A DNA stretch of 63,288 bases, counting the filler, from Reticulomyxa filosa (lineage: Eukaryota > Protista > Foraminifera), in the NCBI GenBank assembly GCA_000512085.1. It is 10 parts of 10 records of this genome, joined end to end, with 100 filler letters (N's around TTAATTAATTAA, not from the genome) between each part and the next. Parts side by side here need not be neighbours in the genome. Positions count along the whole stretch, not along the records: positions 57,501 to 62,025 come from ASPP01038989.1; 9 more parts are not named here. One strand, given 5' to 3'. This document shows positions 1-63,288 of the stretch, one piece after another. The notes below the pieces were generated by a model. It was not told the DNA's origin. It saw nothing but the letters and a program-made list of their open reading frames with translations, and ran no database searches. The translations under genes and the position numbers were made by a program. Positions within the stretch are counted from its first letter, which is position 1, and each line of letters begins with the position of its first letter.

Positions 1-231
1 GAAGGAGGAGACCTTCCTGATAGAATGTCTGCTGTACCAAGATTTACGTCGCAGTTGGTGGACAAATATTCAGACATTGCTTCCAGATATCAATGTATTG
101 TCCCTGTCGACGAAATATTTCATTATTGGAGACCGAACATGGAAACCTGTTGTCAATACAGCATCGAAGCTCTTTTTGATACCAGAGAAAGATTTGAATC
201 AATTTTCAAGTTTTTTTCAAGACAAATTTAA
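1..231 (+). CDS. 3' end of an unidentified gene (partial)
   Basis: Frame is open from the window start to TAA at 229-231 and is followed by an AT-rich UTR-like tract. No motif recognised. Confidence 0.3.
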   Translation, partial: EGGDLPDRMSAVPRFTSQLVDKYSDIASRYQCIVPVDEIFHYWRPNMETCCQYSIEALFDTRERFESIFKFFSRQI

Positions 232-429
232 ATTTAAATGGAATGACTTAATGTTTTTCTTTTAATTATTTTTGTGTGGACCTTTTTGTTGTTGTAAGAG
301 TTTGTGAGATTCTTTCTTTTGTTTTTTGTTTTTTTTGAGTACTGTGTTCTATTTCTTAGAACGAGGTGCCCTTTTAACTTAAAACACCTGAGTTTGTGCA
401 AGTAGAGAATGCAAAAATGAATTGCGAAT

Positions 430-1560
430 TGATGATGAAGCGAGATAGTAGTCCGACACTTACTGCAACCATCTAAAAAAAAATTCAGTGAATATCCAAT
501 CTAAATATCATTGTCTCTTGACAACATCTTCAGTCTTGGATAGAAGCACCTTGACAATTGGCATCTTATGGAATTGTTTTACTTTTTGTATTCGATGTCC
601 ATAATCTCCCAATGTCTCATTAATTTCACAATCAGTTTTGCGGTTGATACACATCGGAGCAGGACATATTTATTCACTTCAGATTGGTCACTGCTTCAGC
701 AGCGAATGTCTTACATAAATGTCACATTTTGGCTTCCTTACAATTTGTTTACCATCTTGATCTTCTTTTTTTTCGATTTGTCCATTCTTGGCATCATTGA
801 AGTTATGAGCTAATTGAATTAGTTGCTTCTCATTGATATTAACTGCAAAATGAACAAATAATGTTCTGAAATTTCCAGAAAATATATGCTAATACTTTTT
901 TGGACAATGCATTCTTACTTTTCAATCCAATGAACTTAATCACCGACGTTACTGGTTTAAGTTCTTTGAACTTGATTGTAGTGACGATCGTTGGCGTATT
1001 GGTACACAAGAATTGTCGTCGAATTTGCATGTTTTTCTTCCATACATTTTCAAATGTGACTTCATTAATCTTCTTTTCTTCGTTGTGTTGCATACTTGAA
1101 CTATGCAATACAACTTGAAATGTCGAATATTGATACTATGCCTCTTCGTAGTTTCGTCCGTTAATACATCATCTGGCTTTTTTCGTTTTATGGCTATTCA
1201 TTTTGCGCCATTTATGTCGACATCCATATCATTGCTTGCCGTCTTTTTGGATTGTCGTAATTTGTTTATGGTATCGTGCATATCAATACCATATCCAATT
1301 CCATTTCCAACGCCACCATGCATGCCGGCATTTGATAGTTCGCTAGTTACAGACATGTCCTGAAATGTAGTTAACATGTTTGATTATATTCTTGATCCAA
1401 TTCCAAGTGTGTTATTTTGTCCCAACATAGCTTGCAGTATATCAGATTATGGTAAATACATCTTGCCTCGGCCGTTCTAATCGCTTTCACAAGCCTTGTT
1501 ATCAGATATTGGGTTTCAGTTTTATCCGATGTTCAGTAGAGGTTACCCGACCATCGGAGT
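430..1560 (-). pseudogene. Degenerate coding-like segment
   Basis: Protein-like stretches (e.g. GMHGGVGNGIGYGIDMHDTINKLRQSKK) broken by many stops and frameshifts. Family not recognised. Confidence 0.25.
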
Positions 1561-2057
1561 TCTGCAAAAACAAAAACTTAGTTGCTAAATTAAATTTTTT
1601 ATCTTTAATTGTGGTAATAATAATAATCATTTGTTAGCACATATGAATTATATTTTAGCTTTCTTGTTTGTCTTTAGCATATTATATAATGTAGTCTATT
1701 CATTTTTTTTCTTCTTGTTGATGTTTATATTTTTCGTAGCTTGTACAATAAATTACATTGTTATATATTTTTTATGATCGTCCAAGCCACTTTCTGGCCT
1801 TCTAGTTTTATTCCATTACTTTTTCAGCAATATCAGCTCAATTTAAATATTTATCTGATTTTGATATAAATGACATCGATTTTGAAGATTAATTTCGATA
1901 TCTTACATTAGAATATAAATGTATATATTAATTCAATGCATACCCTCAACAAAGATTTACTAGCTTATAACATGTTTGTAAACTTTGTTAACAAGTCCGA
2001 AGTAGACAGTTTTACTTTCAAAAAATTGAAAATTACTGAACTTCAAGATAAATAATC

Positions 2058-3267
2058 ATGTCAAAAGCTTCGCTCCTGTTTATCCTTAGCATATTATTTT
2101 TTGCTGGATCATTGATATACTATGTCAACCTCTATCAAGATTACAAAGGTAAGAAAGAAAAGAAAACGAAAGAAGAGCTTTCTTGAAATTGCAAAGCGTT
2201 GAATGTGCGCAGGAAGTGGAGAAAAGCGTACACCGTTGGGTGTGAATATGGTGCGTTATCACCTCAGCTTTTATCCCAATGATGTTGGAATAAATGACTG
2301 CTTGGCTGGGATGTTCTTGCCCTACTTTATACGTGTTGTGCACACACAACCGTATCTGCGCTGGTTATTTAGTGCCTTCATGTCAACGACTAAATGGCAA
2401 GAAGCAGCAATGGTGATGGCACCGCGCTGGCAATTTTTTGACGACCTACTAAAAAATTCAGTCGAAAAAGATGACATCAGACAAATTATTTTGCTAGGTG
2501 GTGGATATAGCACCCAAATTCTAAGGAATAGCAAACTATTGGAAAGAAACAAAGTCACAGTGTTTCACATTGATCTACCAAAGCTCACAGAGTCGTACAT
2601 ATCCACAGTCAATTCCTTTTTGTTGGGAATAAATAATGCATCAGAGTCATCTGACACTTTATCTGATATTTGTCCATTGGACAATATCAACATTCCAAAG
2701 ACTTCGCATGACATTGCAATTGAATATTGGAAAAATTATGTCAAATTTATTTCTGGTTTGTTTATTTTTCTTTTTTTCTTTTTTTTGACCAAACTATCTT
2801 CTTTTTGACTTAAAGGCGATCTGAACACTGACTGGGAGAGCAAAGTTGTTCCTGAATTGCTTGGTCTGGGATTGAATATTAACACTGAAAAAATACTCAT
2901 CATTTTTGAAGCGGTAGCACAATATCTCCAACCACAAGCCAATGAGAAAATTTTTGAATTTATTGCACAAAAATGCCCAAAAGGGTCTAAAATTGGCTGG
3001 ACCAGTTTTACTCGGGATAGTACCACTGGAAAAACTCGCGCTGATATTTTAAAAAACATTGGAGAGCCTGTGCTGTTTTCATTAGACTCCCAAACTCAAG
3101 TTGAAGAATGGCACAAAAGGTTTCGGTTATCTATCAAGGAATGCATTACCTCCGCAGACCTGATTATGCAAAGATTAAATAAGTATTTTTTGAAAAACCA
3201 TGAAAAAAAAATTGAATCACACACGAGATATATTATTGCCGAGAAGTTAGACATACCCACTGTATAG
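2058..3267 (+). CDS. SAM-dependent methyltransferase, leucine carboxyl methyltransferase (LCM)/ML2640-like family, with N-terminal hydrophobic anchor; 3 exons
   Basis: Exons 2058-2148, 2213-2755 and 2816-3267 join in frame via GT-AG introns. Motifs RWQFFDDLL, QIILLGGGYST and IIFEAVAQYL match LCM-family patterns. N-terminus MSKASLLFILSILFFAGSLIYY is hydrophobic. Confidence 0.8.
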
Positions 3268-3662
3268 CATAAGTATGTTTCGACCCCCTATTTTTTCTTC
3301 CTTGGAACAGCGCCAAAATTTTTTAATAATATAAAATTTTTTGGTCTCATTCTACTCCTGAAAAATATTTCACAATTCCAGTGCAAAAATATGTAAATTT
3401 GTATCTCTTTAAGATGAATTGTCTATCCAATGATTTTGATGCAAAACATTTATGTGTGAATGCACTGTCTGAACTTCAAATATGACAAAATTATTATATT
3501 CTGCCAAAAATTACATATTCCTTTTCTTGTAGAAAATTCACATATCCCAACGAATAAAATCGAAAAGGAAAAAAGCAAAAGAACCCACCGGAGAATGCAA
3601 AACAACAACAGAAAAAAAAACTACAAGCTCACGAACAGAAAGCTGTTATTACTTACAAACTT

Positions 3663-5853
3663 TCATGTCAATCCAAACAACTTTTTCCATCCTTTTTGTT
3701 TCGTACGTGCTCCGTTCAATCCTTTTTCTTCCAAGATCGATTTACTGCCACCAAACCCTGGCACAAGTCCACACGCATAAAAAGATTTATTTGAAAATAT
3801 TGTTTATATTTTTTGTTTCAAAACTCATTTGAATTTTTGCTGGCTCCGGGGGTCCTGACGCTGATGCTTCGTTCCCTTGTGGTGACTCGTCTCCATTGAA
3901 GAATGTTTTTTGTTGTTCAGACGAGTACGAACCTGACGCCTTACGATTATGTTGCATTGTGCTAGGATTATCATTGTTTCCATTTTTGGTCATGTTTGTT
4001 TTGGGGCCAGAAATTACTCGGGTATTTGGACTCAGCAAAATGGATCTTAAATTGTTTTGAGATGCATCTGCTTGCGATTCTAACCGGAAATGTTCAATGC
4101 CTGCTCGAGATTTTTCAATGATATCTTGCATACGCATCATGGAGACTTGTCGTTGTTTTTCCACAAACTTTTGAGAAAACTGACCGATTGGACAGCAACA
4201 ACCAACAGCGAAGAATAGATAATTATGTACGTGTATATATAATGATGAAAAAAAGGAAGAACGTCAGTATTTTAAAAAAAACAATGGCTTGAATAGAATA
4301 GACCTACCTTATAATCATCTTGGTTCAACGTCTGTCGTTTTACATGCTCAATATCCAACATTGGATCAATGTCATCATCACTATCTGTATCTTCTTTGTC
4401 TTCAGCCTTTTTTGGTAATGAGACATATACAAACAGTCAAATACAAAGTCATGTATATGTTGATCATAATATCCAAATGAGAGAAAGATATTCAAAACTA
4501 TGTGTTTGCGCTTCGATTGCATATTGTGAGCATCTCTCAAAAATTGGCTGCTTTTTGGAATTTCATCCAAATGCTTGAAGACCTCTGGTCTTACATACGC
4601 GTCTTCATCGTCGTCATTGTAGGCATGGACATTGGCTATCTGTCCTGGTGCTAATGCCAGATCGCCATTGTCGTCAAAAGACACATCCATCCTGTGAAAT
4701 CCACCGCCAATATGCGCACCATACTCAGTGTATGCCATAGGTTCATTGGGATCAATGGCAGTGTATGCTTCGAATCGCAACATCGATTTTTGTGCCAACG
4801 TATCTGTTTCAACAAACACCTTTCTGCCTGAGGGCCGGACAATATCGTTGTCGTGTTGATCGGGGGTATCGACGCTTTTGCTGTCTTCCCACGCTAACCG
4901 TGGTCTCGTCTCGTCTTCAGCAGGTGGAGTAACCGTTTCATCCTTTTCCATGGATTCGTTTTCATGCTCGCTTTCCGGTGGAGTGATGTCAGATGAATGT
5001 CTTTTTCTATTCAATACGAGTTTCTCTGGAATCATTTTTTTAACTTTTGTGGAAGAAATGCTCTGTTGCTATCATACCCCAAACATAAATGTTATTATTT
5101 GTCACGTTGTCCCTCGGTCCTTGGCTCAGTTATTTAACACACCTTCTTTTTTTTTGGCTCATAGGGTGGCACTATATCCATCGGCGGCGTTTCGGCAGGA
5201 GAAGGAGTTTGAGCTTGAGACTGGGGTGTCCCTGACGAATTCGAAGTCTGCTGCCGCAGGGAGCCTTTGTCCTTTTCCGAGTGTTTTGACGACTTTTTTT
5301 GTAAATTTCCAAATGCGATTTGATGTGACTTAAGCTCACGCGACTTATCCTCATCTTGCTGAAACAAATTTTCTTCTGCCATTGGTGCGATCACATCCTT
5401 TTTTTGTCATCAAACAAGTACAAAATATGCAAATTCACAAAAAACTGAACGCGCTATAAAAATTAAAAATTAACCGAAGGAGACTTTGTTTGTACCAACG
5501 ATGGAACGGAGGAAGGGCCATCTTGGCTATTTTGAGAAAGCACCTTTTGCAATGCGACTGTTTTGTTTTGTTGAGCTTGCAATTTTTGCGCCTTGCGCGT
5601 TTGTTCGAGATCTGGTTTTGCTGCAATCGTGTGTCTTTTTTGTTCTGCCATCTGGACGTTCAGATCATTGGCACTGTTAGCATCGACAGCCAAGGAAAAC
5701 CGCAGGCTGAGTTTTTGGTAAGCTGTTGCGTTTGTTGTCGTTGTTCAAGGGTGCCTGCAAATTACGAGTGCTACTTGTCTCGCCACCACTTTTGTTGGAA
5801 ATGGAGCCCCGGGATAACACGTTGGGACCATTTTGCACTGTCTTTTTAGCCAT
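3663..5853 (-). CDS. Hypothetical multi-exon hydrophilic, low-complexity protein
   Basis: Consecutive minus-strand ORFs separated by intron-like tracts. The last junction joins in frame to RFGGSKSILEEK...KKLFGLT* (stop 3663-3665). One apparent indel near 5700. Confidence 0.55.
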
Positions 5854-6174
5854 TTCTTCAAAGTTTTTAGGCATTAAATTTTTGTTTGGAGTGCTTAATG
5901 CCGAAGCTAAAAAGTATGATCTGTGAGGTTCGTCTAAAATTGTAAATAGCTTGAGCATCATTTGCACTCGCCAATCCTGTCCTTGTCCTGCTCCTTGAAC
6001 AGGCAGATAAGGCCATCTGTTCACACAAACACATATGCATGCTTGTGTTTTTCTCGAATTATTGCTATGTTTGTGTCTCGGTTGTTTTTTTTTTTTTTTT
6101 ACTCTCTTTTGTGTCACGTTTCAAACTTGAAAGATCTTTGTTTTTGGAATGTCAAATTGCTGTTTGTATCCGCG

Positions 6175-9100
6175 TCAATGTACGTCCATTTGAGTGATTG
6201 TTGGTCTCTGTTGATATCAATGGCATAAGTCAAATAAACACACGCACACATACACACACGTATATATGTATATAATGCTTTAGGCTCGTTTAAGTACTCA
6301 ATTATGTATGACAATAATAAAAGGACATTGCAGACTAAACAAAATGGCTCCGTGCTCTTCAAATAATTTGTCTAATTCATCGGCTCTATCTTTTACATAC
6401 AAAAAGTAGTCATCGACAGTTTCAATTCCATTGTCCTTCTTCTCTTTACTATCATTCAATGCGTAATCTAATAATCGCAACGTACGTTTCCAAAAGGCCG
6501 GCCAGTGACCCGAAGTTTCCATCCATTGCGCGAGCTCTTCCATGAATTTTTTCTCATTGGCATTAATTTCAGTGGTATCAAATGAGAATATCATAACGAT
6601 CAAATGAGCATTGTCATTGTCAAACAAATCCGGTAAAAAGGTAAACTCGTGCATTTCCAATACTCGCAATACAAAGTCTTTCGGACCACATGACAAATCC
6701 CGTTCAAATCTTTGAACGGACATTGCTGTTTTGCTCTGCTTGATTTGTTCGTCAGGCATCAAAAGATGAACAAACCTTCGACGCAATTTCCTGGAAGGCG
6801 ACAACACGACAATGTTCAAGGCTTTGTCTGGCTCGGCATTTATCCATGAAGTCTGTGTGTTTTCAGATTGTGGATCACGGTTTACAGTTTCACAGTTCAA
6901 AGTGTTGTCCAATACAAGACAAATAAGAAGACAAACAAACAAACAAAAACACTCCAATAACATCGTAGTCATAGTCTTGGGTCGGTGTGTCGGTCTGATC
7001 TTCTCCGTTGTCTTGGAGTTGCACAATGTCCGATATTTGGCTTTGTTTCGATTGATGTTTGCTTTCAATTGTATCGGGTGCGTTGATCTGTCCTATCGCT
7101 GCTGGTTCATTGCCATCATTTTCATCTTCATCCGTTTCATCATTTTCTAAAGCGTGTTCCAACGACGCGATTTTCATTTCCAGTTCTTTTCCAGCTAAAG
7201 ACATTTGGACAGTATGTTTTAATTGCACAATTGCCTGTCTTGCCTGCTCTCGTTTCTGTCTTAATTTGTCGTCCTCGCTTGCAAACTGTACTTGTCCATC
7301 TGTTATCTCCTCTGTCTTGTTTTCTTGTTTTGTGTCGTCGATCGACGCTGTTTTCATTTGCGAGTCTCTACTTTCGACTGACATGGCCACAGCTTGATCT
7401 GGCGCTTTGATTTTCTCTTCATGTTTAGCTTTTTCATTTTCGTTACTTATTTGCGTTGCTTTTTTTTTTTTAAAGTTATGAATATATTTATTTTTTTCAT
7501 CGTGCACATTTGTACCTGTATGTGTATCTCTTTGTAAATGGAACATGCACGTTAACTCGGCACCACTGGTTTTGGAGACACGCCCTCGACAGCATTGGAC
7601 ACGCCTGTGACGACAGATATGGATGCAAGAGGTGAGTTATTGGCAAGCGAATGAGGACGAGGCTCGTTGGGACTGCTTGTCGAAGCCGGTTTCATGATCG
7701 CACTTGCAGTGGAATATGCCATAACTAACTGTTGCATAAACACTGGGTCGTTGACTAAAGTCGGATCACGTTTAATTTTTTCTTGCAATATTTGGAGATG
7801 ATTGTTTGTCGTTGAAATATCAATTTGTTGTTGACTAGGAGAGCCGATTAAATCTGTTATTTTGCCAGAGGCACTGAAATAGGTCTGTTCCTCGTCCAAA
7901 GAGGATTGACTAACCATGGCCCTTCTCTATTCACAGCACACAGTCATCAAAGCTAATCTTTCATTCCAATTCCATTACTTTTTTTTTTTGATTGTCGATA
8001 AAAAAAAAAATATTGCAAATAGAAGAGAAACTTGTAATGATTTGATCATTTGTAACAATTTCTTGCGTGCCCCCAAAGTCTCAATTCCAAGCTGAACCAA
8101 GTCCTGTCCGTTTAAATCATCCAACATGTCACCACTAATTTGATTGCGATACAACACACTGGCCCAGTCTTGCCATTTTCCATTTTCTGCTTCGCTTAGC
8201 CAATAGTACACATCATCACTATCCCATGTACGATATTGATGAGGATCCAATGGACGCTTTTCACGTGTGGGACGACTTGGCCGCTCGCGAGGCGGTTCGT
8301 TGCTCTGCTTTTTGTCCTCTGCCTTTTTTTTTTTGAGAAATGGACAAAGAAAAAGAGGGGAGGGAAAAAAAGCTTTCATTTATTGGATTTATGTAAATAG
8401 CATTTGTAACTGGCGGAAGAGGCTGTTGTGATTCAAGATTAGTTTGTGAATTGGCTTGCTCGACTGCTCCCGTTGGCTTGTTGTTTGCGCTTGGCGTGTT
8501 TTTCGAGAAGAAACGGTTCCACAAGGAAGTCTTTTCCTTTTCTAACTGTTCTTCGATTATTGTTTGCTGTTGCTCTATTTGCTTTTGGTTCTCTGCTTTG
8601 GCTTCTTCCAATTGATGTTGCAACAGCTCCGTGTTTAAGTGACTCTGTCGTCGATCATTCGCACGTTGTTCGTTCAAAAGCGTATATTGTTGCTTCATTT
8701 GCTCAAACTCGCGTTGTTGGGTGGAAAGCAACGCCATTTGTTGTTGGTTGGTTTGTTCCAACGCCGCAATTCTTTGTATTTGATCTTCTTGTTGTTTTGA
8801 CATCACTGACAGTTCTTCACGTGCCGAATTTTGTTGTAATCTCGCCAAGAACAGTTCGTGCTCTTTTTCAATAAACTAAAAATACAAGTGTATGTACATA
8901 TATGTGTATACGTCTTTATATATTTATGTATGCATATATACATATGTATATGTATGTACATATATATTTTTTTTAATCAGTTGTTTGACAAAACAGTTCG
9001 AAGATGCTCTGAATTGTGATCGCAACGTTGGATAATTTCTTTTTTCACATCTCCAAGTTGAGAGTTGATTTCTTGTTCCAGTTCTGCCATTCTGTTTTGC

Positions 9101-11185
9101 AAATTTACAATTTGCTGCAGCACTTGGTTATACTGATCGCGTATATCCTGCGAGCTGTTATTTGTTTCTAATGCTCCCTTGGCCAACAAACACATTCAAA
9201 TGTGTTCGAGAGAAACGACAGCGATGGGCCTTTTTTAATACAAAGATGTGATGTATGAGATGGTCAAAAATTAACTTTCAAAGTTGTTGCCGACGTCATC
9301 AAATGTGTCAATTGTTGCGTGGCTTCCGCCTTGAGATGCAAGTATTCCTTCAAATGGTCAAATTTGTCGGCCAGCCAAGCTTGTACCTCTTTGATAATAG
9401 CCCAGTCTGTGTCACTCAGTCCGACCATCAATCTTTTACTTTCATTGTCATTATCGTTGTCATTGTCCTTGTCTTTGTCATTGTCATTGTCCTTGTCTTT
9501 GTCATTGGAAAGTACGGAGAGCACACTTGAGCGCGCTTGCAGTGAAGGATTAACGTCCGGGGAAAGATGTTGCTGTGCATTCGCAAGTTGTTTTTTCAAT
9601 TGATCCAATTCGGCTCGCAGCGATTGCACAACTTGTGGTAGATGACTTGTATCGTCGTTCTTTCGGATATTCAATTTCGGATCTACACGAATATTTTTCG
9701 CACGGTCAGCATATTTCAAAGAGTTGTGTGTTTCTTCCCATTGTATCGAAGATGGGGACAGATTCACAATCATGACCGCAAGGGAATTACCACCAAGTGC
9801 GTCTTGCAACATACGAGTTAACTTGCTGTCGCGATAAGGCACGAATTTTTCTGTTCATTGAAGACCAAAAAAAAAAATACTCCCTTTTCATCTTCGTGTG
9901 AGATTTACGTTATTTGGACATGTTTGTATTGCACATATGCGTATGGAACATAGAATTTTGAAGTAAGACGAAAGGGAGGGGAGACAGCCACGATATGCGT
10001 CTGTCATTCTAAACTGCCATCCACAAGTGCATTGATGCAATTTCCTAAAGCCAACAATGAGCGATTAATATTGGAACCCTCCCTTTGGTTTCCTTGATTG
10101 CTGGCCACAGTTCCCCTTTCAGATCCGGCCAAGTCGATCATATTTAATTTTCCGTTCATTATTTTATGACTTTGTTCGTCTGTTTTTGGCTTCGTTTCGA
10201 CATAAATTTGCAATATTGCATGGGAGCGAGAGGACGTTTCATTCATCAGTGTGGCTTCGGTAGTTCGTCGACGGTTCCCAACCTCTAATAATCGTATTAC
10301 TTCTTCTGATGTGCCAGCTGGAACTAGCTTTACTCCGGACACAACAACGCCCTTTTTTTTTTTTTTTTTTTTTGAGGAAAAAAAAGAAAATGCTCCACTT
10401 AAATGAGTAAAGTTTGAAAAAGGGGAAGGAGAAAAGCCAAGGGGGGGAAGAGGGAAAACTTTGGTTGGTGATTCTCGTAATTTCACGACAGCTCTTTCTT
10501 TGCTCATCAGATCCCGTATTTCTTCGTTGTAAATTTCCATAAATGCAATCAAAATATTAATTTCATAGTGAATCTTATTTTTGTTTGCTAAGTGGAACAG
10601 GTCTTTCAATGTACATACCATAATTCCTGGCTCATTTTTGTCGCCTACCATTGTATGGGTTTTCCCTGCTCCTGTTGCTCCATATGCAAATACTGTCGCA
10701 TTATACCCTTCCACAATTCTTCTCACTACGTTTCGAGATGTATTTTTGTATATTTCTTGCGTGCCCACTGTTTCGTCAAATGCATGGTCAAATGCAAATT
10801 TACGCTCTCTTTTTTTACGGCTTTTTTTTGTCGTTTTTTGTTACAGTTTTATATATTATTTTCATGTTAGCTCTTTTTTAAATATCCCTTCCCATTTTGT
10901 TTTATCAGGTGTTTTATTAATAAAACGTACTTCTTGCTTGGATCTGATAAAATCACGTACTTCTGCTCGACTACGCTTACCACGCTTTCATATCCTTTCT
11001 TTTTTTCGTGATCAAATAGTGGTCGAACTCTTATGGACACCTGTTCAAACACACAACCACAGGTCCGTGTTCTCATATGCTTGAACGCAAATAGTATGTT
11101 TACACACATTGAAGGTCTCTTTTTGCACGCCGAGCTCTTCTTCTGCTTTGGGCTCAGTTGGTTCATCTTCTTGAGCTTCGTCCAT
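6175..11185 (-). CDS. Kinesin-8 (KIF18/KIF19-like) motor + coiled coil + SAM domain + degenerate P-loop GTPase-like C-terminal domain; 12 exons
   Basis: Motor motifs [55 protein letters not shown] and [10 protein letters not shown]. All 11 GT-AG junctions checked by hand stay in frame through to the SAM domain ([11 protein letters not shown]...[13 protein letters not shown]) and on to a stop at 6175-6177. Confidence 0.85.
9442..9506 (-). repeat. Coding hexamer repeat encoding (ND/KD)n in the kinesin stalk
   Basis: ttgtca/ttgtcc/ttgtct tandem units translating as [21 protein letters not shown]. Confidence 0.85.
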
Positions 11186-11804
11186 AGAAAAGAGTCAGAA
11201 TGCTATATTTCTAAACCCCTTTCTCTAACTTCTCAAACTTCGCGGAACACAGAAACTTTGTTTGTTGAATCTGCTTGTAAGATATGTACTATACAATTTA
11301 AATTGCGGCTAACACGAAATATAGGTTTTTTTTAAACAAATGGCAAGTAACAAGAGATAGCTACAAACATTGTGGAAATATCTGTTTGGAGTCCTAAGCG
11401 CTCGGCCAGTGCTTTGTTTACACTTTGATGGATAATTGCTGAGCATTTTTGTGAATTTAAAGACCCAAAAGTAAAACAAATTAGGCTACTTGGCAAGTTA
11501 TTAGACTAGATGGCTAGTTGATTAGTAAATCAAGTAAAAACAATACAAGAAAATGCTACAACGAAAACATCAAACCAAACCACTAAGATACACTTCCTTT
11601 ACACACAAAAAAAGGAATCAAGGTCACAAAATAATTTTTCATTTTATAATAAAACGAAAAAAAAAAATAAATAAAACAAAATAATAAGAAAAAAACATAA
11701 AAACCGTAGCTATACATATACACCAACACTACAAAAGTCAATACAATGTCTACACATTTTGGCATCTCCAAACAAATTACACCTACCTTGATGGTTCAAG
11801 TTAA

Positions 11805-14800
11805 CTACTTTTCGATGGCTGCTTGAATGAGGGCAAGACGTTTTGGTGGTCTAAAAAGCAACACAACAGCGAATTGTGCAAACACGGATTCGCATATACA
11901 AGACGTACACAGAGAAATATATCGATATATTGCACACAGAAATAACGATGGAAGGAGCAGATGTACCCAACTGGTACTAATAGTGTTTTCAACAGAAGGT
12001 TTAATACTAGTTTGCTTCTTTGTTTGAGGAGACTGATTTCCTGAAGGGCTATTGGAGAAAGCGCTCAAATTAGAAAAGGGAGGCAACAAAAACTGGCGTT
12101 GTTGAACGGAAGTGTCTTGCAACGACCAAGAATTCTCTAATGTTGGTAATGGTTTTGGTGTTTCGGTATTGGGAATTTGCTGCAGCGAACTTTGTGTACG
12201 CACTTGTATATGGGGCAAACCCGTGAAGTTCATTGGTTGATTGGTAGGCAATGTGTTTATTTCTGTTTATTTATTACGTTTTTTTTTTAAATGTATTTTG
12301 TTAGACAATGAAATGTATCTATTTTCGTGAAGTAAAACAGACTTACTTGGGCACATGAACATGGAACCCAAAAACATATTGTTATTCATGGCATTGGAAC
12401 TTGTCGTGGACACAATGGGGGTATTAATCATTGTGAAATTTTTGGGATTGTTCCAATTTGCTTCTGTCTCTGTGACTGCCATGGCGAGATTGGCTTGCAA
12501 CAAAGGACCAAGCATCAGTCCACTTTCTTGTGGTTGGTGTTGTTGCGATACCAATGACTGCGAATGGGCCCGAGGAAAGCATAGGATATCGTTCATTGAT
12601 TGTAATAGCTCAAGGACTGTGCGATGACCATACAATCTGGGCTCCAAATACGCTTTGTATCGTCGCGCAAACTCATTTTCAAATTCCGTCAGCGACAATA
12701 TTTTTTGTTTGTTATCGACTTCATTGTCCGATGACGTATTTTCTTGTCCACTTTTCGCCGTGGAATCAGGAGAATTAAAGATTTTCAATATTTTCCATTT
12801 CAGTTCTTTCATTGGAATTCGATGCATTTTCTGTTGCGGACATGTTTACAACACATATGACGATATACATACATCTCACGTTAAACGTAGAGTGTAAATA
12901 TTATACAATGTATATACAAATATGTATACGCATTTTGTACAAAAAAAAAAATCCTTTGATGTAGAATCTAAACTGGAGTAAGAACAATTCTTTCAATAGG
13001 ATGGCGCTTAATTTGCAAAAGCTTGGGATTTTTGGAGACTAATTTCGTGATCTCAGGGCCATCCACACGAAATTGGAATTTACGAAACAGCCTCGTTTGC
13101 ATTTGTGCCACAGTCAATCCAGACGTTTGATGCGCAGCTTCGAGGACAGCTTCCAATAACTCGTGCGAAGAAGGCCGATTTTGTTGATGATTCTTCTATT
13201 TTCATAGAGAAAGAAAACAAAGCGTTGTTTTGTGTTGTCCATAAGATGTAACAAAGTGTTTCTGCTTTTTTTTTTTACTCTCAAAAAAAAAAAAAAGATT
13301 GAAAATAACAACAAAATTTTTTGAATATCCTCCCCCTCCTTTTTTTTTGTCTCCTTTCCGTTAACGTACCACTCTTTTACGATCAATGAAAGGCCTGACA
13401 TCAATTGTTCGACCACGGATCTCAATGGGAGAACACGCGACCAATTTTTGGGCTTGTTGTGCGTTCTCTACCTTCACAAATGACCACCCGTAGTTGCGAT
13501 AACTGATACCCTTGCAGTCTGCCACTTTGACATCATACATTGCCAATGCATCTTCTAACTCTTTCACCGACGTTCCGTAAGCAAATCCACCCATGAATAC
13601 CGTTCGATCGTCTTCCTGTAACAACCGAGAACATAAAAAAAAATAATTTTCAAGGAGGTGAATACAAATAAACAAAAAAACTCACATCTTTTATTGATCC
13701 CTTTTCTTCTTCTCGTTTCCAATTAACTTCGCAAAGTGTTTTGATTGACGCACTTACGTCCTCTCGGCACTTCGCACAAATTAATTCAAACAGCGGCCTG
13801 TTCTTTTCGTAATGTGCTTCAAAATTTGGAGCCAAGCGAAATTGACTGATCATAAACTTGAGCGAGTTGCAGCTACTGCGCAACCCACTGCGTAAGACGT
13901 TGCGCGAAAAGTTGGCCTCATTTCGAACATGTGACGCATGTTGCAATTGCAATTGTTTTTGCTCTTGGTTTAACTTTGGATCGTTAATTTTTTTTAATAT
14001 CCGGTTGATTACTGGAGAAGAAGCATTCAAAGGCATTCTAAATAGTTGTCGAAATTCCCTCTCCAACTCTTCAGTGGAAATTGGTTTTTGGTGATGAATC
14101 AATAATGCAATGAACAGCTCACGATAACCAATTGCGGACGACAACACCTTTTTTTTTAATAAAAAAAAATGCTTTTTAATTCCATCCCAAAAAAAAGAAA
14201 AAAAAAAAAAAACAATACAAACGCCATGGCAGTTGTGTCCATTTGGATTTAGTTGCGCACTTTCCGCTGGCTGATAAACTACAGACCGTTCCACTCTGCT
14301 GACAACAACATCACAATTATTTACCACAAACTGGTGCGGATCCGGTAAAATTTGTGACAACCTTTGATCCATTTCCATTTCAACCCAACGACAACATGTG
14401 TTCTTTTTTTTTTCAAAAAAAAAAAAAAAGAAAAAGACAAGCCAGTCATTTTCAAAACACACTTGTATCCACAAAAATTAGAGATCACATCGTTCAAAAT
14501 ATCGGACGAAATTCCACAAGGAAACAACCGAATGATCGCGTTAATATGTCCGCAAATGGCTTCAGTAATTTCTGGAATTGAATATTCTTCAAGTATACTT
14601 TGTACAGCCTGATAAGTTCCGACAGTGACAAACAACAACAAAAAAAATGCACTGTTTTGGTCCATTATTTTTGGCTTGTATGGTTTCACAAAGTGGGATC
14701 AACTTGATGGTGGAGCGTCAGCAAGTTACCACGATTAACACAAGGAGTGATCAACACATTTCGATGGTTAAACAGCAAATACTCAATGTTATCGTCCATT

Positions 14801-15460
14801 GGCAAATCATCCTTTGTTATCCGTTTATACTCCACTTCCAGTTCGTTGTCGTATACGCCATTTGGATGATGGGACAGCATCATCAGCATTAAATTTCGCA
14901 ACACGCGACGTACCACATGCGACGTCGCAGCATTCATGTTCGAATTTAATAGGGTGTCATTGGCCATAACATTGTTCTGTGCGGTTACGTCACGATCGTC
15001 ACTCTTTTCTTCTTTTTCTTTGTCATCTTTCGCTTCTGCTTCCTTGGTCTTGGCTCCCTCGTTTTTCACACCTTCAACGCTCCCCTGCGAGTTTTGCGGA
15101 TACTTTGCAATATTCACCTCTTTGTCATCCCATCCATCATTTCTATTGCGATTGCTGGTCTCATCAACAAACTGCACACCATCGTCTTCGTCACCAGTGT
15201 GGTCAGTATTCGAATCAAATGCTTCACAAAACAACTTCATAAATTGCCTATTTTACCCGTAAATTTTGCTCATGAACCAATTAAAAATTTTAGAAACAAA
15301 AAAAATAGTTTCTTCTTGTACACATCACAAACCCTTTTTCTGCTTCGACGCTGCTTGATTCAGAATTTGAATTTGCAGATTCAAATACTCGCCCCAATTG
15401 GTCCATCAATTTCTTGTATTTGCCGTCAAATACACGCCCGCTCGAATTCTCTTCCTTCAT
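11805..15460 (-). CDS. RNA-binding protein with several LOTUS/OST-HTH-like domains and one RRM (3' end uncertain)
   Basis: RRM: TVFMGGFAYGTSVKELED...GWSFVKVEN...IRGRTIDVRPF. LOTUS-like segments: LSLTEFENEFARRYKAYLEPRLYGHRTVLELLQSM, LSHHPNGVYDNELEVEYKRIT and HHQKPISTEELEREFRQLF. ATG at 15460, first junction in frame. Confidence 0.7.
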
Positions 15461-16556
15461 GTTGAAAACACTCTTTAACGAAACTAACTAACTGCAATGT
15501 TGCTCTAAGACAGCTAACAACAAAACACAAGTTGTCAAAAACTAGTCTACTCACAAGATAAAAAAATGTTAATAGCCATTTACCTAAAAAAACCTTCCTT
15601 TAAGGAAATTTTTGTTGCAAGATCTCTGCGAGGCAGTTTTCAAGAGAATTTAAAAAACTAGCTGGCAACCCAGAAAGACTTGAAAGTTTCGGCTTCATTA
15701 CCTACCTTTTTTTTTGAGTGGTTGTTTTGGCTACAGTCTTGATGTAACTTAAAACGTAGTTAGCAAATTTAGACAACAACTTGTTTGTTTCTGTCGATCA
15801 TTTGTAATATTTCTTTCGTTATTTTAGTTGATCGAAGACAACTTTAGTTGAGTCTTCATTGACAAAATAGTCATTGTCACAATACTGTTAATTCACTCAA
15901 AATAGGAAACAGAGATGCACAATTAGATTACAGCCATTTTAATTATAGTATTTTAACGGATAGTGACTTAATAACAAAAATTATATTTGTCATTCGCAGC
16001 AGAAACACTTTATTTTGAAAATTGTTACAAGCATAATTTGATGCCTGTATCTAATCATAATAAGATTAACTGTGTTGTGTATGTAGAGCAAGATCCAACT
16101 ATTTGGTGTCAAGGCTCAGGCGAATCTTGACCTTTTTCTTAAAACTTCTCTACAAACTTACTTCTCACTTTCTAAGATTGGACATGCGTTAAGTGAAAAT
16201 TGTGTTTCTCGTTGCTTTCTTGCAAATAAATAAATAAATAAAAGATCGCAAATGGTGTTTCTGTCCTTTTTTTAAATAAAAAACAATAACTATCAAGAAA
16301 TTGCGTCGAAACGCGAAATGAAAAGTACTCGTACATTGAACGCTCCAAATTTCATACAATATAAGTGATATTGCTGTCGTGTTCAAAATTAAATCTGACA
16401 AAGGGGGGGAAGACTATTCGAAAATACAAGCCAGCCTAAATTTGACAAAGCTTTCAAAGTGGACAAGTGTGTTTTCACTAGCCCAACTTTTTTACAATAG
16501 CTATTGTAACGCTGTCTTTTTATTTTTGGTATCATTTGTTTAGTTATTTAAAAATA

Positions 16557-16683
16557 CAGTATGTTGCAAAGAAAACTGAACGCCTAAAACAATATCATAT
16601 GCTAAATGTTGATTTTTCATTGAGAAAATCAATTATCATCATAAGATATGTTTTAGGCGTTCAGTTTTCTTTGCAACCTACTG
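16557..16683. mobile_element. 127-bp Tc1/mariner-type MITE (foldback) with TA TSD
   Basis: TA|CAGTATGTTGCAAAGAAAACTGAACGCCTAAAACA...TGTTTTAGGCGTTCAGTTTTCTTTGCAACCTACTG|TA. Near-perfect TIRs of ~35-40 bp, CAGT/ACTG termini. A second copy starts at 37999. Confidence 0.88.
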
Positions 16684-18667
16684 TAACAAAGATTTTTTCC
16701 AACATTAGAATTAGGTCACATATTGTCCAAAAGAACCTGTGACTACTATCGTTTACTGCGATATAACATATTTATATTGACATTGTTTGTACAATGCAAA
16801 TTGATTTTAATAATCGATAAGCTAGTTTGCTAAGTCACACAAATAAATAATAACTCATGTGATGTACCACTTACGCAAGTAGTAATCTTGGTACAAGTTT
16901 TACAATTGATATATATTTGTATTGCAACATATACAAACAATATGGATCACTAGTAATATTATATTTAATCATAGTGAACAGAGTTCATATTTTTATAATA
17001 TTTTTTGAAGTAAATCAGAACAAAAAAGAGAGTTGACACATAAAACGGCACTTTATGAAGATAATTATTTTCTCCATAAAAAACAACATTTATCAAAATT
17101 TTTTTATTTAAAGAAATACACTAATCGTGTAATTTTTAAATATAGTTTTGGTTTTTCATTTTATATTTGGAGTTTTTTCAAAAATTTGAATCTTTCATTT
17201 ACTTTTTTGAAATTTTCGAAAAAGTTGACAGTAGCGTTTTTCTAGTATTTATGAAATTTGACAATTCTTTTTTAGCATTTTAGATTTTTTTTTGTGATGT
17301 CAATATTGATTTTTTTTAACATTTTTGTTATTTTGTCATTGTCAAAATGTGAAAGCATGTTGATGGATTTGAAAAGACATGATGTGCAAATGACAATTAG
17401 TTAATCTAGTTATATCAAATTTAAAGTTACTTATAAGTGGTCAGTAAAAGATATTTAACTATTAATAAACCTTACAATAAACGTCAGTAAACAGAATCTT
17501 GATATTGTTAGATTTATCGAAGAAACAAAAATTTAAAAAACTTGCATTTGCTATAAAGTACCAAAGTTGTGTTTATGACTATTGGAAAAAAGTATTATTT
17601 TCAGAAAGTAAAATTTGATTGATTAAGCATTTTAGTTTATGCATGCTTTGTGTAAGACTGTAATATTGAAGTGTGAGAGTTCAGATATATAAAGAAATAT
17701 AATATGACGAAATGATAAAAAGCGTTAATTGCTGTTTGTAATACAAACATGACTGTATTTTTCAGCAGACAACGCAACTTGCCATAACTCGGAAAAAATT
17801 ACTACGTTATTAATAAAAATGAAAAATAAAAGTATATATAAACTCGCCATACTTAAACAATGTAGAAAAACTTTTGTGGATCGTAAAAGCAAAAATACAC
17901 AAAAAAAGGTCCATTTGAAAACAAAACAGCTTTGTAATTAATTTGAAATATAGTGTTAAAATATAGAGCATACATTTGTGAAAATTTAATCATATCTATG
18001 CCAAAAGGATACAATGTATCATAAAAGTAGATTTAATCAGTTGGTAAAAATTTTAAGTAAAGCTAAAAAACTTCAATTACATTTTAAAAATCAAATGAAG
18101 ATTTAATTTTTTGATATAAATGAAAAACAAAAACTATATTTAAAAATTACACGACTAGTATATTTTTTTACATTGTTTTGGCATTGAATAGACTAGTTTG
18201 TAAGTAATAACCAATATAATTATCTATTTGTTTTTCATTGTATTCTAATTCAGACTTTACGTTCTTCACAATACATTTTTTTTATTTTTTTAAGAAAATT
18301 TTCAAAAAATGAAAAAAACATTATGCTTTTATTGAAAACCGAATATACTTTTAGGTTCTTCATGGTGTGCGTATTCATTTAAAAAAATATTTTAAGAAAA
18401 TATTAATTTTTCATAAATAAAATTGAAAACTTGGACACGTCGAACTTCGGTAACTTTTATTATCGTAACTATCACAAAACTGAAGCCGAACATTTTTTTT
18501 GGATGAAGTTCTTAATTATATTGGAACACATTATTGATTTTTGGAAAGGAGCCAGAGAATTAGATGCAAATGTTTAGATATTAAAAACTTTTCAAAAGGT
18601 CCTAACAGTGGATTTTTATTTTGATCTTAGGCAAGTTTAAAAAAGCAATTTTTCTTAAATTTTCAAC

Positions 18668-21600
18668 TTATTCATCGTCCATATATTCACTTTCGGCTTC
18701 ACTCTCTACCACATAGTCTTCGTCATTTTTCTCGTTCCAATCAATGTCAGAGCTGACACTCTCATTTTCAAGTGGTTCCTCTTCTTTTTCCATATTCTTT
18801 GAAGAGCTTGATTGTTCATTTTTAGTTGCTCGGTTTCGCAAAGGGTAGGTTTTGTGATTGGCTGCTTCAACATTCGCATCACTCAACACTTTGTTTATCA
18901 AATTTTTAGGAATAGGAGGAATATCTAAAGAGCCAAGATTTGTCATGTCCTGAGAAGAATTAGAAATTGCATGTGAAGGCATAGTCTCAAAGGTTTTATG
19001 AGTATCACCGTTATCAGCTGACTTGTCAGATATTTCAAGCTTTGATTGGTTGTTTGTTTTCAACGGATGGGGGTCTTGACCATTTTGTCTTAATAAAGGT
19101 TGTACAACAAACCATTCCAGAAACACACGCTACAACAATGATCAAAAAAATTGTAATACATTGCGATCTTTTATTGATACAAAAGACACAAAACTGTTCT
19201 AGATTTTCAATTTCGCTTTGTAAAGTCTGAACTAATCCCTCTGCTATATTAACAATGACAGATCCTTCCTCGTTGAAAAGTTTTGCATTTGTTTCTATAA
19301 GTTTAACGTCGGATAGCACACTCTTTCGTTCATATTCACAAGCATGCACATTTCTCTTTTTTATTTGTTATTGATAACGTCTCAGAAAATTTCATACAAA
19401 CCTGCGTTGAACGATACCACTGGAAGCGTAATCTTTGTCTTACTCTATCCAAACACATGGGCAGCGGCACAACATCAGGATAGGATGGAAAATCATCTTC
19501 GTTGACATCATGTAAAAAATCTTTGAATCTATCGTCATCTGCAGCTCTTTCTACTACTTCTAACAAGGATTTGGTATCTTTTCAAATAAGCAAACATCAA
19601 TTATATTGAAGAAAAACGAATTCAATGAAGGAAAAAAAAGCAATCAATACAAGTGAATACCTTTTGTCTCGAGCTTGGATGGGACAAATATCTCCTCGAG
19701 TTTTTGTTGTACACTAGAATTGCTGCGGTATAAATTCCATGGGTTGCACTTTTTGGGAAATGTTTCTGAATAACCCCAATGGCAACAAATACCTTGCCAT
19801 ATTGGAACATTGGATTGATCTTTGATGACCTCTTCGATTTTGCCAGTTACGGACCCTCTAAATTGTATTACATAGCATGAAACAAGAGACAAAGTCAAGA
19901 AAAGACAAAGAGAGAAGTGGTTGTTACCCTTTATGATCTACGGCAATGACCACATCACCTTCGCTCCACTGTTGCAACAACCCAACAAAATATTGCCATG
20001 CAGGAACAATAAATGGAGACAAATCTTCCGTGTGGTGCATACAAATTTCAAAACAGTCTACTTCTTTTGGTTCCGTATTGTAATATGGCAATTGTTGAAT
20101 GTCAATGTGCAAAATCTTTGATTTTGAATTGTTTTGGTCTTCTCCAGCAACGTCATTATCAACAATCGATTTAGTTTTAGCTTTCGCCTGCGTTCGACTG
20201 TTGTTAATATTTTTTCGTCGAAAATTGTACTCTTTCGATTGATTATGATCTGACAAGTTTTCTTGATTCGTGGTTGTACCGTCACTTTCTTGGCATGGAA
20301 CAGTGATAATGTCAGTAGTTACATTGACTCTCAAATGTTCACTGGCCTTGCATGGCCTTAATCGCAATCTTGCAAATGTCCTTTTTACATAATTGTCACC
20401 ATTTTCGCTATTTGAACAAAGAACAGAGCAATATGATCGTCTGTATTTAATCTCTTCAATTATACAGCACATGGGTGTACTCCATGTCGTTGAAGGGCAT
20501 TTGTAATCGTTGTTCAATTGTTTCATTTCATTTTTGTCTTCGTTTGCATCACTATCTGATGCATCGGCGTTTCTTTGTTTTTCTTCGTTTGCAATATTTA
20601 GGTCATCTTGAGGAATTGTTTCAAGTTCAGCGTTTTCATAAAATGCTTTGTGTCCAGAAGGTATATATACCACCACGTCCCCAACCTGTGGCACATAACA
20701 TTGAGCTGAATTTGGAGTAGATATATTTGTATTGAGGCCTGAAGCGGTCCCGTTTTCTTGTTTTCCAGATCCTTGTTCTTGTAGCAACCACTGACAGTCG
20801 TAATTCTCCTTGTTGTCAAAGTTATTGCGCTCTTTATAGTCGCTATTTAGTCTCCTTTTCTTGGGTGGAGGAGTAATTGATGAAGATTGATGATTTTCTT
20901 CTCTTCGATGTTTTCGAGAACTTCTTCTCAATGCTCGATCTTCGCGTAATCTTCTGCTGTTGTCATTCGAATCTGCCAAAGATGGATATTTTTCATCGCT
21001 ATCGGGCAATTTTTGCGTGTGATTGTTTGTCGATCTTAAGTCATACCTATGTTGGTGATTATCGCGATCGTTTGATAAGAGGTTACCTTCGTCTTCAAAG
21101 ATGCCGATACTCTCATCTCCACTTTTTTTCAATGAATCAACAGAGCTTTCGCTTCTCCAATATTGCCGATGTGAAGCAATATCATGAGTAGCTGATGAAT
21201 TTCTGCCCCTACCTCTGCCTCTACCCCTACCTCTACCTCTACCTCTACCTCTGCCTCTTCGACTTCCTCGACCGCGATCGATGCTTCGAATTACGTGTGA
21301 ATATTGTTCTTCACTGTAAACACTACTTTCAAAAGTACTTTCTTCTTGACTTGAGTCCGATTCCAGTATGTTCATTTTTTCTCTTTCAACAGGCGCATTA
21401 AAATCGCTATCTGCGTCACTGAGGTTATTGTAATCTTGACCCGACGTGGCATTGCTGTTGCGATCAATTTCCGTAATTGTGGCCGGATTTGTAATTTGTT
21501 CATGTGAAAATGATTCATGATATAAGGGCTGTCTTGTATTGGCAACAGATGTAATGTGCTGCAGACGCTGTCCGAGCTGACGAAGAGTCAGTGCATTATT

Positions 21601-24600
21601 ATTTGAATCGTTGAAAAGCATTGCAAAATTAAGCCCTTCTGTTACTTCGACGGCGGATGAGCGATTGCTTTGAAGTGCTCGTTGTCTGGCGCGACGATGT
21701 AATAGCGTTAAACGATCGATTGCGACAGTGCTATTTGTTATCCCATCTCGATATAGTTGTTGCAACATATTCCAATTGGGCATGTGCTCTTCAAAATTGC
21801 AAAGATCTTCTTCGCTGATAATTTCTGCCTCTTTGCTTTCCCACATCTTTACAAAGTCATTGAAAGACTTGCTGTCGTCGTCACTGACGTGTCTTTGGAT
21901 TGGCATTTCATTTTTACCGTAAGATCTTCCGTCGATGTCACACAATTGTTGTTTCAGCTCGTGGCAAGGGGTGTTTGTCGTCTCATCGACCACTCTGTGT
22001 TTCGTTGGGTTCATCACACAACCACCATTCTCAATAACCTTTTGTTTCTACAACTCAAAACGAGGACTTGAACAACACAGGTACGCAAATAATCGTAAAT
22101 CTGATTTGTTCATTTAAATAAGCATTTTTGTTGGCTACAAAAAATTAAGCGCAACAGAGAAAAAAGGGAAAAAAGAAAACGCAAAGCGAAAGACAGAAAA
22201 AAATAGCTGTTTCATAATCTTTAAAACGGACGATCAGCATTTTCAGTAGCATTGGGATCAACAAAGCAAAAATTGTCCACTCTCTTTGAATTTTTTTTTT
22301 TGGGAAGAGAAAAAAAAAAAAAGCCCAAAATTGGCGACGAGTTATTATTATTACACAAGATTGCAAGCGATTCAAAAAAAAGCCAAAAGGATATATGTGT
22401 CAACAACATACCTCATCATTTCATCTCTTTTGAAAGGCTCAAAGTCATATTCAAAAAACTGTTGGTCTGGTTGAGTAGCGTAAGGGCGACGTGACCCAAA
22501 GCCGATCAAAAAAAAGTAAACCTTGTCCACATAAGACGCCAATGTAATTTCCATCAGGGGACATGGCAATATCGGTGATAGGGTTTATCGGCGACACCGA
22601 AAACATTTTGATGATGGAGCCATCGATCATATCCCATATCACTAATCGACCACGGTTGTCACCACTAATACCCACTCGTGGATCAATGGGATGGGTTCGA
22701 CACATTGTCACTGTTTTGGAATGTCTAGAAAAATGTGTAAATAAAGTCTTATCACTAATTCGAAACACGTTGACAATGCCCCGCTCACCACATGCCAAAA
22801 TATGCGAGTTATCCGCATTGAATTCTGCGAAAGATACTTTGGGTGGTTTTGCTCTTCCTCGTGCTTGCGTCTCTGTGAATTACAATACAGTCATGTCTTT
22901 TATTGCTTGTTGATTGTGAAACTAACATTTTTGTTTGTAATAAAAAATTCCAAACTTTTATGCCCAGCCCTTTCAAGAAAGAAGCGATGTCGCAATAAGC
23001 AGTGCATTGTGGTATTTTCGTCTTGGCCATTAAGGACAATGTCCCATACACTCACGCTTCCGTCTACCGAAGCTGCCAGCATCAACCTTCCATCTTTCGA
23101 AAATTTTAAAGCGTTTCTTACTCCCGCACTAAACATATTGTGATCACACATCCCAAAAAATAACAATGTATTATTGTTGCAAACTTATTCTTTTTTTTTT
23201 TTTAGGAAACATCTTAACCTGTGTGCACTGACAACCTGAATTGGATGTTGTTCATTCAATTTAAAAAGTAGGATGTATCCATGATTAGTGCCAACAGCAA
23301 AAAATTTTCCTGATGGATGTAGTGACAATACCATGGCCTGACAAAGCTCTTCTCTTTCTTCATTTGTGGCTGCCATTTGATTCGATCCCCTTCGGGTTTT
23401 TTCGAATCGCTTTTCCAGCTACCCTTTGCATTCAAACCTTTGGACGATGTCTGGTTGGCCATGTCTTGAGACTCAAGCATAGCATTGATCTCTCCCTTTT
23501 GTTTGTATTTTGTTATTAAAGTTAGGCAGACGCAATTCGTTCTTTTTTGTTGTTATTACTTTGTGTAAACATAGTTTTGTCAAGTAAGATATCTGTGTTT
23601 GTTTTTGTCGAACCCTACTGAAACAAGTGTAGACAATATTATTATTATCATCATCCTTATGTTCGATCGAAGTGTTGTTATTCAATATGTAGTCGGTGAG
23701 ATGCCATTCGTGAATGTGTCCATCATACGTAGGAACAAACAGTACATAGGGTTTTTTGTTCGCCACTCCATCGTCTTCTTTAAATACAACACGTGAAGGG
23801 GTTGCATTGTGTTCCAGAACAGCCAACAACGCACCTGGTTATCACAGCAAAGCGATATTATTCAATCACAAATACAAGACATAGTGTGTGACCTAAAAAT
23901 AAAAGAAAACACACCTGTTTCGGAATCCCACAAGTGCACTTTGTTGTCACTGATTGTTGCGACAATATTGTCATCCGGCGATAGACAAAGATCAGAGACC
24001 CTTCCCTATTTGTGCAAGGCAGATACGTCACAACGTGTCGACAATAGTCTAAAAAAAAAAAAAAGAGGCGTGTTTGTGTTTATAAGCGAACCTCATGTCC
24101 ACGAAACGTTTTCTTCAGTTGGCCAGTTGATGTTTTCCATGCTTTCACTAACCAATCGTTTCCCCCCTTTTCTCAACATGTTGCACCACATTAACAAACT
24201 CCGTCGTGTTACACACCATCGAGCATACTTTGTTTTCTTTTCAAAAAAAAAAAAAAAAAGGAACATTCAATAAACAATGTTCAACTGTGTAGATGGCAGA
24301 TCCGCTTTTGCTAAATTCCAGACAAAATGCACTATTGGCATGTCCTTGTGTCAGTATCAACTATTGAAAACATGAGAAACACCTATTCATCTGCAAAAAA
24401 AAAAAAAAAAAACAAAACAAAAAAACAAGTAAACAGAAACATGTTTGTTACATTGCTATATTGTGAATACAAAGCATAAGTTGGCACGGCTGAACGACCA
24501 CGCTCCATGATATTTGCATGATATCCAATGTGGCGCGAAAATCCGTATTCTCTTTGACACAGATAAGAGTCTGATATTTGTCATTATTTTATTATAATGA

Positions 24601-25479
24601 GTCGTTGTTGGTCTTCCTCTTTTCAAAGAGATCCTACGTAACAAGTGTTGTGAGTGTTGGTCATAACACGGAGTTGTCGTTGTTTAGAGGTATGAAGGAC
24701 GGACAGATCATTTGCATTGCCGTTGAGCATTTTCCCGTGTTTTTTGGCCACTTGGTCATTGTATCGCATTTGGTTTGCCAATGCCAATGGAGTGTTCAAC
24801 TGTGTTCCACACAGGCTCACGACAGGAGGCTTCGTCATCACTCCCTATTTTTGCAAGCAATAAGCTTTTTTCTGAGCAAAACAAAATAAAAGGGGGAAAA
24901 TGGAAAACACTTGAAAAATGATTGGGAGAAGAAAAAAAAGGACTCCTTTCGTATTACACATGAGTCCACTGATATTAAAAAAAAAAAAGTTTGTGTCTTC
25001 CACGAAACGCGGTCTGTCGCCAAAATATTACGTGTGGCATTCGAATAGTGTAACATATTATGCAACAATTCTGCGATGTGGTAATTAGGGACATTGTATT
25101 TCAATACCTTCGTGTTCAAAAACAAACAATGTAAGAGCAACACTTCAAAAAAAAAAAATTCTGGTTTTTTGTTTGGTTTCGTTCTTTTTTCAACCCAACT
25201 AAATCTTTGTAGGTCACTGAATGGGCTTGACTTTTTCCAGAAGATTTATCCCAAGGATCAAACACACAATTTTCTTCGCAGTGCTTTATGAATTGTTCTC
25301 CAATCGTCTCACAATGTGTTTTCAAAAAATGCGCGATCAAAAACGCCACATCTAGTGCAAGCACAAACTTGTTATAAATTACTGTTTTTTTTACCTGACA
25401 GGAGGAAAAGATTTTTTAATATACCTCTTGCAATCGGTTCATATTTTGAAGGCAAATTCAAGCATTTCTTTTTGGGCAT
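18668..25479 (-). CDS. BRWD1/BRWD3/PHIP-like WD40-repeat, cryptic Tudor and bromodomain protein; multi-exon
   Basis: N-terminal ARDVAFLIAHFL (BRWD LisH-like) and WD40 repeats (ASVDGSVSVWD, SGDNRGRLVIWD). YVPQVGDVVVYIPSGH matches the PHIP Tudor-like region. Bromodomain YPDVVPLPMCLDRVRQRL...DVKLIETNAKLFNE. Confidence 0.85.
21205..21275 (-). repeat. Coding (RG)n repeat inside the BRWD-like gene
   Basis: ctctac/ctctgc tandem hexamers translating as RGRGRGRGRGRGRG. Confidence 0.8.
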
Positions 25480-26131
25480 GTTTGCGTTAGATATTTATTT
25501 GGGGTCCTGCAGACTGTTGGTTAAAACTTTTATAACAACTTTTCATCGTGCTTTTGTCAAATAAAAAAAAATAGACGAGCGAAATGATTATTGTCCGAAG
25601 CTTATATCCAAAATTTCAATACGAAAAACTAATTTTTTTTCAAAGCTGTGAGAATTGAAGAAAATTGATTCAAAGTATCTTTGTGGTATTGAATTAAATT
25701 TTGTTGATGCAATTGCTACTCTTTCCACAAACACAAAAAACAGACAAAAAGCAAACAAACCAACAAATTCAACAGAACGAAAGCTTTGAATCACAACAAA
25801 ATTGTTTTGTCTTGGACAACTTCGATATGAAATAACATATTCTCTACCTCACAAGCAATTTAAAATAGAACAATCTACTAACACAAATAAGGCATATTCA
25901 AATTATTTTTTATGTCCAAAACAATAAATTCCAAATTAGTGAAAAGGAGTAAATTTTCAACATTTGGTGTGTTCTGTTTGCGAAGGAAACAAAAAAAAAT
26001 CATAAAAAAACAAAAGTACCACGAAACAACTGCCTTTTTTTTTTCTTTTGGAACAAAAAAAAAAGATTGTAACAAAAATAATATTTCCCCAAGAAGAAAA
26101 TCAATTCATTAAAACATCAGTTTCAATTACT

Positions 26132-27216
26132 TTAGCGTTTCAAAGTGGACTGAGGTAACGGGGAGGTAGAGCGATGTATAGGAGGTGCGGAAACTCTAGC
26201 CTTTTGTTTGTTTTGATCTCTTTGGGAAAGATTGGGTAAACTAATCGATGGACTCAAAAAATCCGATCCCAATGCTATGTAGCAATATTTTTTGCAAACA
26301 CTAAAAATACAAAATAAAGAAAGATATGTTTCGTGTATATGTATAGACTTAATCCCAACCTGAGTGAGTACGATTGTGTTGTGCTCGTTTATTTAATGTT
26401 TCATACTCTTGTTGTAATTTAAAATACTGATTCTGGGTCATTAACAGCGTGTTTCGAATGCTCTCATTGCTCAACTCCAAAGTTTTGATGTGTTCTTCTT
26501 TGTTATGAAGTACTTCTTGCAATTCATGAATGTTTTGTTTTAAGTTAATTATTGCTTTATCTTTGTCGGTACTGACTGTGCTTGGTTCTGTAATTGAAGT
26601 TGTGTCACTTACACTCTTTTGATTTTTGCTATCCTTTTGTGCGGTGCTTGTGCTATCCGATCCGGTAGTGGAAGTGGTTTTTATTTCAATTTTAGGGATT
26701 ACTTTTTGCTGTTGCTGTTGCTGTTGTCGTGGCTTCTCATCATTGGCTGCTTTGTCATCGTGGCCTGCATTTGGAGTCTTGTTGTTTACTTGCTTTTCCT
26801 TGCCATTTGTGCGCGTGACATCTTCATTTTTCTTAATGGCATTATTGTCTTGTTCGTTTTTATTCTCTTTTTTGTCTGTCTCCAGTGTTTTCTATGTAAT
26901 GTATGTTTTACTTTGTTTGTCGACGAATTTCTCCCTTTCTCCCTCTTTCTCTCTTTTTTATGGACATTGTACATACATTCCCATTTGCTACAACGGTTGA
27001 TATTCCTTTTTTTTTTGGATTGTACCGAATTGTCAATCTCGTCATCTTGTTCATTGTGATGAAATATCGGAGTTTTGCTCGTTGTGCTGTCTGTTTCTGC
27101 GTCTTTTATCTTTCGTTCGGTTGGTGATTCCACTTTTGCATCTTCGTCAAGTGCTGCAGTAATGCACAGCACGTTCACACAACATCAACATCGAGTGCGG
27201 CAAAAAAAAAAAAAAA
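26132..27216 (-). CDS. Hypothetical charged/coiled-coil protein, 5'-truncated at the contig edge
   Basis: Coiled-coil segment IINLKQNIHELQEVLHNKEEHIKTLELSNE. Last exon ALGSDFLSP...STLKR* joins in frame (stop 26132-26134). Confidence 0.5.
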
Positions 27217-27316
27217 NNNNNNNNNNNNNNNNNNNNNNNNNNNNNNNNNNNNNNNNNNNNTTAATTAATTAANNNNNNNNNNNNNNNNNNNNNNNNNNNN
27301 NNNNNNNNNNNNNNNN
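27217..27316. other. Artificial contig spacer; identical spacers at 35141-35240, 36670-36769, 38036-38135, 46199-46298, 49874-49973, 51409-51508, 57401-57500 and 62026-62125
   Basis: Identical N44-TTAATTAATTAA-N44 100-mers carrying stops in all six frames. Confidence 0.98.
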
Positions 27317-27399
27317 CCCTCCCTTTTTTTTTTAAAGAGACGGAGGGGGGGAGGGAGGATGGAAAGAGGAATGAAAATTTTTTTTTTTTTTGCTTTTGT

Positions 27400-28344
27400 G
27401 TGAAAGCGTATGATTTGTTGAAGAAAGCATATAACTATCGCTTAAATGGCATCGCGCATGAAGAGGCTCTGTTTTCAATGCATTGTTTGGCGGGTGATGT
27501 TTGGGTGGAATGCCACCCCGTTGGATTTTTTTGGGACACAATGCTGCAGTACTTACATTACAATCAAAGGAACAAAAGGAAATTAGAAGAAAAAGATGAT
27601 GACGATGATTATTATTATCATGGTACGAACAGAAAACAAAACATGGTTGAAAATGAAAATCAATTTGAAAAGTGGAGTGAAAATGAGGTTGAACCAAGCA
27701 TTGATAAGTACTCGGAATGGAAGTATCAATGCATATTTTTAAAGCACATGTTGCGACGACAGATCTATTACAAACAACAAATTGCAAAACAACACAATGT
27801 AACAAATATTCGGGTAATTGCAAAGTCCCCTTCCATGACCTGGTGTCTGCCAGTGGTTAGGGAGTACTTTCAAGACTGTAAAATCATTTTGGTGGTTCGA
27901 GATCCAAAAGAGATGCTTTGCCGCAATTTGTCATTGATGCATAAGTCTTGGAGGACTTTGTATGGAAATGACTTAATGAAAAAACTTTGGAGTGCTGCGG
28001 CCAGAAATGTCATTTGGAGACGATATGAACAATCAACCAGAATTTTGGATTATCTTCACACTCTTTCTCCTCAGGATAAACATTGCTTAGTTATTCGTTA
28101 TGATCATTTAAAATACAATGTCAAAGAATGTGTTCAAAATATTTTCGAATTTGCTCAGCTACCTTGGAGTCAAGAATATGCCGAGTGGCTCCAATGTGAA
28201 CATCAAAAAAATATCAAAAAAAAACGCTTGTATGATGTTAATGATTTGCAACAATATCGGATACCTGTTCAACCTGTTCAAGAACTTTTTTCTTCTGTTT
28301 GTCAATATTTTCAATTTGACAAACAATGGTGTAAACCCACTTAA
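27400..28344 (+). CDS. P-loop sulfotransferase family protein (5'-partial)
   Basis: KSPSM...YFQDCKIILVVRDP (3'-PB-like motif) and LVIRYDHL...IFEFAQLPW are typical of the Sulfotransfer_3 family. Confidence 0.75.
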   Translation: MKAYDLLKKAYNYRLNGIAHEEALFSMHCLAGDVWVECHPVGFFWDTMLQYLHYNQRNKRKLEEKDDDDDYYYHGTNRKQNMVENENQFEKWSENEVEPSIDKYSEWKYQCIFLKHMLRRQIYYKQQIAKQHNVTNIRVIAKSPSMTWCLPVVREYFQDCKIILVVRDPKEMLCRNLSLMHKSWRTLYGNDLMKKLWSAAARNVIWRRYEQSTRILDYLHTLSPQDKHCLVIRYDHLKYNVKECVQNIFEFAQLPWSQEYAEWLQCEHQKNIKKKRLYDVNDLQQYRIPVQPVQELFSSVCQYFQFDKQWCKPT

Positions 28345-28867
28345 AAATAAGGCTTTTGCGACAATCGGTTCTTCAATATTAGTCTTCGCTCTCTTCAATA
28401 TTTTCAAGAGAGCGAAAAACGAGTAGGAAGAAAAACATAGCCAATAAATCACATTTCATACAAAATTTGTATGTGTGTAGGTTTTCGTATTTTTAATCGA
28501 ATTTTTCTTCTAGCGGAAATATTTATTAAAAATATATTAATATATTGAACCAAAAAACTCTTTTTATTGTGACAAACAAAATTTCTCATCTACCAAACAT
28601 TCATTTTAAGTCATATCATAGTTCTTGAGATTAGTTCAAGTACAAAAATTGTCAAAGGCTGTTTTTTTCATCTAGAAAACAGATTGTACAAAAACATTAG
28701 AAAAAAAAGGAAAATTATTTTTAAACAAGGACTTTCCTCAAACTACTTCAAGACAACTTTTATCAAACATTTTAAAACTCAGTGCAATAGATTTTTTTCC
28801 TGTTTTCTTTTTGTTTTTAACAATTTGACAAAGCAGTTAGGAGAAAAAAAAAGAGAAAAAAAAGTAT

Positions 28868-31230
28868 TTATTGGAACCCTTTCAATTGCTGAGAAGTTCC
28901 ACCAGCATTTTTTACAAAATCAGGCTGTGCTTGGATTAAAGCCGGATCTTCCAAGTCTCTCCATTTACCAGTGCCATGAGGATCTAGCAGATTGAAGAGA
29001 GAGCCTTTTTGTTGCATCTGCTTTACATATACGCTGAGTTTGTGATTTCCTTTCATATAATCGTTCTCAAAATCTATTTGATCTTTTGATTCGTCTTCGT
29101 CTTCGTCTTCATTTTCTTTTTCTTTTTCTTCTTCGTCTTCCTCTTCCTCTTCACTACCAATCTGATCAAACATGCCATGAAATTCATCAGCGTTCATGTT
29201 CGATTTCTCTGTCGATCGTGCTCCGACACCAGCAAAATTTTCTTTATGTTCTAATTTAGTCGCGATTTGTGAGATGACTCCACTGCTCTTGTCCAAAGCA
29301 AATCCAAGACACAATTGATTATATCGCTTGCATTGTCATATACATAAACATATGTACATACATATATACAAAAATAAAAAAAAAGTAAGTGTCAGTGAAA
29401 TACTCGTTTTGTAAAGCGTAGAAAGCTTGGAACCATGCATTCATTTCTTTTTCATTGTCACATGCAAAATAATACTTGCAAGTCCTGGTGGTGATTTTGA
29501 AAACAAAGTCTTTGTGTCCAGTATCGATAGTGTCATCGGACTGGCTCGAGTCTGTGGTATTTTTTTTGGCTGTGTGGCTGTTCCATTGCGAATATCTTTG
29601 CCATCGACAGTTTGGATGAACGTTTCATGCAAGGAAATATTCCCTTTCACGTACATTTGTACAGCTTGCTGAAAAAACGATTCACTGAAAAACACAATCG
29701 ATTTAAATTTTTGGCAATGGAAATCGCTGGCAAAATAGAACAGCCAGCCTTTCGACACTGCAAAATAGCGTTTCCTCCAAACCTCGGATTGTTTCGAATT
29801 TTTTTTCCACAAATAGCCTTCATGTGATGTCACCAGTTGTTTGGCACCATCGATGGCTTCTTTAAGGCGCAATAGCCATTCGTCCTTATTTTTTTTTTAG
29901 TGTACCCATAGCTTGTCGTACATTTTTTAAAAAAAGAGGAGAGGGGGGGGGTATGCAAGGCCCTTTTTTAAAAAGTTCCAAAACAAACCCGCTGTTTTTC
30001 AGTTTCTGCAGCCATGACCCAATTTCGGTCTGGCGTCAACAGCTGTATGGTATACGGAAGCCTATAAATATATAAATATGTATGTATACATATATATAGA
30101 TATGTTTATATATTTATATTTATATATCTACACAAATAACATCACAAACAACAATAATATTGACATTACGTCGTAGCAATTTTGAAATATTGTTATCATC
30201 ATTACTATTCTCAAAAAAAAAAAATTAGGATACTATAAAAAAAAAAAAAAAAAAAAAGTGAACATTGAAATATATCATATTAAATTCCTCTCAACGTATA
30301 CTGCTCGGGATCCCCAGGACAAATGAGCAAGACTTGACGAAGAAGAATGACCCCCATGGACTGCATATTATGTTCATTATCGTAATATCGCATTTCATGA
30401 GTGTCAAAGATCACAAACCATCGTTTTTTCCACGATTTGCGTTTTTCGCCGCGCTTGGTCAGCCACCCTTGGAACAGTCGACCACCAAACGTCGCGTTTT
30501 CAATGGCATATCGCCACCCCTCCAAGTCTGTGCTATCTTTGGCACACAGCACAAATGTGCGCTTCGCCGTGACTATAGCAAACGCAAAGTCTTTGTCCAC
30601 AAACGCCGGCAGTCGCTGCTTTTTTTTCAAATCCGACCCATTTTGTTTGTTGATGTTGTTGTTAGTATCGCTCGCGCGCGGTGATCCTATTGGCGTCGAG
30701 TCATCGCCGCTACCGTACAAGTCTTCGCTTAGCGTTGTCCCACCATCTGCTAATCCTGTGTTACTGCGTTGCAAAAAGTTCACGTAGCCACCGTCCATAA
30801 CCCTTTTCTTTTTTTTTTTTTTTTTTTTTACACATAAACACATAAAAATATACAAAATACACACACACGCAAAATCGGAGAGGGGAGGGGGAAAAAAAAA
30901 AAAAAAAAAAAAAAGTAAACCATTTGAATGATAGTCACTTAGCGATTCGGTCGTTTTGCGAGTCTCTTTGTTCTGCATTTTTTGATGCGACTCTTGTGTT
31001 GGGATCAAATGGATTGATTGCACGCCAGACAGATCAATTGCACCGGCTGGATTTTTTTTTTTAACGTAGTCCTCATGTTTCTCAAAGTAAGATAGCTTCC
31101 TCCCTTCGTACAACACAAAGTATCGCTTCTTCCATGACTTGTTGATCTTCCCTTTTTTAAATAGAAGGCCTTCGCGAATTGGCTTTCCTTGTCCATCTTC
31201 ATTCATTGCTGAATCACCCTCCGATGCCAT
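28868..31230 (-). CDS. Triple pleckstrin-homology (PH) domain protein with acidic tail; multi-exon
   Basis: Three PH beta1-beta2 signatures: REGLLFKKGKINKSWKKRYFVL, QGWLTKRGEKRKSWKKRWFV and HEGYLWKKNSKQSEVWRKRYFAV. C-terminal helices DLEGWRYAI and EWLLRLKEAI. Confidence 0.85.
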
Positions 31231-31855
31231 TCTTATGTTTTCCGACCCTCGTTGCTAACACAATTTTTTCAAAGATGATGATGATTGCTTTTATAACGTG
31301 CTTTGAGGGATACACAAATTAATTGAAGCAAATATAACTTGTTTGTTTTGGTTGGACTCTCAACCACAGAACAAAGATTAATATAACAAAAAAAAAAATA
31401 TCAATGATAGTCTCCCTTTCACTGCCTGCTTTTTTTTTTGGTTTAAAAAAAATATTGTAGTAATATTTAACGTGGCTACCCCTACTCAAGAAAGAGGTAT
31501 GGGCAATCTTAACTCTTCTTACTGCTCATTTTTGGTTTCGCTAATGCAGTGCCGAATTTCAATTCGGAAATTGTCAAAAAAAGCTGTACAAATGCAAGGA
31601 TTTGGACATGGAAACAGTTACAAGAGCGAGTGTAGAAGTTAGCAAAGAATTTCAACTATCAATTGATAAAAAATTTGAACAGATTCAAGCTATATATTCA
31701 TGCACGAATTGTATTGTAAAAAAATTCAAAGCCTGGAATCAAACAAACGAGTGAACAAATAAACAAATAAAAAAATGGACGACATCAACAACGAAAAAAA
31801 AAACAACCCAAGATTGAATATAGCAAGCGCTGGAAGGGTGTGATATAATGTACAT

Positions 31856-33452
31856 TTAACCACAAAGACGTTGACGGCAGCGAAAACGGTACCAAATGAT
31901 TTCCAGAGCAAAAGCGAGCAAATAAAGCAAGTACCAAGAAACGAGCCATCCACGTTGAGTGACCCCAGCAAAAAGGGAGTAGATAAGCCAAACTAGCGGC
32001 ATGATCCCAGTGATAACATAAGCAAAGCTGGCCCAGACCGTGGCCACCAGCAAAGCAGTAAACATTTGTTCAAGTCTTTGAATATGAGCGCCATTACTGA
32101 CTTTGCGTTTAGTGGGAATGAGATACTTTATATGAAAACGCTCAATATTGACATTTTCCCATAAATCTAAGCAAAGCGATCCTATTGTTTGTATTGGCAT
32201 ACAAGTAACTAATAGCAAATATATGTACATATATATATGTATATGTGTGTGTATTTATAATAAAATACCATTTCTAGCACTGACGGAATAGACGTAAACA
32301 GCAAGCAGAATAACAAAGGTGAAGAAGACGATGCAGACAACGACAATGGAAATGACAAACCAGACAATGGGATAGTTGGAAGTGAGCAGACCTTTGGAAC
32401 CGGCGACCAATAAGGAAAAGGGACTAAACACTTGAGCCATAAGAAGCAGATAGGAAAGACGGAAGAAATTCCAAGCCCAAAACAATGTCAAGTCGTTGTT
32501 GGTGACAGTGATATCATCGGCGCCAATGACAGACCGGTGTTGGGACCGAGCGTTAGATGACGACAGCAGCAGCATGTAGGGCAAGTACTTGCGAAAGCAA
32601 TACTCGCACGTAACACCAAACAACAGCAGATTGAATATCAGCGCGAGGACGTACCACACGTTATATTGCGAGGATTGCCACAGCCGAGTCCAAGGCATTG
32701 CGAGTGCGTACAAATGCGGATACTGGTTAGTCGTCGTGTCCATCGATAAACATAAGTAGGGATTCTTTTGCCCATTTATGCCCAGCTTGTACAAGTTGCA
32801 GGGATAGCGAAGTTTATGTGAGTGATACGCCTTGGTGAACGCCGCCTTGTCCCACGTCGTTATCGACAAGCTGCTGTTACTTCCATCGCGAGTAAAGCAC
32901 ACCAATGCGTATTCGTACGCCTTGCCACAGTCTCCGGTCAACAATGTGTATCCGCTCTTCACTACCGCCCCTATCGTGTATTCGTCTAATGCTTCGTCCT
33001 TCATACATGTTTTATCGCACTGCATCGCAAACGCGCTGTTCAACTTTTATTTTTATTATTACCGTTATTGGTATGGAATATATAATTTAAAAAAAAAAAA
33101 AAAATTGAAGTATACGTAGTTTTAACCATTTATTCCCTCCCCCTTTTTTTTTTTTTTTTTCCTTAAAAAAAAAAAAAAAAAAATTTTAAACTGAAAAACT
33201 GCCCACGCAAAAAGCTATGACCAATAAGAAATAACAACAAAACCAAAGATAATTGCACAGCGACATTTGGCAACGCGTTATGGTGGCCAATGGGTTCTCA
33301 TAGGCCAATGGCGAAGTTGCGGCTGTGTTGCTTGCGGGTGAGACAACCACTTCCTCTTCTTTCGCATATGGATGCTTTCGGATACTTACTATCGATGGCT
33401 TGCTCGAGTTACTTGGATTCATCGTTGCTGCTACCACTTTCTGCGGTTCCAT
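31856..33452 (-). CDS. Hypothetical polytopic membrane protein with Cys-containing lumenal loop; 3 or more exons
   Basis: Exon ORFs 33452-~33190, 33043-~32270 and ~32180-31856, with several hydrophobic helices. The NG|SLCLD junction is in frame. Confidence 0.6.
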
Positions 33453-34116
33453 TGTTGCTTTTGGTCATTTTTTTTTTTTTTTGAATATTTTTTTTTTTTT
33501 TTTGGTTAGATCCCTTTTTTCAAATTTATAGTTTACAGTGCGAATTATTTGAAACCGTGTGTTTGATGTTTTTTGTCTGACTGTTTTTTGGTTGCAGACA
33601 GACTTGGGGCAACAACAATCACCAACTCTGTGCAAAGTTAGCTGCTTTTCTCAACCCTTCAGTGGTCCCCACTGGCTTAGTGAAACCACTGACTTGGGCA
33701 GTGCTGCGATACTGCGACTTTCTTTGTCCAGCAAAAGTTATTGCCATTTCTGTCCCTTCTTCTTTCTTCTCTTCATCATAGTACTCTTTCTTTTCTTCTT
33801 CATGGTCCTCATTCATAGACAAGTCAAACGCATAAGGCAATATCGCTTCTTGAGATATCATTTTTGCTTTTAATAAACGCTCATTCACCCTTTTTTTCAC
33901 CCAACCGTCACCAACAAAATGCGTGCAAATAACATATGTGAAAGGACACGATAATTGGTAAACATCATGCCCTCTGAAATATTTTATAAATACGCACGCC
34001 TGAATCGTATTAAAAAATGTATATTCATTCGTTTGACAGCAAATTGTAACACCAAAAAAAATTAATAAGTGAAAAAAGTACAAAACTTGCTGTAAAATAA
34101 AACACTTTTTCAAGTT

Positions 34117-34347
34117 TGTGGGACGTCAGCTGGAAGAGGTTGTACTAAATGTAATACGAAAATGGTTTTGCTCAAGAAACCAATGTTCGATAAAACAAAA
34201 GTAAATTAAATAAAAGAAAGATGAATAACGCAACAAAAGAAGAAAAAACAAAACAAAAGAGTAAGTGAAGTTGGTTGAGGAGTTTTAGCCCACTGGGGAC
34301 TCCCAGGTTCCTTCAACGTTCAGATATTTGTAGGGCCTTGCCCTACA
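34117..34347 (+). mobile_element. Solo LTR (231 bp, TG...CA) with 4-bp TSD AGTT; strand is relative to the other copy
   Basis: agtt|TGTGGGACGTC...CCCTACA|agtt. Homologous along its length to the inverted copy at 39209-39438. Confidence 0.82.
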
Positions 34348-34744
34348 AGTTTAATATTTTTTACCGATTTGTGCAATGGAACAATCGTCACACTTTGTTT
34401 ATGTTTCTACAAAATATTGAAGGTTAACTTGCAACATTTTCACCAAAACAAAATTAATAATAATCTCTTTCTTAGAAATAAAAAAGAATTTCTTTTTTAT
34501 GTGGGATGCATAGATTATTACGATGTTTAAAAAAAGACACTTTGTATGATATGGAATATTTTTTAGCTCATTTTATTAATAACATGTGTATCAACCAAAC
34601 ATCAAAACAAAAACAAAACATTTTAGCAAAAAACGATATTTTCTCTTCCCCTCCACTCTTCCCAGAGCCAAACAAAAAAAAGTAGAAAAAAACGAGATTG
34701 TATAATGGATAATAATATGTTTACTGATCACTTAGAACTGGGTC

Positions 34745-35060
34745 CTAACGATTATCGGTTAAAGGTGATGTAAGACTAGCGCTGCTTTTTTGGATGAGAA
34801 TTTCTGTATCACGATTGGGAATACTTTGAGTGGCAAGAGTACTCGAAGAAGTATTAGAAGCTCGAGTCTGTTGCGGTTCAAGTTTTCTTGGGGACAAGCG
34901 TTGTTGAGATACTTGCAGCGCTTTGTTTTTTTTGACAATTTCGTTGCAATAGAGCACGGCATCATTAATGGTGATGAACATGTTGGATGAGTCCACTCCA
35001 TAATGTCCCGCATTATGTATTCTTGCCAAAATGTCGCGAACAGGTCCTTTGATGTGAACA
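34745..35060 (-). CDS. Terminal exon of an unidentified gene (5'-truncated)
   Basis: Open frame GPVRDILARIHNAGHYG...SPLTDNR*, preceded by an intron-like (GCTT)n/poly-T tract at the contig edge. Confidence 0.45.
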
Positions 35061-35240
35061 TTGCAAGCAAGCAAGCAAGCAAGCAATGATAAAAATCAAT
35101 CGATGGAATATATAAAGCAATAAAACAAAAAAAAAAAAAANNNNNNNNNNNNNNNNNNNNNNNNNNNNNNNNNNNNNNNNNNNNTTAATTAATTAANNNN
35201 NNNNNNNNNNNNNNNNNNNNNNNNNNNNNNNNNNNNNNNN

Positions 35241-36669
35241 CTAAAATGCGAGTAAATTTTCGGATCAGTTTGATCTTCTCCTCCACCTCCTCGAAATTGT
35301 AGCAATTGATGGCAGCCTTCACAATAAAAGTCAATGGCTTTCTGCGGAATAGTTTTGTCCCGCCAATTCTTTTTTATGGCCAATCAATTTCGAAATTTTT
35401 TCATCTATTCTCTGAACTTCTTTGTCAAAATTGCTTTTTTCTTTTTCAAAATTTATAATATTCATTTTTATTTCATCTTCAATGGATTGGATTCGGGAAT
35501 CTAATTTTTGTGCACTCTTCAATTCTTTTTGTTGTAAATATGCATTGGCATGATTGAGACTTTCGGCATACACTCTTAATTTCTTTAATTGTTCTTTAAT
35601 CTCTTTTTGATAATTCGCACTTCTTTTTTCCAATGAAAATTCATGCTCAATTGTGGACACTGTCGCTCGAATTGCACGTTCAATTTTCATCCCGACTTCT
35701 TTGGAATGATCGGCAATTTCTGGAATGATTGACTCTAAACTACTTAATTTCTCCAAATGCTCAACTATCTTGCGACCTTGCTCCAAATGATCTGGATGAT
35801 CGATATCCAATTCTAAATATTTGTTCGACTGGTTTCAATTCATTTAAATGCAAAATCAACTTTTCTTTGACTGCATCCATCAAATTATCGCCTCTTCCTT
35901 CTTGACGCTCCTCAATCCATTTGGATCGATACACACAATCTATACACTCAAAAAATCCATTGTAATCAAACGACGGATCTTGTTTCATCAACAAAGGGAG
36001 CATCAATTCGACATCCTTATGAATGTCACGCACATATCCAAATATTCTTTCAATAATTTGGAAATAACTTCGTTAAGTCCTTTGTTCCACTGATTTTATT
36101 TTGCGAAGATTATCCATGACGAACATAAAATCTTTGATTTCATCAAAGGCCTTATATCTATGTTTTTCAAAAAGAGAGCCAATCTTTTGACTAATTCTTT
36201 TAAAATACATAACGACTTTATCTAAAAACGACTGAAACACTTGTTTGGTATGTTTGTCGAGATTGATATGTTGGCAAAGCAGTTCAAATTTTTTTTTTTT
36301 TTTTTTGCAGTTCAAACACGTTTGTTGCTGTTTCTAGTATCGCAGCACTTGTCTCCAATTGTTCAATGTCAGATTTACCAAGTTTTTCAATTTGAGCAAA
36401 TGAAAAGGTGTCATCTTTTTCTTTTGTGTGGAAATTAGACTCATCCTTTATTGCTTTTTTGACCACACCAAGTCCCTCATTCGTCAACGTACGTAAATAA
36501 ATTAATAATTGAGTTTCCAAATTTGTAATTTCTTGTTTGATATCAAATAAACAAACTAAATGGGATTGAAGAGACAATGCTTTTACAAGTGCATCCAAAT
36601 TTTTTAACATCTCTTTAAAGTTGTGATTTTCAAGACATCCTTTTGCATTGTTTACATAATTGGTCAGAT
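35241..36669 (-). pseudogene. Internal fragment of a large helical protein gene, disrupted by an insertion and frameshifts
   Basis: Four overlapping minus-strand ORFs that read as one protein once a 28-nt insertion/duplication (36279-36316) and a 1-nt indel near 35833 are removed. Confidence 0.55.
36279..36316 (-). mobile_element. Poly(A)18 insertion flanked by a 10-bp target-site duplication
   Basis: Plus strand reads GCAGTTCAAA-T18-GCAGTTCAAA. Removing it restores the frame NVFELLCQH. Confidence 0.75.
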
Positions 36670-37998
36670 NNNNNNNNNNNNNNNNNNNNNNNNNNNNNNN
36701 NNNNNNNNNNNNNTTAATTAATTAANNNNNNNNNNNNNNNNNNNNNNNNNNNNNNNNNNNNNNNNNNNNCAAAAATAATAAAAATGATTAAAAAACGCAA
36801 ATATCGAACTACACTTAGCTAAAAAAATAAAGGACAAAATATTGAAATAATTAGTAAATATATAATAAAAAACCAAAATGATATTTAAAAACTACAATAT
36901 TAATATACATTTTTAAAAATTATGTATGAATGTTGTTTTTTCATTAAAAAAATCAATTAATAGCAATATTGTTCAGTAATAACTTTATTTTTTCTTTGAC
37001 GTACGGTGATATCTAATAATATGTAAATTCACTTTAATTTTATGTTTTTTTCATCAAAAAAAATTTGCCTTTAGCCATTAAGAAAATGAAATGATGTTAT
37101 CCAATTATCTTTAATGCAAATACATTTGTCATTTATTTTTGTTGTTTATTCATCCATCTTTCTAAACAAATAGCAAATCATCTATACTGTAACTGTTGTT
37201 GCCTATTTCATGATAGATCATGTTAAAACTTCTTTTCCACAGCAAAAATATATAACAAATTGATATGATAGTTGCAACAACGTTTGTCCATAAATTCCTT
37301 CTTTTTTTCTTTATATTTTATTGTACTCTTTGATTGATTTATTCTTTTCAAATAAATATAACTCTTCATTGCCCAATCCATATTCTTTCAATATCCAGTA
37401 AAATTTTATATAATTCAATATTTTTACTAATATGCATAGTTCATTCGATGCATTGATCATTTATTAAATCTTTGCAACCTGAATATCATCTGAAGTACTT
37501 ACATAACTTATGAAAAGCAGTTTGATTTTTTTCATTCTCTGATGTCACACTTTTCAATCCACGATTGTGCAAATTCAAATGATACAATTTAGAATATTGA
37601 AATTATATTTATTGAAATACAGTAATATTGCACAAATATGTTCTAATTGAAGTAAATATCATTCAATACTACATCTTCGTCAACTCTTGCTTCACAATTA
37701 TCAAATTCATATTTAAGTCTTATCAATTCATTTCCATGAATAGGCTGTGTTTTTATTTGTATTTGATGTTTGGTTCTCAAAACCTTGTTTCAGTTCATTG
37801 ACTAAGGATCCAACAACTCTTTATATGTTGCAATTATGTCTCTCCAAGTAACTTTGAATGAGTTGTTGCTATTTTGCTTTTTTTGTTACGTTGAAATGTT
37901 TTAGTTCTTTTATTGTTGCTCTTTTTTCTTTTAGCGTCTTTTTTACGTTTGCTTCGTTTCGTTCCCTTTGTTAGGCGTTGAAAAAGTTTTTAAATATA

Positions 37999-38035
37999 CA
38001 GTATGTTGCAAAGAAAACTGAACGCCTAAAACGAT
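37999..38035. mobile_element. Second MITE copy, truncated by the contig end
   Basis: TA|CAGTATGTTGCAAAGAAAACTGAACGCCTAAAAC is identical to the left arm at 16557. Confidence 0.85.
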
Positions 38036-38135
38036 NNNNNNNNNNNNNNNNNNNNNNNNNNNNNNNNNNNNNNNNNNNNTTAATTAATTAANNNNNNNNN
38101 NNNNNNNNNNNNNNNNNNNNNNNNNNNNNNNNNNN

Positions 38136-38545
38136 CGTCGTGGATATGTTTGAGGTGTAAATATCGAATGCCTTCTTAGTCAAAACAATGCGTGCTGATT
38201 GACTCTTATCAATTGCAACTGATGGTGTCTCTATCACAGTGTGCATTCATTTATGTATTATGTGATATATCATTCAAAATTACTTTAACAAACAAATATA
38301 AAACATGTTTACCTTGTCTTGCAACCACCATTTCAATCGTGGAAATGACTTCATTGATGATGATATTGCATTTCACACACGAATCAATGGAGACGGATTT
38401 GACCTTGCCAGGGACGGTAAAAGTGGCATCATCACACAGAGACTAATACATACATTGGATTTTATATCCCTCATTGTAATTTTCTCCAATCCATCGTCCA
38501 CCAACAAACTTTATTCCAGCAGGGCCTTTTTCACGCTGTTCTATT
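38136..38545 (-). pseudogene. Cyclase-associated protein (CAP) C-terminal CARP domain, frameshifted fragment
   Basis: CDDATFTVPGKVKSVSIDSCVKCNIIINEVISTIEM and TPSVAIDKSQSARIVL...DIYTSN resemble CAP_C. At least two frameshifts. Confidence 0.55.
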
Positions 38546-39208
38546 TCATTTTTTCAAACACACTTTTTTTTAGTTAAAAAAAAAAATGTCTATTTTGCGT
38601 ATTGTATTTGCGAAAAAATAATACATTATTTTATTTTTTTCAGATTTAATATTCAACACTTCAAGATCTGCATACGTACGAGTAAAAGCTCTCATCATGT
38701 TCTCATAAAAATAGTGTTGGTGTAGTCGTTAACTTGTTGTATTTCTCTTACACTGTTCTCAGCCGTTCAAATTTGCTGCTCAGCAACTATTTTACAATGT
38801 GAAATTTGAAACAATTTAGGTCAATTGCAACGGAAAAAAAATTTAATTAGTTTTATTTTTTGTCCTGGGGAAGGTACTCGTTTATACGTGCAAAAATTAC
38901 ACAAGCCTGTAGCAAAAGTTGATCAATTTTTCATAAAATTTTTGTACTGGGCAAACAAAGTTATTAATGCAGCAAGATTTTATATTTAAAAAAACTAATA
39001 TTTATACTTTTCGTTAGATAATGCATATTCTCATTATTGAAACAGGTTGTCAATAAAGGTTCATTGAAATACAAAAAACTATTAAAATAAGACAAAATTT
39101 TGTCAATATAGTGTGCCTTGACGATGAAAAAGAACCAATATGTCAGATTAAGTTGGCGAGATCAATCAATAGTTATAAAAATACACTCGGCTTTAATCTG
39201 AATCATTG

Positions 39209-39438
39209 TGTAGGACAAGTCCCTACTACGGATTACTGAACTCTGAAAGAGTTGAGGAGCCCCCAGTGGATCAAACTTCTCCAACAACTTTTCTTTAATC
39301 TTTGTTTTTTTTCTTTCTTTTATTGTATTATTCATCTTCCATTTACTTAATTTACTTTTGTTTTGTCGGAAACAGATCTCTTTTTGAGTAAAACTTTTCT
39401 TATTACATTTAGTGTCCTTCTTATCAGCAGACGTCCCA
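39209..39438 (-). mobile_element. Solo LTR (230 bp, TG...CA) with 4-bp TSD ATTG, same family as 34117-34347
   Basis: attg|TGTAGGACAAG...GACGTCCCA|attg. Shared blocks CCCCAGTGG, TTATTCATCTT, TTAATTTACTTTTGTTTT and TATTACATTTAGT. Confidence 0.82.
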
Positions 39439-39787
39439 ATTGTTTGGCAATTGGAACTTAACTTGATCTTAAACACTTGTAAGTGTTGAAATATAAGCAT
39501 ACGTTCTATTTGTTTGATCAAAATGCACTAGCTATATGCAAAAGGTTCACTTAACGTAGTTTGTTTGCATGATAAATTGGTATTCATTTGTTGGATGCTT
39601 GTTGAATTTATTAAAAAATGAATATAATTTGACATACAAACCTAAGAATGAAATTACCAAATGAGCGAGATAATCACAAACACTGCTACCTACTGTTGTC
39701 TCCAAAAAGTGTGACGGGGTTACATAATAAGCACTTTTTTAAAGAAAAGTCAATAGAAAAAATCTCGAAGCAAGCTAAAGTGTAGTG

Positions 39788-42763
39788 ATGGCATCTGCAA
39801 ACGTATCCAATAGATTATCAAAGCTTTTGAATCATCTGGAGGGTATGTTTTGCTATACTTCCTTTTTTTCCTCTTCTCTGTCACGTTAAGCGTCTTCAAC
39901 AGAAATCAAGAAAGATCAGACCCTTCAAAAACAAGAAACAAGTGGCTCAACCATCTCCCCAAAAGTGAGTGTATTAATTATAACAGTGATTGATTATACT
40001 TTTTATACTTAAATATTTTTCAAGGTGAGAAAAGAATTTTTTTTTAATTAACAAAAAAAAGGATCTGTGGCAACGATGGTACGACATACAAGTGAATGTA
40101 AAAGAGTTACAAAAAATTTTGGATCATGACAACTTTGAGATGCGAGATAAACTTCGAGAGGTGCTGAAAGATGACGTGTTTATTCCTCGTTTGCATCTGT
40201 CATTGTCAGAAGAGCGCGAATTGGCATTGCGACGATTAAAAAAGTTTACGGATACCAAACTGTTCTCAGTGCGAGATTTCGAATCCAACCCCCGAGCAAT
40301 TTTCGCAGCACATGAGATTGGTGGATACGGTGACGGGTCCACAGCGACGAAGATGACTGTCCAATTCAATTTGTTTGGCGGCACCGTTTTCAAAGTTTTG
40401 TTTTCAAATCGAGATGTCTGACACTTTGTCTGTATTCAATACTAAAATACATTGTATACATACATATGTATATGTGAGGGATATTTGGAGAAGAAAAAAA
40501 GAATTGGTTTTTGTTTTGTCATTTATTGCACATTTCCAGTTAGGCACAAAACGACATCACCATTTATTGGATGGTATCGATTCGTTGCATGACGTAGGAG
40601 TTAATAATTGAATCGATACATTTTTTCTTCATTTTTAATCATCTAAAAAACACACAAATAAATACATTGCACATAAAATGGATTTTAGAGAGTTTAAATT
40701 GTATATGCAGTATACATACACATATACATATATATGTGCACATGTATATGCAATGTTTTGACGCACTATTGTGTTACGTGACTTTTTTTTTTTTGAAAAA
40801 AAAAAGTGCTTTGCGTTGACCGAATTGGGCTATGGTAATAATGCAGTTGAAATGGAAACAACCGCAGCTTACGACCATTCGGACGGAACATGGACGGTGA
40901 ACACCCCCAGTCCGTTGGCACAAAAGTATTGGATAACCAATTCCGCTATTCATGCCCATTGGGCGGTGGTGTTTGCCCAAACCATTGTGGATAATACCAA
41001 TCATGGCATTCATGGATTCTTGGTCCCCATTCGCGATCGCAAAACTCATCAACCTTTGCCTGGGGTGCGCATTGAAGACATGGGATATAAATTTGGATGC
41101 AATGGGTAAGTTATCATTACATATCTTTACACAAACTTTGATTGGCATAACAATATTGACTTTTGGGGTTACAATTTACTTTTTTGCATTGTATATACAT
41201 GCGTGTATGCTTTATGACTCACATACATTTATATTTACATACAGTGTGGACAACGGCAAGTTGTGGTTCAATAACGTAAAGGTGCCCCGAGAAGCATTAT
41301 TGAATAAAATGAGCGATGTTGATGCCAAGGGTGTGTTCACCAGTACCATTAAAAAAAAAGAGACCGATTTTTAAAAGTGGCCGATCAACTCTTGAGTGGG
41401 CGCATTTGTATTGCTGCCATGATGTTGAGCTCATCTAAATTTGCCCTCGCTAGTGCCTTGCGCTATGCTGCTACAAGGCTTTGCGTCGGCCCAACTGGAA
41501 AATCAGACACTGCCATTTTAGAATATCAACTGCAACAAAGAGCTTTGATGCCTTTGTTGGCCAACACTCTTTGCTTAAATTTCGGCTTGAATTATGTCAA
41601 AGATAGGTTCGTAGTGCGTTCATTATTTTGTCAATTTCTTAAATATATATGTATATACATTTTTTTAATAAAATTTTAATCTTTCAATGTTTATGATGGA
41701 AATGGACATAGATATTCTGGTATTGGACCAAATGATCCTCAAGAAGTTGTCATCCTGGTATGGCTGATAGTCTTTCTCAAACAAATGAAAAGAATTGTTT
41801 ACGCATATGTGACACAAGATTTGTTTGTCCAAAAAAAATTTAAAAAATGAAAAAATAGTGCTGCGGCATTAAACCTTTAATTTCGTGGCATAGCAATGAA
41901 ACGTCGACTATTTGTCGCGAGCGATGTGGTGGCCAGGGCTATTTGTCTATCAATATGCTCTCTTCTACAATCACCTTTGCACATGCAGGCATGACCGCTG
42001 AAGGAGATAATAGTGTACTGTATCAGAAAGTCAGCAAAGAATTGTTGGACCGAATGCGTCAGAAAAAACACGTCTTCAATGACAAAGAGATCAAAGAACA
42101 CTTACAAAAATTGAATTGGAATGATCCCTCATCTTTGCAATATCTATTTTTGGCTTTAGAAAAGTTGTGCTTGGAGACCTTAGGCATGAAATTAATGACA
42201 GCTGTTGGTGGTAACAATGACAAGCTATTCCATGTGTGGATGAAAGAACAAAGCGATTGGATTCAATCCAGTGCTTCTGCTTATGCAAATCGAGTTACTA
42301 CACGTCTTTGTTGTGTTGATTTTTGTATTTTGTCCCCTTCTCCAAAACTTACACAAATTACAATGTTGTATGTAACAATCGTGTTCGTGCGAACATTTTG
42401 AATAATTAACTACCTTTGCATATACAGATAGTTTTTGAGGCGTCGCTGAAAGTCTTGAAACAAGTCCAAGATGATTATTTACGCACAGTAATTGAAAAGT
42501 CTATTTTGCTGGCTCAATTAGCTGCAATTGAAAAAAATATTGGCAAATTGGTTAGCTATTCGTTGATTAGCACAAAAGATGGCCAAAATTTGGGCGATCA
42601 CATCAACAAATTGTGCAAATTTTTGGCTCCAAAATGTTTGTCGATATGCCAAGCCTTTGGCATTCCAGAAGAACGATTTCCTCCCATTGCTAGGGATTGG
42701 GTTGAATATAACAAGTGGGACAATCAAGGAGAAATTTATACTCACCACCCTTTGACCTCATAG
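39788..42763 (+). CDS. ACOX: Peroxisomal acyl-CoA oxidase with N-terminal PTS2; multi-exon
   Basis: Motifs [43 protein letters not shown] and TAEGDNSVL. Exon 1 [17 protein letters not shown] contains RL-x5-HL. One apparent A-run indel at 41351-41359. Confidence 0.92.
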
Positions 42764-43484
42764 ATATTTTTGGTGTGTTAAAAATTTTGTCACTTTTGAC
42801 ATTTATCCTGAAATGCTGTGCAACTGTGGATTCTTTTTCCTTGCATAACTAAGGGTAAAATAATAAAATTTAAAACTATTTCACTTCTTTGAAGATAAAT
42901 CTAGCTTAAAAATGTAAACCTTCGCAAGTTTCTCTGTATTTGCCAATTTTAATTACAAAATAGATTTGGATGATACTGCAAATGCAGCCTTACACCCAGA
43001 GAAATTATGGCACCCCCAACCTTTTAACAGTGCGGTGCTCAATAAAGTGTAAAATGAAATAGTTCTTTTGGACAAATCGCAACAAATGTCAAACAAGAAA
43101 AGATATGAAGTAATTATTAGTTAAAAAAACAGTATAGTTTTAGGATTTTGTTGTGGTATACTTCCACTGTAAGTCTCATGATGAGTATTTTTCTAAAAGT
43201 CTTGCTTGCGTCTTTACTTCTGCGAAAAATCAATGGCCACATTCAATTTTGTTTTAATGTTTCAATTACGCCATGGTTGGCAGTTTAGTTCTTCCAATAA
43301 GTTGCCTCTTTGTTTTTGCGTTATATGGTTGAAGATAAACACGTAACCACAATAAAATAGTTGTAATCCATTCTCCATAATCTGACGTTTTCAAACTAAA
43401 AAATAAAAATGCACAAGAAAAAATTAATGTTATAGATGTTGTCGTGTGTCAAAAAGTTTGAGACTAATATATTTTCCAAAAAAA

Positions 43485-43727
43485 GGGCTGGTAGTTCAAA
43501 GAGAACATGCGTCTGCCACGAAATGTGGTATCCTTAACTGCACATGCTGTGGCTTTGATCAATCTTCAAATTGAAGCATTTTGCTGCGATTTGAGTTGTT
43601 CTAGCAACTGCAACAACTTAAAGTTTGAGGCATAGCTAAGTTTCCATAACTCTGCCTTAACAGTAATACTAACCTTGAAGAAAACTGGTAGTTCGCATAG
43701 ATGTAGGTGCAAGTCCTACCCAGCCTA
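43485..43727 (+). tRNA. Atypical tRNA-like gene (apparent anticodon GCC) with a ~173-nt insert after position 37
   Basis: Acceptor GGGCTGG/CCAGCCT+A, D-arm GTTC-AAAGA-GAAC, anticodon stem TGCG/CGCA, variable loop TAGAT, T-arm GTAGG-TGCAAGT-CCTAC. T10 run just downstream. Confidence 0.55.
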
Positions 43728-44529
43728 TAAAATTTTTTTTTTGACAGTGCTTTAGTAGTTTTTGAAAATGTCGCGGTTTCCTTAAAAAATGTGATTTGCA
43801 GGCCTCAAATACATTCAATTTTATATCACATTTCAAAATCTCTCAGTTTGTTACGTCGCGTGTCAACATGCTGCACAGCCACAAACAAGAATTAACGTAT
43901 TGTTTGGTGAGGAAAAAGTATTTTTGATAAAAATGTTAAGATTCAGCGTGTAGTAGCCTGTAATTGAGTTAATATTTGAAGCAAGGTAATTGGAGGATTG
44001 AGAATACCAAAGTATACAATTTTGAAGATCGTGACGACAGTTGTGGGCATGGACTGTTAGCTGTGCCTTTGTGAAACGAAAAGCTCTGGAATTTCAAAAA
44101 ACTGAAAACAGGCGAAGTGTTTTACTGATAAATACACACACAATTATCATGCAAACTGAAACGTTTGTGCTGCAAGGAACATCTTTGTAGACTTTTTCAA
44201 CATCAAAGGTTCGAACTTGTAAAGAGAGGCAATTTTTGTAAATTAATGGCCATAGTTAACAATTATCTCATTTGAATGTGCTGTAGTTTGCAAAAAGAAT
44301 ATAACGTCATAATTTCACGTTACAAAGAATTAAGTTTTCCATTTTGTTATTCCAAGTGAACAAATGAAACCAATTTAACTCTCAACAATACAAAAGACAA
44401 TTTACACTCAATTGAATTAAAAATCTAAAATAAAAACAAATATTCATGATCAAACAAAGCATAATCCTAATAACTCAGTTTTTTCTCAATTGTTTGTTCA
44501 GACTATACGCAAAATATTATACTTGTATT

Positions 44530-44960
44530 TTCGGCTTCTACAACACGCAGCACATCCGCAAATCTCTGCACATACTGGGCATTTCTATCTACGTAGATTA
44601 TATAATGTATGAAAAACATAAGAGCAAAACAAGAAAACGTAAGACATAAAGTTGTGTGTGTTTGCTTTTAACTCGTCTATCTCGGGTTTTGATGAGTAAT
44701 TAGCGAATCATTGCAGAACTTATTCGATGGAATGATATTTGGATGAACATTGTGCAACAAATTTTTTAAGGCATCTTTTTAAAACGCTACTTCCACGTTT
44801 TTTTCCAGGACCCCATTTCACATTCTTACAAAAAAGAAGTTTTCTGATCCTTTTGTTATTCTTGCATTGATTGCAACTTGTTTTTGATTGGACGTATTCT
44901 GGAAGCTGAATATTCAATTTGATTCAATGCCAATTTCATCTTCGTCAATGAATTTTTCGA
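44530..44960 (-). pseudogene. zf-4CXXC_R1 (CDCA7/JMJD-type) zinc-finger pseudogene
   Basis: SCNQCK...FCKN...CLKKF.AQC and *KCPVCAEICGCAACCR, with TAG where the conserved Trp is expected. A further degenerate segment lies upstream at 45254-45730. Confidence 0.55.
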
Positions 44961-46298
44961 GACTAGGAGCTACTTACTAATCAATCTTTTATGACGTCCA
45001 TTTTTGAACAACTAATATTGTCAAAAGTTTTCACGTTGCTTGTAGGCACAATCAATTTCGTTACATCAGATATTCAAAGAGATTTTGTAAAAAAAAAAAT
45101 TGTTTAAGACACTCCTACACATTGTCAATTTACTACGCAGAAGAACATAATGCTTCGTAAATAGTCAACCGTAATTAGTATACAGTTGGCTAATACTTAG
45201 TCTATTCTCACTTTGCAGTAAATGTAACAACAGTTAGCAGGACGTCGCTTAAACTACTTTTTTTTTACAAAAACTCCTTTACGTACCCGACAACGGTGCC
45301 AATTCGAACATGAAAACTTTTCAATGCAACAGCTCGTCCAATATAAATGAACCAGTTTGATGATAGCAAACAGATCATCGACGCACATGTTTTTTTTAAC
45401 ATTATGTCCACAATTTTTTTGAGCGCGAATATGGTCCATTTTCTGCAGCTTGCTGTGTTTGAATGGCCTTTACTGCAAGATACTTCATTTTCTTCACAAT
45501 CGCGCTATTTATGTCTTGACTTCCGCTTTGGATCGTCAAATGGCTCTCTTTTTTTCAGACCATGCATCCCTTTGCATCATCCATGGATTTTTTTTTAATG
45601 CATGGAATTTTTTTATCATGCAAATTGCATCGATATTTTGTCAATGTATTTGGAGTTGTGTGATGCCAATACCACCTTAGCTCTTTTTTTTTTCCAAAAT
45701 AAATACACTTGGCTTGAGTCATACTCCATGCCACTTATTCTTTTACGGTTTCCTCTATTGAATCGAATGACGAGGAGAGAACTAAATAACACACTTTAAG
45801 ACAACTTAAAACAGAACGTGTTTTCTTAAAACAAAATAAAAGTCTCCCCCTTGAACCAAAAGATTTTAACACAAATTCAAAGTGGATTAAAAAGGAAAAA
45901 AAAAAAAATGTTTAAGTATCAATACAATATAGAAATAGCTCAATTGGATAATGTTATTCACACTTATGTACGTTTCCTGCATTTTGTTTTTTATTCGTTT
46001 CAATTTTTTTTTTTTAATGCCTCCACTTTTTTTCGATTAAAAAATAAAGCATTGAGAAACAACATGCTTGAGAAAGGCTCAATGATAAAAAAAACGATTG
46101 AATTTTTCAAAAACGTAAATGCACAGATTAAATAGAGATCACTTTCATAATGTTTACAGCTTTCAAATATTTAAGCTGTTTGTTTTTTAAAAAAAAAANN
46201 NNNNNNNNNNNNNNNNNNNNNNNNNNNNNNNNNNNNNNNNNNTTAATTAATTAANNNNNNNNNNNNNNNNNNNNNNNNNNNNNNNNNNNNNNNNNNNN

Positions 46299-47400
46299 TC
46301 AGTTTATCGAAATCATTTATCCATCCAAATGTAATGTATAATATTCGAATCCAATGCTGGATAATGATTTGGATTTCATTTTCATCTGGCTAATTCAATC
46401 ACAAGCCAAACACAATAAATACAATTAAACTTGAAGACAATCAACTTTTAGAAATTTGGAATAAAACTTACCATTACTAGTTGAGTTAAAGTTTGTTCAT
46501 GATTGATAAGATCTGTCATTTTGCAACGATATTCTTCAATGATGTAAAATGGAAAAGTTTTCCTTTTTTTTCAAGTTCAATAAAGGGACTTTAAAAAATA
46601 GAATTTTGCAATATCTGTATTTTTTCTTAATGAAGAAGCAAAAGAAAAATAAATAAAATGAAAACTAGACAGAAAAACAAAGATTTATTGAAAATAAATT
46701 ATATCTAGTTCTTTTTCATAATTCTTTGATAGAAATTGGATGTTGCAACTGAACGCTCCAGAACAAATTAGTCATTTTATTAATTTGATTTGCAATCAAG
46801 TTGCAAACAGTTCAGTTGACCCTTTTCTTTTTTTTCTTAAAGCATAAAAATTTCATTTACTTTCTTTTCAATGATATAAATTTAAAATATCTTATTCTAT
46901 TATTTCCTTTGATCATATACACTTCATTCTTATTTGATTGAATTAAAAAAAAAATTGTTTTGATAATGATATGGCAAAAATTTTACTGAATAGTCAATAT
47001 TATTTACACAATTAGTATGTTCAGTGAATGCATTGATTAATTTGGATGATGAGCAATATACAGATTAAAATTGATAGTTGATAATAAAATAGAAGATTCA
47101 TAAGATTATTTTTTGTGTTAAAGATTTAATTTTTGAAGTAATTATTGATAATATTGAGTTAATTTGGAATTATTTTCTTCCAATGCTTTAATTATTGTTT
47201 TTCTTTATCATTAAAACTTTTTTTTATTATTTCAATATCTGCTTGGTGCTACATTTGTCTCAAATTACCTTCATTTATTAAATGATTATTTAAATCTTTT
47301 AATTTTCCTTTAAAATTGCATGTAATATCACGTGATTGAATTGGACAAGAGTTGTTTGTTTTAAGAAATAATTGTAGACAATGCTCTTCAGTCTTTACTC
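46299..47400 (-). pseudogene. Decayed RING/TRAF-zinc finger + coiled-coil + pre-WD40 family member
   Basis: HCLQLFLKTNNSCPIQ...CNFKGKLKDLNNHL and EIQIIIQHWIRILYITFGWINDFDKL, a motif I recall from an expanded Reticulomyxa WD40 family. Many stops. Confidence 0.55.
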
Positions 47401-48056
47401 ATCTTTTGCGCTTTCTTCCTTTGCTTGCTTCATTTTTTTTTGTTTATAAAAATGAAGAGATGTAGTTCTCTTTTATGAAGATTTTCTATTTAAAAACAAT
47501 GCAATTTCACAAAAATCAATTATAATTTTTCCTTATTCTTTTCACCTTGCTGACTTCTGAGTAGTAAAACTTGTGCAATTCAATTGTTTATTCTTTGTGT
47601 CTATTGAAGATTTCACAGTGAATTACTCTGTTTACAATAATTGTTTTCAACTGAAAATTGTCTTATAATGAAATTGTATTAATAATTATACAAACTTAGA
47701 AATATATTTGAGTTGTCCAAATGCTCTTCTTTCCAAAACGCCACTTGGTTGGGTTGTGTGATGTTTAGCCTTGGAGTACTGTAATGCAGGATGAGTGAAG
47801 ATGTAATAGCTTATAAAAGGACCTAAGCATCGATAACAAAATTAAAATATGTATAAAAAAATGAAATGATCAAACCAATTTGGGATGATAGACAAATATA
47901 TTGCAAACGTATTTGTGAAATTCCGGTGAATAAAGCTTGGTGTGGTAAAAATTTAGACCGCAATCAGTTTTGAATTTATTAATTTATTTTTTTTATATAT
48001 AAAAAGATGGGTAATAAAAAGAGTAACAAAACAGTCAAAAATTTAATAAGCGATTT

Positions 48057-48700
48057 TCAAGTGATTTGCGCCCAAAAAACGACACCTGCGGTACAAAACC
48101 CAAAAGCGATACATCGAATGCAATACATCCACCGGACATTTGCTCTGAATTGCCACAAATGCTCACGTATGCTTGGCCTTGGCTTTAACCTTAGTCTTCT
48201 TGTTGTTGCTCTTGTCAACACGACTGGTCTTGTTATACCCATGGGCAATGGGGAATGTACCCAACTCCTTTTTGTACCGACGTAGGCCGTGGTAATTGGA
48301 ACCTCGTTACCCAACCAGCGTAGTCTTTTGTACACTGGTCTTTTCATTTCGCACTTTGTTTCCTTTTTTTTTTTTGTGTATAAATAATTTATTGGTTTTG
48401 TGCAAAGGATTAAGAACAGTAAGGAAGAGCGTGAGGGGTGAAAAAAAAGGACCAATTGTTGCAAAAAGTTCAACTTCTATGTGGGATAGCTTAATCTGGA
48501 TATGCCTTATTGACACAAAAAATTCGGCGCATAGACCCAACAAAACGCCTTTTTGCAACATATTTTGTGTTTTATTTGTGATTGTAAAGATTTTCTTATT
48601 GTGTTTCCAAGATCTTGCCATGATTATGTATCCGCATGGAAAAGAGAGCATTTTGTCTGCAAAGATCAAATCTACCAATTCCTGTGCTCCGTTCACCATT
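48057..48700 (-). CDS. Hypothetical protein with C-terminal hydrophobic tail (model uncertain)
   Basis: GC-richer exon-like ORFs ending IAFGFCTAGVVFWAQIT*. Confidence 0.3.
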
Positions 48701-51700
48701 TTTTTTTTGGTTTCACTCTATCAACACATCTCCTTCACATACTTATCGCTTCAATTTATCAAAACACTTTAGGTTTTTTTTTAGAAGTAATATCACTCCC
48801 CCCCTTTTTTTTAAAAACAAAAAAAAGTGCAATTTTAAATTATATAAAAAAAAGGAAGGAATATTATCTCCCAACGACATTGGGACTAAATGCGTATGGG
48901 GTTTTTGCACTTGTCAATGAAGCTTGGAAAGCTGCATGAAGCAGTTCCATCGATGGCCAAATATATCTATGCGGATTTTGATGCAGGAAAGGATAAGGAT
49001 CACAGCAACGGTGGTCCCTCGCAAATACAATACGATTGGTGGAATCCTGCTCAACTCAAACAACACGTAACTGAGTTTTTTGGAACTCGAACAAGCCCCC
49101 TTTTTTTCCTCCAGTCGTTTGGAGTTTCAAAGTGATGCTTTGGACAATCTATGGACTGCTTTGGAACAATTGGCAAGTGGCTTATGTTCCAATTCGAGTG
49201 CCAAACAACTGTCCTTTTTCAAACGAAGGATGTACTACTCTTTGACTCAACAATTTGGATGAAATCCAAGTAATACAACTTTTGCCATTGTATTTTGAAG
49301 TCCCATTGTATAAATCATTCAGCGTGTCAATCCCCATTTGCACAAAGTGCGTCGGAAGGCTAGAGCTTTATTCTCTTGGTACACGGACTCAGTCTACCAA
49401 CTCGATTATCATGCCATTAAAAACTTGGAGTTGCCAACAACCCAGGATATAGCTATTATGCATTATATGACTTGAGCTATGCCATTTTGATGTTTCACGG
49501 AGGGATTGAGCGAGTGCAACGTCGCATTCGAAAGGCTCCATCTCAATATCCTAGGTGTGACAAGGGCAATGCTCGTTATCAAATGCTGCATTTGCAATAT
49601 GGGTATATTTAAAATTCAAGCGCTTCCTCCACCACCGTCACCACTTAAAAGTAGAAGAGCTATCACCAATAATGAGACAGTCACAGAGAAGTTGTTGACT
49701 GCCAAAGACAGTGACAACAACACTCGCAAAAACAAAATTACTTTGGTTTGGGCAAAGTGATTGTGACAAACCTTTTTCTTTGTCCGGATTTATTGTTGCT
49801 TCAATTTTTTTTTTTAACTTCTCTCTTCAAATTTTTTTGATTGATAAATCAAAAATCTTTTATTTGATCTTTTNNNNNNNNNNNNNNNNNNNNNNNNNNN
49901 NNNNNNNNNNNNNNNNNTTAATTAATTAANNNNNNNNNNNNNNNNNNNNNNNNNNNNNNNNNNNNNNNNNNNNATGTCGAAATTTTCTGCTTTGAGATGT
50001 CAACATCCTTCTTTTGATGAAACTTTATTTCACAAATCAAAACAAGACACAAAACACTTTTTAAAAAAAAAATTAATTTTCATTATGTAGCATTTTTTGC
50101 ATTTGCGCAAGGCAGTAATTTTTGTTATTTTTAAAGCTATTTTAATCCATGGCTTGCTTTAGTTTGAAAAAACTTTAAAAAGCAGCCAAATTACTGCAGA
50201 AAAAAAACTAACGGTTATGTTTGACAGTCGACTGAGAAACGTCAAAAACCTGTTCGACGGCAACGACAAGACAAAAGAGTTGTCCGATTATAAAGCTGAG
50301 TTGTTTGCCGTTGCTACTGAATTGGATGCGCTCAAACAAACGCTCACCGCTGTTGTTAGACAACAGAAAGAGTTATAAGCACTAACTCTGTTTGATACAA
50401 TTTGTCTTTTGGGGACCTTTGGGCATTGTGACTGCTTTTTCACTGTTAAATTTGCATTCAATTCTAAATTTTGTAATGTCACATTCTCAATTATAATTTT
50501 TTTTAAATAAAAAAAAATATCGGGCAATCCAACCTTCCAGAAGCAAACATGTCCGGCACCAGCGTGGCGACCCCCATCATCAAGGAGTTGGTGATAGTGC
50601 CCGCAACAGTTTTGCGAGGGTATTAAATTTCAGATATATTATATTTCGCAACTGGTATAGGTGTTCAGAAATCTCAACAATAGTATTTTCAGTAAAATTT
50701 TAAAAAATAGCACATTTTGTATATTCTCAGATATTATACTCTAAAATAACTTTTTTTTTTAATTATATATTTTTTCCTACATTTTCTTTTCTTTTTTTTA
50801 CAGGGTCAGGAGGATGGACTATTTCTCCCTCTCATACTTTGGTAACAAACAAATGGCAACATTCGTTTCAATTGCAAAAAAAAAATTATTTCGGAGAGCT
50901 CATGTCCACCTTTAAAAAAAAAATTAGATCCGAATGTTGTTTTTTCATCAATCAAATCGTCATCTTACTATTCTACTTCTCCTATTTCTTTCTCTTTCAT
51001 CCATTTTAATAAAGTTTTTAATGATTGCGTTGATTATCTCTTTATAGTTTTTTGCATTCTGAACAAAAATAAGAATATTGAAATCAATTACTCGTGAAAG
51101 AATCTACTAAATGTTGTGTGATCGTGCTCAAATTTTTTTTTGAGATAATCACTAATTGTTAATTTTTATTATCAAAACGAAAAAAGAAACATAGCGATGT
51201 GAAACTAAAAGTTTCATTGCTTCCTTTTTGATGCCTTTGAAAATCAATAACTTTTCATTTTGTTTGTGTGAAAGCTGTTGAAAAGCAAAGCAAAATCAGT
51301 GAAAAAAGCAAATTGTTTGATAGAAGAATGATTTACCACATGGTGAATGAAGACAGTTGATAAAGTGTAAGAGAACGCTTTGAAAGCATATTCTTCCTGT
51401 TTTTTTTTNNNNNNNNNNNNNNNNNNNNNNNNNNNNNNNNNNNNNNNNNNNNTTAATTAATTAANNNNNNNNNNNNNNNNNNNNNNNNNNNNNNNNNNNN
51501 NNNNNNNNCCTTTCTCTTTCTTTGAGTGTTTGGTTTTTAGTTTTGTCGTTTGTGTCCAGGAAAGCTTTTATGTTGGTTATGACGGTCGAGATACTATCTA
51601 CAGTGTACTGTCAGTATGAGATTAACGCAGATGAAATTACATATTGCTAATAGAAACTGCTCACAAACAACAAATTCGCGTTTATTCATCTGCACTGATG

Positions 51701-53029
51701 CATCCCAGGTGTTGGCGTTGGCGCAAAAGTGTGGAATTGAATATAAATTGGATTGAACACATATAATGTTGGTAATCATTATATCAATTGCATTAATATC
51801 CACCACCTTGGACTGTATACAAAACGAATCTCAAATTGAAGTGCTTGATAGCTGCTGCCAATTTCGCCACCAAAGAGTGATCTGTGACATCTAAAATTTC
51901 TCATTTTCTCATTACATATAATCCACTTTGAATATGTATATTAAGCCAATATCTACTTGTTCGTATTGTTCGAGAAATTGAATTTATTCTTTTCTTCTTT
52001 GTCGTTCTTGTCGTTGTAGCCATCTGCCATTAATATTATCTTTGCGGTCACTGATACTATCGTCATCATCGTATCCTACGCATTGTGTGAGTGGCGACAA
52101 AGTTCGATTTCTATGATTTGATATTTCTGCCGCAAATTGTTTTTTTTAAAACAAAAATACATAAAAAAAGAATATATCACTTAACTTATGTCGTTATCCT
52201 CACGCAGGATACCAATTATTTTTTTAAATATTAAAACAAAAATAAAAATAATATTCCAATTATAATTTTTTCTTTCATATTCTTTTTTTCATTTCATTAT
52301 TAATTTTTTTCTTTCATTTATTATTCTTTCTTATTTTTTTTCTTATATTTCTTTTTTTCTTTTTCATTATCCATTTTTTCTTTTTTAATATTTCATCCTT
52401 TTTTTTATTTCAATCCTTTTACTTTCCGCTTTTTTTTTCCTTTTATTATTACATCCTTTTTTTTTACTACATTTTTTTATTTGCATATTTTTTTATTATT
52501 TTCTTTTTATTACTCCTTTTTTTTCTTCATCATTTTTCTTTATTTTATTCCTTTTTTTATATACTTTTTTCCAACCCCTTTAAAAACATTATACATATAC
52601 CAAAAGTTCTTTTTTTGCACTGGAACCTATACCCAAACACAAAGTTATACTTTAAAAAACAGAAAAAAAAATATTAATACCTATAATATGTCGATCACGA
52701 TAAAAGATACAATTTCTTTTCCTATTTTAATACACTTCAAATCATTTTGTTTTTTTATTTGATAAAAGATATACACAAATATATATACATATACAAAATA
52801 CAAATATAGATTATCCATTTAAGGGGGAATTCCTATTTCATCACAAGTACACATTTTGTAACAAAGGTATATATAAATAAATAAAAAATATACAAACCTT
52901 TATTTGTTTTTTCGCAAACAGGGTAGAATTCAACCCCAAATTATTTTTTTTTTGGTGTGTGCTGAAGGGGAAATATAATGTTAAGTCATTGCGGGACGGT
53001 GGAACCTATATTATGAAACAAAAACCACA

Positions 53030-54700
53030 TTTATATATATTCAAAATAAACAAATAGAACAAACCAGTTTTTCTCCTTGCGGAGATATGTGCGGTTTCTA
53101 CACCGTATGTTATTTTTTTCATTACATTGGATTGTTCTATTGGAAATCAGCACACAAGCAATAGTTAAAATTGAACATAAACGAAACATAAAAGAATTAC
53201 CTTCTATTGGAATTTTGATCTTGCAATGTATCGCCAGCATTTTGAATCACAGTAAGTGATTATATAATTCCAACTACCGTTTGATCCATATTGTTTGCCA
53301 TCTCCTAACTTCAAGATTATTTTCTATATACAAATAGCAAACAAAAGAATAATACATATTATTGAACAACAAAGAAAAAAAAAACTAAATAACTTGGCAC
53401 TGTCCATGACATGCATTGTTGGCTCGAAGGATTTTTGCAGTTGGATAAAAATTTCTGTGGTTGAATTGGATCAATTTGTGGATAAGTGGAATTTTGCTGA
53501 CTGCTAAGTGCCATATGATATCACGCATTTTATAGTAAGTGCTGATTGCACATACGAGGATTGGCACCACGACCAACTTGTCAGTCGGCTGCGTTGTAGC
53601 CCACGTTCCTCATTTGCGCTAACAGCGCCTCTATCACACCAAAGGCATGTTTGGTCAATGGAACGGTAACAACTGGCTTGCCGTCACATTTTGTGACATC
53701 AATTGCAGTTAGTTGACAACAATTGCAAGTATACGTCGTCATTCTATTTCCCATTCATCAACGGCACCTCGATGTCATAATGTCCATTTTGTTTGTTTGT
53801 TCTTAAACAAAAAAAAAAAGAAAGTAAAAAAGAAAAAATGTCTAAACATTGCAACGTTGGACAATACTTTCAACAAAGTTGCGAAATTGTCGGCGATATT
53901 TGCTGGCTTTGCGCAATTTTGCGTTTGGTGCTCACTTGGACTTTGCAATGACACTTTGGAAAGAAATCTGCAGCAGCTGCAAGTCATGTTGGTGGTTGGA
54001 CTCGTTCTTGTTGCTGTGTTATACACGATACAATTGATCTGGCCAACGTCCACAATTGATACTCGCTCCTGGTTGCTATACGTTCTTTTCGACTGTGGTG
54101 TGCTTATCATTCTATCCACTTTAATATTTTTCGATATGCTGTTATTTTTATTTTATTTTTTAAAAACATTTCTATATAAAATACATAACATACACAAATT
54201 CATTATCTCACTTTATGTCTTTTGATATACGTACACCTCCCCTTTTTTTTAATGACTATTTTTTTTTCCATTTGATATTTCTATCGATGCTATGTACCTG
54301 AATGTCGCTGCTATGAATATCCATTTGTGTGTTGTCAATTGCATGATCGAAGTAGATATTAACGTTTTGGACTGCTTTAGATTGACAATCAGATTGCTTT
54401 GGAAAATACGTATAACTTCATTCGTCGATTGCACCGACTTATTGTCGGAAATTTGCAAAGAGGATGTGCTTGTCATGTTATTGTATAATTGTAGAGATTG
54501 CTCACATTTCCAATTTCCACACGTTGTTGATTGAGCAATTGAACGTACATATGATATTGCCGGCGTGTTCTTATTGATATGTCGATTGAAACGTTTCTGT
54601 GTGCTTGTTCCACTTGTATTCATCTCATTTACGTTTAACGTCACAACGAATACATTCAATACACGCAACCCCACCAACACCAACGACGATTTCATGCTGC
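53030..54700 (+). pseudogene. Degenerate multi-pass membrane protein (possibly 7TM family)
   Basis: Hydrophobic ORF fragments including LVAVLYTIQLIWP...LFDCGVLIILSTLIFF, with frameshifts and stops. Confidence 0.35.
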
Positions 54701-54719
54701 TGCCTAGATAACTACAACT

Positions 54720-56340
54720 TTTTGTGCAATATTTTCTCATCCGTTTGCCCCTTCACTTTTGCTTGGCACTGAAAACGAAGGACATATAATGAGCAACAAA
54801 GCCACTTTAAGATAAAAATGAGAAAATTTGTGGCAAGCGATAGAAATGCCGAGTTGATTGAAAATGCAATTGGTGTACTTGTTTTGTATATGATCATAGT
54901 TCAATAAAGAAAAAAGCTGATCTTTTTCTAATATAAACATTCTTTCACTTAAAAAGGACAAATGTGCATAGATTAGAAAGAGTATGATTTCCAATTTGAA
55001 AAAAAAAATTTAAATGGAAAAAGTGGCCACAGTAAATGCAACAATTTCCAAAAAAACAAGAAAAAAATGTTCGGAGCCTCCATGTGTGCAAAAATGTTCT
55101 CTTAACACTTTCTCCATCTTTAATGTAATCAAATTTGTATCTGTGTATGTGTATTGTGTTTGATTGAGTGAGAAAAGATTATCTTAAAAAAAATTGATTG
55201 GTTGCATTTTGGCTTGTAGACAAGTAAACAAGATTAGAAACCCCTCCAAAAAAAGATACCTGTACAACTCCAATCTCTTGTAAATGTATTTGTCGCTGTC
55301 TTACACATCCCAACACAACTGCCATTTGATGTTGCTTTTTAATAAATGAGACAAGCTTCATAACAGGTTCTTTGAATCAAGAAAAAACTTCCCAAACTTT
55401 GATATGTTTATCAAGATTTCTCAAAAAAGTGAAAAACTTGATTCTCGATATCTTTCCGAATATCATTCATTATCCAAGTGGCCAACTCTAAGTGTGATCA
55501 TGATTTTGCTGAAGTAATTGTCCATGTATTTGGGGGATCAAAACTCCATTTCATCGACCTTTTTGTCAATACATTTTGAGTTGTGATCAGTCATTGCAAT
55601 GACTAGTTCAATCAAGTGAACGAATTCTTCCTTTGAAACGTGCTTCAACTGGCCACAGTTAATAGGCCAAAGATGTCCATCGGGCATGGGCATGGTGTTG
55701 TTGGAATGAGTGTTTTCATTGAATCCTCTGTTTTTGAAGATTTGATACTTGTGCATCAAAAGTATTTTAAGAAAAAGCACCACGTTGAGCACTAAAAGCG
55801 CATCATACGAGAGACAGTGCACTGACGCTGACAGGCTGTCAGGCCATGTTAGCTGGATAAACAGCAAGGTAAGCATGCAATTGAATAAAGCGTTAGCACG
55901 TTATGCAAATCTCTTACCTTCTTTATTGTATATGAGAAAAGATTATCATGCCTAAAAACATGAAAGGGTAGAAAAAAGTTCGTCAAAGTAATAAAAGTGT
56001 ATGTGGAAACATAAATTGTAAGTTGAAGTGAAAAAAATTTTTTAAAAATAAATAAATAAAAAGTTTAGTAAAAATTGGAAAATTATTTTATTTTTTTTTT
56101 GGACTTGGCAATGGTGGAACGGGTTATGAGAAAATAAATTTTTTGATGTTTGTAATTGATAATCTTTCAAAGTATAGACAGTTATTGAAGAACCAACAAT
56201 AAAAAAAAAAAGGGTGAAAACGATCGTGTCATTGTGGTGGACGTTATGGTGTAGCACTTTAGCTGTATGGACGGCTTTGACAACGACTGACGACGTCAGC
56301 ACATGTCCGTCTGCTGATCCTTGCATTGAGTGCAATCAAG
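54720..56340 (-). pseudogene. Degenerate multi-pass membrane protein, apparent paralog of the convergent plus-strand copy
   Basis: MLTLLFIQLTWP...YDALLVLNVVLFL resembles the plus-strand copy. Confidence 0.35.
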
Positions 56341-57500
56341 TGTAAAACTATTCGACAGAAGACTTGGTGTATATGAAGGTGCCACCAAACTGACACAACA
56401 TGGACACTAACGACAAGGGATTGTTAGTAGAGAACAAACTGAAAGAATTGCAAGCATGGCCATATTCACATATTGCGCTTAACACATTGACTTATCATTG
56501 CGACATCAGCACATTATGTTGGAACACAATCAATTTATTTAAACTTTGGTCAGCTTTATTTCAACCATGCATATATCACGCATTTTCGAACTGCATAATA
56601 CTTCCCCAATCTTCAAGTATACGTAGATCAAGGTGATATGATTACCAACTTAGGAATACATATTGTAGAAGTCACTCATAGTATTTAGAATGACACCATC
56701 AAATAATAGTTGATTACAACTTCATTCAACAAGGACACATGTCTGGCCATCTAATTAGTTTCTGCTATACTTTGGTGGCACTAAAAGATCATATTACAAA
56801 ATCTTATTGTTTCTTATGCTTTAGTCCTTGATTAATCCTTTTTTTAAATTAGTTATGGTTTTGTATGCATGTATGTTCTTGGTGGTTTATGATTTTTGTA
56901 TAATGTACTTTACACATTTTATAAGCATTGGTTATAATATGTTGACTTATTGTAAGTCTTATTTTTCTCAATGTTTTGAAATTAATTTAATTGTATAAAA
57001 GAATATCTATCTTTTCATTTTTATTATTTTCAAAAAAGAAAAGGGCTGTCTTTTTTTTTTTTAAAATAGTGTTATTCGTTGCAAAAAGTTTGGGGAGATA
57101 GAAAAATGAATGTACAAACAAACTCTTCAAGGAAGAAACACGTAGAGATAAAAGATTTTTCAATAGTATTAAAATCTGGATCTTATTTTAGATATGAAAA
57201 AAATAACCACATTTGAAAAATGATACAATTAGAATAAAACACACTTGCGTTTCAATAATAATAACAAATCACACAATGAAATTAATTACATTCAAAGAAA
57301 CAGAACATAACACAAAATAAATCAATGTGTTGATTTGTTATATAATTGAAGAAACTATCCAGACAATATTGCCCAAAATATATATATATATATATATTGT
57401 NNNNNNNNNNNNNNNNNNNNNNNNNNNNNNNNNNNNNNNNNNNNTTAATTAATTAANNNNNNNNNNNNNNNNNNNNNNNNNNNNNNNNNNNNNNNNNNNN

Positions 57501-58267
57501 GAATTGACACGCAAGTTAGTATATTGAAATGTGTTGTTACGTTTGTCATATTCAATTGATAGTCCTGTTTTTCCAGAAAATAATAGCATTGCATCTTTAT
57601 TTTGATTTGCGTTTGATCTTGCTCTTTCTGCTATATTTGCTGCTTTGGACACGAAACAATGAAATGACATATTATTGCCTATTGGTAAGGTACTATGATT
57701 CACGTATTGAAATGTATGCAAATTAAACACATCAATATTCTCTGGCAGATAAGTGAGGAATAATAAATGACTATTAATGCCACCAATCACTGCACGCAAT
57801 CCTTTATAATTGTCTTTCTTTCGTCCAATACAAATCGACTTATTGTATTTATCAGTCAAAGCAGTCCATTTATTAACATCCATCGTCTCTTTACTTTTGT
57901 CTTCATTCTCGCTGTTTTCAGGATTATCCCAAACACTCACATATTTCATTATTAATGTATGTTTAAACTGTCCGCCTAGGGATAACAATGTGATACCATT
58001 TGGATTGCTATTATTTGTAAGTCTTAGCACACAATGCCCATCCAATTCAATATCCACTGGATACGAACATATGGCCTTGTACTGATCTTTGATGGTATGA
58101 TAAGAATAACAGGTCTTATTTTCCCAACCTCCACAGATCAGAATTTCGTGATTATAAACTATACATTGACTACGAGAAAGTAAGACTGGTAAAGAGGCCA
58201 ACGTTACAAAAGGAGTAGGAGTATCCATTATCTGTGTTTGCTCTGACTTGTTATCACTTGATTCCAT
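57501..58267 (-). CDS. Kelch-like beta-propeller protein of a lineage-expanded family (3'-truncated)
   Basis: TPFVTLASLP...SQCIVYNHEILICGG...CYSYHTIKDQYKAICSYP...GHCV...ITLLSLGG, with kelch-type GG motifs. Confidence 0.7.
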
Positions 58268-58541
58268 TTTAAAGTACTCAAACGTTGGTATTTGTGTTCT
58301 ATTTTTAATTATTATTTGCTTGAAAAGGGCCAAATGTAAAAAAAAAAAGGAGAATACTTTTTTGAAGTATTGTTAGGCCTCTGTTGTCGAGGGTTAGATT
58401 GATAGTTCAAAATACAATCCTAATTTTTTTATCTTTGAATTGAAGAAACCTTAAAGAGGGAGGCAACATCCCGATTTCTGACAAGCAAACACACAATAAC
58501 AATAAACTACAATTTGGAGCCAGTAGTTTGACTAATTTTTC

Positions 58542-59171
58542 TCACATCAGTTGTTGAATCGGAGCAATAACACATTGTTCGTTTGGTGATGAGCAAGTAA
58601 ATGATTCAGCACCCTTAACTATACATTTGTAGCAAAAAGAACTCACGTTTATACAATAAGTACAAATCAACACTCACTTATATTTTACCTTTTGCAACTG
58701 TTAAACAAGCCATGCAAAAATAATAGTCGCAGCCCTTGCATTTTATGAACTTACATCCAGACTCGTGTTCCACAAACTATTTCAATTTATAACACAATTC
58801 TGTTCACATAGTTTAAAAAGAGTGACATCTTGTGTATGTCTTCTCCTTAATAAAGCACGGGAGGGACAGCAATAAACACACACACAAAAAAAGGAAATAC
58901 CATAAAACAACGCGGACAGGCTCTAATGTTTGGAATTTTTACGTCCAAGTTATAGGATGTTGCTTTGTTTTTACAACTATCTAAAACAACTTGAATTTCC
59001 AACACAGGACAATTTGGATTCCCGCAAATTTGTAATCCGTTGCGTTTCCAAAGGCGTTCACAGACCCAACAAAAATTTGTACCACATGACGAGCAAGCCG
59101 CCCTACATACCACAACATACAACACACTAGTAGTATATAATATCAAGAAAATCGAATAAACAAAAATAGAT

Positions 59172-59207
<36 letters not shown>

Positions 59208-60471
59208 GACCTGAAAATGTTGAGAGACTCGCTTGGCTCTCCCAAGCATTTGCAATTAGGACACTTTTTGATTCCATTTTTTTCATTGATCGATTTGCAA
59301 TTATCTGCTGATACCTTAAATTTTCAGAGAGGCTCAAATCGGCTACCTCGGCAACTAGATCCCAATTCCATTCTCTTGCACATTTGGGATCAGGGCAACA
59401 AATACTGGTTGTGGTCAAATCCTTGCCCAATCTCCATTTGATGTATTCGTACATTGTATGTGCTCCTATTGCATGTCCACAAGGCATTTGAGCCCGTGGG
59501 ATGAACATGTCGTCGTCAAGGGTTATGACATCTGTTTTAGTTGACAATTTGATTTGTGGATATTTTTTTGGATTAAGATGACGAATTCTCTGCTCGTCTT
59601 CTTTTCCAATGTTCTCTTTTGCAATATCTTCTTTTGCAAAATTCTCTTTTGGAATTTTTTTTTTCTGCAATGTATTCTTTTCTTAGGTATTCGTTTCTTA
59701 CATATTTTGTTTCTCTATCTTCTTTTTTGGTGTCATCTTCAACCCACAAAACACCGAGTTATCTCAAAATCCAGCACGAAGAAAAAATACAAACAACAAA
59801 CGAGAAAAAGCACTGCCTCCACCGTACATCTTCATTACGAATGAAAACGCTGTAGGTTTAATAATGTTGTACTGTTCTAAAGTTTTCTATAATCCATTCC
59901 ACATTAATCAATATACTCGAAACAAAAAACTTAGACAAGTAAGCCCAAAAAAAAAAAAAAATACGTAACACTAGGCTCTGTCAACGCAATTCCACTTCCT
60001 AGCAATGTATACGTATCCTCCAAACCCAACATATTGTTTATTTTGTCCCTTATTTGTCTCACAGTCATTGTTTTTTTGACCTTTATTCGTCTGCTTGTTG
60101 CACCACTTGTCACACTGCATATAAACTCATTGTTAGTTGTTCGCGAGACAGAATTTCGATAATTTAGTTCTAAGTTATTTCGTATGAGTGATGAGAATCT
60201 CTCACAATAAGCATTGAAGATCTGAGTGGCCGCAATTTTGGGAATCTCAAGGCCTTCTATATCTTCTTTAACCATTATGGAGGTGACAAATGTTTTGCCA
60301 TCGACTCCATTTCTGTGTAGCGCGATCATTACTTGCTCTTGATACGTTTCTGCAACTTGAGCCTTTGCCCAAGCTTTTTTTTTTTTTTTGAGCTTCAAGG
60401 ACGGAGTGTTTCAACAAAAAAATAATGGAGATAATAATACCAACAACTTCTTCAACTGTCCACTGTTGCAT
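58542..60471 (-). CDS. SAM + ubiquitin-like + RBR (RING1-IBR-RING2) E3 ubiquitin ligase; multi-exon
   Basis: SAM: QWTVEEVV|AWA...NGVDGKTF. UBL ending MKMYGG. Degenerate RING1 MPCGH...CCPDPKC, IBR CPNC...CSSCGTNFCWVC, RING2 RACPRC|FVEHESGCKFIKCKGCDYYFCMACL. Two homopolymer indels. Confidence 0.82.
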
Positions 60472-60741
60472 GGCACTTTTGGAAAATAATTGAACAACGT
60501 GCAGAATAAAAAACAACAGCAAAACTGGAACAAACAAACTTTTTTTTTTTTTTGGTATTCCCTCTTGCACCCTACTGCATTTACGACTGTAACATTTTTA
60601 AAAATCTTTTTTAAGCAATTTAACGCAAAGCGACATAAGTTGACAGTATTTCGAGAGTGTATACGCAATTTTTTATCAGTCACAAAAAATCTACAAAGAT
60701 TCTAACTGAAGAGGTATGTTAATGGCAGGCCATTTATTATT

Positions 60742-62025
60742 ATGTTAACACTCAGCACGACGATATTGCAAACAAAGAAGGACAAGATGCTTATGAAAAA
60801 GAATTTTTTGACGAGGGAGTTTCCACTCTGTTGTGGTTGTGTTTGGTCGTCAATTGTTTTTATTGCAGTCTATATGTTGCTTAAGGAAATGAACACGCCA
60901 AAGTATGGTGCAACGAACATAGCAGGTCTAATTCTTTTTGGGTTTATCTATGTGTTATCTACGAGTGCTTTTTGTACTTACTTTTTGTATTCCTCTACAT
61001 TGGAAATGACACTTATTCCTTTTAAAAAATCAGACTTGCCTTGCGATGTGACAAACTCAAACCAAGCTGTACAAATATGTAATCAATCATATAATGGGAA
61101 AAGTGCAGCATATGGTGGACAGAGTAAAAATACAACAAGTTTGTAATGCTTTTTTTAAAAATAAACAGCACATAAGAATTGAAATATATGATATAATCTG
61201 ATATCTAAAAAAAAAAAAGACGTATCTGATATGTCGCAGTCAGATGACGAATATCACAAGGAACATCAATTTTGCACTAATTTTTGCAATGTTGCTGTTG
61301 AGGAATGGGAACGAAAAGAAATAAGTGGTTTGTAAAAAAAGAGGCTTATTTTTTATTGTGTACCAGTTGGACGGAAACAAAAAAATTATTTTTTTACAGA
61401 GTGGGGAAAAACGCTGATACCAGTAGCTCAGAAAGAGATAGAGCGTTGGTTGCAAAATGAAAATTTCATGTTTAGTGGCGAGACAATATCGCAATGGGAT
61501 CACAGCACTTGGCAATTTAAAGTGAAAAATGGAGTTGCTCGGACTCAAATTCGAGAGAGTTGGGAAAAACTTAAAAAAAAGCAGCACAACAACAATAAGG
61601 CCAAATGTGGTCATAAAAAAGATAAACATACGATCATGAGCGAATATGGACAACATTCTACTAGGGGAATAGTCGGTTTCCAAAATTTGGGTAACACATG
61701 CTATTTAAACGCTGCTATTCAAGTTATCTTGTCTGCATCTCAAACACACCTTTGAATAATTTTTTTTTTTTTTTTTTTCTTTCTGTCCTCCAATCTTTCC
61801 TTCTTGAATGCCAAAAGTGTTTATTGCAAGTGCGACCACTAATGAAAATGGAATGGAGTTCACAACCCGAAGAGAACACCTTTGGCAAAGAGTGGATACA
61901 TTTGACCAATGAAGTGCATAAAGAAAATTATGCCGGAGAGCGCATTCTCAGCACTAAATACTTGATACCATTTCTTGGAGACATCGACTCAAGGTTATTC
62001 CTTTTTTTTTTTTTTTTTTTTTTTT
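60742..62025 (+). CDS. USP-family (peptidase C19) deubiquitinase with two predicted N-terminal TM helices (3'-truncated)
   Basis: Cys box GFQNLGNTCYLNAAIQ|CL. The 2-TM exon 60742-61138 splices in frame (GT at 61139, A12G at 61219) to NVSDMSQSDDEY and on to the Cys box. Confidence 0.78.
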
Positions 62026-63288
62026 NNNNNNNNNNNNNNNNNNNNNNNNNNNNNNNNNNNNNNNNNNNNTTAATTAATTAANNNNNNNNNNNNNNNNNNN
62101 NNNNNNNNNNNNNNNNNNNNNNNNNACATGAATACACTAATACAGGAATCCATAATCGATGATAGCCATATATCCATCCACAATCAAAATGGCACGACCA
62201 CATTCGAACCGGCGCCCACAAAAATCATAATATCAGCAACCAATAATCTTTGATTCTTTTTTTTTTGAAGTGATGTTTTTTATCAGCTCCAAACTTTTGG
62301 TATTTGAAGAAAAAAAGAAAAGAGTTGTTCAACTAACTCTTTCGAAACGAAATTGACTCATTAATCAACAATCTTTTCACCACTGGCGCCGGTACTGGAA
62401 CGAACTTAGTACAAGACTGTAGAAAAAAGGGGAGAAAAAGTTCCTGGCTAACACATTCCAATTCTCTTTAATTTAGATGAAAAATGAAATTTTGTTAATA
62501 TTTGAATTCTTCAATTTCAAATTAGAAAGCATATGAGTTCACAATTTGATGCAGAATAAGTAAATGTGGAAAATGTTTTTTTCAAAAAAGTTATTGTGCG
62601 ACAGAGCCAAATCAAAGATTGGATATTTGATGCAGTTTGTGGCTGCAAATTAATAGAGTTTCAAGGAGATCTTGCTATCAAAGCTTGTTTTTAAGGAATA
62701 GTTTTGCCCATTTCTGTTGGTAATGTTGGTTTTATTGCAATATTTTTGAAACAAAAGCAAAAGTTTAAAAAAAACGAACTTTCAGCGGTTATTTGTCAAA
62801 CAACCCACCAGCTGTTTTTTTATTTAAAAAAAGTGTTATTCATTAGTAGGAAATATTTTTGATTCTGTAATTAACTCAAAATACATTTCCTTATTTGAAT
62901 GAAAGGCATAATCACTTGTATCAAATGATGGATGAATCAATGTGTTTTTTTTTCCCTTCAATAAATTTGATAAATTTCCACTAGTACAATCCATTTACTT
63001 GCAAAATCAGACAATTTAAGTACCTAACATGGCACGGAGCATTTGGGATGATTGAAACGGGGATTATAATCGCTTAATCCTTTCATTTTTATTATGCAAA
63101 TATGACTTTTTCTTCTTTCTTTCGATTATACTGCTCATCATTTTAAACACAAAAATAGAAATGAAAAAGAATGGTATCATCACTTTTTTTTCTTCATTGA
63201 AAACAATTTTTGGCTTGTTTGCTCGTGTACAAATTATTGATATCATTCAACTAATCGAAAAATTATATCATTTGTTTCATCAAAATAA

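What the first reader, a model, noticed from the sequence alone, without database searches (positions are those of the whole stretch)
6175..62025. Inverted intron grammar: weak donors, 5' U-rich, poly(A) directly before the AG acceptor
Seen in frame-verified introns: kinesin donors are GTGTGT, GTACGT, GTTTTC, GTTTAG, GTTAAT, GTTTTG, GTTACA, GTTTCT, GTTAAC, GTGTTT and GTCATA, none of them GTRAGT. Many acceptors are A-runs rather than polypyrimidine tracts: A21G (10352-10459 minus), A11G (8323-8410 minus), A12G (7459-7556 minus), A8G (39965-40061), T12-G-A10G (40600-40806) and A12G (61139-61219). Known: U1 pairs GURAGU and U2AF65 binds a 3' pyrimidine tract. Inference: splice sites here are defined otherwise, by altered U1/U2AF specificity or by intron structure. 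Not universal: some introns are conventional.
Basis: partly seen in the sequence, partly recalled or inferred. Interest (0 to 1): 0.78.

Follow-up and report, generated by a model that had tools for sequence, protein, structure and literature searches.

The report
Foraminiferan introns ending in A-runs
In this Reticulomyxa filosa DNA, 7 of 24 checked introns end in a run of 8-21 A's plus G and 16 of 24 begin GTT instead of GTRAGT, which likely reflects a lineage-specific tuning of ordinary splicing, not an inverted code, and matters for finding genes in foraminifera.

Summary
All six named A-run acceptors are in the sequence, and I found a seventh. I curated 24 GT-AG introns: 13 fixed by spliced alignment to foreign homologues or a paralogue, 3 by R. 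filosa protein models, and 8 by frame logic only.

- **Acceptors:** 7 of 24 end in A8-A21 + G, against 12 of 1287 intergenic AGs (Fisher p = 1e-8). The -3 base is C 10, A 10, T 4, G 0.
- **Donors:** T at +3 in 16 of 24. Only 2 of 24 are GTRAGT.

The "inverted grammar" reading is only partly right.
- 14 of 24 acceptors are ordinary YAG.
- A pyrimidine-rich tract usually still precedes the A-run (0.71 against 0.51).
- Hairpins are not general (2 of 8).
- U1 and U2AF could not be examined here.
- GUUUGU-type donors have a published precedent in Entamoeba, with a co-evolved U1.

My reading: these are ordinary U2-type introns with shifted, weak signals. The A-run likely acts as a G-free spacer, so the first AG downstream is the one used.

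A strand-symmetric motif, T-run then A-run, occurs 14 times against 0 for the reverse order, and it is enriched in introns.

No RNA evidence could be obtained. I found no printed description of A-run acceptors, but the genome paper was not readable.

The parts
10352..10459 (-). kinesin-8 motor intron, 108 nt, GTTTTC...T8CCTC-A21-G
   Evidence: Found in 6 of 6 spliced alignments. It is in frame and has no stop, but the homologues lack it.
   Evidence: Found in 5 of the 5 alignments that reach it. An A7G 12 nt downstream is an in-frame alternative.
9851..10014 (-). kinesin-8 intron, 164 nt, GTTTAG...T11GGTCTTCAATGAACAG (conventional 3' end)
   Evidence: Found in 6 of 6 alignments.
9178..9275 (-). 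kinesin tail intron, GTTAAT...GGCCAAG
   Evidence: Frame logic only: part of the 1213-codon open frame.
8876..8994 (-). kinesin tail intron, GTTTTG...TTTTTAG
   Evidence: Frame logic only.
8323..8410 (-). kinesin tail intron, 88 nt, GTTACA...pyrimidine-rich tract-A11-G
   Evidence: Frame logic. Of 12 open alternatives, this uses the first AG.
7927..8031 (-). kinesin tail intron, GTTTCT...GAATAG; holds an internal T13..A11G whose AG (7978) is not the frame-compatible acceptor
   Evidence: Frames read. All three frames after 7978 close within 0-7 codons.
7459..7556 (-). kinesin tail intron, 98 nt, GTTAAC...A12G
   Evidence: Frame logic. 21 open alternatives remain.
6853..6952 (-). kinesin tail intron, GTGTTT (or GTTATT at 6961)...CACACAG
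   Evidence: Frame logic. The donor is ambiguous by 9 nt.
39843..39902 (+). ACOX intron 1, GTATGT...CAACAG (acceptor 39890 in 2 of 4 alignments)
39965..40061 (+). ACOX intron 2, 97 nt, GTGAGT...T9-AATTAAC-A8-G
   Evidence: Found in 4 of the 4 alignments that reach it. Its length is not a multiple of 3.
40395..40539 (+). ACOX intron 3, GTTTTG...TTTCCAG
   Evidence: 5 of 5
40600..40806 (+). ACOX intron 4, 207 nt, GTTAAT...T12-G-A10-G; the next exon opens with the conserved CFALTELG motif
   Evidence: 5 of 5. Unconstrained alignment places it within 1 nt in 3 of 3.
41106..41244 (+). ACOX intron 5, GTAAGT...ACATACAG
   Evidence: 5 of 5
41607..41711 (+). ACOX intron 6, GTTCGT...GACATAG
   Evidence: 5 of 5
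41758..41858 (+). ACOX intron 7, GTATGG...A8TTTA6TGA6TAG (A-rich, ends TAG)
   Evidence: 5 of 5
42294..42427 (+). ACOX intron 8, GTTACT...ATATACAG
   Evidence: 5 of 5
2756..2815 (+). leucine carboxyl methyltransferase intron, GTTTGT...TTAAAG
   Evidence: Spliced alignment of the R. filosa model P0243, which matches the window at 100% identity.
23184..23228 (-). WD40 gene intron, GTGCAC...A13-G-AATAAG; the A13G AG lies 6 nt upstream and is in frame
   Evidence: Model P0244.
22873..22922 (-). WD40 gene intron, GTTTCA...TTCACAG
   Evidence: Model P0244.
22467..22521 (-). WD40 gene intron, GTTTAC...CAACCAG
   Evidence: P0244 and the paralogue P0245.
21995..22411 (-). 417-nt intron, GTATGT...AACACAG, joining the WD40 part to the 707-codon ORF; holds the T-run..A-run motif at 22291-22322
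   Evidence: Paralogue P0245 only.
61139..61219 (+). USP gene intron, 81 nt, GTTTGT...A12G, phase 1
   Evidence: Frame logic. 16 open alternatives remain.
61328..61399 (+). USP gene intron, 72 nt, GTTTGT...T7ACAG
   Evidence: Frame logic.
14148..14169 (-). T9-ATT-A9-G, candidate acceptor (unverified)
   Evidence: Coding-score step of +7.0.
14403..14429 (-). T15-G-A10-G, candidate acceptor (unverified); predicted hairpin
   Evidence: Coding-score step of +6.2. Fold z-score -3.0.
41352..41360 (+). A9 run inside an ACOX exon where the reading frame shifts by one base. This is a homopolymer length discrepancy, not an intron.
   Evidence: Homologues read straight across it.

Best explanation
These are ordinary GT-AG spliceosomal introns of the foraminifer Reticulomyxa filosa with shifted signals: 16 of 24 curated donors have T at +3, and 7 of 24 acceptors are the G that ends an A8-A21 run, which is likely used because it is the first AG after a pyrimidine-rich tract and a G-free spacer.

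**Shown**
- The introns are real for the 13 homology-fixed cases.
- The donor pattern is A|GTTWNT-like.
- The acceptor is HAG, with AAG as common as CAG.
- A-run acceptors are enriched about 30-fold over decoy AGs.
- Pyrimidines precede the run.
- The AG-free zones before acceptors are long.

**Inferred**
1. The branch point and pyrimidine tract are recognised upstream as usual.
2. The A-run holds no G, so the first AG met downstream lies at its end. An A at -3 is tolerated there.
3. The U-rich donors are matched by U6 ACAGA pairing, by a changed U1 5' end, or by both, as described for Entamoeba.
4. The homopolymers themselves arise by slippage in low-complexity non-coding DNA. The genome-wide T-run-then-A-run motif supplies ready-made 'tract + spacer + AG' units.
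For: - **Organism.** The window encodes RFI_03419 [Reticulomyxa filosa] at 100% identity. The best named ACOX relatives are the foraminifera Bolivina, Nonionella and Elphidium.
- **Introns fixed by homology.** ACOX has 8 introns and the kinesin motor 3. Boundaries found with no dinucleotide constraint lie 1-7 nt away with the same length for 6 ACOX introns with P0005 and P0009 and 5 with P0008.
- **Final tallies.** A>=8 + G acceptors: 7 of 24. The -3 base: C 10, A 10, T 4, G 0. The +3 base: T 16, A 5, G 3, against 0.39 T at decoy GTs (p = 0.006). GTRAGT: 2 of 24. Median AG-free zone: 40 nt.
- **Enrichment over decoys.** Fisher p = 1e-8. Only 1 of 361 intergenic AGs with an equally long AG-free zone follows an A-run.
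- **Pyrimidines before the run.** 0.71 against 0.51, p = 0.02.
- **T-run then A-run.** 14 against 0 for the reverse order, p = 1e-4. 5 of 17 such motifs lie in the curated introns, which make up 4.4% of the DNA (p = 7e-4).
- **Precedent for the donors.** Entamoeba uses GUUUGU with a U1 reading 5'-AACAAAC-3'. The authors also note that GUUUGU can pair with U6 ACAGA (10.1101/2022.06.08.495308; abstract and sections 12 and 16 read).
Against: - **No RNA.** No junction is shown in RNA.
- **Weaker boundaries.** 8 of the 24 introns rest on frame logic, which leaves 12-21 other open GT..AG pairs for the three O-class A-run introns tested. Two A-run acceptors have in-frame AGs 6-12 nt downstream.
- **The first-AG rule is broken once.** The A11G at 7978 lies inside intron 7927-8031, yet it is not the frame-compatible acceptor.
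- **No branch motif.** YTRAY occurs within 80 nt of the 3' end in only 7 of 17 introns, so 'downstream of the branch point' is assumed.
- **G after A-runs is not only a splicing signal.** It stays enriched away from acceptor-like sites (62 of 151 against 0.239).
- **Donor signal in the strict set is weak.** In the homology-fixed set alone, T at +3 is 7 of 13, not significantly above decoys (p = 0.21).
- **Small sample.** 24 introns from 3 of the 10 contigs.
Confidence: 0.55

Rival explanations
1. Retuned recognition machinery. The A-tract is itself a recognised 3' signal. It would be bound by a changed U2AF large or small subunit or by another factor, or it would supply the branch adenosine. 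The donors would be read by a co-evolved U1. In that case the A-run class is a distinct, selected splice-site type.
For: - A-run acceptors are about 30-fold enriched over decoy AGs.
- AAG acceptors make up 10 of 24.
- 3 of the 7 A-run acceptors are preceded by 0.67 pyrimidine or less in the last 15 nt: 10821 at 0.27, 61219 at 0.60 and 7459 at 0.67.
- Entamoeba shows that U1 can co-evolve with GUUUGU donors (10.1101/2022.06.08.495308, abstract).
- Earlier notes of this scan report GTT donors and AAG acceptors in another rhizarian, Bonamia (unchecked).
Against: - Nothing in the window bears on U1, U6, U2AF or SF1.
- 14 of 24 acceptors are plain YAG.
- Run length varies from 8 to 21.
- Most A-run-G sites (about 60 of 75) do not look like acceptors.
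- Roy and Bowser found unchanged U1 in several lineages with atypical donors (section 16).
Confidence: 0.22
2. Structure-defined 3' ends. The U-run pairs with the A-run, and the hairpin brings the branch region next to the AG or presents the AG.
For: T-run then A-run sits directly at 3 curated and 2 candidate acceptors. Hairpins of -12.9 and -12.8 kcal/mol, with z-scores of -2.5 and -3.0, are predicted at 40806 and 14403.
Against: - 6 of 8 acceptor regions fold no better than z = -1.6, and 5 of 8 sit at z >= -0.4.
- The acceptors at 7459, 10821 and 61219 have no T-run.
- A hairpin would form equally with the runs in the reverse order, which never occurs (0 of 14).
- Intron ends do not pair: -2.6 to +1.3 kcal/mol for the A-run class.
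Confidence: 0.07
3. Artefact. The boundaries are mis-called, or the low-complexity stretches are translated insertions and not introns. The A-run class would then be an annotation illusion in homopolymer-rich DNA.
For: - No RNA evidence exists.
- 10352-10459 is in frame and has no stop.
- The putative PH-gene intron at 30808 could not be given consistent boundaries.
- Frame logic leaves many alternatives.
- Both of my ab initio gene finders did badly: the second matched at most 3 of 11 introns exactly.
Against: - 39965-40061 (97 nt) and 10821-10930 (110 nt) are not multiples of 3 and have conserved flanks.
- The exon after 40806 opens with the conserved CFALTELG motif.
- Homology-only boundaries agree to within 1 nt for 40600-40806.
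- Homologues lack the 36-residue stretch in the kinesin motor.
Confidence: 0.08
4. Mobile-element origin. The A-run and T-run introns are copies or footprints of an introner-like element whose ends provide the splice sites.
For: The T-run..A-run motif is palindromic, recurs 14-17 times, and is enriched in introns.
Against: - 23 of 24 introns have no other copy in the window.
- Intron-to-intron matches are only 9-19 nt of low-complexity or microsatellite sequence.
- The spacers between the runs share no sequence.
- No consistent target-site duplication is visible at the boundaries (by eye).
Confidence: 0.05

Closest known systems
Entamoeba GUUUGU(U) donor sites with a co-evolved U1 snRNA (Roy and Bowser, bioRxiv 10.1101/2022.06.08.495308; abstract and sections 12 and 16 read; they cite Davis et al. 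2007)
   Same: U replaces the purine at +3 and the A at +4. G at +5 and U at +6 are kept. Three of the 24 donors here are exactly GTTTGT.
   Different: In Entamoeba 88-90% of introns are exactly GUUUGU and the genome is intron-poor. Here the pattern is degenerate (T at +3 in 16 of 24, T at +4 in 14 of 24) and the genes are intron-rich (ACOX has 8). The U1 of R. filosa was not seen. Entamoeba is not reported to have A-run acceptors.
Canonical U2-type introns: GTRAGT donor, branch point, polypyrimidine tract, YAG, with the first AG after the branch point chosen (textbook knowledge, recalled)
   Same: GT-AG ends. 14 of 24 acceptors are YAG. There is a long AG-free zone before the acceptor (median 40 nt). 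Pyrimidine-rich sequence lies upstream.
   Different: Only 2 of 24 donors are GTRAGT. AAG acceptors are 10 of 24. In 7 of 24 an A8-A21 run lies between the pyrimidine-rich part and the G.
Bonamia ostreae introns as noted earlier in this scan (e1-9730884, e1-7133096, e1-9583167, e1-9598849; AI notes, unchecked)
   Same: Another rhizarian reported with GTT donors and AAG or A-rich acceptors that lack a pyrimidine tract.
   Different: Those introns are 19-31 nt long. One note ascribes the A-rich ends to base composition. Here the introns are about 100 nt, and A-run acceptors far exceed what the composition would give.
Very short introns of myxozoans and Dicyema (PMC13644364; passages read)
   Same: Little or no polypyrimidine tract. 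A residues lie a few bases before the AG and are suggested as the branch site.
   Different: Those have 2-3 weakly conserved A's in 20-27-nt introns, not homopolymers of 8-21 in 100-nt introns.
Hairpins between branch point and 3' splice site in budding yeast (Meyer et al. 2011, recalled, not read here)
   Same: Two acceptor regions here could fold so that the AG is brought close to upstream sequence.
   Different: This is not general here: 2 of 8.

Membership tests
U2-type (major) spliceosomal GT-AG intron | GT at the 5' end and AG at the 3' end | tested here: met
   24 of 24, though the aligner required GT or GC and AG. Without that rule, the boundaries of most ACOX introns fall 1-7 nt away with the same length: 6 with P0005 and P0009, 5 with P0008.
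U2-type (major) spliceosomal GT-AG intron | Removal restores a conserved, open reading frame | tested here: met
   ACOX against 5 homologues and kinesin against 6. 1213 and 285 open codons result.
U2-type (major) spliceosomal GT-AG intron | Junctions present in RNA | not testable with these tools
   The only run listed held just two short contigs, on a hexamer repeat.
U2-type (major) spliceosomal GT-AG intron | Branch-point motif (YTRAY) 10-50 nt before the AG | tested here: inconclusive
   Present within 80 nt of the 3' end in 7 of 17 introns.
U2-type (major) spliceosomal GT-AG intron | Polypyrimidine tract before the AG | tested here: inconclusive
   Pyrimidines are 0.58 at -30..-16 against 0.48 at decoys. 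They are 0.71 just before the A-run. No tract sits directly at the AG in the A-run class.
U12-type (minor) intron | Donor [AG]TATCCTT | tested here: not met
   0 of 24 donors (table).
Entamoeba-type GUUUGU introns | U at +3 and +4, G at +5, U at +6 in nearly all introns | tested here: not met
   T at +3 in 16 of 24, T at +4 in 14 of 24, G at +5 in 10 of 24, T at +6 in 14 of 24. Exact GTTTGT in 3 of 24. The pattern resembles the family without matching it.
Entamoeba-type GUUUGU introns | U1 snRNA 5' end complementary to the atypical donor | not testable with these tools
   No snRNA in the window and no genome held.
Introner-like / transposon-derived introns | Many near-identical intron copies, with terminal repeats or target-site duplications | tested here: not met
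   23 of 24 introns are unique in the window, and only low-complexity matches were found. The sample is only 63 kb.
Euglenid-type nonconventional introns | No GT-AG; ends held together by base pairing | tested here: not met
   The ends are GT-AG. End-to-end duplex energies are -8.4 to +1.3 kcal/mol, and -2.6 to +1.3 for the A-run class.

The most novel reading that the evidence does not exclude
Reticulomyxa, and perhaps Rhizaria more widely (given the Bonamia notes), runs a retuned major spliceosome. A U1 or U6 interface is adapted to GUUUGU-like donors. A 3' recognition step accepts, or even prefers, an oligo(A) tract between the pyrimidine tract and the AG. That would make 'U-tract, A-tract, G' a distinct selected class of 3' splice site, not described for any eukaryote.
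Probability: 0.22. Interest if true: 0.75.

Novelty: new variant of a known kind. Interest (0 to 1): 0.52.

Why it matters
- **Splicing signals.** If it holds genome-wide, a free-living, intron-rich eukaryote would show a pyrimidine at +3 in two thirds of donors and AAG at about 40% of acceptors. A third of those acceptors would sit behind long A-runs. That stretches what the major spliceosome is thought to tolerate. It would also give a second, independent lineage beside Entamoeba in which to test co-evolution of U1 and U6 with donor sites.
- **Gene finding.** Gene finders trained on GTRAGT and a polypyrimidine tract will miss such introns.
  - The published R. filosa annotation averages 2 introns per gene (PMC13746701, Table 1).
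  - Here ACOX has 8 introns and the kinesin at least 9.
  - No full-length ACOX model of this organism appeared among proteins of 316-2000 residues.
- **Wider effect.** Protein sets of foraminifera used in phylogenomics may therefore be fragmented.

Tried and rejected
- **RNA evidence.**
  - The look-up of sequencing runs listed one run (X1; RNA is only a guess; share 0.07): no RNA holder listed.
  - The second, on 8980-11630, placed only two short contigs, on the hexamer repeat at 9457-9503, with no joints. So there is no evidence either way.
- **No genome or RNA genes.** No whole genome is held. Rfam and tRNA scans of the window found nothing.
- **ORF-openness test.** The test of A-run-G sites did not discriminate: random positions are open for >=40 codons 48% of the time.
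- **Ab initio gene finders.** I wrote two.
  - The codon log-odds version mis-placed most ACOX boundaries.
  - The 3-periodic Markov version recovered at most 3 of the 11 verified introns exactly.
  - I dropped both and used no counts from them.
- **PH-domain gene.** The A21G at 30808 looks intronic, but no donor gives a consistent frame with that AG. An AG 5 nt downstream does, with donor GTCGCA at 30991. I did not count it.
- **Kinesin ends.** The 5'-most intron (GTGTGT) got different solutions from different homologues. The 3'-most (GTCATA) could not be verified.
- **Motif and structure tests.** Branch motif search, hairpins, intron end pairing and intron sequence families gave no general pattern.
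- **Literature.**
  - Eight searches found no description of A-run acceptors or GTT donors in Reticulomyxa or other foraminifera.
  - PMC3079666 calls foraminiferal introns canonical (passages read).
  - The genome paper (Glockner et al. 2014) is not held, so it or its supplement may describe the splice sites.


Full report
**What the window is**

The window is AT-rich: GC is 0.24-0.41 in 2-kb steps. It has many A and T homopolymers, with 78 A-runs and 89 T-runs of 8 or more on the + strand, against 0 C-runs and 1 G-run.

It is not one locus. Nine joiners of the form N44-TTAATTAATTAA-N44 link ten separate contigs, and five of the nine left-hand contig ends are homopolymers.

The first contig encodes a protein that the collection names 'hypothetical protein RFI_03419 [Reticulomyxa filosa]'. 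It matches at 100% identity and aligns to 2203-3264 with one intron. The best named relatives of the acyl-CoA oxidase (ACOX) gene are the foraminifera Bolivina argentea, Nonionella stella and Elphidium margaritaceum. A GC of 35% agrees with published figures for R. filosa (PMC10245619, Table 1, read as a passage).

**Checking the observation**

The six named introns have exactly the stated ends. No splice-aware aligner is offered, so I wrote a protein-to-genome dynamic program with intron states.

- **ACOX.** Five homologues gave the same seven introns from 40395 onward in 5 of 5 alignments. The intron 39965-40061 appeared in the 4 alignments that reach it.
- **Kinesin-8 motor.** Six homologues gave 10459->10352 and 10014->9851 in 6 of 6. 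They gave 10930->10821 in the 5 that reach it.
- **No dinucleotide rule.** With no GT/AG requirement and a high intron penalty, six ACOX introns (five with P0008) came back with the same length, shifted by 1-7 nt. The intron 40600-40806 was shifted by 1 nt in 3 of 3.
- **Not an intron.** An apparent 20-nt 'intron' at 41343-41362 is really a one-base frame change inside an A9 run. The homologues read straight across it. Homopolymer lengths in this assembly are therefore unreliable, and figures such as 'A21' are approximate.

Further introns came from other sources.

- **WD40 gene.** An R. filosa model (P0244) and a 67%-identical paralogue (P0245) gave four introns.
- **Kinesin tail.** Six introns rest on frame logic. 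With all eight kinesin introns removed, 1213 codons are open. Keeping any one of them, except the in-frame 10352-10459, closes the frame.
- **USP gene.** Two introns rest on frame logic (285 open codons).

Frame logic is weak evidence for exact boundaries. For the three frame-only A-run introns, 12-21 other GT..AG pairs also keep the frame open.

**The numbers**

There are 24 introns: 13 fixed by homology, 3 by R. filosa models, and 8 by frame only. The median length is 100 nt.

| Feature | Count |
|---|---|
| Acceptor is A>=8 directly followed by G | 7 of 24 (4 of 13 in the homology set) |
| Base at -3 | C 10, A 10, T 4, G 0 |
| Donor +3 | T 16, A 5, G 3 |
| Donor +4 | T 14 |
| Donor +5 | G 10 |
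| Donor +6 | T 14 |
| Last exon base | A 15 |
| Donors matching GTRAGT | 2 of 24 |

- **Donor control.** Decoy GTs in intergenic DNA have T at +3 in 0.39, giving p = 0.006 for 16 of 24. For the homology set alone (7 of 13) p = 0.21.
- **Acceptor control.** Among intergenic AG dinucleotides, 12 of 1287 follow A>=8 (Fisher p = 1e-8; homology set alone 1e-5). Among those with at least 26 AG-free bases upstream, it is 1 of 361.
- **Overall A content.** At -15..-3 it is 0.49 against 0.38 at decoys, driven by the run class (17 introns).
- **5' U-richness.** This is modest: T is 0.43 and A 0.28 at +3..+30 (17 introns).

**What the A-run class looks like**

- **Upstream sequence.** The 15 nt before the run are pyrimidine-rich. 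The mean is 0.71 for the 7 acceptors against 0.51 for 61 other A>=8-G sites (Mann-Whitney p = 0.02). Examples are T8CCTC-A21-G, T12-G-A10-G and T9-AATTAAC-A8-G. Three of the seven have a weaker or no tract: 10821 (0.27), 61219 (0.60) and 7459 (0.67).
- **AG-free zone.** Every curated A-run acceptor is the first AG after an AG-free stretch of about 25 nt or more. The median over all 24 introns is 40 nt.
- **Most A-run-G sites are not acceptors.** A coding-score step that averages +9.5 at verified acceptors averages +2.95 at A>=10-G sites. About 12-15 of the 75 sites look acceptor-like.
- **G after A-runs in general.** G follows A>=10 runs in 37 of 76 cases, against a background of 0.239. This stays enriched after 13 acceptor-like sites are removed (62 of 151). 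Part of it is unexplained. Lysine runs in exons contribute.

A T-run followed within 15 nt by an A-run (both 8 or longer) occurs 14 times. The reverse order occurs 0 times. At 7 or longer the counts are 17 against 1 (p = 1e-4).

The motif reads the same on both strands. Five of the 17 lie in the curated introns, which make up 4.4% of the DNA (p = 7e-4). Three of those five sit exactly at acceptors, and two further ones sit at unverified candidate acceptors (14148, 14403). Others lie inside introns (7979-8010, 22291-22322) or in unannotated DNA.

**Mechanism**

I read these as ordinary U2-type introns with weak, shifted signals.

- **The 3' end.** A pyrimidine-rich tract is still present. The A-run contains no G, so it extends the AG-free zone, and the first AG falls at its end. 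An A at -3 is evidently tolerated, since AAG is as common as CAG. This step is inferred, not shown.
- **The donor side.** The pattern is a degenerate form of GUUUGU. That donor is known in Entamoeba, where U1 carries a complementary 5'-AACAAAC-3'. The authors there also note that GUUUGU can pair with U6 ACAGA (10.1101/2022.06.08.495308; abstract and sections 12 and 16 read). Whether R. filosa has changed its U1 cannot be tested here.
- **Spliceosome complement.** R. filosa served as the 'non-reduced' reference in a survey of spliceosomal proteins (PMC10245619, Fig. 2 legend and section 7 read). This argues against a stripped-down machinery.

**Results that count against my reading**

- The A11G at 7978 lies inside intron 7927-8031 and is not the frame-compatible acceptor, so 'first AG' is not absolute.
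- No branch motif is evident (7 of 17).
- In the WD40 model the annotated AG lies 6 nt beyond an A13G, and both are in frame.

**Rivals**

- **Hairpins.** Predicted folds beat shuffles at z < -2 in 2 of 8 acceptor regions. A hairpin also would not explain the strict T-then-A order.
- **End pairing of the euglenid kind.** Absent.
- **Introner-like families.** Absent in this sample: 23 of 24 introns are unique.
- **Artefact or read-through.** Excluded for the homology-fixed cases. Two of the four A-run introns in that set are not multiples of three. A third is followed by the conserved CFALTELG motif.
- **Dedicated recognition of the A-tract, or a retuned U2AF.** This remains open at about 0.2.

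**Comparison with what is known, and novelty**

- Eight literature searches found no account of A-run acceptors or GTT donors in foraminifera.
- One paper calls foraminiferal introns canonical (PMC3079666, passages read).
- The R. filosa genome paper is not held, so prior description there cannot be excluded.
- Earlier notes of this scan report GTT donors and AAG acceptors in the rhizarian Bonamia ostreae. These are unchecked AI notes. They gave me the pointer to Entamoeba, which I then read myself. One of them ascribes the A-rich ends to base composition. Here composition does not explain them.
- I rate the finding a new variant of a known kind. The donor side has a clear precedent. The A-run acceptor class has none that I could find.

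**Limits**

- There is no RNA evidence.
- There are 24 introns from three contigs, and a third of them rest on frame logic.
- Homopolymer lengths are uncertain.
- No snRNA or splicing-factor genes were available.

Noticed in passing
27217-27316, 35141-35240, 36670-36769, 38036-38135, 46199-46298, 49874-49973, 51409-51508, 57401-57500, 62026-62125: Each N block is N44-TTAATTAATTAA-N44. This is an artificial all-frame stop joiner, so the window is ten separate contigs. Five of the nine left-hand contig ends stop in a homopolymer and one stops in (AT)n, which fits assembly breaking at such runs.
   Followed up: partly
41352-41360 (+): The ACOX reading frame shifts by one base inside an A9 run, while the homologues read straight through (IKKKRxRFLKV). 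The likely cause is a homopolymer length error in the assembly. A real frameshift is less likely.
   Followed up: yes
whole window; list: T-run then A-run (both >=8, gap <=15) occurs 14 times, against 0 for A-run then T-run. The motif is strand-symmetric and enriched in introns. Its origin is unexplained: slippage, chromatin or splicing.
   Followed up: partly
whole window: G follows long A-runs about twice as often as expected, even away from acceptor-like sites (62 of 151 against 0.239). C is depleted (6 of 76 after A>=10).
   Followed up: partly
61700-61790 (+): In the USP gene the conserved UCH start (GNTCYLNAAIQ) continues in another frame (..LVCISNTPLNNFF), with no room for an intron. 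This suggests a second small indel. A T23 run follows in that frame (by eye).
   Followed up: no
30803-30991 (-): The first PH domain of the PH-repeat gene is split by about 130 residues. They include an obviously non-coding stretch (T23, C/T-rich, TG-rich, A21). The intron boundaries could not be fixed.
   Followed up: partly
21995-23376 (-): The R. filosa WD40 model P0244 ends in what a paralogue (P0245) indicates is a 417-nt intron. The gene probably runs on into the 707-codon ORF at 19927-22047, so the public model looks truncated.
   Followed up: partly
40395-40539, 40600-40806, 8876-8994: Several introns carry TATACA/TATG-type microsatellite-like stretches that match one another over 14-19 nt. 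A similar (CA)n-like stretch at 6231-6277 tripped the read-laying filter.
   Followed up: no
39788-42754 (+) and 6301-11040 (-): ACOX has 8 introns and the kinesin at least 9, against a published annotation average of 2 per gene for R. filosa (PMC13746701, Table 1). No full-length model of either protein appeared in the length ranges searched. The annotation may under-call introns.
   Followed up: no

What the first reader, a model, noticed from the sequence alone, without database searches (positions are those of the whole stretch)
6175..11185. Kinesin-8 fused to a SAM domain and a pseudo-GTPase (AIG1/Toc34/septin-like) tail
Seen: ORF fragments that look like separate genes join through 11 in-frame GT-AG junctions into one protein of roughly 1300 aa: motor, coiled coil, SAM, linker, alpha/beta domain. 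The tail ([21 protein letters not shown]...LRVLEMHEF...[11 protein letters not shown]...EKKFMEEL...[10 protein letters not shown]) follows the strand/helix spacing of paraseptin GTPases (hhhhG-x4-GKS, DTPG, IWK-x-h), but the P-loop and DxxG are erased. Known: kinesin-8s regulate microtubule plus-end length, and SAM domains mediate polymerisation. I know of no kinesin-8 with this tail. Inference: an oligomerising motor or scaffold possibly tied to reticulopodial microtubule dynamics.
Basis: partly seen in the sequence, partly recalled or inferred. Interest (0 to 1): 0.82.

Follow-up and report, generated by a model that had tools for sequence, protein, structure and literature searches.

The report
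Foraminiferal kinesin-8 with SAM and pseudo-GTPase
A single large gene of the foraminifer Reticulomyxa filosa, split into three genes in the public annotation, encodes a microtubule motor of the kinesin-8 type. Its long tail carries a SAM domain and a GTPase-shaped domain that has lost all nucleotide-binding motifs, an architecture conserved across Foraminifera and not described before.

Summary
The window is R. filosa contig ASPP01003200.1. On the minus strand, GT-AG introns join the ORF fragments into one open frame. Pfam finds a kinesin motor in exons 3-5 and SAM in exon 8. The motor's best matches are kinesin-8s (KIF19, Plasmodium kinesin-8, KIF18A, Kip3).

The "tail" has no Pfam or PDB sequence match. 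An AlphaFold model built on 18 homologous rows (pLDDT 75.6, core about 90) has a G-domain fold. All six Toc33/Toc34 entries rank first (Z 11.6-12.4), and every other top hit is a GTPase. The P-loop site reads LSPxxxLR[KR] in every member that covers it, and DxxG and NKxD are also absent. It is a pseudo-GTPase.

Corrections: the domain is not C-terminal. The stop at 6298 lies in an intron. The gene runs on to 3787, giving 18 exons, 17 introns and 1897 aa.

The single-gene reading is backed by a 1902-aa Nonionella stella protein with the same collinear architecture, and by six further loci with the same order. The deposited annotation splits the locus into three genes.

No RNA data exist for R. 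filosa itself, and function is inferred only.

The parts
3787..11185 (-). Whole gene. It has 18 exons and 17 GT-AG introns (38-164 nt) and encodes 1897 aa. Exons: 11185-11108, 11040-10931, 10808-10460, 10351-10015, 9850-9276, 9177-8995, 8875-8411, 8322-8032, 7926-7557, 7458-6962, 6852-6341, 6207-6127, 6016-5701, 5651-5475, 5397-5143, 5062-4445, 4406-4308, 4167-3787.
   Evidence: Frame check: 5694 nt with a single terminal stop. Exons 11-18 are identical to deposited model P0001 from residue 322 onward. Exons map collinearly on the N. stella protein P0137.
9690..11040 (-). Kinesin-8 motor domain (exons 2-5, model aa about 27-344). It carries [13 protein letters not shown] and DLAGSE.
   Evidence: Pfam PF00225 with E 3e-37, 8e-35 and 6e-20 for exons 3, 4 and 5, covering profile positions 41-327. 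The best PDB matches are kinesin-8s.
8411..9689 (-). Neck and stalk. It is Q/E/L-rich and presumed coiled coil, with a DKDN repeat encoded at about 9440-9520. The conserved motif [13 protein letters not shown] sits at the start of exon 7.
   Evidence: Exon 5 aligns to L002 ORF1 through its last residue. Exon 7 maps to P0137 599-724. The motif is shared with L002, L003, P0008, P0018 and P0137. The coiled-coil reading was inferred from composition and not computed.
8032..8232 (-). SAM domain (exon 8, model aa about 730-796).
   Evidence: Pfam SAM_2 at 1.2e-9 (38.6 bits, cut-off 20.5) and SAM_1 at 2e-9 (38.1 bits, cut-off 23).
6962..7926 (-). Linker (exons 9-10). It is mostly low-complexity and acidic, with the conserved motif [29 protein letters not shown] and a short helix-like stretch, [18 protein letters not shown].
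   Evidence: The motif matches P0004 277-314 at E 4e-5, downstream of SAM in the same uninterrupted ORF. Exons 9 and 10 map to P0137 873-936 and 1028-1094.
5824..6852 (-). Pseudo-GTPase (G-domain-like) module across exons 11-13, model aa about 1086-1350. Secondary structure order: b1 ALNIVVL, a 3-residue loop SPS in place of the P-loop, a1, b2-b3 hairpin, LEMHEF in place of DxxG, b4 LIVMIFSFD, a3 with HWPAFW, b5 TLRLLD in place of NKxD, a4, b6 WTYID. An extension follows: KWPYLPV..GQDWRVQ..LDEPHRSYF..TPNKNL..NGP.
   Evidence: AF2 on alignment A4: pLDDT 75.6, pTM 0.76, residues 1-120 at about 90. VIA-align gives Toc33/34 Z 11.6-12.4, rmsd 3.5-4.4, 173-185 residues aligned. All Foldseek hits are GTPases. 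ESM Atlas gives AIG1/MMR_HSR1/septin at TM 0.5-0.57. No Pfam or PDB sequence hit.
3790..5823 (-). Long C-terminal region (exons 13-18) that is poorly conserved and low-complexity. A conserved short motif, KQRQVSMMRMQDIIEKS, is encoded at about 4096-4170.
   Evidence: Composition is. The motif is shared with P0004 (E 0.035), P0014 (E 0.002) and P0137 (exon 18 to 1765-1866, E 1e-6) at the same relative position.
6208..6340 (-). Intron 11.
   Evidence: The donor is gtttag at 6340 and the acceptor ...atcaacag ends at 6208. Relatives read ...LF(x)5-8...LKW..I(D/E)T without interruption.

Best explanation
Window positions 11185 to 3787 (minus strand) are one 18-exon gene of Reticulomyxa filosa. It encodes a protein of about 1900 aa in this order:
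- a short acidic N-terminus;
- an N-terminal KIF19-like kinesin-8 motor with intact ATP and switch motifs;
- a long presumed coiled-coil stalk;
- a SAM domain;
- an acidic, presumably disordered linker with one conserved motif;
- a G-domain-fold module, closest to Toc33/34 of the AIG1/septin 'paraseptin' group, that lacks the P-loop, DxxG and NKxD motifs and is therefore a pseudo-GTPase;
- a conserved extension, KWP.IP...DW...EP..SYF;
- a long low-complexity C-terminus with one conserved short motif.

The architecture is shared by Foraminifera: Nonionella stella at full length, Globobulimina as a fragment, three R. filosa paralogues, and unnamed marine contigs. The public R. filosa annotation cuts the gene into three models at introns 5 and 8.

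Likely mechanism (inferred, not shown). The stalk dimerises the motor, which walks to microtubule plus ends and modulates their length as kinesin-8s do. The SAM domain and the nucleotide-free G-like domain act as protein-protein interaction or self-association modules. They would set higher-order assembly, cargo or regulator binding, comparable to the Ras-like domain of the dynein light intermediate chain.
For: Gene structure:
- There is one open frame across 17 GT-AG introns.
- Junction 1 (FN|VSIRVRPLF) matches the uninterrupted FNVS(I/V)R in L002, P0018 and P0137.
- Junctions 3, 4 and 5 are spanned by the uninterrupted L002 ORF1.
- Intron 6 sits at the same phase-0 site as the only break in L002 (4553-4665) and in L003 (1488-1797), both in frame.
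- Junctions 7-12 are spanned by the single 1422-codon L002 ORF2.
- The conserved YDYD..W...LN(I/V)..LSP motif supports junction 10 against the deposited model.

Single protein:
- N. stella P0137 (1902 aa) carries Kinesin at 85-421 and SAM at 780-843, plus the LSPYKSLRK domain and the C-terminal motif.
- R. filosa exons map on it in order.
- N. stella public data are de novo transcriptome assemblies (PMC8153729).
- The collinear order kinesin, SAM, domain on one strand is seen in L001, L002, L003, L004 and L006. L008 has a kinesin end, a SAM end and the domain start. L005 has SAM then domain.

Kinesin-8.

SAM.

G-domain fold and missing motifs.
Against: - No RNA run for R. filosa could be listed, so no junction is confirmed by reads in this organism.
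- Whether EukProt entry EP01083 derives from the transcriptome assemblies is from memory, not from a tool.
- Exon 6 shows no significant similarity to relatives.
- Junction 2 yields a shorter loop 2 than in relatives.
- The fold model rests on a shallow alignment (18 rows, about 12 lineages). Sequence identity to any GTPase is only 5-16 %, with no profile hit.
- Toc33/34 leads the next fold classes by only about 2 Z units.
- Nucleotide binding, oligomerisation, coiled-coil formation and any effect on microtubules are untested.
Confidence: 0.82

Rival explanations
1. Three separate adjacent genes, as in the deposited annotation: a 527-aa kinesin (11185-9264), a 337-aa SAM protein (9195-7975) and a 1124-aa protein of unknown function (7917-3787).
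For: This is what GCA_000512085.1 carries. Each model has an ATG and a stop. No R. filosa RNA data are available to decide directly.
Against: The gaps between the models are 68 and 57 nt. Each model's stop lies inside a GT-AG intron that restores the frame. In L002 the stretches matching both deposited gene boundaries lie inside uninterrupted ORFs. N. stella has all the parts in one 1902-aa protein. In the paralogue L006 the depositors' own 884-aa model overlaps the stretch matching the kinesin motor's C-terminal part and runs through SAM. The deposited kinesin model lacks the conserved IRVRPL strand and retains intron 3.
Confidence: 0.04
2. The G-like domain is an active nucleotide-binding switch that uses non-canonical residues, not a pseudo-GTPase. 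For example, R/K of LSPxRKLRK and the invariant LE and LLD acidic residues could do this job.
For: Basic residues (R13/K14 of the model) lie at the start of helix 1, where the P-loop lysine would sit. An acidic residue follows b3 (E58) and another follows b5 (D121), and these are conserved.
Against: The b1-a1 loop is 3 residues long without glycine. From memory of Ras and Toc33, the canonical anion hole is a glycine-rich loop of about 6-8 residues. There is no Ser/Thr after the Lys-equivalent, no DxxG glycine and no NKxD. No GTPase profile detects the sequences.
Confidence: 0.07
3. The G-domain fold is a modelling artefact of a shallow alignment. The region would then be some other alpha/beta (flavodoxin-like) domain, or two unrelated small domains.
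For: There are only 18 rows, and many cover just part of the domain. The single-sequence model failed (pLDDT 38). TM-scores to PDB chains are modest at 0.3-0.47. Residues 124-130, 175-201 and 253-275 are below pLDDT 50.
Against: The core has pLDDT about 90 and the model has pTM 0.76. The b1-a1-b2/b3 hairpin-a2-b4-a3-b5-a4-b6-a5 order is that of G domains. All 50 best hits in each of three searches are G domains. An independent language-model feature search on the sequence alone returned only GTPase families.
Confidence: 0.07
4. The R. filosa copy in this window is a decaying paralogue, not expressed or not translated as modelled. Only the N. stella-type orthologue elsewhere would be functional.
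For: R. filosa has at least three paralogous loci. Loop 2 looks shortened at junction 2. No expression data exist.
Against: All 18 exons stay open over 5.7 kb with canonical splice sites. All motor catalytic motifs and all family-invariant residues of the G-like domain are intact.
Confidence: 0.06

Closest known systems
Kinesin-8 family, KIF19 / kinesin-8B branch (KIF19A, Plasmodium kinesin-8B, KIF18A, Kip3)
   Same: The motor is N-terminal with intact P-loop, switch I and switch II. The highest sequence scores are to kinesin-8 structures and to KIF19-named proteins. A stalk follows the neck.
   Different: None of the 120 best-scoring kinesin relatives of 343-1092 aa has a SAM domain. Their tails are not reported to hold a G-domain fold. 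No paper in the searched library links kinesin-8 with SAM in one protein. This protein is about twice as long.
Toc33/Toc34 and the AIG1/GIMAP-septin ('paraseptin') G domains
   Same: These are the best structural matches: Z 11.6-12.4, 173-185 residues aligned, all six Toc33/34 entries ranked first. ESM Atlas neighbours carry AIG1, MMR_HSR1 and Septin.
   Different: There is no G1, G3 or G4 motif, and sequence identity is 11-14 %. No Pfam AIG1, MMR_HSR1 or Septin hit was found. There is no membrane anchor. The domain is embedded in a motor protein and carries a family-specific extension (KWP.IP..DW..EP..SYF).
Pseudo-GTPase domains used as scaffolds in motor or microtubule machinery, such as the Ras-like domain of the dynein light intermediate chain and CENP-M (from my own knowledge)
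   Same: A G-domain fold without a working nucleotide switch, built into or attached to a cytoskeletal motor complex. A DLIC cluster appeared among the language-model neighbours (rank 8).
   Different: DLIC and CENP-M were not among the 50 best structural hits. There is no sequence relationship. Here the domain is fused in cis to a kinesin.
KIF24, a kinesin-13 with a SAM domain (from my own knowledge)
   Same: A microtubule-depolymerising-type kinesin that also carries a SAM domain.
   Different: It belongs to a different kinesin family. As I recall, its SAM is N-terminal to the motor, and it has no G-like domain. This was not tested here.

Membership tests
Kinesin superfamily / kinesin-8 | Kinesin motor domain with P-loop GxxxxGK[ST], switch I SSRSH and switch II DxxGxE | tested here: met
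   PF00225 matches exons 3-5 and covers profile positions 41-327. [13 protein letters not shown] and DLAGSE lie at model residues about 106-113, 219 and 252.
Kinesin superfamily / kinesin-8 | Motor closest to kinesin-8 members rather than other kinesin families | tested here: met
   In PDB phmmer, all 14 kinesin-8 sequences rank first for the intact relative motor (280-346 bits, against 261 for kinesin-2). The same order holds for each R. filosa exon. The best named database hits are KIF19, 'kinesin 18/19' and KIN-8B.
Kinesin superfamily / kinesin-8 | Placement inside the kinesin-8 clade in a phylogeny with other families as outgroups | not tested
Kinesin superfamily / kinesin-8 | Extended loop 2 typical of kinesin-8 motors | tested here: inconclusive
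   Relatives have 18-19 residues between NP(D/E) and (A/K)FD. My junction 2 leaves 7 in R. filosa. This may be a modelling or assembly problem.
Kinesin superfamily / kinesin-8 | Plus-end-directed motility with length-dependent depolymerisation or capping | not testable with these tools
   This needs in vitro motility and depolymerisation assays.
SAM domain (PF00536 / PF07647) | Profile match above the curated threshold | tested here: met
   SAM_2 scores 38.6 bits (cut-off 20.5) and SAM_1 38.1 bits (cut-off 23) in exon 8. Both are also found in P0137, and the precomputed Pfam records list them for the products at L002, L003, L005 and L006.
SAM domain (PF00536 / PF07647) | Head-to-tail polymer-forming surfaces | not tested
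   No model or assay of the SAM domain was made.
TRAFAC GTPases, Toc34/AIG1/septin group | G-domain fold (b1-a1-b2/b3-a2-b4-a3-b5-a4-b6-a5) | tested here: met
   The AF2 model gives this order. Toc33/34 score Z 11.6-12.4, and only G domains appear among the top hits. The ESM Atlas gives TM 0.5-0.57.
TRAFAC GTPases, Toc34/AIG1/septin group | G1 P-loop GxxxxGK[ST] | tested here: not met
   The site reads LSPSRKLRR. The family pattern LSPxxxLR[KR] holds in all members that cover it, and the loop has 3 residues and no glycine.
TRAFAC GTPases, Toc34/AIG1/septin group | G3 DxxG and G4 (NKxD or its family equivalent) | tested here: not met
   The sequence after b3 is LEMHEF (family (I/L)Exxxx). After b5 it is LLDYAL (family R(L/M)LDxxL).
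TRAFAC GTPases, Toc34/AIG1/septin group | Sequence-profile membership (AIG1 PF04548, MMR_HSR1 PF01926, Septin PF00735) | tested here: not met
   None of the 18 members gives a hit at E <= 1. The family profile gives no PDB hit at E <= 10.
Pseudo-GTPase (G-domain fold without nucleotide switch) | G-domain fold with loss of the nucleotide-binding or catalytic motifs | tested here: met
   The fold is met and the motifs are absent, as in the rows above.
Pseudo-GTPase (G-domain fold without nucleotide switch) | Demonstrated lack of nucleotide binding or hydrolysis | not testable with these tools
   This needs binding assays on purified protein.

The most novel reading that the evidence does not exclude
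Foraminifera evolved a lineage-specific kinesin-8 whose tail contains a new family of nucleotide-free G domains, distantly Toc34/AIG1-like, together with a SAM domain. The G-like domains of a motor dimer pair across the former nucleotide face, and the SAM domains link dimers. The resulting multimeric plus-end regulator or microtubule cross-linker would underlie the exceptionally fast assembly, disassembly and sliding of reticulopodial microtubules. It would be a cis-fused analogue of the dynein light-intermediate-chain scaffold.
Probability: 0.2. Interest if true: 0.75.

Novelty: new variant of a known kind. Interest (0 to 1): 0.55.

Why it matters
Foraminiferal reticulopodia show some of the fastest microtubule dynamics and transport known, yet their regulators are almost unstudied at the molecular level. 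This gene offers a concrete, conserved and lineage-specific candidate. It has a KIF19-like length-regulating motor with two added interaction modules.

It also adds a previously unrecognised pseudo-GTPase family. Only 14 cluster representatives were found among 1.84 billion proteins, and all labelled ones are foraminiferal. It is also an example of a G-domain fold fused to a kinesin.

In practical terms, the public R. filosa annotation mis-splits the locus into three genes, so domain-architecture surveys based on it would miss the protein. It also mis-models the kinesin N-terminus.

Tried and rejected
- RNA evidence. The look-up of sequencing runs listed no RNA run.
- The word-index search with the 184-aa exon found nothing. 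With the family alignment it found only two known members.
- The search for related loci failed once because the alignment had no conserved stretch. It then found no relative in JGI metagenome contigs.
- The single-sequence AF2 model was useless (pLDDT 38).
- Pfam on the domain and on all 18 family rows gave nothing. The profile against PDB sequences also gave nothing.
- Exon 6 against L002 showed no significant similarity.
- Literature searches found no paper describing this architecture. These covered Reticulomyxa with kinesin, kinesin-8 with SAM domain, and R. filosa genome papers.
- I considered the alternative reading frame used by the deposited kinesin model between exons 2 and 3 ([10 protein letters not shown]...). 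I rejected it because no GT donor precedes its stop and because it drops the conserved IRVRPL strand.
It was assembled only inside scripts to count stops and lengths and was written to a scratch file there. All searches used single exons, stored proteins or loci by reference.


Full report
**Origin and setting.** The window is contig ASPP01003200.1 of the Reticulomyxa filosa assembly GCA_000512085.1. Source names on related proteins confirm the organism. The finding lies on the minus strand.

**Checking the observation.** I read the DNA and tested candidate junctions in scripts. Ten canonical GT-AG introns of 67-164 nt join eleven ORF fragments between 11185 and 6298. The result is one frame of 1269 codons with no internal stop.

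Pfam scans were run exon by exon by reference.
- Kinesin (PF00225) matched exons 3, 4 and 5 at E 3e-37, 8e-35 and 6e-20. Together they cover profile positions 41-327.
- SAM_1 and SAM_2 matched exon 8 at about 1e-9, above their gathering scores.
- Nothing matched the stalk, the linker or the last exon.

An exhaustive HMMER search of 1.84 billion representatives with the 184-aa exon gave 16 hits at E <= 0.001. Fourteen are genuine relatives; the last two are repeat proteins matched only over short repeated stretches. The best hit, P0001 (1124 aa, 99 %), is the deposited model of this very locus. After ...EEHGAI(L) it splices from a donor at 6340 to an acceptor ending at 6208, and continues with [14 protein letters not shown]... 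and WPYLPVQGAGQGQDWRVQ.... Seven further exons reach a stop at 3787-3789. The relatives read straight through this region, so the stop at 6298 lies in intron 11. The complete model has 18 exons, 17 GT-AG introns, 5694 nt and 1897 aa.

**One gene or three?** The deposited annotation has three models:
- a kinesin of 527 aa (11185-9264);
- a SAM protein of 337 aa (9195-7975);
- P0001 (7917-3787).

The gaps between them are 68 and 57 nt, and the first two models end by reading into introns 5 and 8. No RNA run could be listed for R. filosa, so I used comparative evidence.

1. A Tara Oceans scaffold (L002) carries a 624-codon kinesin ORF and a 1422-codon ORF, 113 nt apart. The second ORF holds stalk, SAM, linker, the same domain and the C-terminus in one uninterrupted frame. 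The stretches matching both deposited R. filosa gene boundaries therefore lie inside uninterrupted ORFs.
2. The single break in L002 (4553-4665) is a GT-AG, phase-0, in-frame intron. It sits at the site of R. filosa intron 6, just before the conserved (F/L)xxKEHE(L/F) motif. L003 has the same intron at 1488-1797. The R. filosa depositors themselves splice across that site.
3. Kinesin, SAM and the domain lie in the same order on one strand in L003, L004 and the R. filosa paralogue L006. L008 has a kinesin end, a SAM end and the domain start. L005 starts inside the gene and has SAM then the domain.
4. A cluster look-up gave the decisive piece: P0137, a 1902-aa protein of the foraminifer Nonionella stella (EukProt EP01083). 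It has Kinesin at 85-421 and SAM at 780-843. It also has the LSPYKSLRK domain, the KWPNIP extension and the C-terminal SIMRYQDIL motif.

R. filosa exons 2-5, 7-11, 13, 15, 17 and 18 map on P0137 in strict order. N. stella public data are de novo transcriptome assemblies (PMC8153729). That EP01083 derives from them is my recollection. P0018, from a Tara 'merc' record, also joins the motor to the ERESELFLAK motif.

Homologues also correct the deposited models. FN|VSIRVRPLF (junction 1) and removal of intron 3 are supported. YDYD|TSW...LNIVVLSP (junction 10) is also supported against P0001. The weak points are exon 6, which has no significant similarity, and junction 2, where loop 2 is 12-14 residues shorter than in relatives.

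**Kinesin-8.** Each motor exon scores best against kinesin-8 structures: Plasmodium kinesin-8, KIF19, KIF18A and Kip3. For the intact L002 motor, all 14 kinesin-8 sequences rank first, at 280-346 bits against 261 for kinesin-2. The best named database relatives are KIF19, 'kinesin family protein 18/19' and KIN-8B. None of the 120 best hits (343-1092 aa) has SAM. I did not build a phylogeny.

**The alpha/beta domain.** Sequence methods find nothing. A language-model feature search returned only GTPase families (Gtr1/RagA, MMR_HSR1, AIG1, DLIC) at scores of 0.84-0.87, which counts as a lead only. Single-sequence AF2 failed.

With an 18-row alignment of family members (A4), AF2 gave pLDDT 75.6 and pTM 0.76, with the first 120 residues near 90. 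The element order is that of a G domain: b1-a1-b2/b3 hairpin-a2-b4-a3-b5-a4-b6-a5.

The fold searches agree.
- Foldseek against the PDB returned only GTPases among its 50 best hits, with 420 matches at E <= 0.001. Pea Toc34 had the best TM-score by query, at 0.44.
- VIA-align against 48,161 representatives put atToc33 first at Z 12.3 (rmsd 3.7, 182 aligned). Arl2 (10.2), EHD4 (9.9) and other G domains followed.
- The second look placed all six Toc33/Toc34 entries at ranks 1-6, at Z 11.6-12.4.
- The ESM Atlas gave AIG1, MMR_HSR1 and septin clusters at TM 0.50-0.57.

The lead of Toc33/34 is about 2 Z units. The class (TRAFAC G domain) is therefore firm, and the subgroup is only probable.

**Motifs.**
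- The b1-a1 loop is three residues (SPS) with no glycine. The family pattern is LSPxxxLR[KR] in every member covering it, N. stella included.
- After b3 the sequence is LEMHEF rather than DxxG.
- After b5 it is LLDYAL rather than NKxD.

The loss is therefore ancestral to the sampled family. Invariant residues are instead aromatic: HW..FW, KW, WP..P, DW, EP..SYF. I read this as a conserved interaction surface, which is an inference.

The G-like core covers model residues 1 to about 220, with a low-confidence insertion at 175-201. Two more helices follow, to about residue 252.

**Distribution.** Only 14 representative clusters exist in the 1.84-billion-protein library. The labelled ones are R. 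filosa (three paralogous loci), Globobulimina turgida and Nonionella stella, all Foraminifera. The rest are marine metagenome or metatranscriptome records.

**Mechanism.** What is shown is the architecture, the intact motor motifs and the motif-less G fold. The following is inferred from established kinesin-8 biology and from the known use of SAM and pseudo-GTPase domains as interaction modules. The motor would be a stalk-dimerised, plus-end-directed regulator of microtubule length. Its SAM and G-like modules would mediate self-association or partner binding. Basic tracts after the domain in relatives, such as the KKKDKKKKKKKKKK tract in N. stella, could serve as a tail microtubule-binding site, as reported for other kinesin-8s (from memory). 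None of this is tested.

**Comparison and novelty.** The motor passes the sequence-similarity tests for kinesin-8. The G-like domain fails the motif and profile tests for GTPase families, so it is a pseudo-GTPase that resembles Toc33/34 in fold only. I found no description of a kinesin-8 with SAM, or of a kinesin with a G-domain fold, in the searched literature. I rate it a new variant of a known kind.

Noticed in passing
window 9264-11185 (deposited kinesin model P0019): The deposited 527-aa 'kinesin heavy chain' model skips the conserved first motor strand (VSIRVRPLF..., exon 2). It also retains the 108-nt in-frame intron 3 as a 36-residue insert ([14 protein letters not shown]...KKKKKKK) and ends in intron 5.
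   Followed up: yes
window 10809-10938: Between exons 2 and 3, relatives have 18-19 residues (kinesin loop 2) where my GT-AG model leaves 7. The deposited model uses another frame that has no canonical donor before its stop. Possible causes are an assembly frameshift, a non-canonical splice or a genuinely shortened loop.
   Followed up: partly
window introns 2, 3, 7, 9, 14, 16 (for example 10809-10818, 10352-10361, 8323-8332, 7459-7468): Six of the 17 introns end in a run of A before the acceptor AG (aaaaaaaag), not a pyrimidine tract. This may be a feature of R. filosa introns.
   Followed up: no
L005 (ASPP01046982.1) and L006 (ASPP01021897.1): R. filosa has at least two further paralogues of this gene (73-75 % and 68 % identity in the G-like domain) on short contigs. 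In L006 the depositors' own 884-aa model overlaps the stretch matching the kinesin motor's C-terminal part and runs through the SAM domain.
   Followed up: partly
L002 4553-4665, L003 1488-1797, window 8876-8994: The phase-0 intron just before the KEHE(L/F) motif is shared by three organisms. The Tara relative has lost all other introns of the gene, and L003 also keeps the R. filosa intron-4 site (NALVDG|[10 protein letters not shown]).
   Followed up: partly
L008 (GCA_024449465.1, contig JAANSR013411546.1, 2207 nt): A 2.2-kb contig of another assembly carries a kinesin motor end, then the last part of a SAM domain with the linker motif, then the start of the G-like domain. The roughly 350-residue stalk is missing between 571 and 723. 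It could be a deletion variant, a pseudogene or a collapsed assembly.
   Followed up: no
window 9440-9520: A GACAA(G/T)-type microsatellite lies inside exon 5 and encodes a [20 protein letters not shown] run in the stalk. On the opposite strand it gives long (LS)n ORFs.
   Followed up: no
window 11583-15460 and 2203-3267: Annotated neighbours are an OST-HTH protein (513 aa) and a 547-aa protein without Pfam hit upstream on the same strand. A leucine carboxyl methyltransferase (LCM) gene lies downstream on the plus strand.
   Followed up: no
window 16000-19000 and 19924-22017: There is an AT-rich stretch (GC 0.24-0.30), and a single 697-codon minus-strand ORF with a (GR)n run and long low-complexity regions.
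   Followed up: no

Follow-up and report, generated by a model that had tools for sequence, protein, structure and literature searches.

A transcribed tRNA-Gly(GCC)-type gene of Reticulomyxa filosa with a 173-nt insert at the canonical intron site, possibly a very long tRNA intron

In nuclear tRNA genes, position 37/38 is the one site where introns normally lie. A different arrangement of tRNA parts is found in tmRNA and the YrlA Y RNAs of bacteria, which lack an intact D arm, anticodon stem and anticodon loop. In eukaryotes, we know of no class of tRNA-framed noncoding RNA in which a complete tRNA body encloses a long retained insert. As for how long a canonical tRNA intron can be, a tRNA intron of about 64 nt in Ostreococcus tauri is termed "unusually long" in one passage of a 2026 review (PMC13578239). 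Here we describe a transcribed tRNA-Gly(GCC)-type gene of the foraminiferan Reticulomyxa filosa whose anticodon loop is interrupted at the canonical site by 173 nt. Our favoured reading, to which we give a probability of roughly 0.48, is that this insert is a very long tRNA intron, with splicing as a prediction; the tRNA ancestry of the unit and its transcription we judge to be real.

The gene lies in a stretch of 63,288 nt, referred to below as the window, which is eukaryotic in character: it contains introns, N gaps (792 N), many homopolymer runs and a GC content of about 35%, and a kinesin exon within it is 99% identical to a Reticulomyxa filosa protein. The gene itself is intergenic, about 720 nt downstream of the stop codon of an acyl-CoA oxidase whose exon has only distant named relatives. 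A TATA-like, A/T-rich stretch, TAATATATTTT, can be read directly at 43465-43475, 10-20 nt 5' of the tRNA start, and might act as a promoter of the gene. Retarian mitochondrial genomes are described, in the portion of a paper that bears on them (PMC10127745), as having no tRNA genes, so on that account foraminiferal mitochondrial tRNAs must all be nuclear-encoded; we give this as context only. Reticulomyxa filosa can be cultured.

All features of the unit lie on the plus strand, and the whole cloverleaf spans 43485-43727, corresponding to an RNA of 243 nt. The acceptor stem opens with GGGCTGG (43485-43491), which forms seven base pairs with 43720-43726, G1-U72 among them, and is followed by a D arm, GTTC-AAAGA-GAAC, with a loop of 5 nt (43494-43506); both were found by ARAGORN and by folding. 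The remaining parts follow the ARAGORN assignment. The 5' strand of the anticodon stem, TGCGT (43508-43512), pairs with TCGCA (43693-43697) save for a U31-U39 mismatch, and the loop begins with CTGCCA (43513-43518), that is, C32 U33 G34 C35 C36 A37 with the anticodon GCC. At this point, position 37/38, the cloverleaf is interrupted by the 173-nt insert (43519-43691), which ends in TGGTAG and is present in RNA contigs. Position 38 (T) and the 3' strand of the anticodon stem resume at 43692-43697, leading to a variable region TAGAT (U44 A45 G46 A47 U48; 43698-43702), a T arm GTAGG-TGCAAGT-CCTAC with G at position 55 (43703-43719), and the acceptor 3' strand CCAGCCT (43720-43726) with the discriminator A (43727), the two together occupying 43720-43727. 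A trailer TAAAA then runs into ten T residues (43733-43742), read directly and likely to be an RNA polymerase III terminator at which transcription would stop. The initial annotation, made without knowledge of the source organism, had described four paired arms with G1-U72 and a U31-U39 mismatch, a 5-nt D loop lacking GG, a T loop reading TGC, and an insert at 37/38 whose TGGTAG end is complementary to CTGCCA, followed by the T run; each of these features was where it had been placed. The long-intron ARAGORN search that it had proposed returned the same parse, Gly(GCC) with a 173-nt intron, when the intron was fixed at 37/38, and a free search instead gave Tyr(GTA) with an intron at 30/31. Since both junctions are flanked by CTG, the borders of the intron can shift.

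For gene finders, the tRNA-Gly-like gene is borderline. At default thresholds ARAGORN found no tRNA in the 63-kb window, with introns switched on or off. With lowered thresholds, the gene scored 99.8, just under the default cut-off and at the top of seven matches. Among dinucleotide-shuffled windows, 1 of 60 and 7 of 400 (8/460 in total) also reached at least 99.8. The Rfam check proposed earlier gave a tRNA match of 15.2 bits, over 43682-43727 only, and short of the gathering score of 29. At gathering score Rfam returned nothing, and in E-value mode no other plausible family appeared on either strand of 43478-43745; SRP, RNase P/MRP, vault, Y, U6 and 7SK RNAs gave no match at E<=10 on either strand of this interval, and neither ARAGORN nor Rfam found a tmRNA. 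We also searched by eye, using known motifs (C/D or H/ACA in the case of snoRNAs), for features of SRP, RNase P/MRP, vault, Y, U-snRNA, SL, telomerase and snoRNAs, and these searches gained no Rfam support; a CUGA box D was absent on inspection. Default tRNA finders miss genes of this kind, and in this AT-rich genome long-intron ARAGORN searches produce a heavy tail of false positives. The two next-best lowered-threshold matches, 47367-47593 (score 95.0, intron 151 nt) and 48236-48488 (score 98.1, intron 159 nt), were considered as members of a local family of long-intron tRNAs and rejected as chance matches, since their stems are mismatched and they contain internal T runs.

Folding of the 243-nt RNA agreed with the cloverleaf. 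In the unconstrained fold, the acceptor stem had pair probabilities of 0.86-1.0, the D arm about 0.9, the T arm about 0.85 and the anticodon stem about 0.55. A fold forced into the full cloverleaf was as stable as the minimum found without constraint, at -69.2 kcal/mol (z -2.23). The ten T residues, a separate feature, begin 6 nt beyond the discriminator; T runs of at least 8 number 89 on the plus strand of the 63,288-nt window, so the chance that one starts no more than 12 nt from a given point is about 1.7%. Three results lift the gene above chance: the tRNA-core nucleotides are kept, the T arm is shared with real tRNAs, and RNA contigs match 43495-43685 exactly and include a diverged relative.

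With regard to the core, we numbered the RNA by textbook yeast tRNA-Phe numbering, under which the tertiary contacts presumably kept are U8 with A14 and A21, A9 with U12-A23, C13-G22 with G46, A15 with U48, and G19 with C56. The D loop can be read, by our assumption, as A14 A15 A18 G19 A21, and the same numbering leads us to take G53-C61, U54 and A58 as retained in the T arm and U33 and A37 in the anticodon loop. In our own numbering, the conserved tRNA set U8, A14, G18, G19, A21, U33, R37, G53, U54, U55, C56, A58 and C61 is present except at G18, which is A, and U55, which is G. The loop CUGCCA(C) stands intact and uninterrupted. Neither decay of a copy nor chance would be expected to leave all of these core nucleotides in place, and the tRNA body looks maintained. 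This bears directly on the idea that the unit is a relic, a former tRNA-Gly gene with junk in its anticodon loop whose internal promoter is still active and whose product has no function. The borderline gene-finder scores, G1-U72, the U31-U39 mismatch and G55 would all suit a gene in decay, but the arms are perfectly paired save for the single U-U, and the tertiary core is retained, so that we consider a relic unlikely.

The one real oddity of the gene is G55. The 18-mer at 43703-43720 is present in 68 prokaryotic loci, and in 30 of these the identical T arm belongs to a tRNA called by ARAGORN at default thresholds with scores of 101-121: 22 Tyr, 4 Met, 2 Lys, 1 Asn and 1 Gly. Rfam likewise placed a tRNA over the 18-mer in 8 of the 20 loci that were submitted. 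Across the 68 loci there are 76 tRNAs in total, 41 with a TGC T loop and 25 with TTC. Among the former, 33 of 41 have AG and no GG in the D loop, as do 2 of the 25 with TTC, whereas 23 of 25 TTC tRNAs have GG; many Tyr genes are near-identical, so these counts do not represent independent events. The TGC/AG pattern also occurs in Thr, Arg, Lys, His, Cys, Leu, Glu, Gln and Asn genes, and the D loop of the Reticulomyxa gene, AAAGA, contains AG. The loss of both the D-loop GG and U55, which had been suspected to be co-ordinated, thus has a natural precedent, because TGC T loops go together with AG D loops in the bacterial tRNAs of these loci. From these comparisons, A18/G55 appears to be a natural variant of the tRNA elbow that is common in tRNA-Tyr of Patescibacteria and Acidobacteria. 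The passages returned by our literature search did not describe an A18/G55 elbow pairing, and we make no claim of novelty for it. The agreement of G55 and A18 with a natural, functional variant also weakens the reading of G55 as a mark of decay.

The hairpin of this 18-mer, GTAGGTGCAAGTCCTACC, also occurs outside tRNAs, in 38 of the 68 loci. These include four loci from one Latescibacterota MAG (L023, L053, L058 and L065) and a set of cyanobacterial loci (among them L037, L043, L046, L063, L064, L066, L070, L071, L077 and L085). The non-tRNA copies look like repeated elements, since their flanks are alike within each group and some lie at contig ends. All six cyanobacterial loci that were among the 20 submitted to Rfam were without a match at the gathering score.

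Evidence for transcription came from a run search with 43200-44000, which led to two freshwater metatranscriptomes from two studies, the contigs of which were mapped to 41800-45800. Run X1 contains a 151-nt contig identical to 43495-43645 (0 differences, depth 11.9) and run X2 a 151-nt contig identical to 43535-43685 (0 differences, depth 2); each is one read length long and may represent very few molecules. Together, the exact contigs span 43495-43685, and they give neither the strand, the ends nor the level of the RNA. The segments 43485-43494 and 43686-43742 are free of contigs, and such gaps prove nothing. In both runs, the rest of 41800-45800, acyl-CoA oxidase exons included, had no contig cover, and these silent flanks therefore argue against carry-over of DNA. 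By a rough estimate, if two 151-nt fragments overlapping the query were placed at random, both would land within the 258-nt unit in about 1-2% of cases. The X1 contig runs across the junction of 5' exon and insert, so what it records is unspliced RNA, and the two contigs together carry nearly the whole insert. The spliced joint 43518/43692 was not among the contig joints, which is uninformative, as a modified RNA of 70 nt would not appear in contigs.

Run X1 also contains a diverged relative, a 230-nt contig of depth 6. It shares two blocks with the Reticulomyxa unit. The first, at 43502-43532 on the plus strand (29 of 31 letters in common), comprises the 3' strand of the D stem, the anticodon stem-loop and the first 14 nt of the insert; the second, at 43630-43651 on the plus strand (21 of 22 letters), lies within the insert, although at 22 nt it falls below the 30 nt under which such short joint sides often derive from other organisms or repeats. 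Between the blocks are 94 unrelated letters in the relative versus 97 in the tRNA-Gly-like gene. The nine letters that precede the first block in the relative read like a D stem and loop. The D arm of the relative differs, and from the D stem onward the contig measures 230 nt versus about 234 nt for the tRNA-Gly-like unit. The insert, in the form of block 2 and the 14 nt of block 1, is conserved in the relative at least as well as the D arm. A relic would have to account for a diverged relative in which the blocks are kept at 94-95% identity. It had been proposed from the outset that a lack of expression and of conserved copies would speak against the gene; what we found instead is contig cover of 43495-43685 from two studies and a diverged relative.

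Two smaller points concern the relative. One exact contig starts at 43495 and the relative at the equivalent position, which may reflect a genuine 5' end, although contigs cannot show ends. The 11-mer ACAGTGCTTTA at 43744-43754, just 3' of the ten T residues, is shared with the loose 3' end of the relative contig. The full 30-mer of this loose end found no place in 43001-44300 at up to 8 errors, and the sharing of ACAGTGCTTTA is probably due to chance, yet it is unexplained. Further relatives were sought elsewhere. The 63-kb window holds no second copy of the gene; two conserved 10-mers, scanned against metagenomes, led to 8 loci, each of them a chance match beyond which the similarity did not extend; two scans of viral contigs gave 4 and 6 loci, none of which was among the BLAST matches at E<=1e-3; and the prokaryote collections yielded no relative, BLAST similarity there being confined to 22-44 nt over the T arm.

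We also considered a copy of a tRNA-derived SINE or another mobile element. Such an element could have a tRNA-like head, a diverged relative that is expressed in the same run, and a direct repeat, here the 10-nt CTGGTAGTTC found at 43488 and 43685. Its architecture would be wrong, however: at the 3' end of this gene, the T arm and the 3' strand of the acceptor stem complete a full cloverleaf, an arrangement that SINEs do not have. No other copy was found in 63 kb, there is no A-rich or simple-repeat tail, and the relative is conserved in blocks and not uniformly. Of all the readings, we regard a mobile element as the least probable. The direct repeat could hint at a rearrangement, as would suit a relic, but CTGGTAGTTC cannot be a target-site duplication, as excision between the copies would delete the 3' strand of the D arm and the anticodon arm. 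We regard the repeat as unexplained or due to chance.

We then turn to the insert itself. The initial annotation had raised the possibility that it is a structured cargo domain, an idea that found no support, as the insert alone folds like its shuffled versions (z -0.43; 58 of 200 shuffles fold at least as well). The lack of structure would also suit junk in a relic. An origin of the insert by tandem duplication was considered and rejected: it contains no remnant of either tRNA half, the alignment scores being matched by 939 of 1000 and 368 of 1000 shuffles, and this absence of tRNA-half remnants is also at odds with a relic. The anticodon could pair with the insert in two ways, either CUGCCA with UGGUAG over 6 bp or within a local hairpin, UGCCAC-GAAAU-GUGGUA (43514-43530), that lies wholly inside block 1; both helices are improbable, with pair probabilities of 0.06-0.15, the hairpin at about 0.06. 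As judged by inspection, position 32 pairs in the most stable register with intron base -1, the final one of the intron; no 3-nt bulge would then remain at the 3' splice site, where a U/UU internal loop is all that can be seen. Inspection of the sequence revealed no bulge-helix-bulge. One internal T4 is present (43579-43582), and the contigs read through it. Three motifs in the insert, GTATCCTTAAC (43528-43538), CCTTAAC (43655-43661) and TACTAAC (43667-43673), resemble what we take to be, respectively, a U12-type 5' splice site, a U12-type branch site and a yeast-type branch site. They are probably coincidental, since no sensible spliceosomal product follows from them.

A 42-codon open reading frame (MRLPRNVV...) lies at 43507-43635. 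Its length is not unusual, as frames this long were found in 163 of 2000 shuffles and in 71 of 463 tiles of the window. No protein shares words with it, and a second protein search gave 0 matches at E<=0.001 among 1.84 billion representatives. On account of this ordinary length and the lack of protein relatives, we rejected a peptide as the product. In another explanation, the cloverleaf arose by chance over an unrelated small transcript such as a short mRNA of these 42 codons. The 8 shuffled windows in 460 that reach the ARAGORN score would allow such an accident; the TATA-like stretch is about 30 nt upstream of the contig start at 43495; and the blocks of the relative are spaced 3 nt differently, a change that would keep the frame. 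Beyond the ordinary frame length and missing protein relatives, a chance cloverleaf would leave unexplained the ten T residues, the kept core nucleotides and a T arm that is that of real tRNAs, and we consider it very unlikely.

The explanation that competes most directly with an intron is that the insert is never removed. The 243-nt RNA would then be the end product, a stable noncoding RNA framed by a tRNA, in which the tRNA body would serve RNA polymerase III transcription, end processing and stability and the conserved blocks would be functional. Several observations fit this picture: the insert-containing form is the only one found in the RNA libraries, the relative differs in the D arm but retains block 2 (21/22) and the insert's first 14 nt, the junctions appear on inspection to lack textbook splice-site structure, and the relative contig has about the same overall length. 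On the other hand, an intact seven-base anticodon loop with U33 and A37 would be useless in an RNA that does not decode, the insert folds no better than shuffles, no Rfam family matched on either strand, and contigs cannot show that a spliced form is absent. We consider the retained insert a live rival, although a doubtful one. A bolder version, which we hold to be more tentative still, is that Foraminifera possess a family of abundant, finished 243-nt tRNA-framed RNAs, in which the fully foldable Gly-tRNA body provides for RNA polymerase III transcription, end processing and stability and the conserved single-stranded blocks at 43519-43532 and 43630-43651 carry out the function, perhaps as guide or protein-binding sites. 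Such RNAs would form an as yet undescribed eukaryotic class of tRNA-scaffolded ncRNA.

We lean toward a long intron because the insert occupies the canonical site, the seven-base anticodon loop is intact and the core of a decoding tRNA is kept, and because precursors longer than 200 nt are what ordinary libraries capture. Of the two alternatives offered by the initial annotation, a strongly diverged tRNA whose intron is unusually long and a tRNA mimic that bears a cargo domain, the first is thus favoured, the structured cargo of the second is not supported, and a retained insert stays in contention. Several points count against the intron. The 3' junction appears on inspection not to be of the textbook kind, the most stable register leaving no 3-nt bulge; the helices between anticodon and insert have low pair probabilities; blocks of the insert are conserved in the relative, which would be unusual for a mere spacer; the internal T4 could terminate RNA polymerase III in some organisms, though the contigs read through; the Rfam tRNA match is low and confined to the 3' part; and the spliced product, at 99.8, scores below the ARAGORN default and is equalled in the shuffled windows counted above.

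If the insert is an intron, the gene would be expressed as follows. RNA polymerase III would transcribe it from internal A and B boxes and stop within the ten T residues. RNase P and RNase Z, both recognising the tRNA body, would process the ends, and the tRNA splicing endonuclease and ligase would remove the 173-nt insert to give a tRNA of 70 nt, in whose elbow an A18/G55 contact may replace G18/U55. Under this scheme, ordinary RNA-seq would capture the unspliced 243-nt precursor, and the short, modified mature tRNA would escape capture.

What the gene means depends on the fate of the insert. If it is spliced, it would be the longest canonical-site nuclear tRNA intron to our knowledge, as measured against one review passage and not a systematic survey, and eukaryotic tRNA splicing machinery would be able to handle 173 nt together with a non-textbook junction. 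If the product is a tRNA, the A18/G55 elbow variant, seen here in bacterial tRNAs, would extend to a eukaryotic nuclear gene. A retained insert would instead make the locus a tRNA-scaffolded RNA of a new kind, from a eukaryotic supergroup that has been little studied, and for the gene to be categorically new the insert would have to be functional as well as retained.

Compared with known systems, the closest are the intron-containing nuclear tRNA genes of eukaryotes, which are cut by the Sen/TSEN endonuclease. They share with the Reticulomyxa gene the cloverleaf, the insert at 37/38, a possible pairing between anticodon and intron, a short trailer followed by a T run, and a precursor that is visible in RNA. 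The Reticulomyxa insert is far longer (173 nt), its 3' splice site appears to fall outside the textbook 3-nt bulge, and its splicing is a prediction. Bacterial tRNAs with the T loop UGCAAGU carry exactly the same 18-nt T arm, and AG likewise replaces GG in their D loop, but they are prokaryotic and intronless and resemble the gene only over the T arm (22-44 nt by BLAST), and the sequences compared give no sign of common descent. With tmRNA and the bacterial YrlA Y RNAs, the gene shares the principle that the two ends of the RNA form an acceptor stem and T arm and a long body occupies the anticodon region; in those RNAs the body replaces that region, whereas here the D arm, anticodon stem and anticodon loop are all intact. 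Set against known nuclear tRNA genes, this gene departs in the 173-nt insert, the G55/A18 elbow and the apparently atypical junction.

What the first reader, a model, noticed from the sequence alone, without database searches (positions are those of the whole stretch)
58542..62025. Head-to-head ubiquitin writer/eraser pair: SAM-UBL-RBR ligase and TM-anchored USP
Seen on one contig: divergent ATGs only ~270 bp apart (60471 minus, 60742 plus). The apparent standalone 2-TM ORF splices in frame into the USP. Known: Parkin (UBL...RBR) is opposed by the N-terminally membrane-anchored USP30, and bidirectional promoters can co-regulate genes. Inference: a co-regulated ubiquitination/deubiquitination module acting at a membrane, analogous but not necessarily orthologous to Parkin/USP30. 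Caveat: gene density is high, so adjacency could be chance.
Basis: partly seen in the sequence, partly recalled or inferred. Interest (0 to 1): 0.74.

Follow-up and report, generated by a model that had tools for sequence, protein, structure and literature searches.

The report
Head-to-head RBR ligase and USP genes
On one small contig of the foraminifer Reticulomyxa filosa, a SAM-UBL-RBR ubiquitin ligase gene and the start of a ubiquitin-protease (USP) gene lie head to head 270 bases apart; the USP is predicted to carry a two-helix membrane anchor and its own SAM-like domain, and that the two enzymes work together is possible but untested.

Summary
The window is 10 Reticulomyxa filosa contigs joined by N/TTAATTAATTAA linkers. 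The finding lies on one 4,525-bp contig (57501-62025) that GenBank already annotates as RFI_36258 and RFI_36259.

The minus-strand gene (60471-58542) is a real SAM-UBL-RBR gene. My spliced model aligns end to end with an intronless 426-aa homologue. Three points are new:
- RING1 has lost one of its two zinc sites in every family member.
- The UBL keeps a Gly-Gly at ubiquitin's C-terminal position.
- The window copy has a 1-nt frameshift in an A7 run.

The plus-strand gene starts at 60742 with a two-helix hydrophobic hairpin. It splices in frame (61139-61219, GT-AG) into a SAM-like domain and then a USP Cys box. The contig ends about 75 residues into the catalytic domain, so an active USP cannot be verified. 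No RNA data could be obtained.

The Parkin/USP30 analogy is not supported. The RBR is closest to Ariadne, and USP30 is not among the listed matches of the USP fragment. Functional coupling remains unproven.
- For: both proteins carry SAM-type domains, and a paralogous locus (RFI_36261) keeps the same divergent layout.
- Against: block duplication and high gene density explain the adjacency equally well.

Interest is modest.

The parts
58542..60471 (-). SAM-UBL-RBR gene (GenBank RFI_36258; the deposited model is faulty). My exons: 60471-60441, 60373-59970, 59886-59814 (or -59791), 59600 (or 59676)-59211, 59102-58901, 58776-58689, 58618-58542 including the stop.
   Evidence: The spliced translation aligns end to end with the intronless homologue P0007. 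All introns are GT..AG, 67-213 nt, 67-78% AT.
60195..60471 (-). SAM domain of the ligase (residues 1 to about 70), split by intron 60374-60440.
   Evidence: Pfam on the homologue P0007: SAM_Ste50p 21.1 bits (cut-off 21), SAM_1 E 0.044, SAM_2 E 0.19. The AF2 model has five helices at pLDDT 56-66. The exon1/exon2 junction is confirmed by P0007.
59818..60128 (-). Ubiquitin-like domain ending ...KMYGG, with the Gly-Gly aligned to ubiquitin G75-G76. It contains intron 59887-59969.
   Evidence: phmmer against ubiquitin chains. Foldseek of the P0007 model against ubiquitin/UBL structures: TM by target 0.76-0.87, E about 1e-5 to 1e-6. GG is present in 4 of 4 family members.
59601..59813 (-). Lys/Glu-rich linker or intron between UBL and RING1. 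The exact splice is uncertain (alternative 59677-59790, used by NCBI). An A10 run lies at about 59655-59664.
   Evidence: Both variants keep the frame and align with P0007. Paralogue models read through or splice this region differently.
59380..59529 (-). Half-degenerate RING1 (VITLDDD...MPCGHAIGAHT...ICCPDPKC). The CGH and CP..C ligands are kept. The first CxxC and the C..C after the His are absent.
   Evidence: Alignment to ARIH1 starts at CGH, and ARIH1 'FCMQC' aligns to 'VGAQS'. The same loss is seen in P0004, P0005 and P0007. This exon is 77% identical to P0004, against 28% for an intron.
59277..59283 (-). A7 homopolymer where the reading frame shifts. All homologues need one more base here (..MKK-NGIKKCPNC).
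   Evidence: P0004 and P0007 read LMKRNGVKKCP / LMKGRGVKKCP in one frame.
59009..59263 (-). IBR (in-between-RING) domain, split by intron 59103-59210.
   Evidence: Pfam IBR 1.5e-11 with two stretches on P0007. Window exons give E 0.003.
58705..58918 (-). RING2 (CPRC...ESGCKFIKCKGCDYYFCMAC), split by intron 58777-58900. The putative catalytic Cys codon is 58753-58755.
   Evidence: Aligned to ARIH1/ARIH2 RING2 'GGCNHM.C' and to parkin RING2, E 2e-4. The deposited model RFI_36258 lacks this exon.
60472..60741 (.). 270-bp divergent intergenic region (putative shared promoter/5'UTRs). It contains a block, 60626-60661, that is conserved in the upstream sequence of paralogue RFI_36261, and out-of-frame upstream ATGs at 60716 and 60722.
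   Evidence: tblastn of the P0005 N-terminal read-through: 'YTLEI.S.YV.L'.
60742..62025 (+). 5' part of the TM-SAM-USP gene (GenBank RFI_36259, partial). Exons 60742-61138, 61220-61327, 61400-61722, 61818-61993. A GT donor at 61994 is followed by poly-T and the contig end.
   Evidence: Paralogue P0003 is colinear from TM2 to the USP core.
60820..60987 (+). Two hydrophobic helices (residues 27-47 and 59-82) joined by a 10-residue loop. They are preceded by a Lys-rich N-terminus, giving a predicted hairpin with both ends cytosolic.
   Evidence: Kyte-Doolittle 19-residue means of 1.6-2.25. AF2 helices 27-50 and 57-89, at low confidence.
61139..61219 (+). Intron 1 (81 nt, 81% AT, phase 1). Its donor GTTTGTAA supplies the apparent stop codon of the TM ORF.
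   Evidence: Intron 2 (61328-61399) starts with the identical 8-mer donor and ends its ORF the same way. The NCBI model uses this junction. No RNA evidence.
61300..61572 (+). SAM-like domain of the USP (VEEWERKEISEWGKTL...RESWEKL), split by intron 2.
   Evidence: In the ESM Atlas structure search, residues 99-185 of paralogue P0003 match SAM/SAM_PNT clusters in 10 of 10 rows, TM 0.61-0.73. BLASTP to the ligase SAM N-terminus gives E 0.018. There is no Pfam SAM hit.
61675..61722 (+). USP Cys box GFQNLGNTCYLNAAIQ. The catalytic Cys codon is 61699-61701.
   Evidence: Pfam UCH 30.8 bits (cut-off 23.9) on P0002. PDB USP21/15/4/2/Ubp6, E 1.7e-5 to 5e-4.
60784..60849 (-). Antisense of USP exon-1 codons 15-36. 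It matches residues 6-27 of the over-extended model of RBR paralogue RFI_36261.
   Evidence: 13 of 22 residues identical, colinear with the intergenic match. Summed E is 4e-7 without composition correction and 0.005 with it.

Best explanation
Two real, already annotated Reticulomyxa filosa genes lie head to head on this contig, and their adjacency was most likely inherited through duplication of the whole segment, so a working partnership is not shown.

Gene 1 encodes a SAM-UBL-RBR ligase. As an RBR it would take ubiquitin from an E2 onto the RING2 cysteine and pass it to a substrate (inferred from the family). Its RING1 keeps only one zinc site. Its UBL keeps ubiquitin's terminal Gly-Gly.

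Gene 2 encodes a protein that is predicted to start with a two-helix membrane hairpin. This hairpin is most likely joined by the 61139-61219 intron (about 80% in my estimate) to a SAM-like domain and a USP catalytic domain facing the cytosol. Only the first part of that catalytic domain is on the contig.

The two genes share a 270-bp divergent intergenic region that probably holds both promoters (inferred). Co-function is possible, for example by SAM-SAM contact at the membrane, but nothing here demonstrates it.
For: Identity and annotation: (RFI_36258, RFI_36259, 4,525-bp contig).

Ligase gene model:
- The spliced translation aligns over its full length with the intronless 426-aa homologue P0007/L001.
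- Domains: IBR 1.5e-11, SAM_Ste50p at its cut-off, ubiquitin alignment and fold, ARIH1/2 RING1-IBR-RING2 at E 6e-5 to 1e-4.
- Purifying selection on the RBR core: RING1 exon 82/107 and IBR 18/21 identical to paralogue P0004, against 8/29 in an intron.

USP gene:
- UCH Pfam above its cut-off and Cys-box matches in the PDB.
- Two hydrophobic helices.
- Donor GTTTGTAA is shared by introns 1 and 2.
- In paralogue RFI_34830, TM2, linker, SAM-like domain and USP core are colinear within one annotated ORF.
- The TM exon has no other relative among 1.84 billion representative proteins (2 hits, self and P0003).

Block duplication: the N-terminal read-through of RFI_36261 matches, in order and orientation, the antisense of USP exon 1 and the intergenic region.

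High gene density: a third ORF (57501-58267, minus) starts 275 bp from the RBR stop.
Against: - No transcript evidence exists for any splice junction or for expression of either gene.
- The RBR gene is out of frame at the A7 run, so it could be a pseudogene instead of an assembly error.
- USP exons are no better conserved than introns against RFI_34830 (exons 35/67, 18/34, 54/89, 31/56; introns 7/13, 17/29), and that paralogue's model lacks the Cys box.
- A Met (61231) just after the intron is also present in the paralogue, so a separate USP start cannot be excluded.
- Two SAM-bearing ubiquitin enzymes as divergent neighbours, kept in a second locus, is also what a true functional module would look like.
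Confidence: 0.55

Rival explanations
1. The two genes form a functional writer/eraser module. They would be co-transcribed from the shared 270-bp promoter, and the soluble SAM-UBL-RBR ligase would be recruited by heterotypic SAM-SAM contact to the membrane-anchored SAM-USP. The pair would then set ubiquitin levels on membrane-proximal substrates or on each other.
For: - Both proteins carry SAM-type domains directly at their N-terminal or membrane-proximal side.
- There is weak direct similarity between the two SAMs: BLASTP E 0.018. With the ligase-SAM HMM, 15 and 13 of 2000 shuffles reach the real USP SAM scores. With the USP-SAM HMM, 0 of 2000 reach the P0007 score.
- The divergent layout and an intergenic block are conserved upstream of paralogue RFI_36261.
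- The predicted hairpin topology would put the SAM and USP domains in the cytosol, where the ligase is.
Against: - There are no expression data.
- The SAM cross-tests are weak or negative for the window's own ligase SAM (88 of 2000 shuffles) and for P0004 and P0005 (584 and 620 of 2000). hhalign gives probability 0.2-0.3%.
- SAM domains seem common in this genome: another one lies at 7978-8379 in this same window.
- Retention in a paralogous locus follows automatically from segmental duplication.
- Paralogue USP RFI_34830 looks degenerate.
Confidence: 0.27
2. One or both genes are decaying duplicates (pseudogenes) in a repeat-rich genome, and the neat domain architecture is a remnant without current function.
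For: - There is a frameshift in the ligase gene at 59277-59283.
- USP exon identity to RFI_34830 (52-61%) equals intron identity (54-59%).
- The RFI_34830 model lacks the Cys box.
- At least three RBR and two USP paralogues all sit on 2-4.5-kb contigs.
Against: - The single frameshift lies in a homopolymer of an assembly whose contigs break at homopolymers, so a sequencing error is at least as likely (inference).
- Every splice site and all other reading frames of both window genes are intact.
- The RBR core is clearly under purifying selection and is conserved in another organism (P0007).
- The window's USP keeps an intact Cys box.
Confidence: 0.13
3. The 2-TM ORF (60742-61146) is a separate small membrane-protein gene, and the USP starts at Met 61231.
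For: - The ORF ends with its own TAA.
- A Met follows 4 codons after the proposed acceptor, and it is conserved in paralogue P0003 ('VSFM').
- No RNA evidence supports the junction.
Against: - Only 85 nt would separate the stop from the next start on the same strand.
- The 'stop' is part of a GTTTGTAA donor identical to that of the certain intron 2, which splits the SAM-like domain.
- In RFI_34830 the annotated ORF runs from TM2 into the USP without a stop.
- The TM ORF has no stand-alone homologue among 1.84 billion representatives.
Confidence: 0.18

Closest known systems
Ariadne-type RBR ligases (ARIH1/HHARI, ARIH2/TRIAD1)
   Same: These are the best sequence matches across RING1(part)-IBR-RING2, E 6e-5 to 1e-4. 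The matches include the catalytic-Cys context and the short stretch after RING2.
   Different: - There is no C-terminal Ariadne domain: the protein ends about 30 residues after RING2.
- The N-terminus is SAM plus UBL, not an acidic/UBA-like region.
- RING1 has lost one zinc site.
Parkin (UBL-RING0-RBR) opposed by USP30
   Same: - A UBL lies upstream of an RBR.
- Parkin RING2 matches at E 2e-4.
- Language-model features are nearest to IBR/parkin/RBCK1 clusters at 0.81-0.86, which is a lead only.
- The opposing DUB is membrane-anchored at its N-terminus (USP30 anchoring is recalled, not tested).
   Different: - No RING0 was found.
- The UBL is preceded by a SAM and keeps Gly-Gly.
- The anchor is a two-helix hairpin followed by a SAM-like domain.
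- USP30 is not among the 60 listed PDB matches of the USP fragment.
- Parkin and USP30 are not neighbouring genes. Parkin's divergent neighbour is PACRG (recalled).
HOIL-1L/RBCK1 (UBL-NZF-RBR)
   Same: UBL followed by an RBR. RBCK1 clusters are among the Atlas feature hits.
   Different: No NZF/RanBP zinc finger was found. A SAM domain is present.
Membrane-anchored USPs (USP30 N-terminal TM, USP19 C-terminal TM) and SAM-bearing membrane RING ligase BFAR/BAR
   Same: A ubiquitin enzyme is tethered to a membrane with its catalytic part in the cytosol. BFAR SAM domains are the top structural matches of the USP's SAM-like domain.
   Different: A hairpin of two helices plus SAM plus USP is not an architecture I know of or found in the papers searched (listings only). 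The N-terminal exon has no relatives outside R. filosa.

Membership tests
RBR E3 ligases | RING1 with the full C3HC4 set of eight zinc ligands | tested here: not met
   Only the CGH and CP..C ligands (one zinc site) are present. The first CxxC and the C..C after His are replaced in the window gene, P0004, P0005 and P0007, that is 4 of 4.
RBR E3 ligases | IBR domain between the two RING-like domains | tested here: met
   Pfam IBR 1.5e-11 and IBR_1 6.6e-10 on P0007, above their cut-offs. The window's spliced model is colinear with P0007.
RBR E3 ligases | RING2 with the catalytic cysteine | tested here: met
   ESGCKFIKC in the window and AGCKFMKC in P0007 align to GGCNHMVC/GGCNHMQC of ARIH1/ARIH2. 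Activity was not tested.
Parkin family | RING0/UPD domain between UBL and RING1, and parkin as the closest RBR | tested here: not met
   No parkin-specific Pfam family was hit. The linker is a short Lys/Glu-rich stretch. ARIH1/2 score better than parkin, which matches in RING2 only.
Ariadne subfamily | C-terminal autoinhibitory Ariadne domain | tested here: not met
   The protein ends about 30 residues after RING2 in the window model and in P0007.
Ubiquitin-like domain | Beta-grasp fold alignable to ubiquitin | tested here: met
   phmmer to ubiquitin chains: single-copy chains E 0.005-0.04, multi-copy chains down to 2.5e-30. Foldseek TM by target 0.76-0.87. Pfam ubiquitin is only E 0.15.
SAM domain (ligase) | Profile match and five-helix bundle | tested here: met
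   SAM_Ste50p 21.1 bits against a cut-off of 21, and SAM_1 E 0.044, on P0007. Five helices in the AF2 model at pLDDT 56-66. This is a marginal pass. The window's exon 2 alone gave no SAM hit.
SAM domain (USP) | Profile match and five-helix bundle | tested here: inconclusive
   No Pfam SAM hit at E<=1. The Atlas structure search gives 10 of 10 rows as SAM/SAM_PNT, TM 0.61-0.73, but the underlying model has mean pLDDT 0.45. My own AF2 model was too poor to use (pLDDT 35).
USP (peptidase C19) deubiquitinases | Cys box with catalytic cysteine | tested here: met
   Pfam UCH 30.8 bits against a cut-off of 23.9 on P0002. GFQNLGNTCYLNAAIQCL aligns to USP21.
USP (peptidase C19) deubiquitinases | His box and Asp/Asn of the catalytic triad | not testable with these tools
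   The contig ends at 62025, about 75 residues into the domain. No whole genome is held.
USP30 | Single N-terminal TM anchor and specific sequence affinity | tested here: inconclusive
   Two hydrophobic helices are present, not one. USP30 is not among the 60 listed PDB matches, but the fragment is too short for orthology.
Bidirectional (divergent) gene pair | Divergent starts less than 1 kb apart | tested here: met
   The ATGs are 270 bp apart. Transcription starts are unknown.
Bidirectional (divergent) gene pair | Correlated expression | not testable with these tools
   No sequencing run was listed for this contig.

The most novel reading that the evidence does not exclude
The pair is a self-contained, lineage-specific ubiquitin-like cassette. 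The membrane SAM-USP docks the SAM-UBL-RBR protein by SAM-SAM contact and cleaves it after the conserved Gly-Gly. This would release a SAM-tagged ubiquitin-like modifier and an activated RBR ligase at the membrane, and the cassette has been copied as a unit in the genome.
Probability: 0.05. Interest if true: 0.8.

Novelty: new variant of a known kind. Interest (0 to 1): 0.35.

Why it matters
If the two enzymes really work as a pair, this would be a rare eukaryotic case of an E3 ligase and its opposing deubiquitinase kept together as a genomic unit. It would also be a pair tethered by matching SAM domains.

Independently of that, two points are worth a note for people who study RBR mechanism and ubiquitin-system evolution in Rhizaria:
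- The SAM-UBL-RBR family has a conserved one-zinc RING1 and a UBL that keeps ubiquitin's Gly-Gly.
- The hairpin-SAM-USP architecture is a domain combination I did not find described.

The practical value now is limited. The assembly is fragmentary, the USP is truncated, and nothing is known about expression.

Tried and rejected
- **RNA evidence:** The look-up of sequencing runs on the whole contig listed no run of any kind, so there is no RNA holder.
- **Whole genome:** none is held, so paralogue contigs could not be read.
- **Exon-by-exon Pfam scan:** only sub-threshold hits. The faulty NCBI model P0001 also gave only weak IBR hits.
- **Metagenome scan with the USP alignment:** 153 pattern matches, none confirmed. 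The patterns came from a poorly conserved linker, so this is a weak negative.
- **Second metagenome scan, with the ligase alignment:** returned only the 1,425-nt transcript-like contig L001, with no neighbours.
- **AF2 of P0002:** pLDDT 35, unusable, and not searched further.
- **AF2 of P0007:** informative only for the UBL and roughly for the SAM.
- **Complex prediction for the two SAM domains:** not available. The queue was full and nothing was folded.
- **VIA-align fold search:** the machine was busy.
- **hhalign of the two families:** no significant relation.
- **PDB search with P0003:** no hits.
- **tblastn against the rest of the window:** no paralogue of either gene on the other nine contigs.
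- **Earlier findings of the scan:** nothing for this genome or for P0003 and P0004.
- **Literature:** searches (listings and abstract starts only) showed nothing on these genes, on SAM-UBL-RBR proteins or on E3/DUB divergent pairs. The R. filosa genome paper is not held. In PMC4758236 I read three passages only, and they say nothing on R. filosa sequencing chemistry.
- **Rejected reading:** that 'KKLYTLEIV' in P0005 is the exon-1 equivalent, as the MAFFT alignment suggested. tblastn shows it is the conserved intergenic block.
Full report
**What the window is.** The 63,288-base window contains nine linkers of 44 N, TTAATTAATTAA and 44 N, so it is ten contigs pasted together. The finding lies on one contig, 57501-62025 (4,525 bp).

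Protein searches identify the organism as the foraminifer Reticulomyxa filosa. The two genes are the deposited hypothetical proteins RFI_36258 (455 aa) and RFI_36259 (319 aa, partial), both on a 4,525-bp contig. No whole genome is held, and no sequencing run could be listed.

**The ligase gene (minus strand, 60471-58542).** Reading the sequence, I built a model of seven exons with GT..AG introns of 67-213 nt.

A homologue from an unnamed JGI record, P0007, is 426 aa and is encoded without introns on the 1,425-nt contig L001 (ORF 34-1311). It aligns with my spliced translation from the first Met to the last residue. This confirms:
- the small first exon (MQQWTVEEVV|A);
- the intron inside the UBL;
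- the IBR and RING2 exons.

The deposited model RFI_36258 misses intron 1, reads through two introns and lacks RING2.

Domain evidence:
- **IBR:** 1.5e-11 on P0007.
- **SAM:** SAM_Ste50p 21.1 bits against a cut-off of 21, SAM_1 E 0.044. The AF2 model has five helices at modest confidence.
- **UBL:** alignable to ubiquitin and matching ubiquitin structures by Foldseek, TM by target 0.76-0.87.
- **RBR core:** ARIH1 and ARIH2 over RING1(part)-IBR-RING2 at E 6e-5 to 1e-4, and parkin RING2 at 2e-4.

**Three unexpected features of the ligase.**
1. RING1 keeps only the CGH and CP..C ligands. The first CxxC and the C..C after the His are absent in all four family members with this region: the window gene, P0004 (RFI_23822), P0005 (RFI_36261) and P0007. 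The exon is nevertheless 77% identical between paralogues, while an intron is 28%. This is therefore a conserved one-zinc RING1, not decay.
2. The UBL ends in Y/H-G-G, with the two glycines aligned to ubiquitin G75-G76, in 4 of 4 members.
3. The window copy is out of frame at the A7 run 59277-59283. Every homologue reads as if there were eight A's. Contigs here end in long homopolymers, so I think an assembly error is at least as likely as a real frameshift. That is an inference.

The splice in the Lys/Glu-rich linker between UBL and RING1 is uncertain (59813-59601 or 59790-59677). Both variants keep the frame.

**The USP gene (plus strand, from 60742).**
- Exon 1 (60742-61138) encodes a Lys-rich N-terminus and two hydrophobic helices, residues 27-47 and 59-82, with Kyte-Doolittle means of 1.6-2.25.
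- The proposed intron 61139-61219 is 81 nt, 81% AT, GT..AG and phase 1. It is in frame, and the deposited model uses the same junction.
- Its donor, GTTTGTAA, is identical to the donor of intron 2 (61328-61399). In both cases the TAA inside the donor is what closes the open frame.
- Intron 2 is certainly internal, because it splits a domain.
- The acceptor at 61399 gives 'WERKEISEWGKTL'. The NCBI acceptor at 61366 would insert 11 residues that the paralogue model lacks.

A full HMMER pass of the TM exon over 1.84 billion representatives found only itself and one paralogue, P0003 (RFI_34830; E 1e-4). In P0003, TM2, linker, middle domain and USP core follow each other in one annotated ORF. I put the fusion at about 80%. 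The rival is a separate start at Met 61231, which is also conserved in the paralogue.

The middle domain (61300-61572) is SAM-like:
- The Atlas model of P0003 residues 99-185 matches SAM or SAM_PNT clusters in 10 of the 10 rows shown, TM 0.61-0.73.
- The Atlas model of the whole protein is poor, and Pfam gives no SAM hit.

The Cys box (61675-61722) passes the Pfam UCH cut-off on P0002. It matches USP21, USP15, Ubp6, USP4 and USP2, and USP30 is not among the 60 chains listed.

After exon 4 (61818-61993) comes a GT donor, poly-T and the contig end. The His box and the rest of the enzyme are not available.

**Is the pairing meaningful?**

In favour:
- Both proteins carry SAM-type domains.
- Their N-terminal SAM motifs resemble each other weakly. 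BLASTP gives E 0.018. With an HMM of the ligase SAMs, 15 and 13 of 2000 shuffles reach the scores of the two USP SAMs. With the reverse HMM, the counts are 0 of 2000 for P0007, 88 of 2000 for the window's ligase SAM, and 584 and 620 of 2000 for the N-terminally cut P0004 and P0005.
- The over-extended N-terminus of the RFI_36261 model is a translation of that paralogue's upstream DNA. It matches the antisense of USP exon-1 codons 15-36 (13 of 22 identical, 60849-60784). It then matches the intergenic region (25 of 80 identical, with a 'YTLEI.S.YV.L' block at 60661-60626). Order and orientation are the same as in the window. The summed E is 4e-7 without composition correction and 0.005 with it. 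At least one paralogous locus therefore keeps the divergent layout.

Against:
- A duplicated segment carries its neighbours along by default.
- A third ORF begins 275 bp from the ligase stop, so 270-bp spacers are normal on this contig.
- Another SAM-domain ORF sits elsewhere in the window, so SAM domains may be common here.
- Profile-profile comparison of the two families is not significant.
- Between the window's USP and RFI_34830, exons (52-61% identical) are no better conserved than read-through introns (54-59%), and that paralogue's model lacks the Cys box. This points to weak constraint on at least one USP copy.
- The SAM-SAM complex prediction that would have moved my odds could not be run.

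**Comparison with known systems.** The ligase works like an RBR: E2 to RING2 cysteine to substrate. That is inferred from the family, not tested here.
- It is nearest to Ariadne in sequence but lacks the Ariadne domain.
- It resembles parkin and HOIL-1L in having a UBL before the RBR, but no RING0 or NZF was found.
- Parkin-versus-USP30 is an analogy of roles only. It is not supported by sequence or by anchor type.
- I did not find SAM-UBL-RBR proteins, hairpin-SAM-USP proteins or divergent E3/DUB gene pairs described in the papers searched (listings only).

**Verdict.** The genes are real members of known enzyme families with unusual domain combinations, and they are already present in GenBank as hypothetical proteins. 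The writer/eraser module is a reasonable but unproven hypothesis, at about one chance in four. Overall interest is modest.

Noticed in passing
window 27217-27316, 35141-35240, 36670-36769, 38036-38135, 46199-46298, 49874-49973, 51409-51508, 57401-57500, 62026-62125: The window is not one piece of DNA. It is ten contigs joined by N44-TTAATTAATTAA-N44 linkers, so features on different sides of a linker are not physically linked.
   Followed up: yes
window 59818-59823: The ligase's UBL keeps a Gly-Gly exactly at ubiquitin's C-terminal position in all four family members (YGG/HGG). This is unusual for an internal UBL domain and raises the possibility of cleavage there.
   Followed up: partly
window 60626-60661: A roughly 36-nt intergenic block is conserved in the upstream sequence of paralogue RFI_36261 (10 of 12 codons in an arbitrary frame). 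It could be a promoter or 5'UTR element of the divergent pair.
   Followed up: partly
window 60716-60748: Out-of-frame upstream ATGs at 60716 and 60722 open a 10-codon uORF that overlaps the annotated USP start at 60742. In-frame Mets follow at codons 16 and 18.
   Followed up: no
window 57501-58267 (minus): A third gene lies on the contig: a 255-codon ORF cut by the contig end, starting at the ATG at 58267, 275 bp beyond the ligase stop. It has no Pfam family at E<=1.
   Followed up: partly
P0003 (RFI_34830), residues about 205-215: In the paralogous USP model the Cys box (GIVGFQNLGNTCYLNAAIQ in the window) is replaced by 'GQSF'. The model also reads through two introns. It is a possible dead or decaying copy.
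   Followed up: partly
window 59164-59206, 61761-61779, 61999-62025 and other intron or contig ends: Very long A/T homopolymers, up to about 30 bases, sit at intron ends and at the contig end. The assembly apparently breaks at them, and they are the places where frames slip.
   Followed up: no
window 7978-8379 (minus) and 9267-10840 (minus): A clear SAM-domain ORF (SAM_2 2.9e-9) lies about 900 bp from a kinesin motor gene (Kinesin 8e-75) on another contig. They may or may not be one gene.
   Followed up: no
window 40762-42760 (+), 27319-28341 (+), 30283-31254 (minus), 2203-2805 (+): Other contigs carry ordinary eukaryotic genes: acyl-CoA oxidase, a sulfotransferase, a PH-domain protein and a leucine carboxyl methyltransferase. 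None is ubiquitin-related.
   Followed up: no
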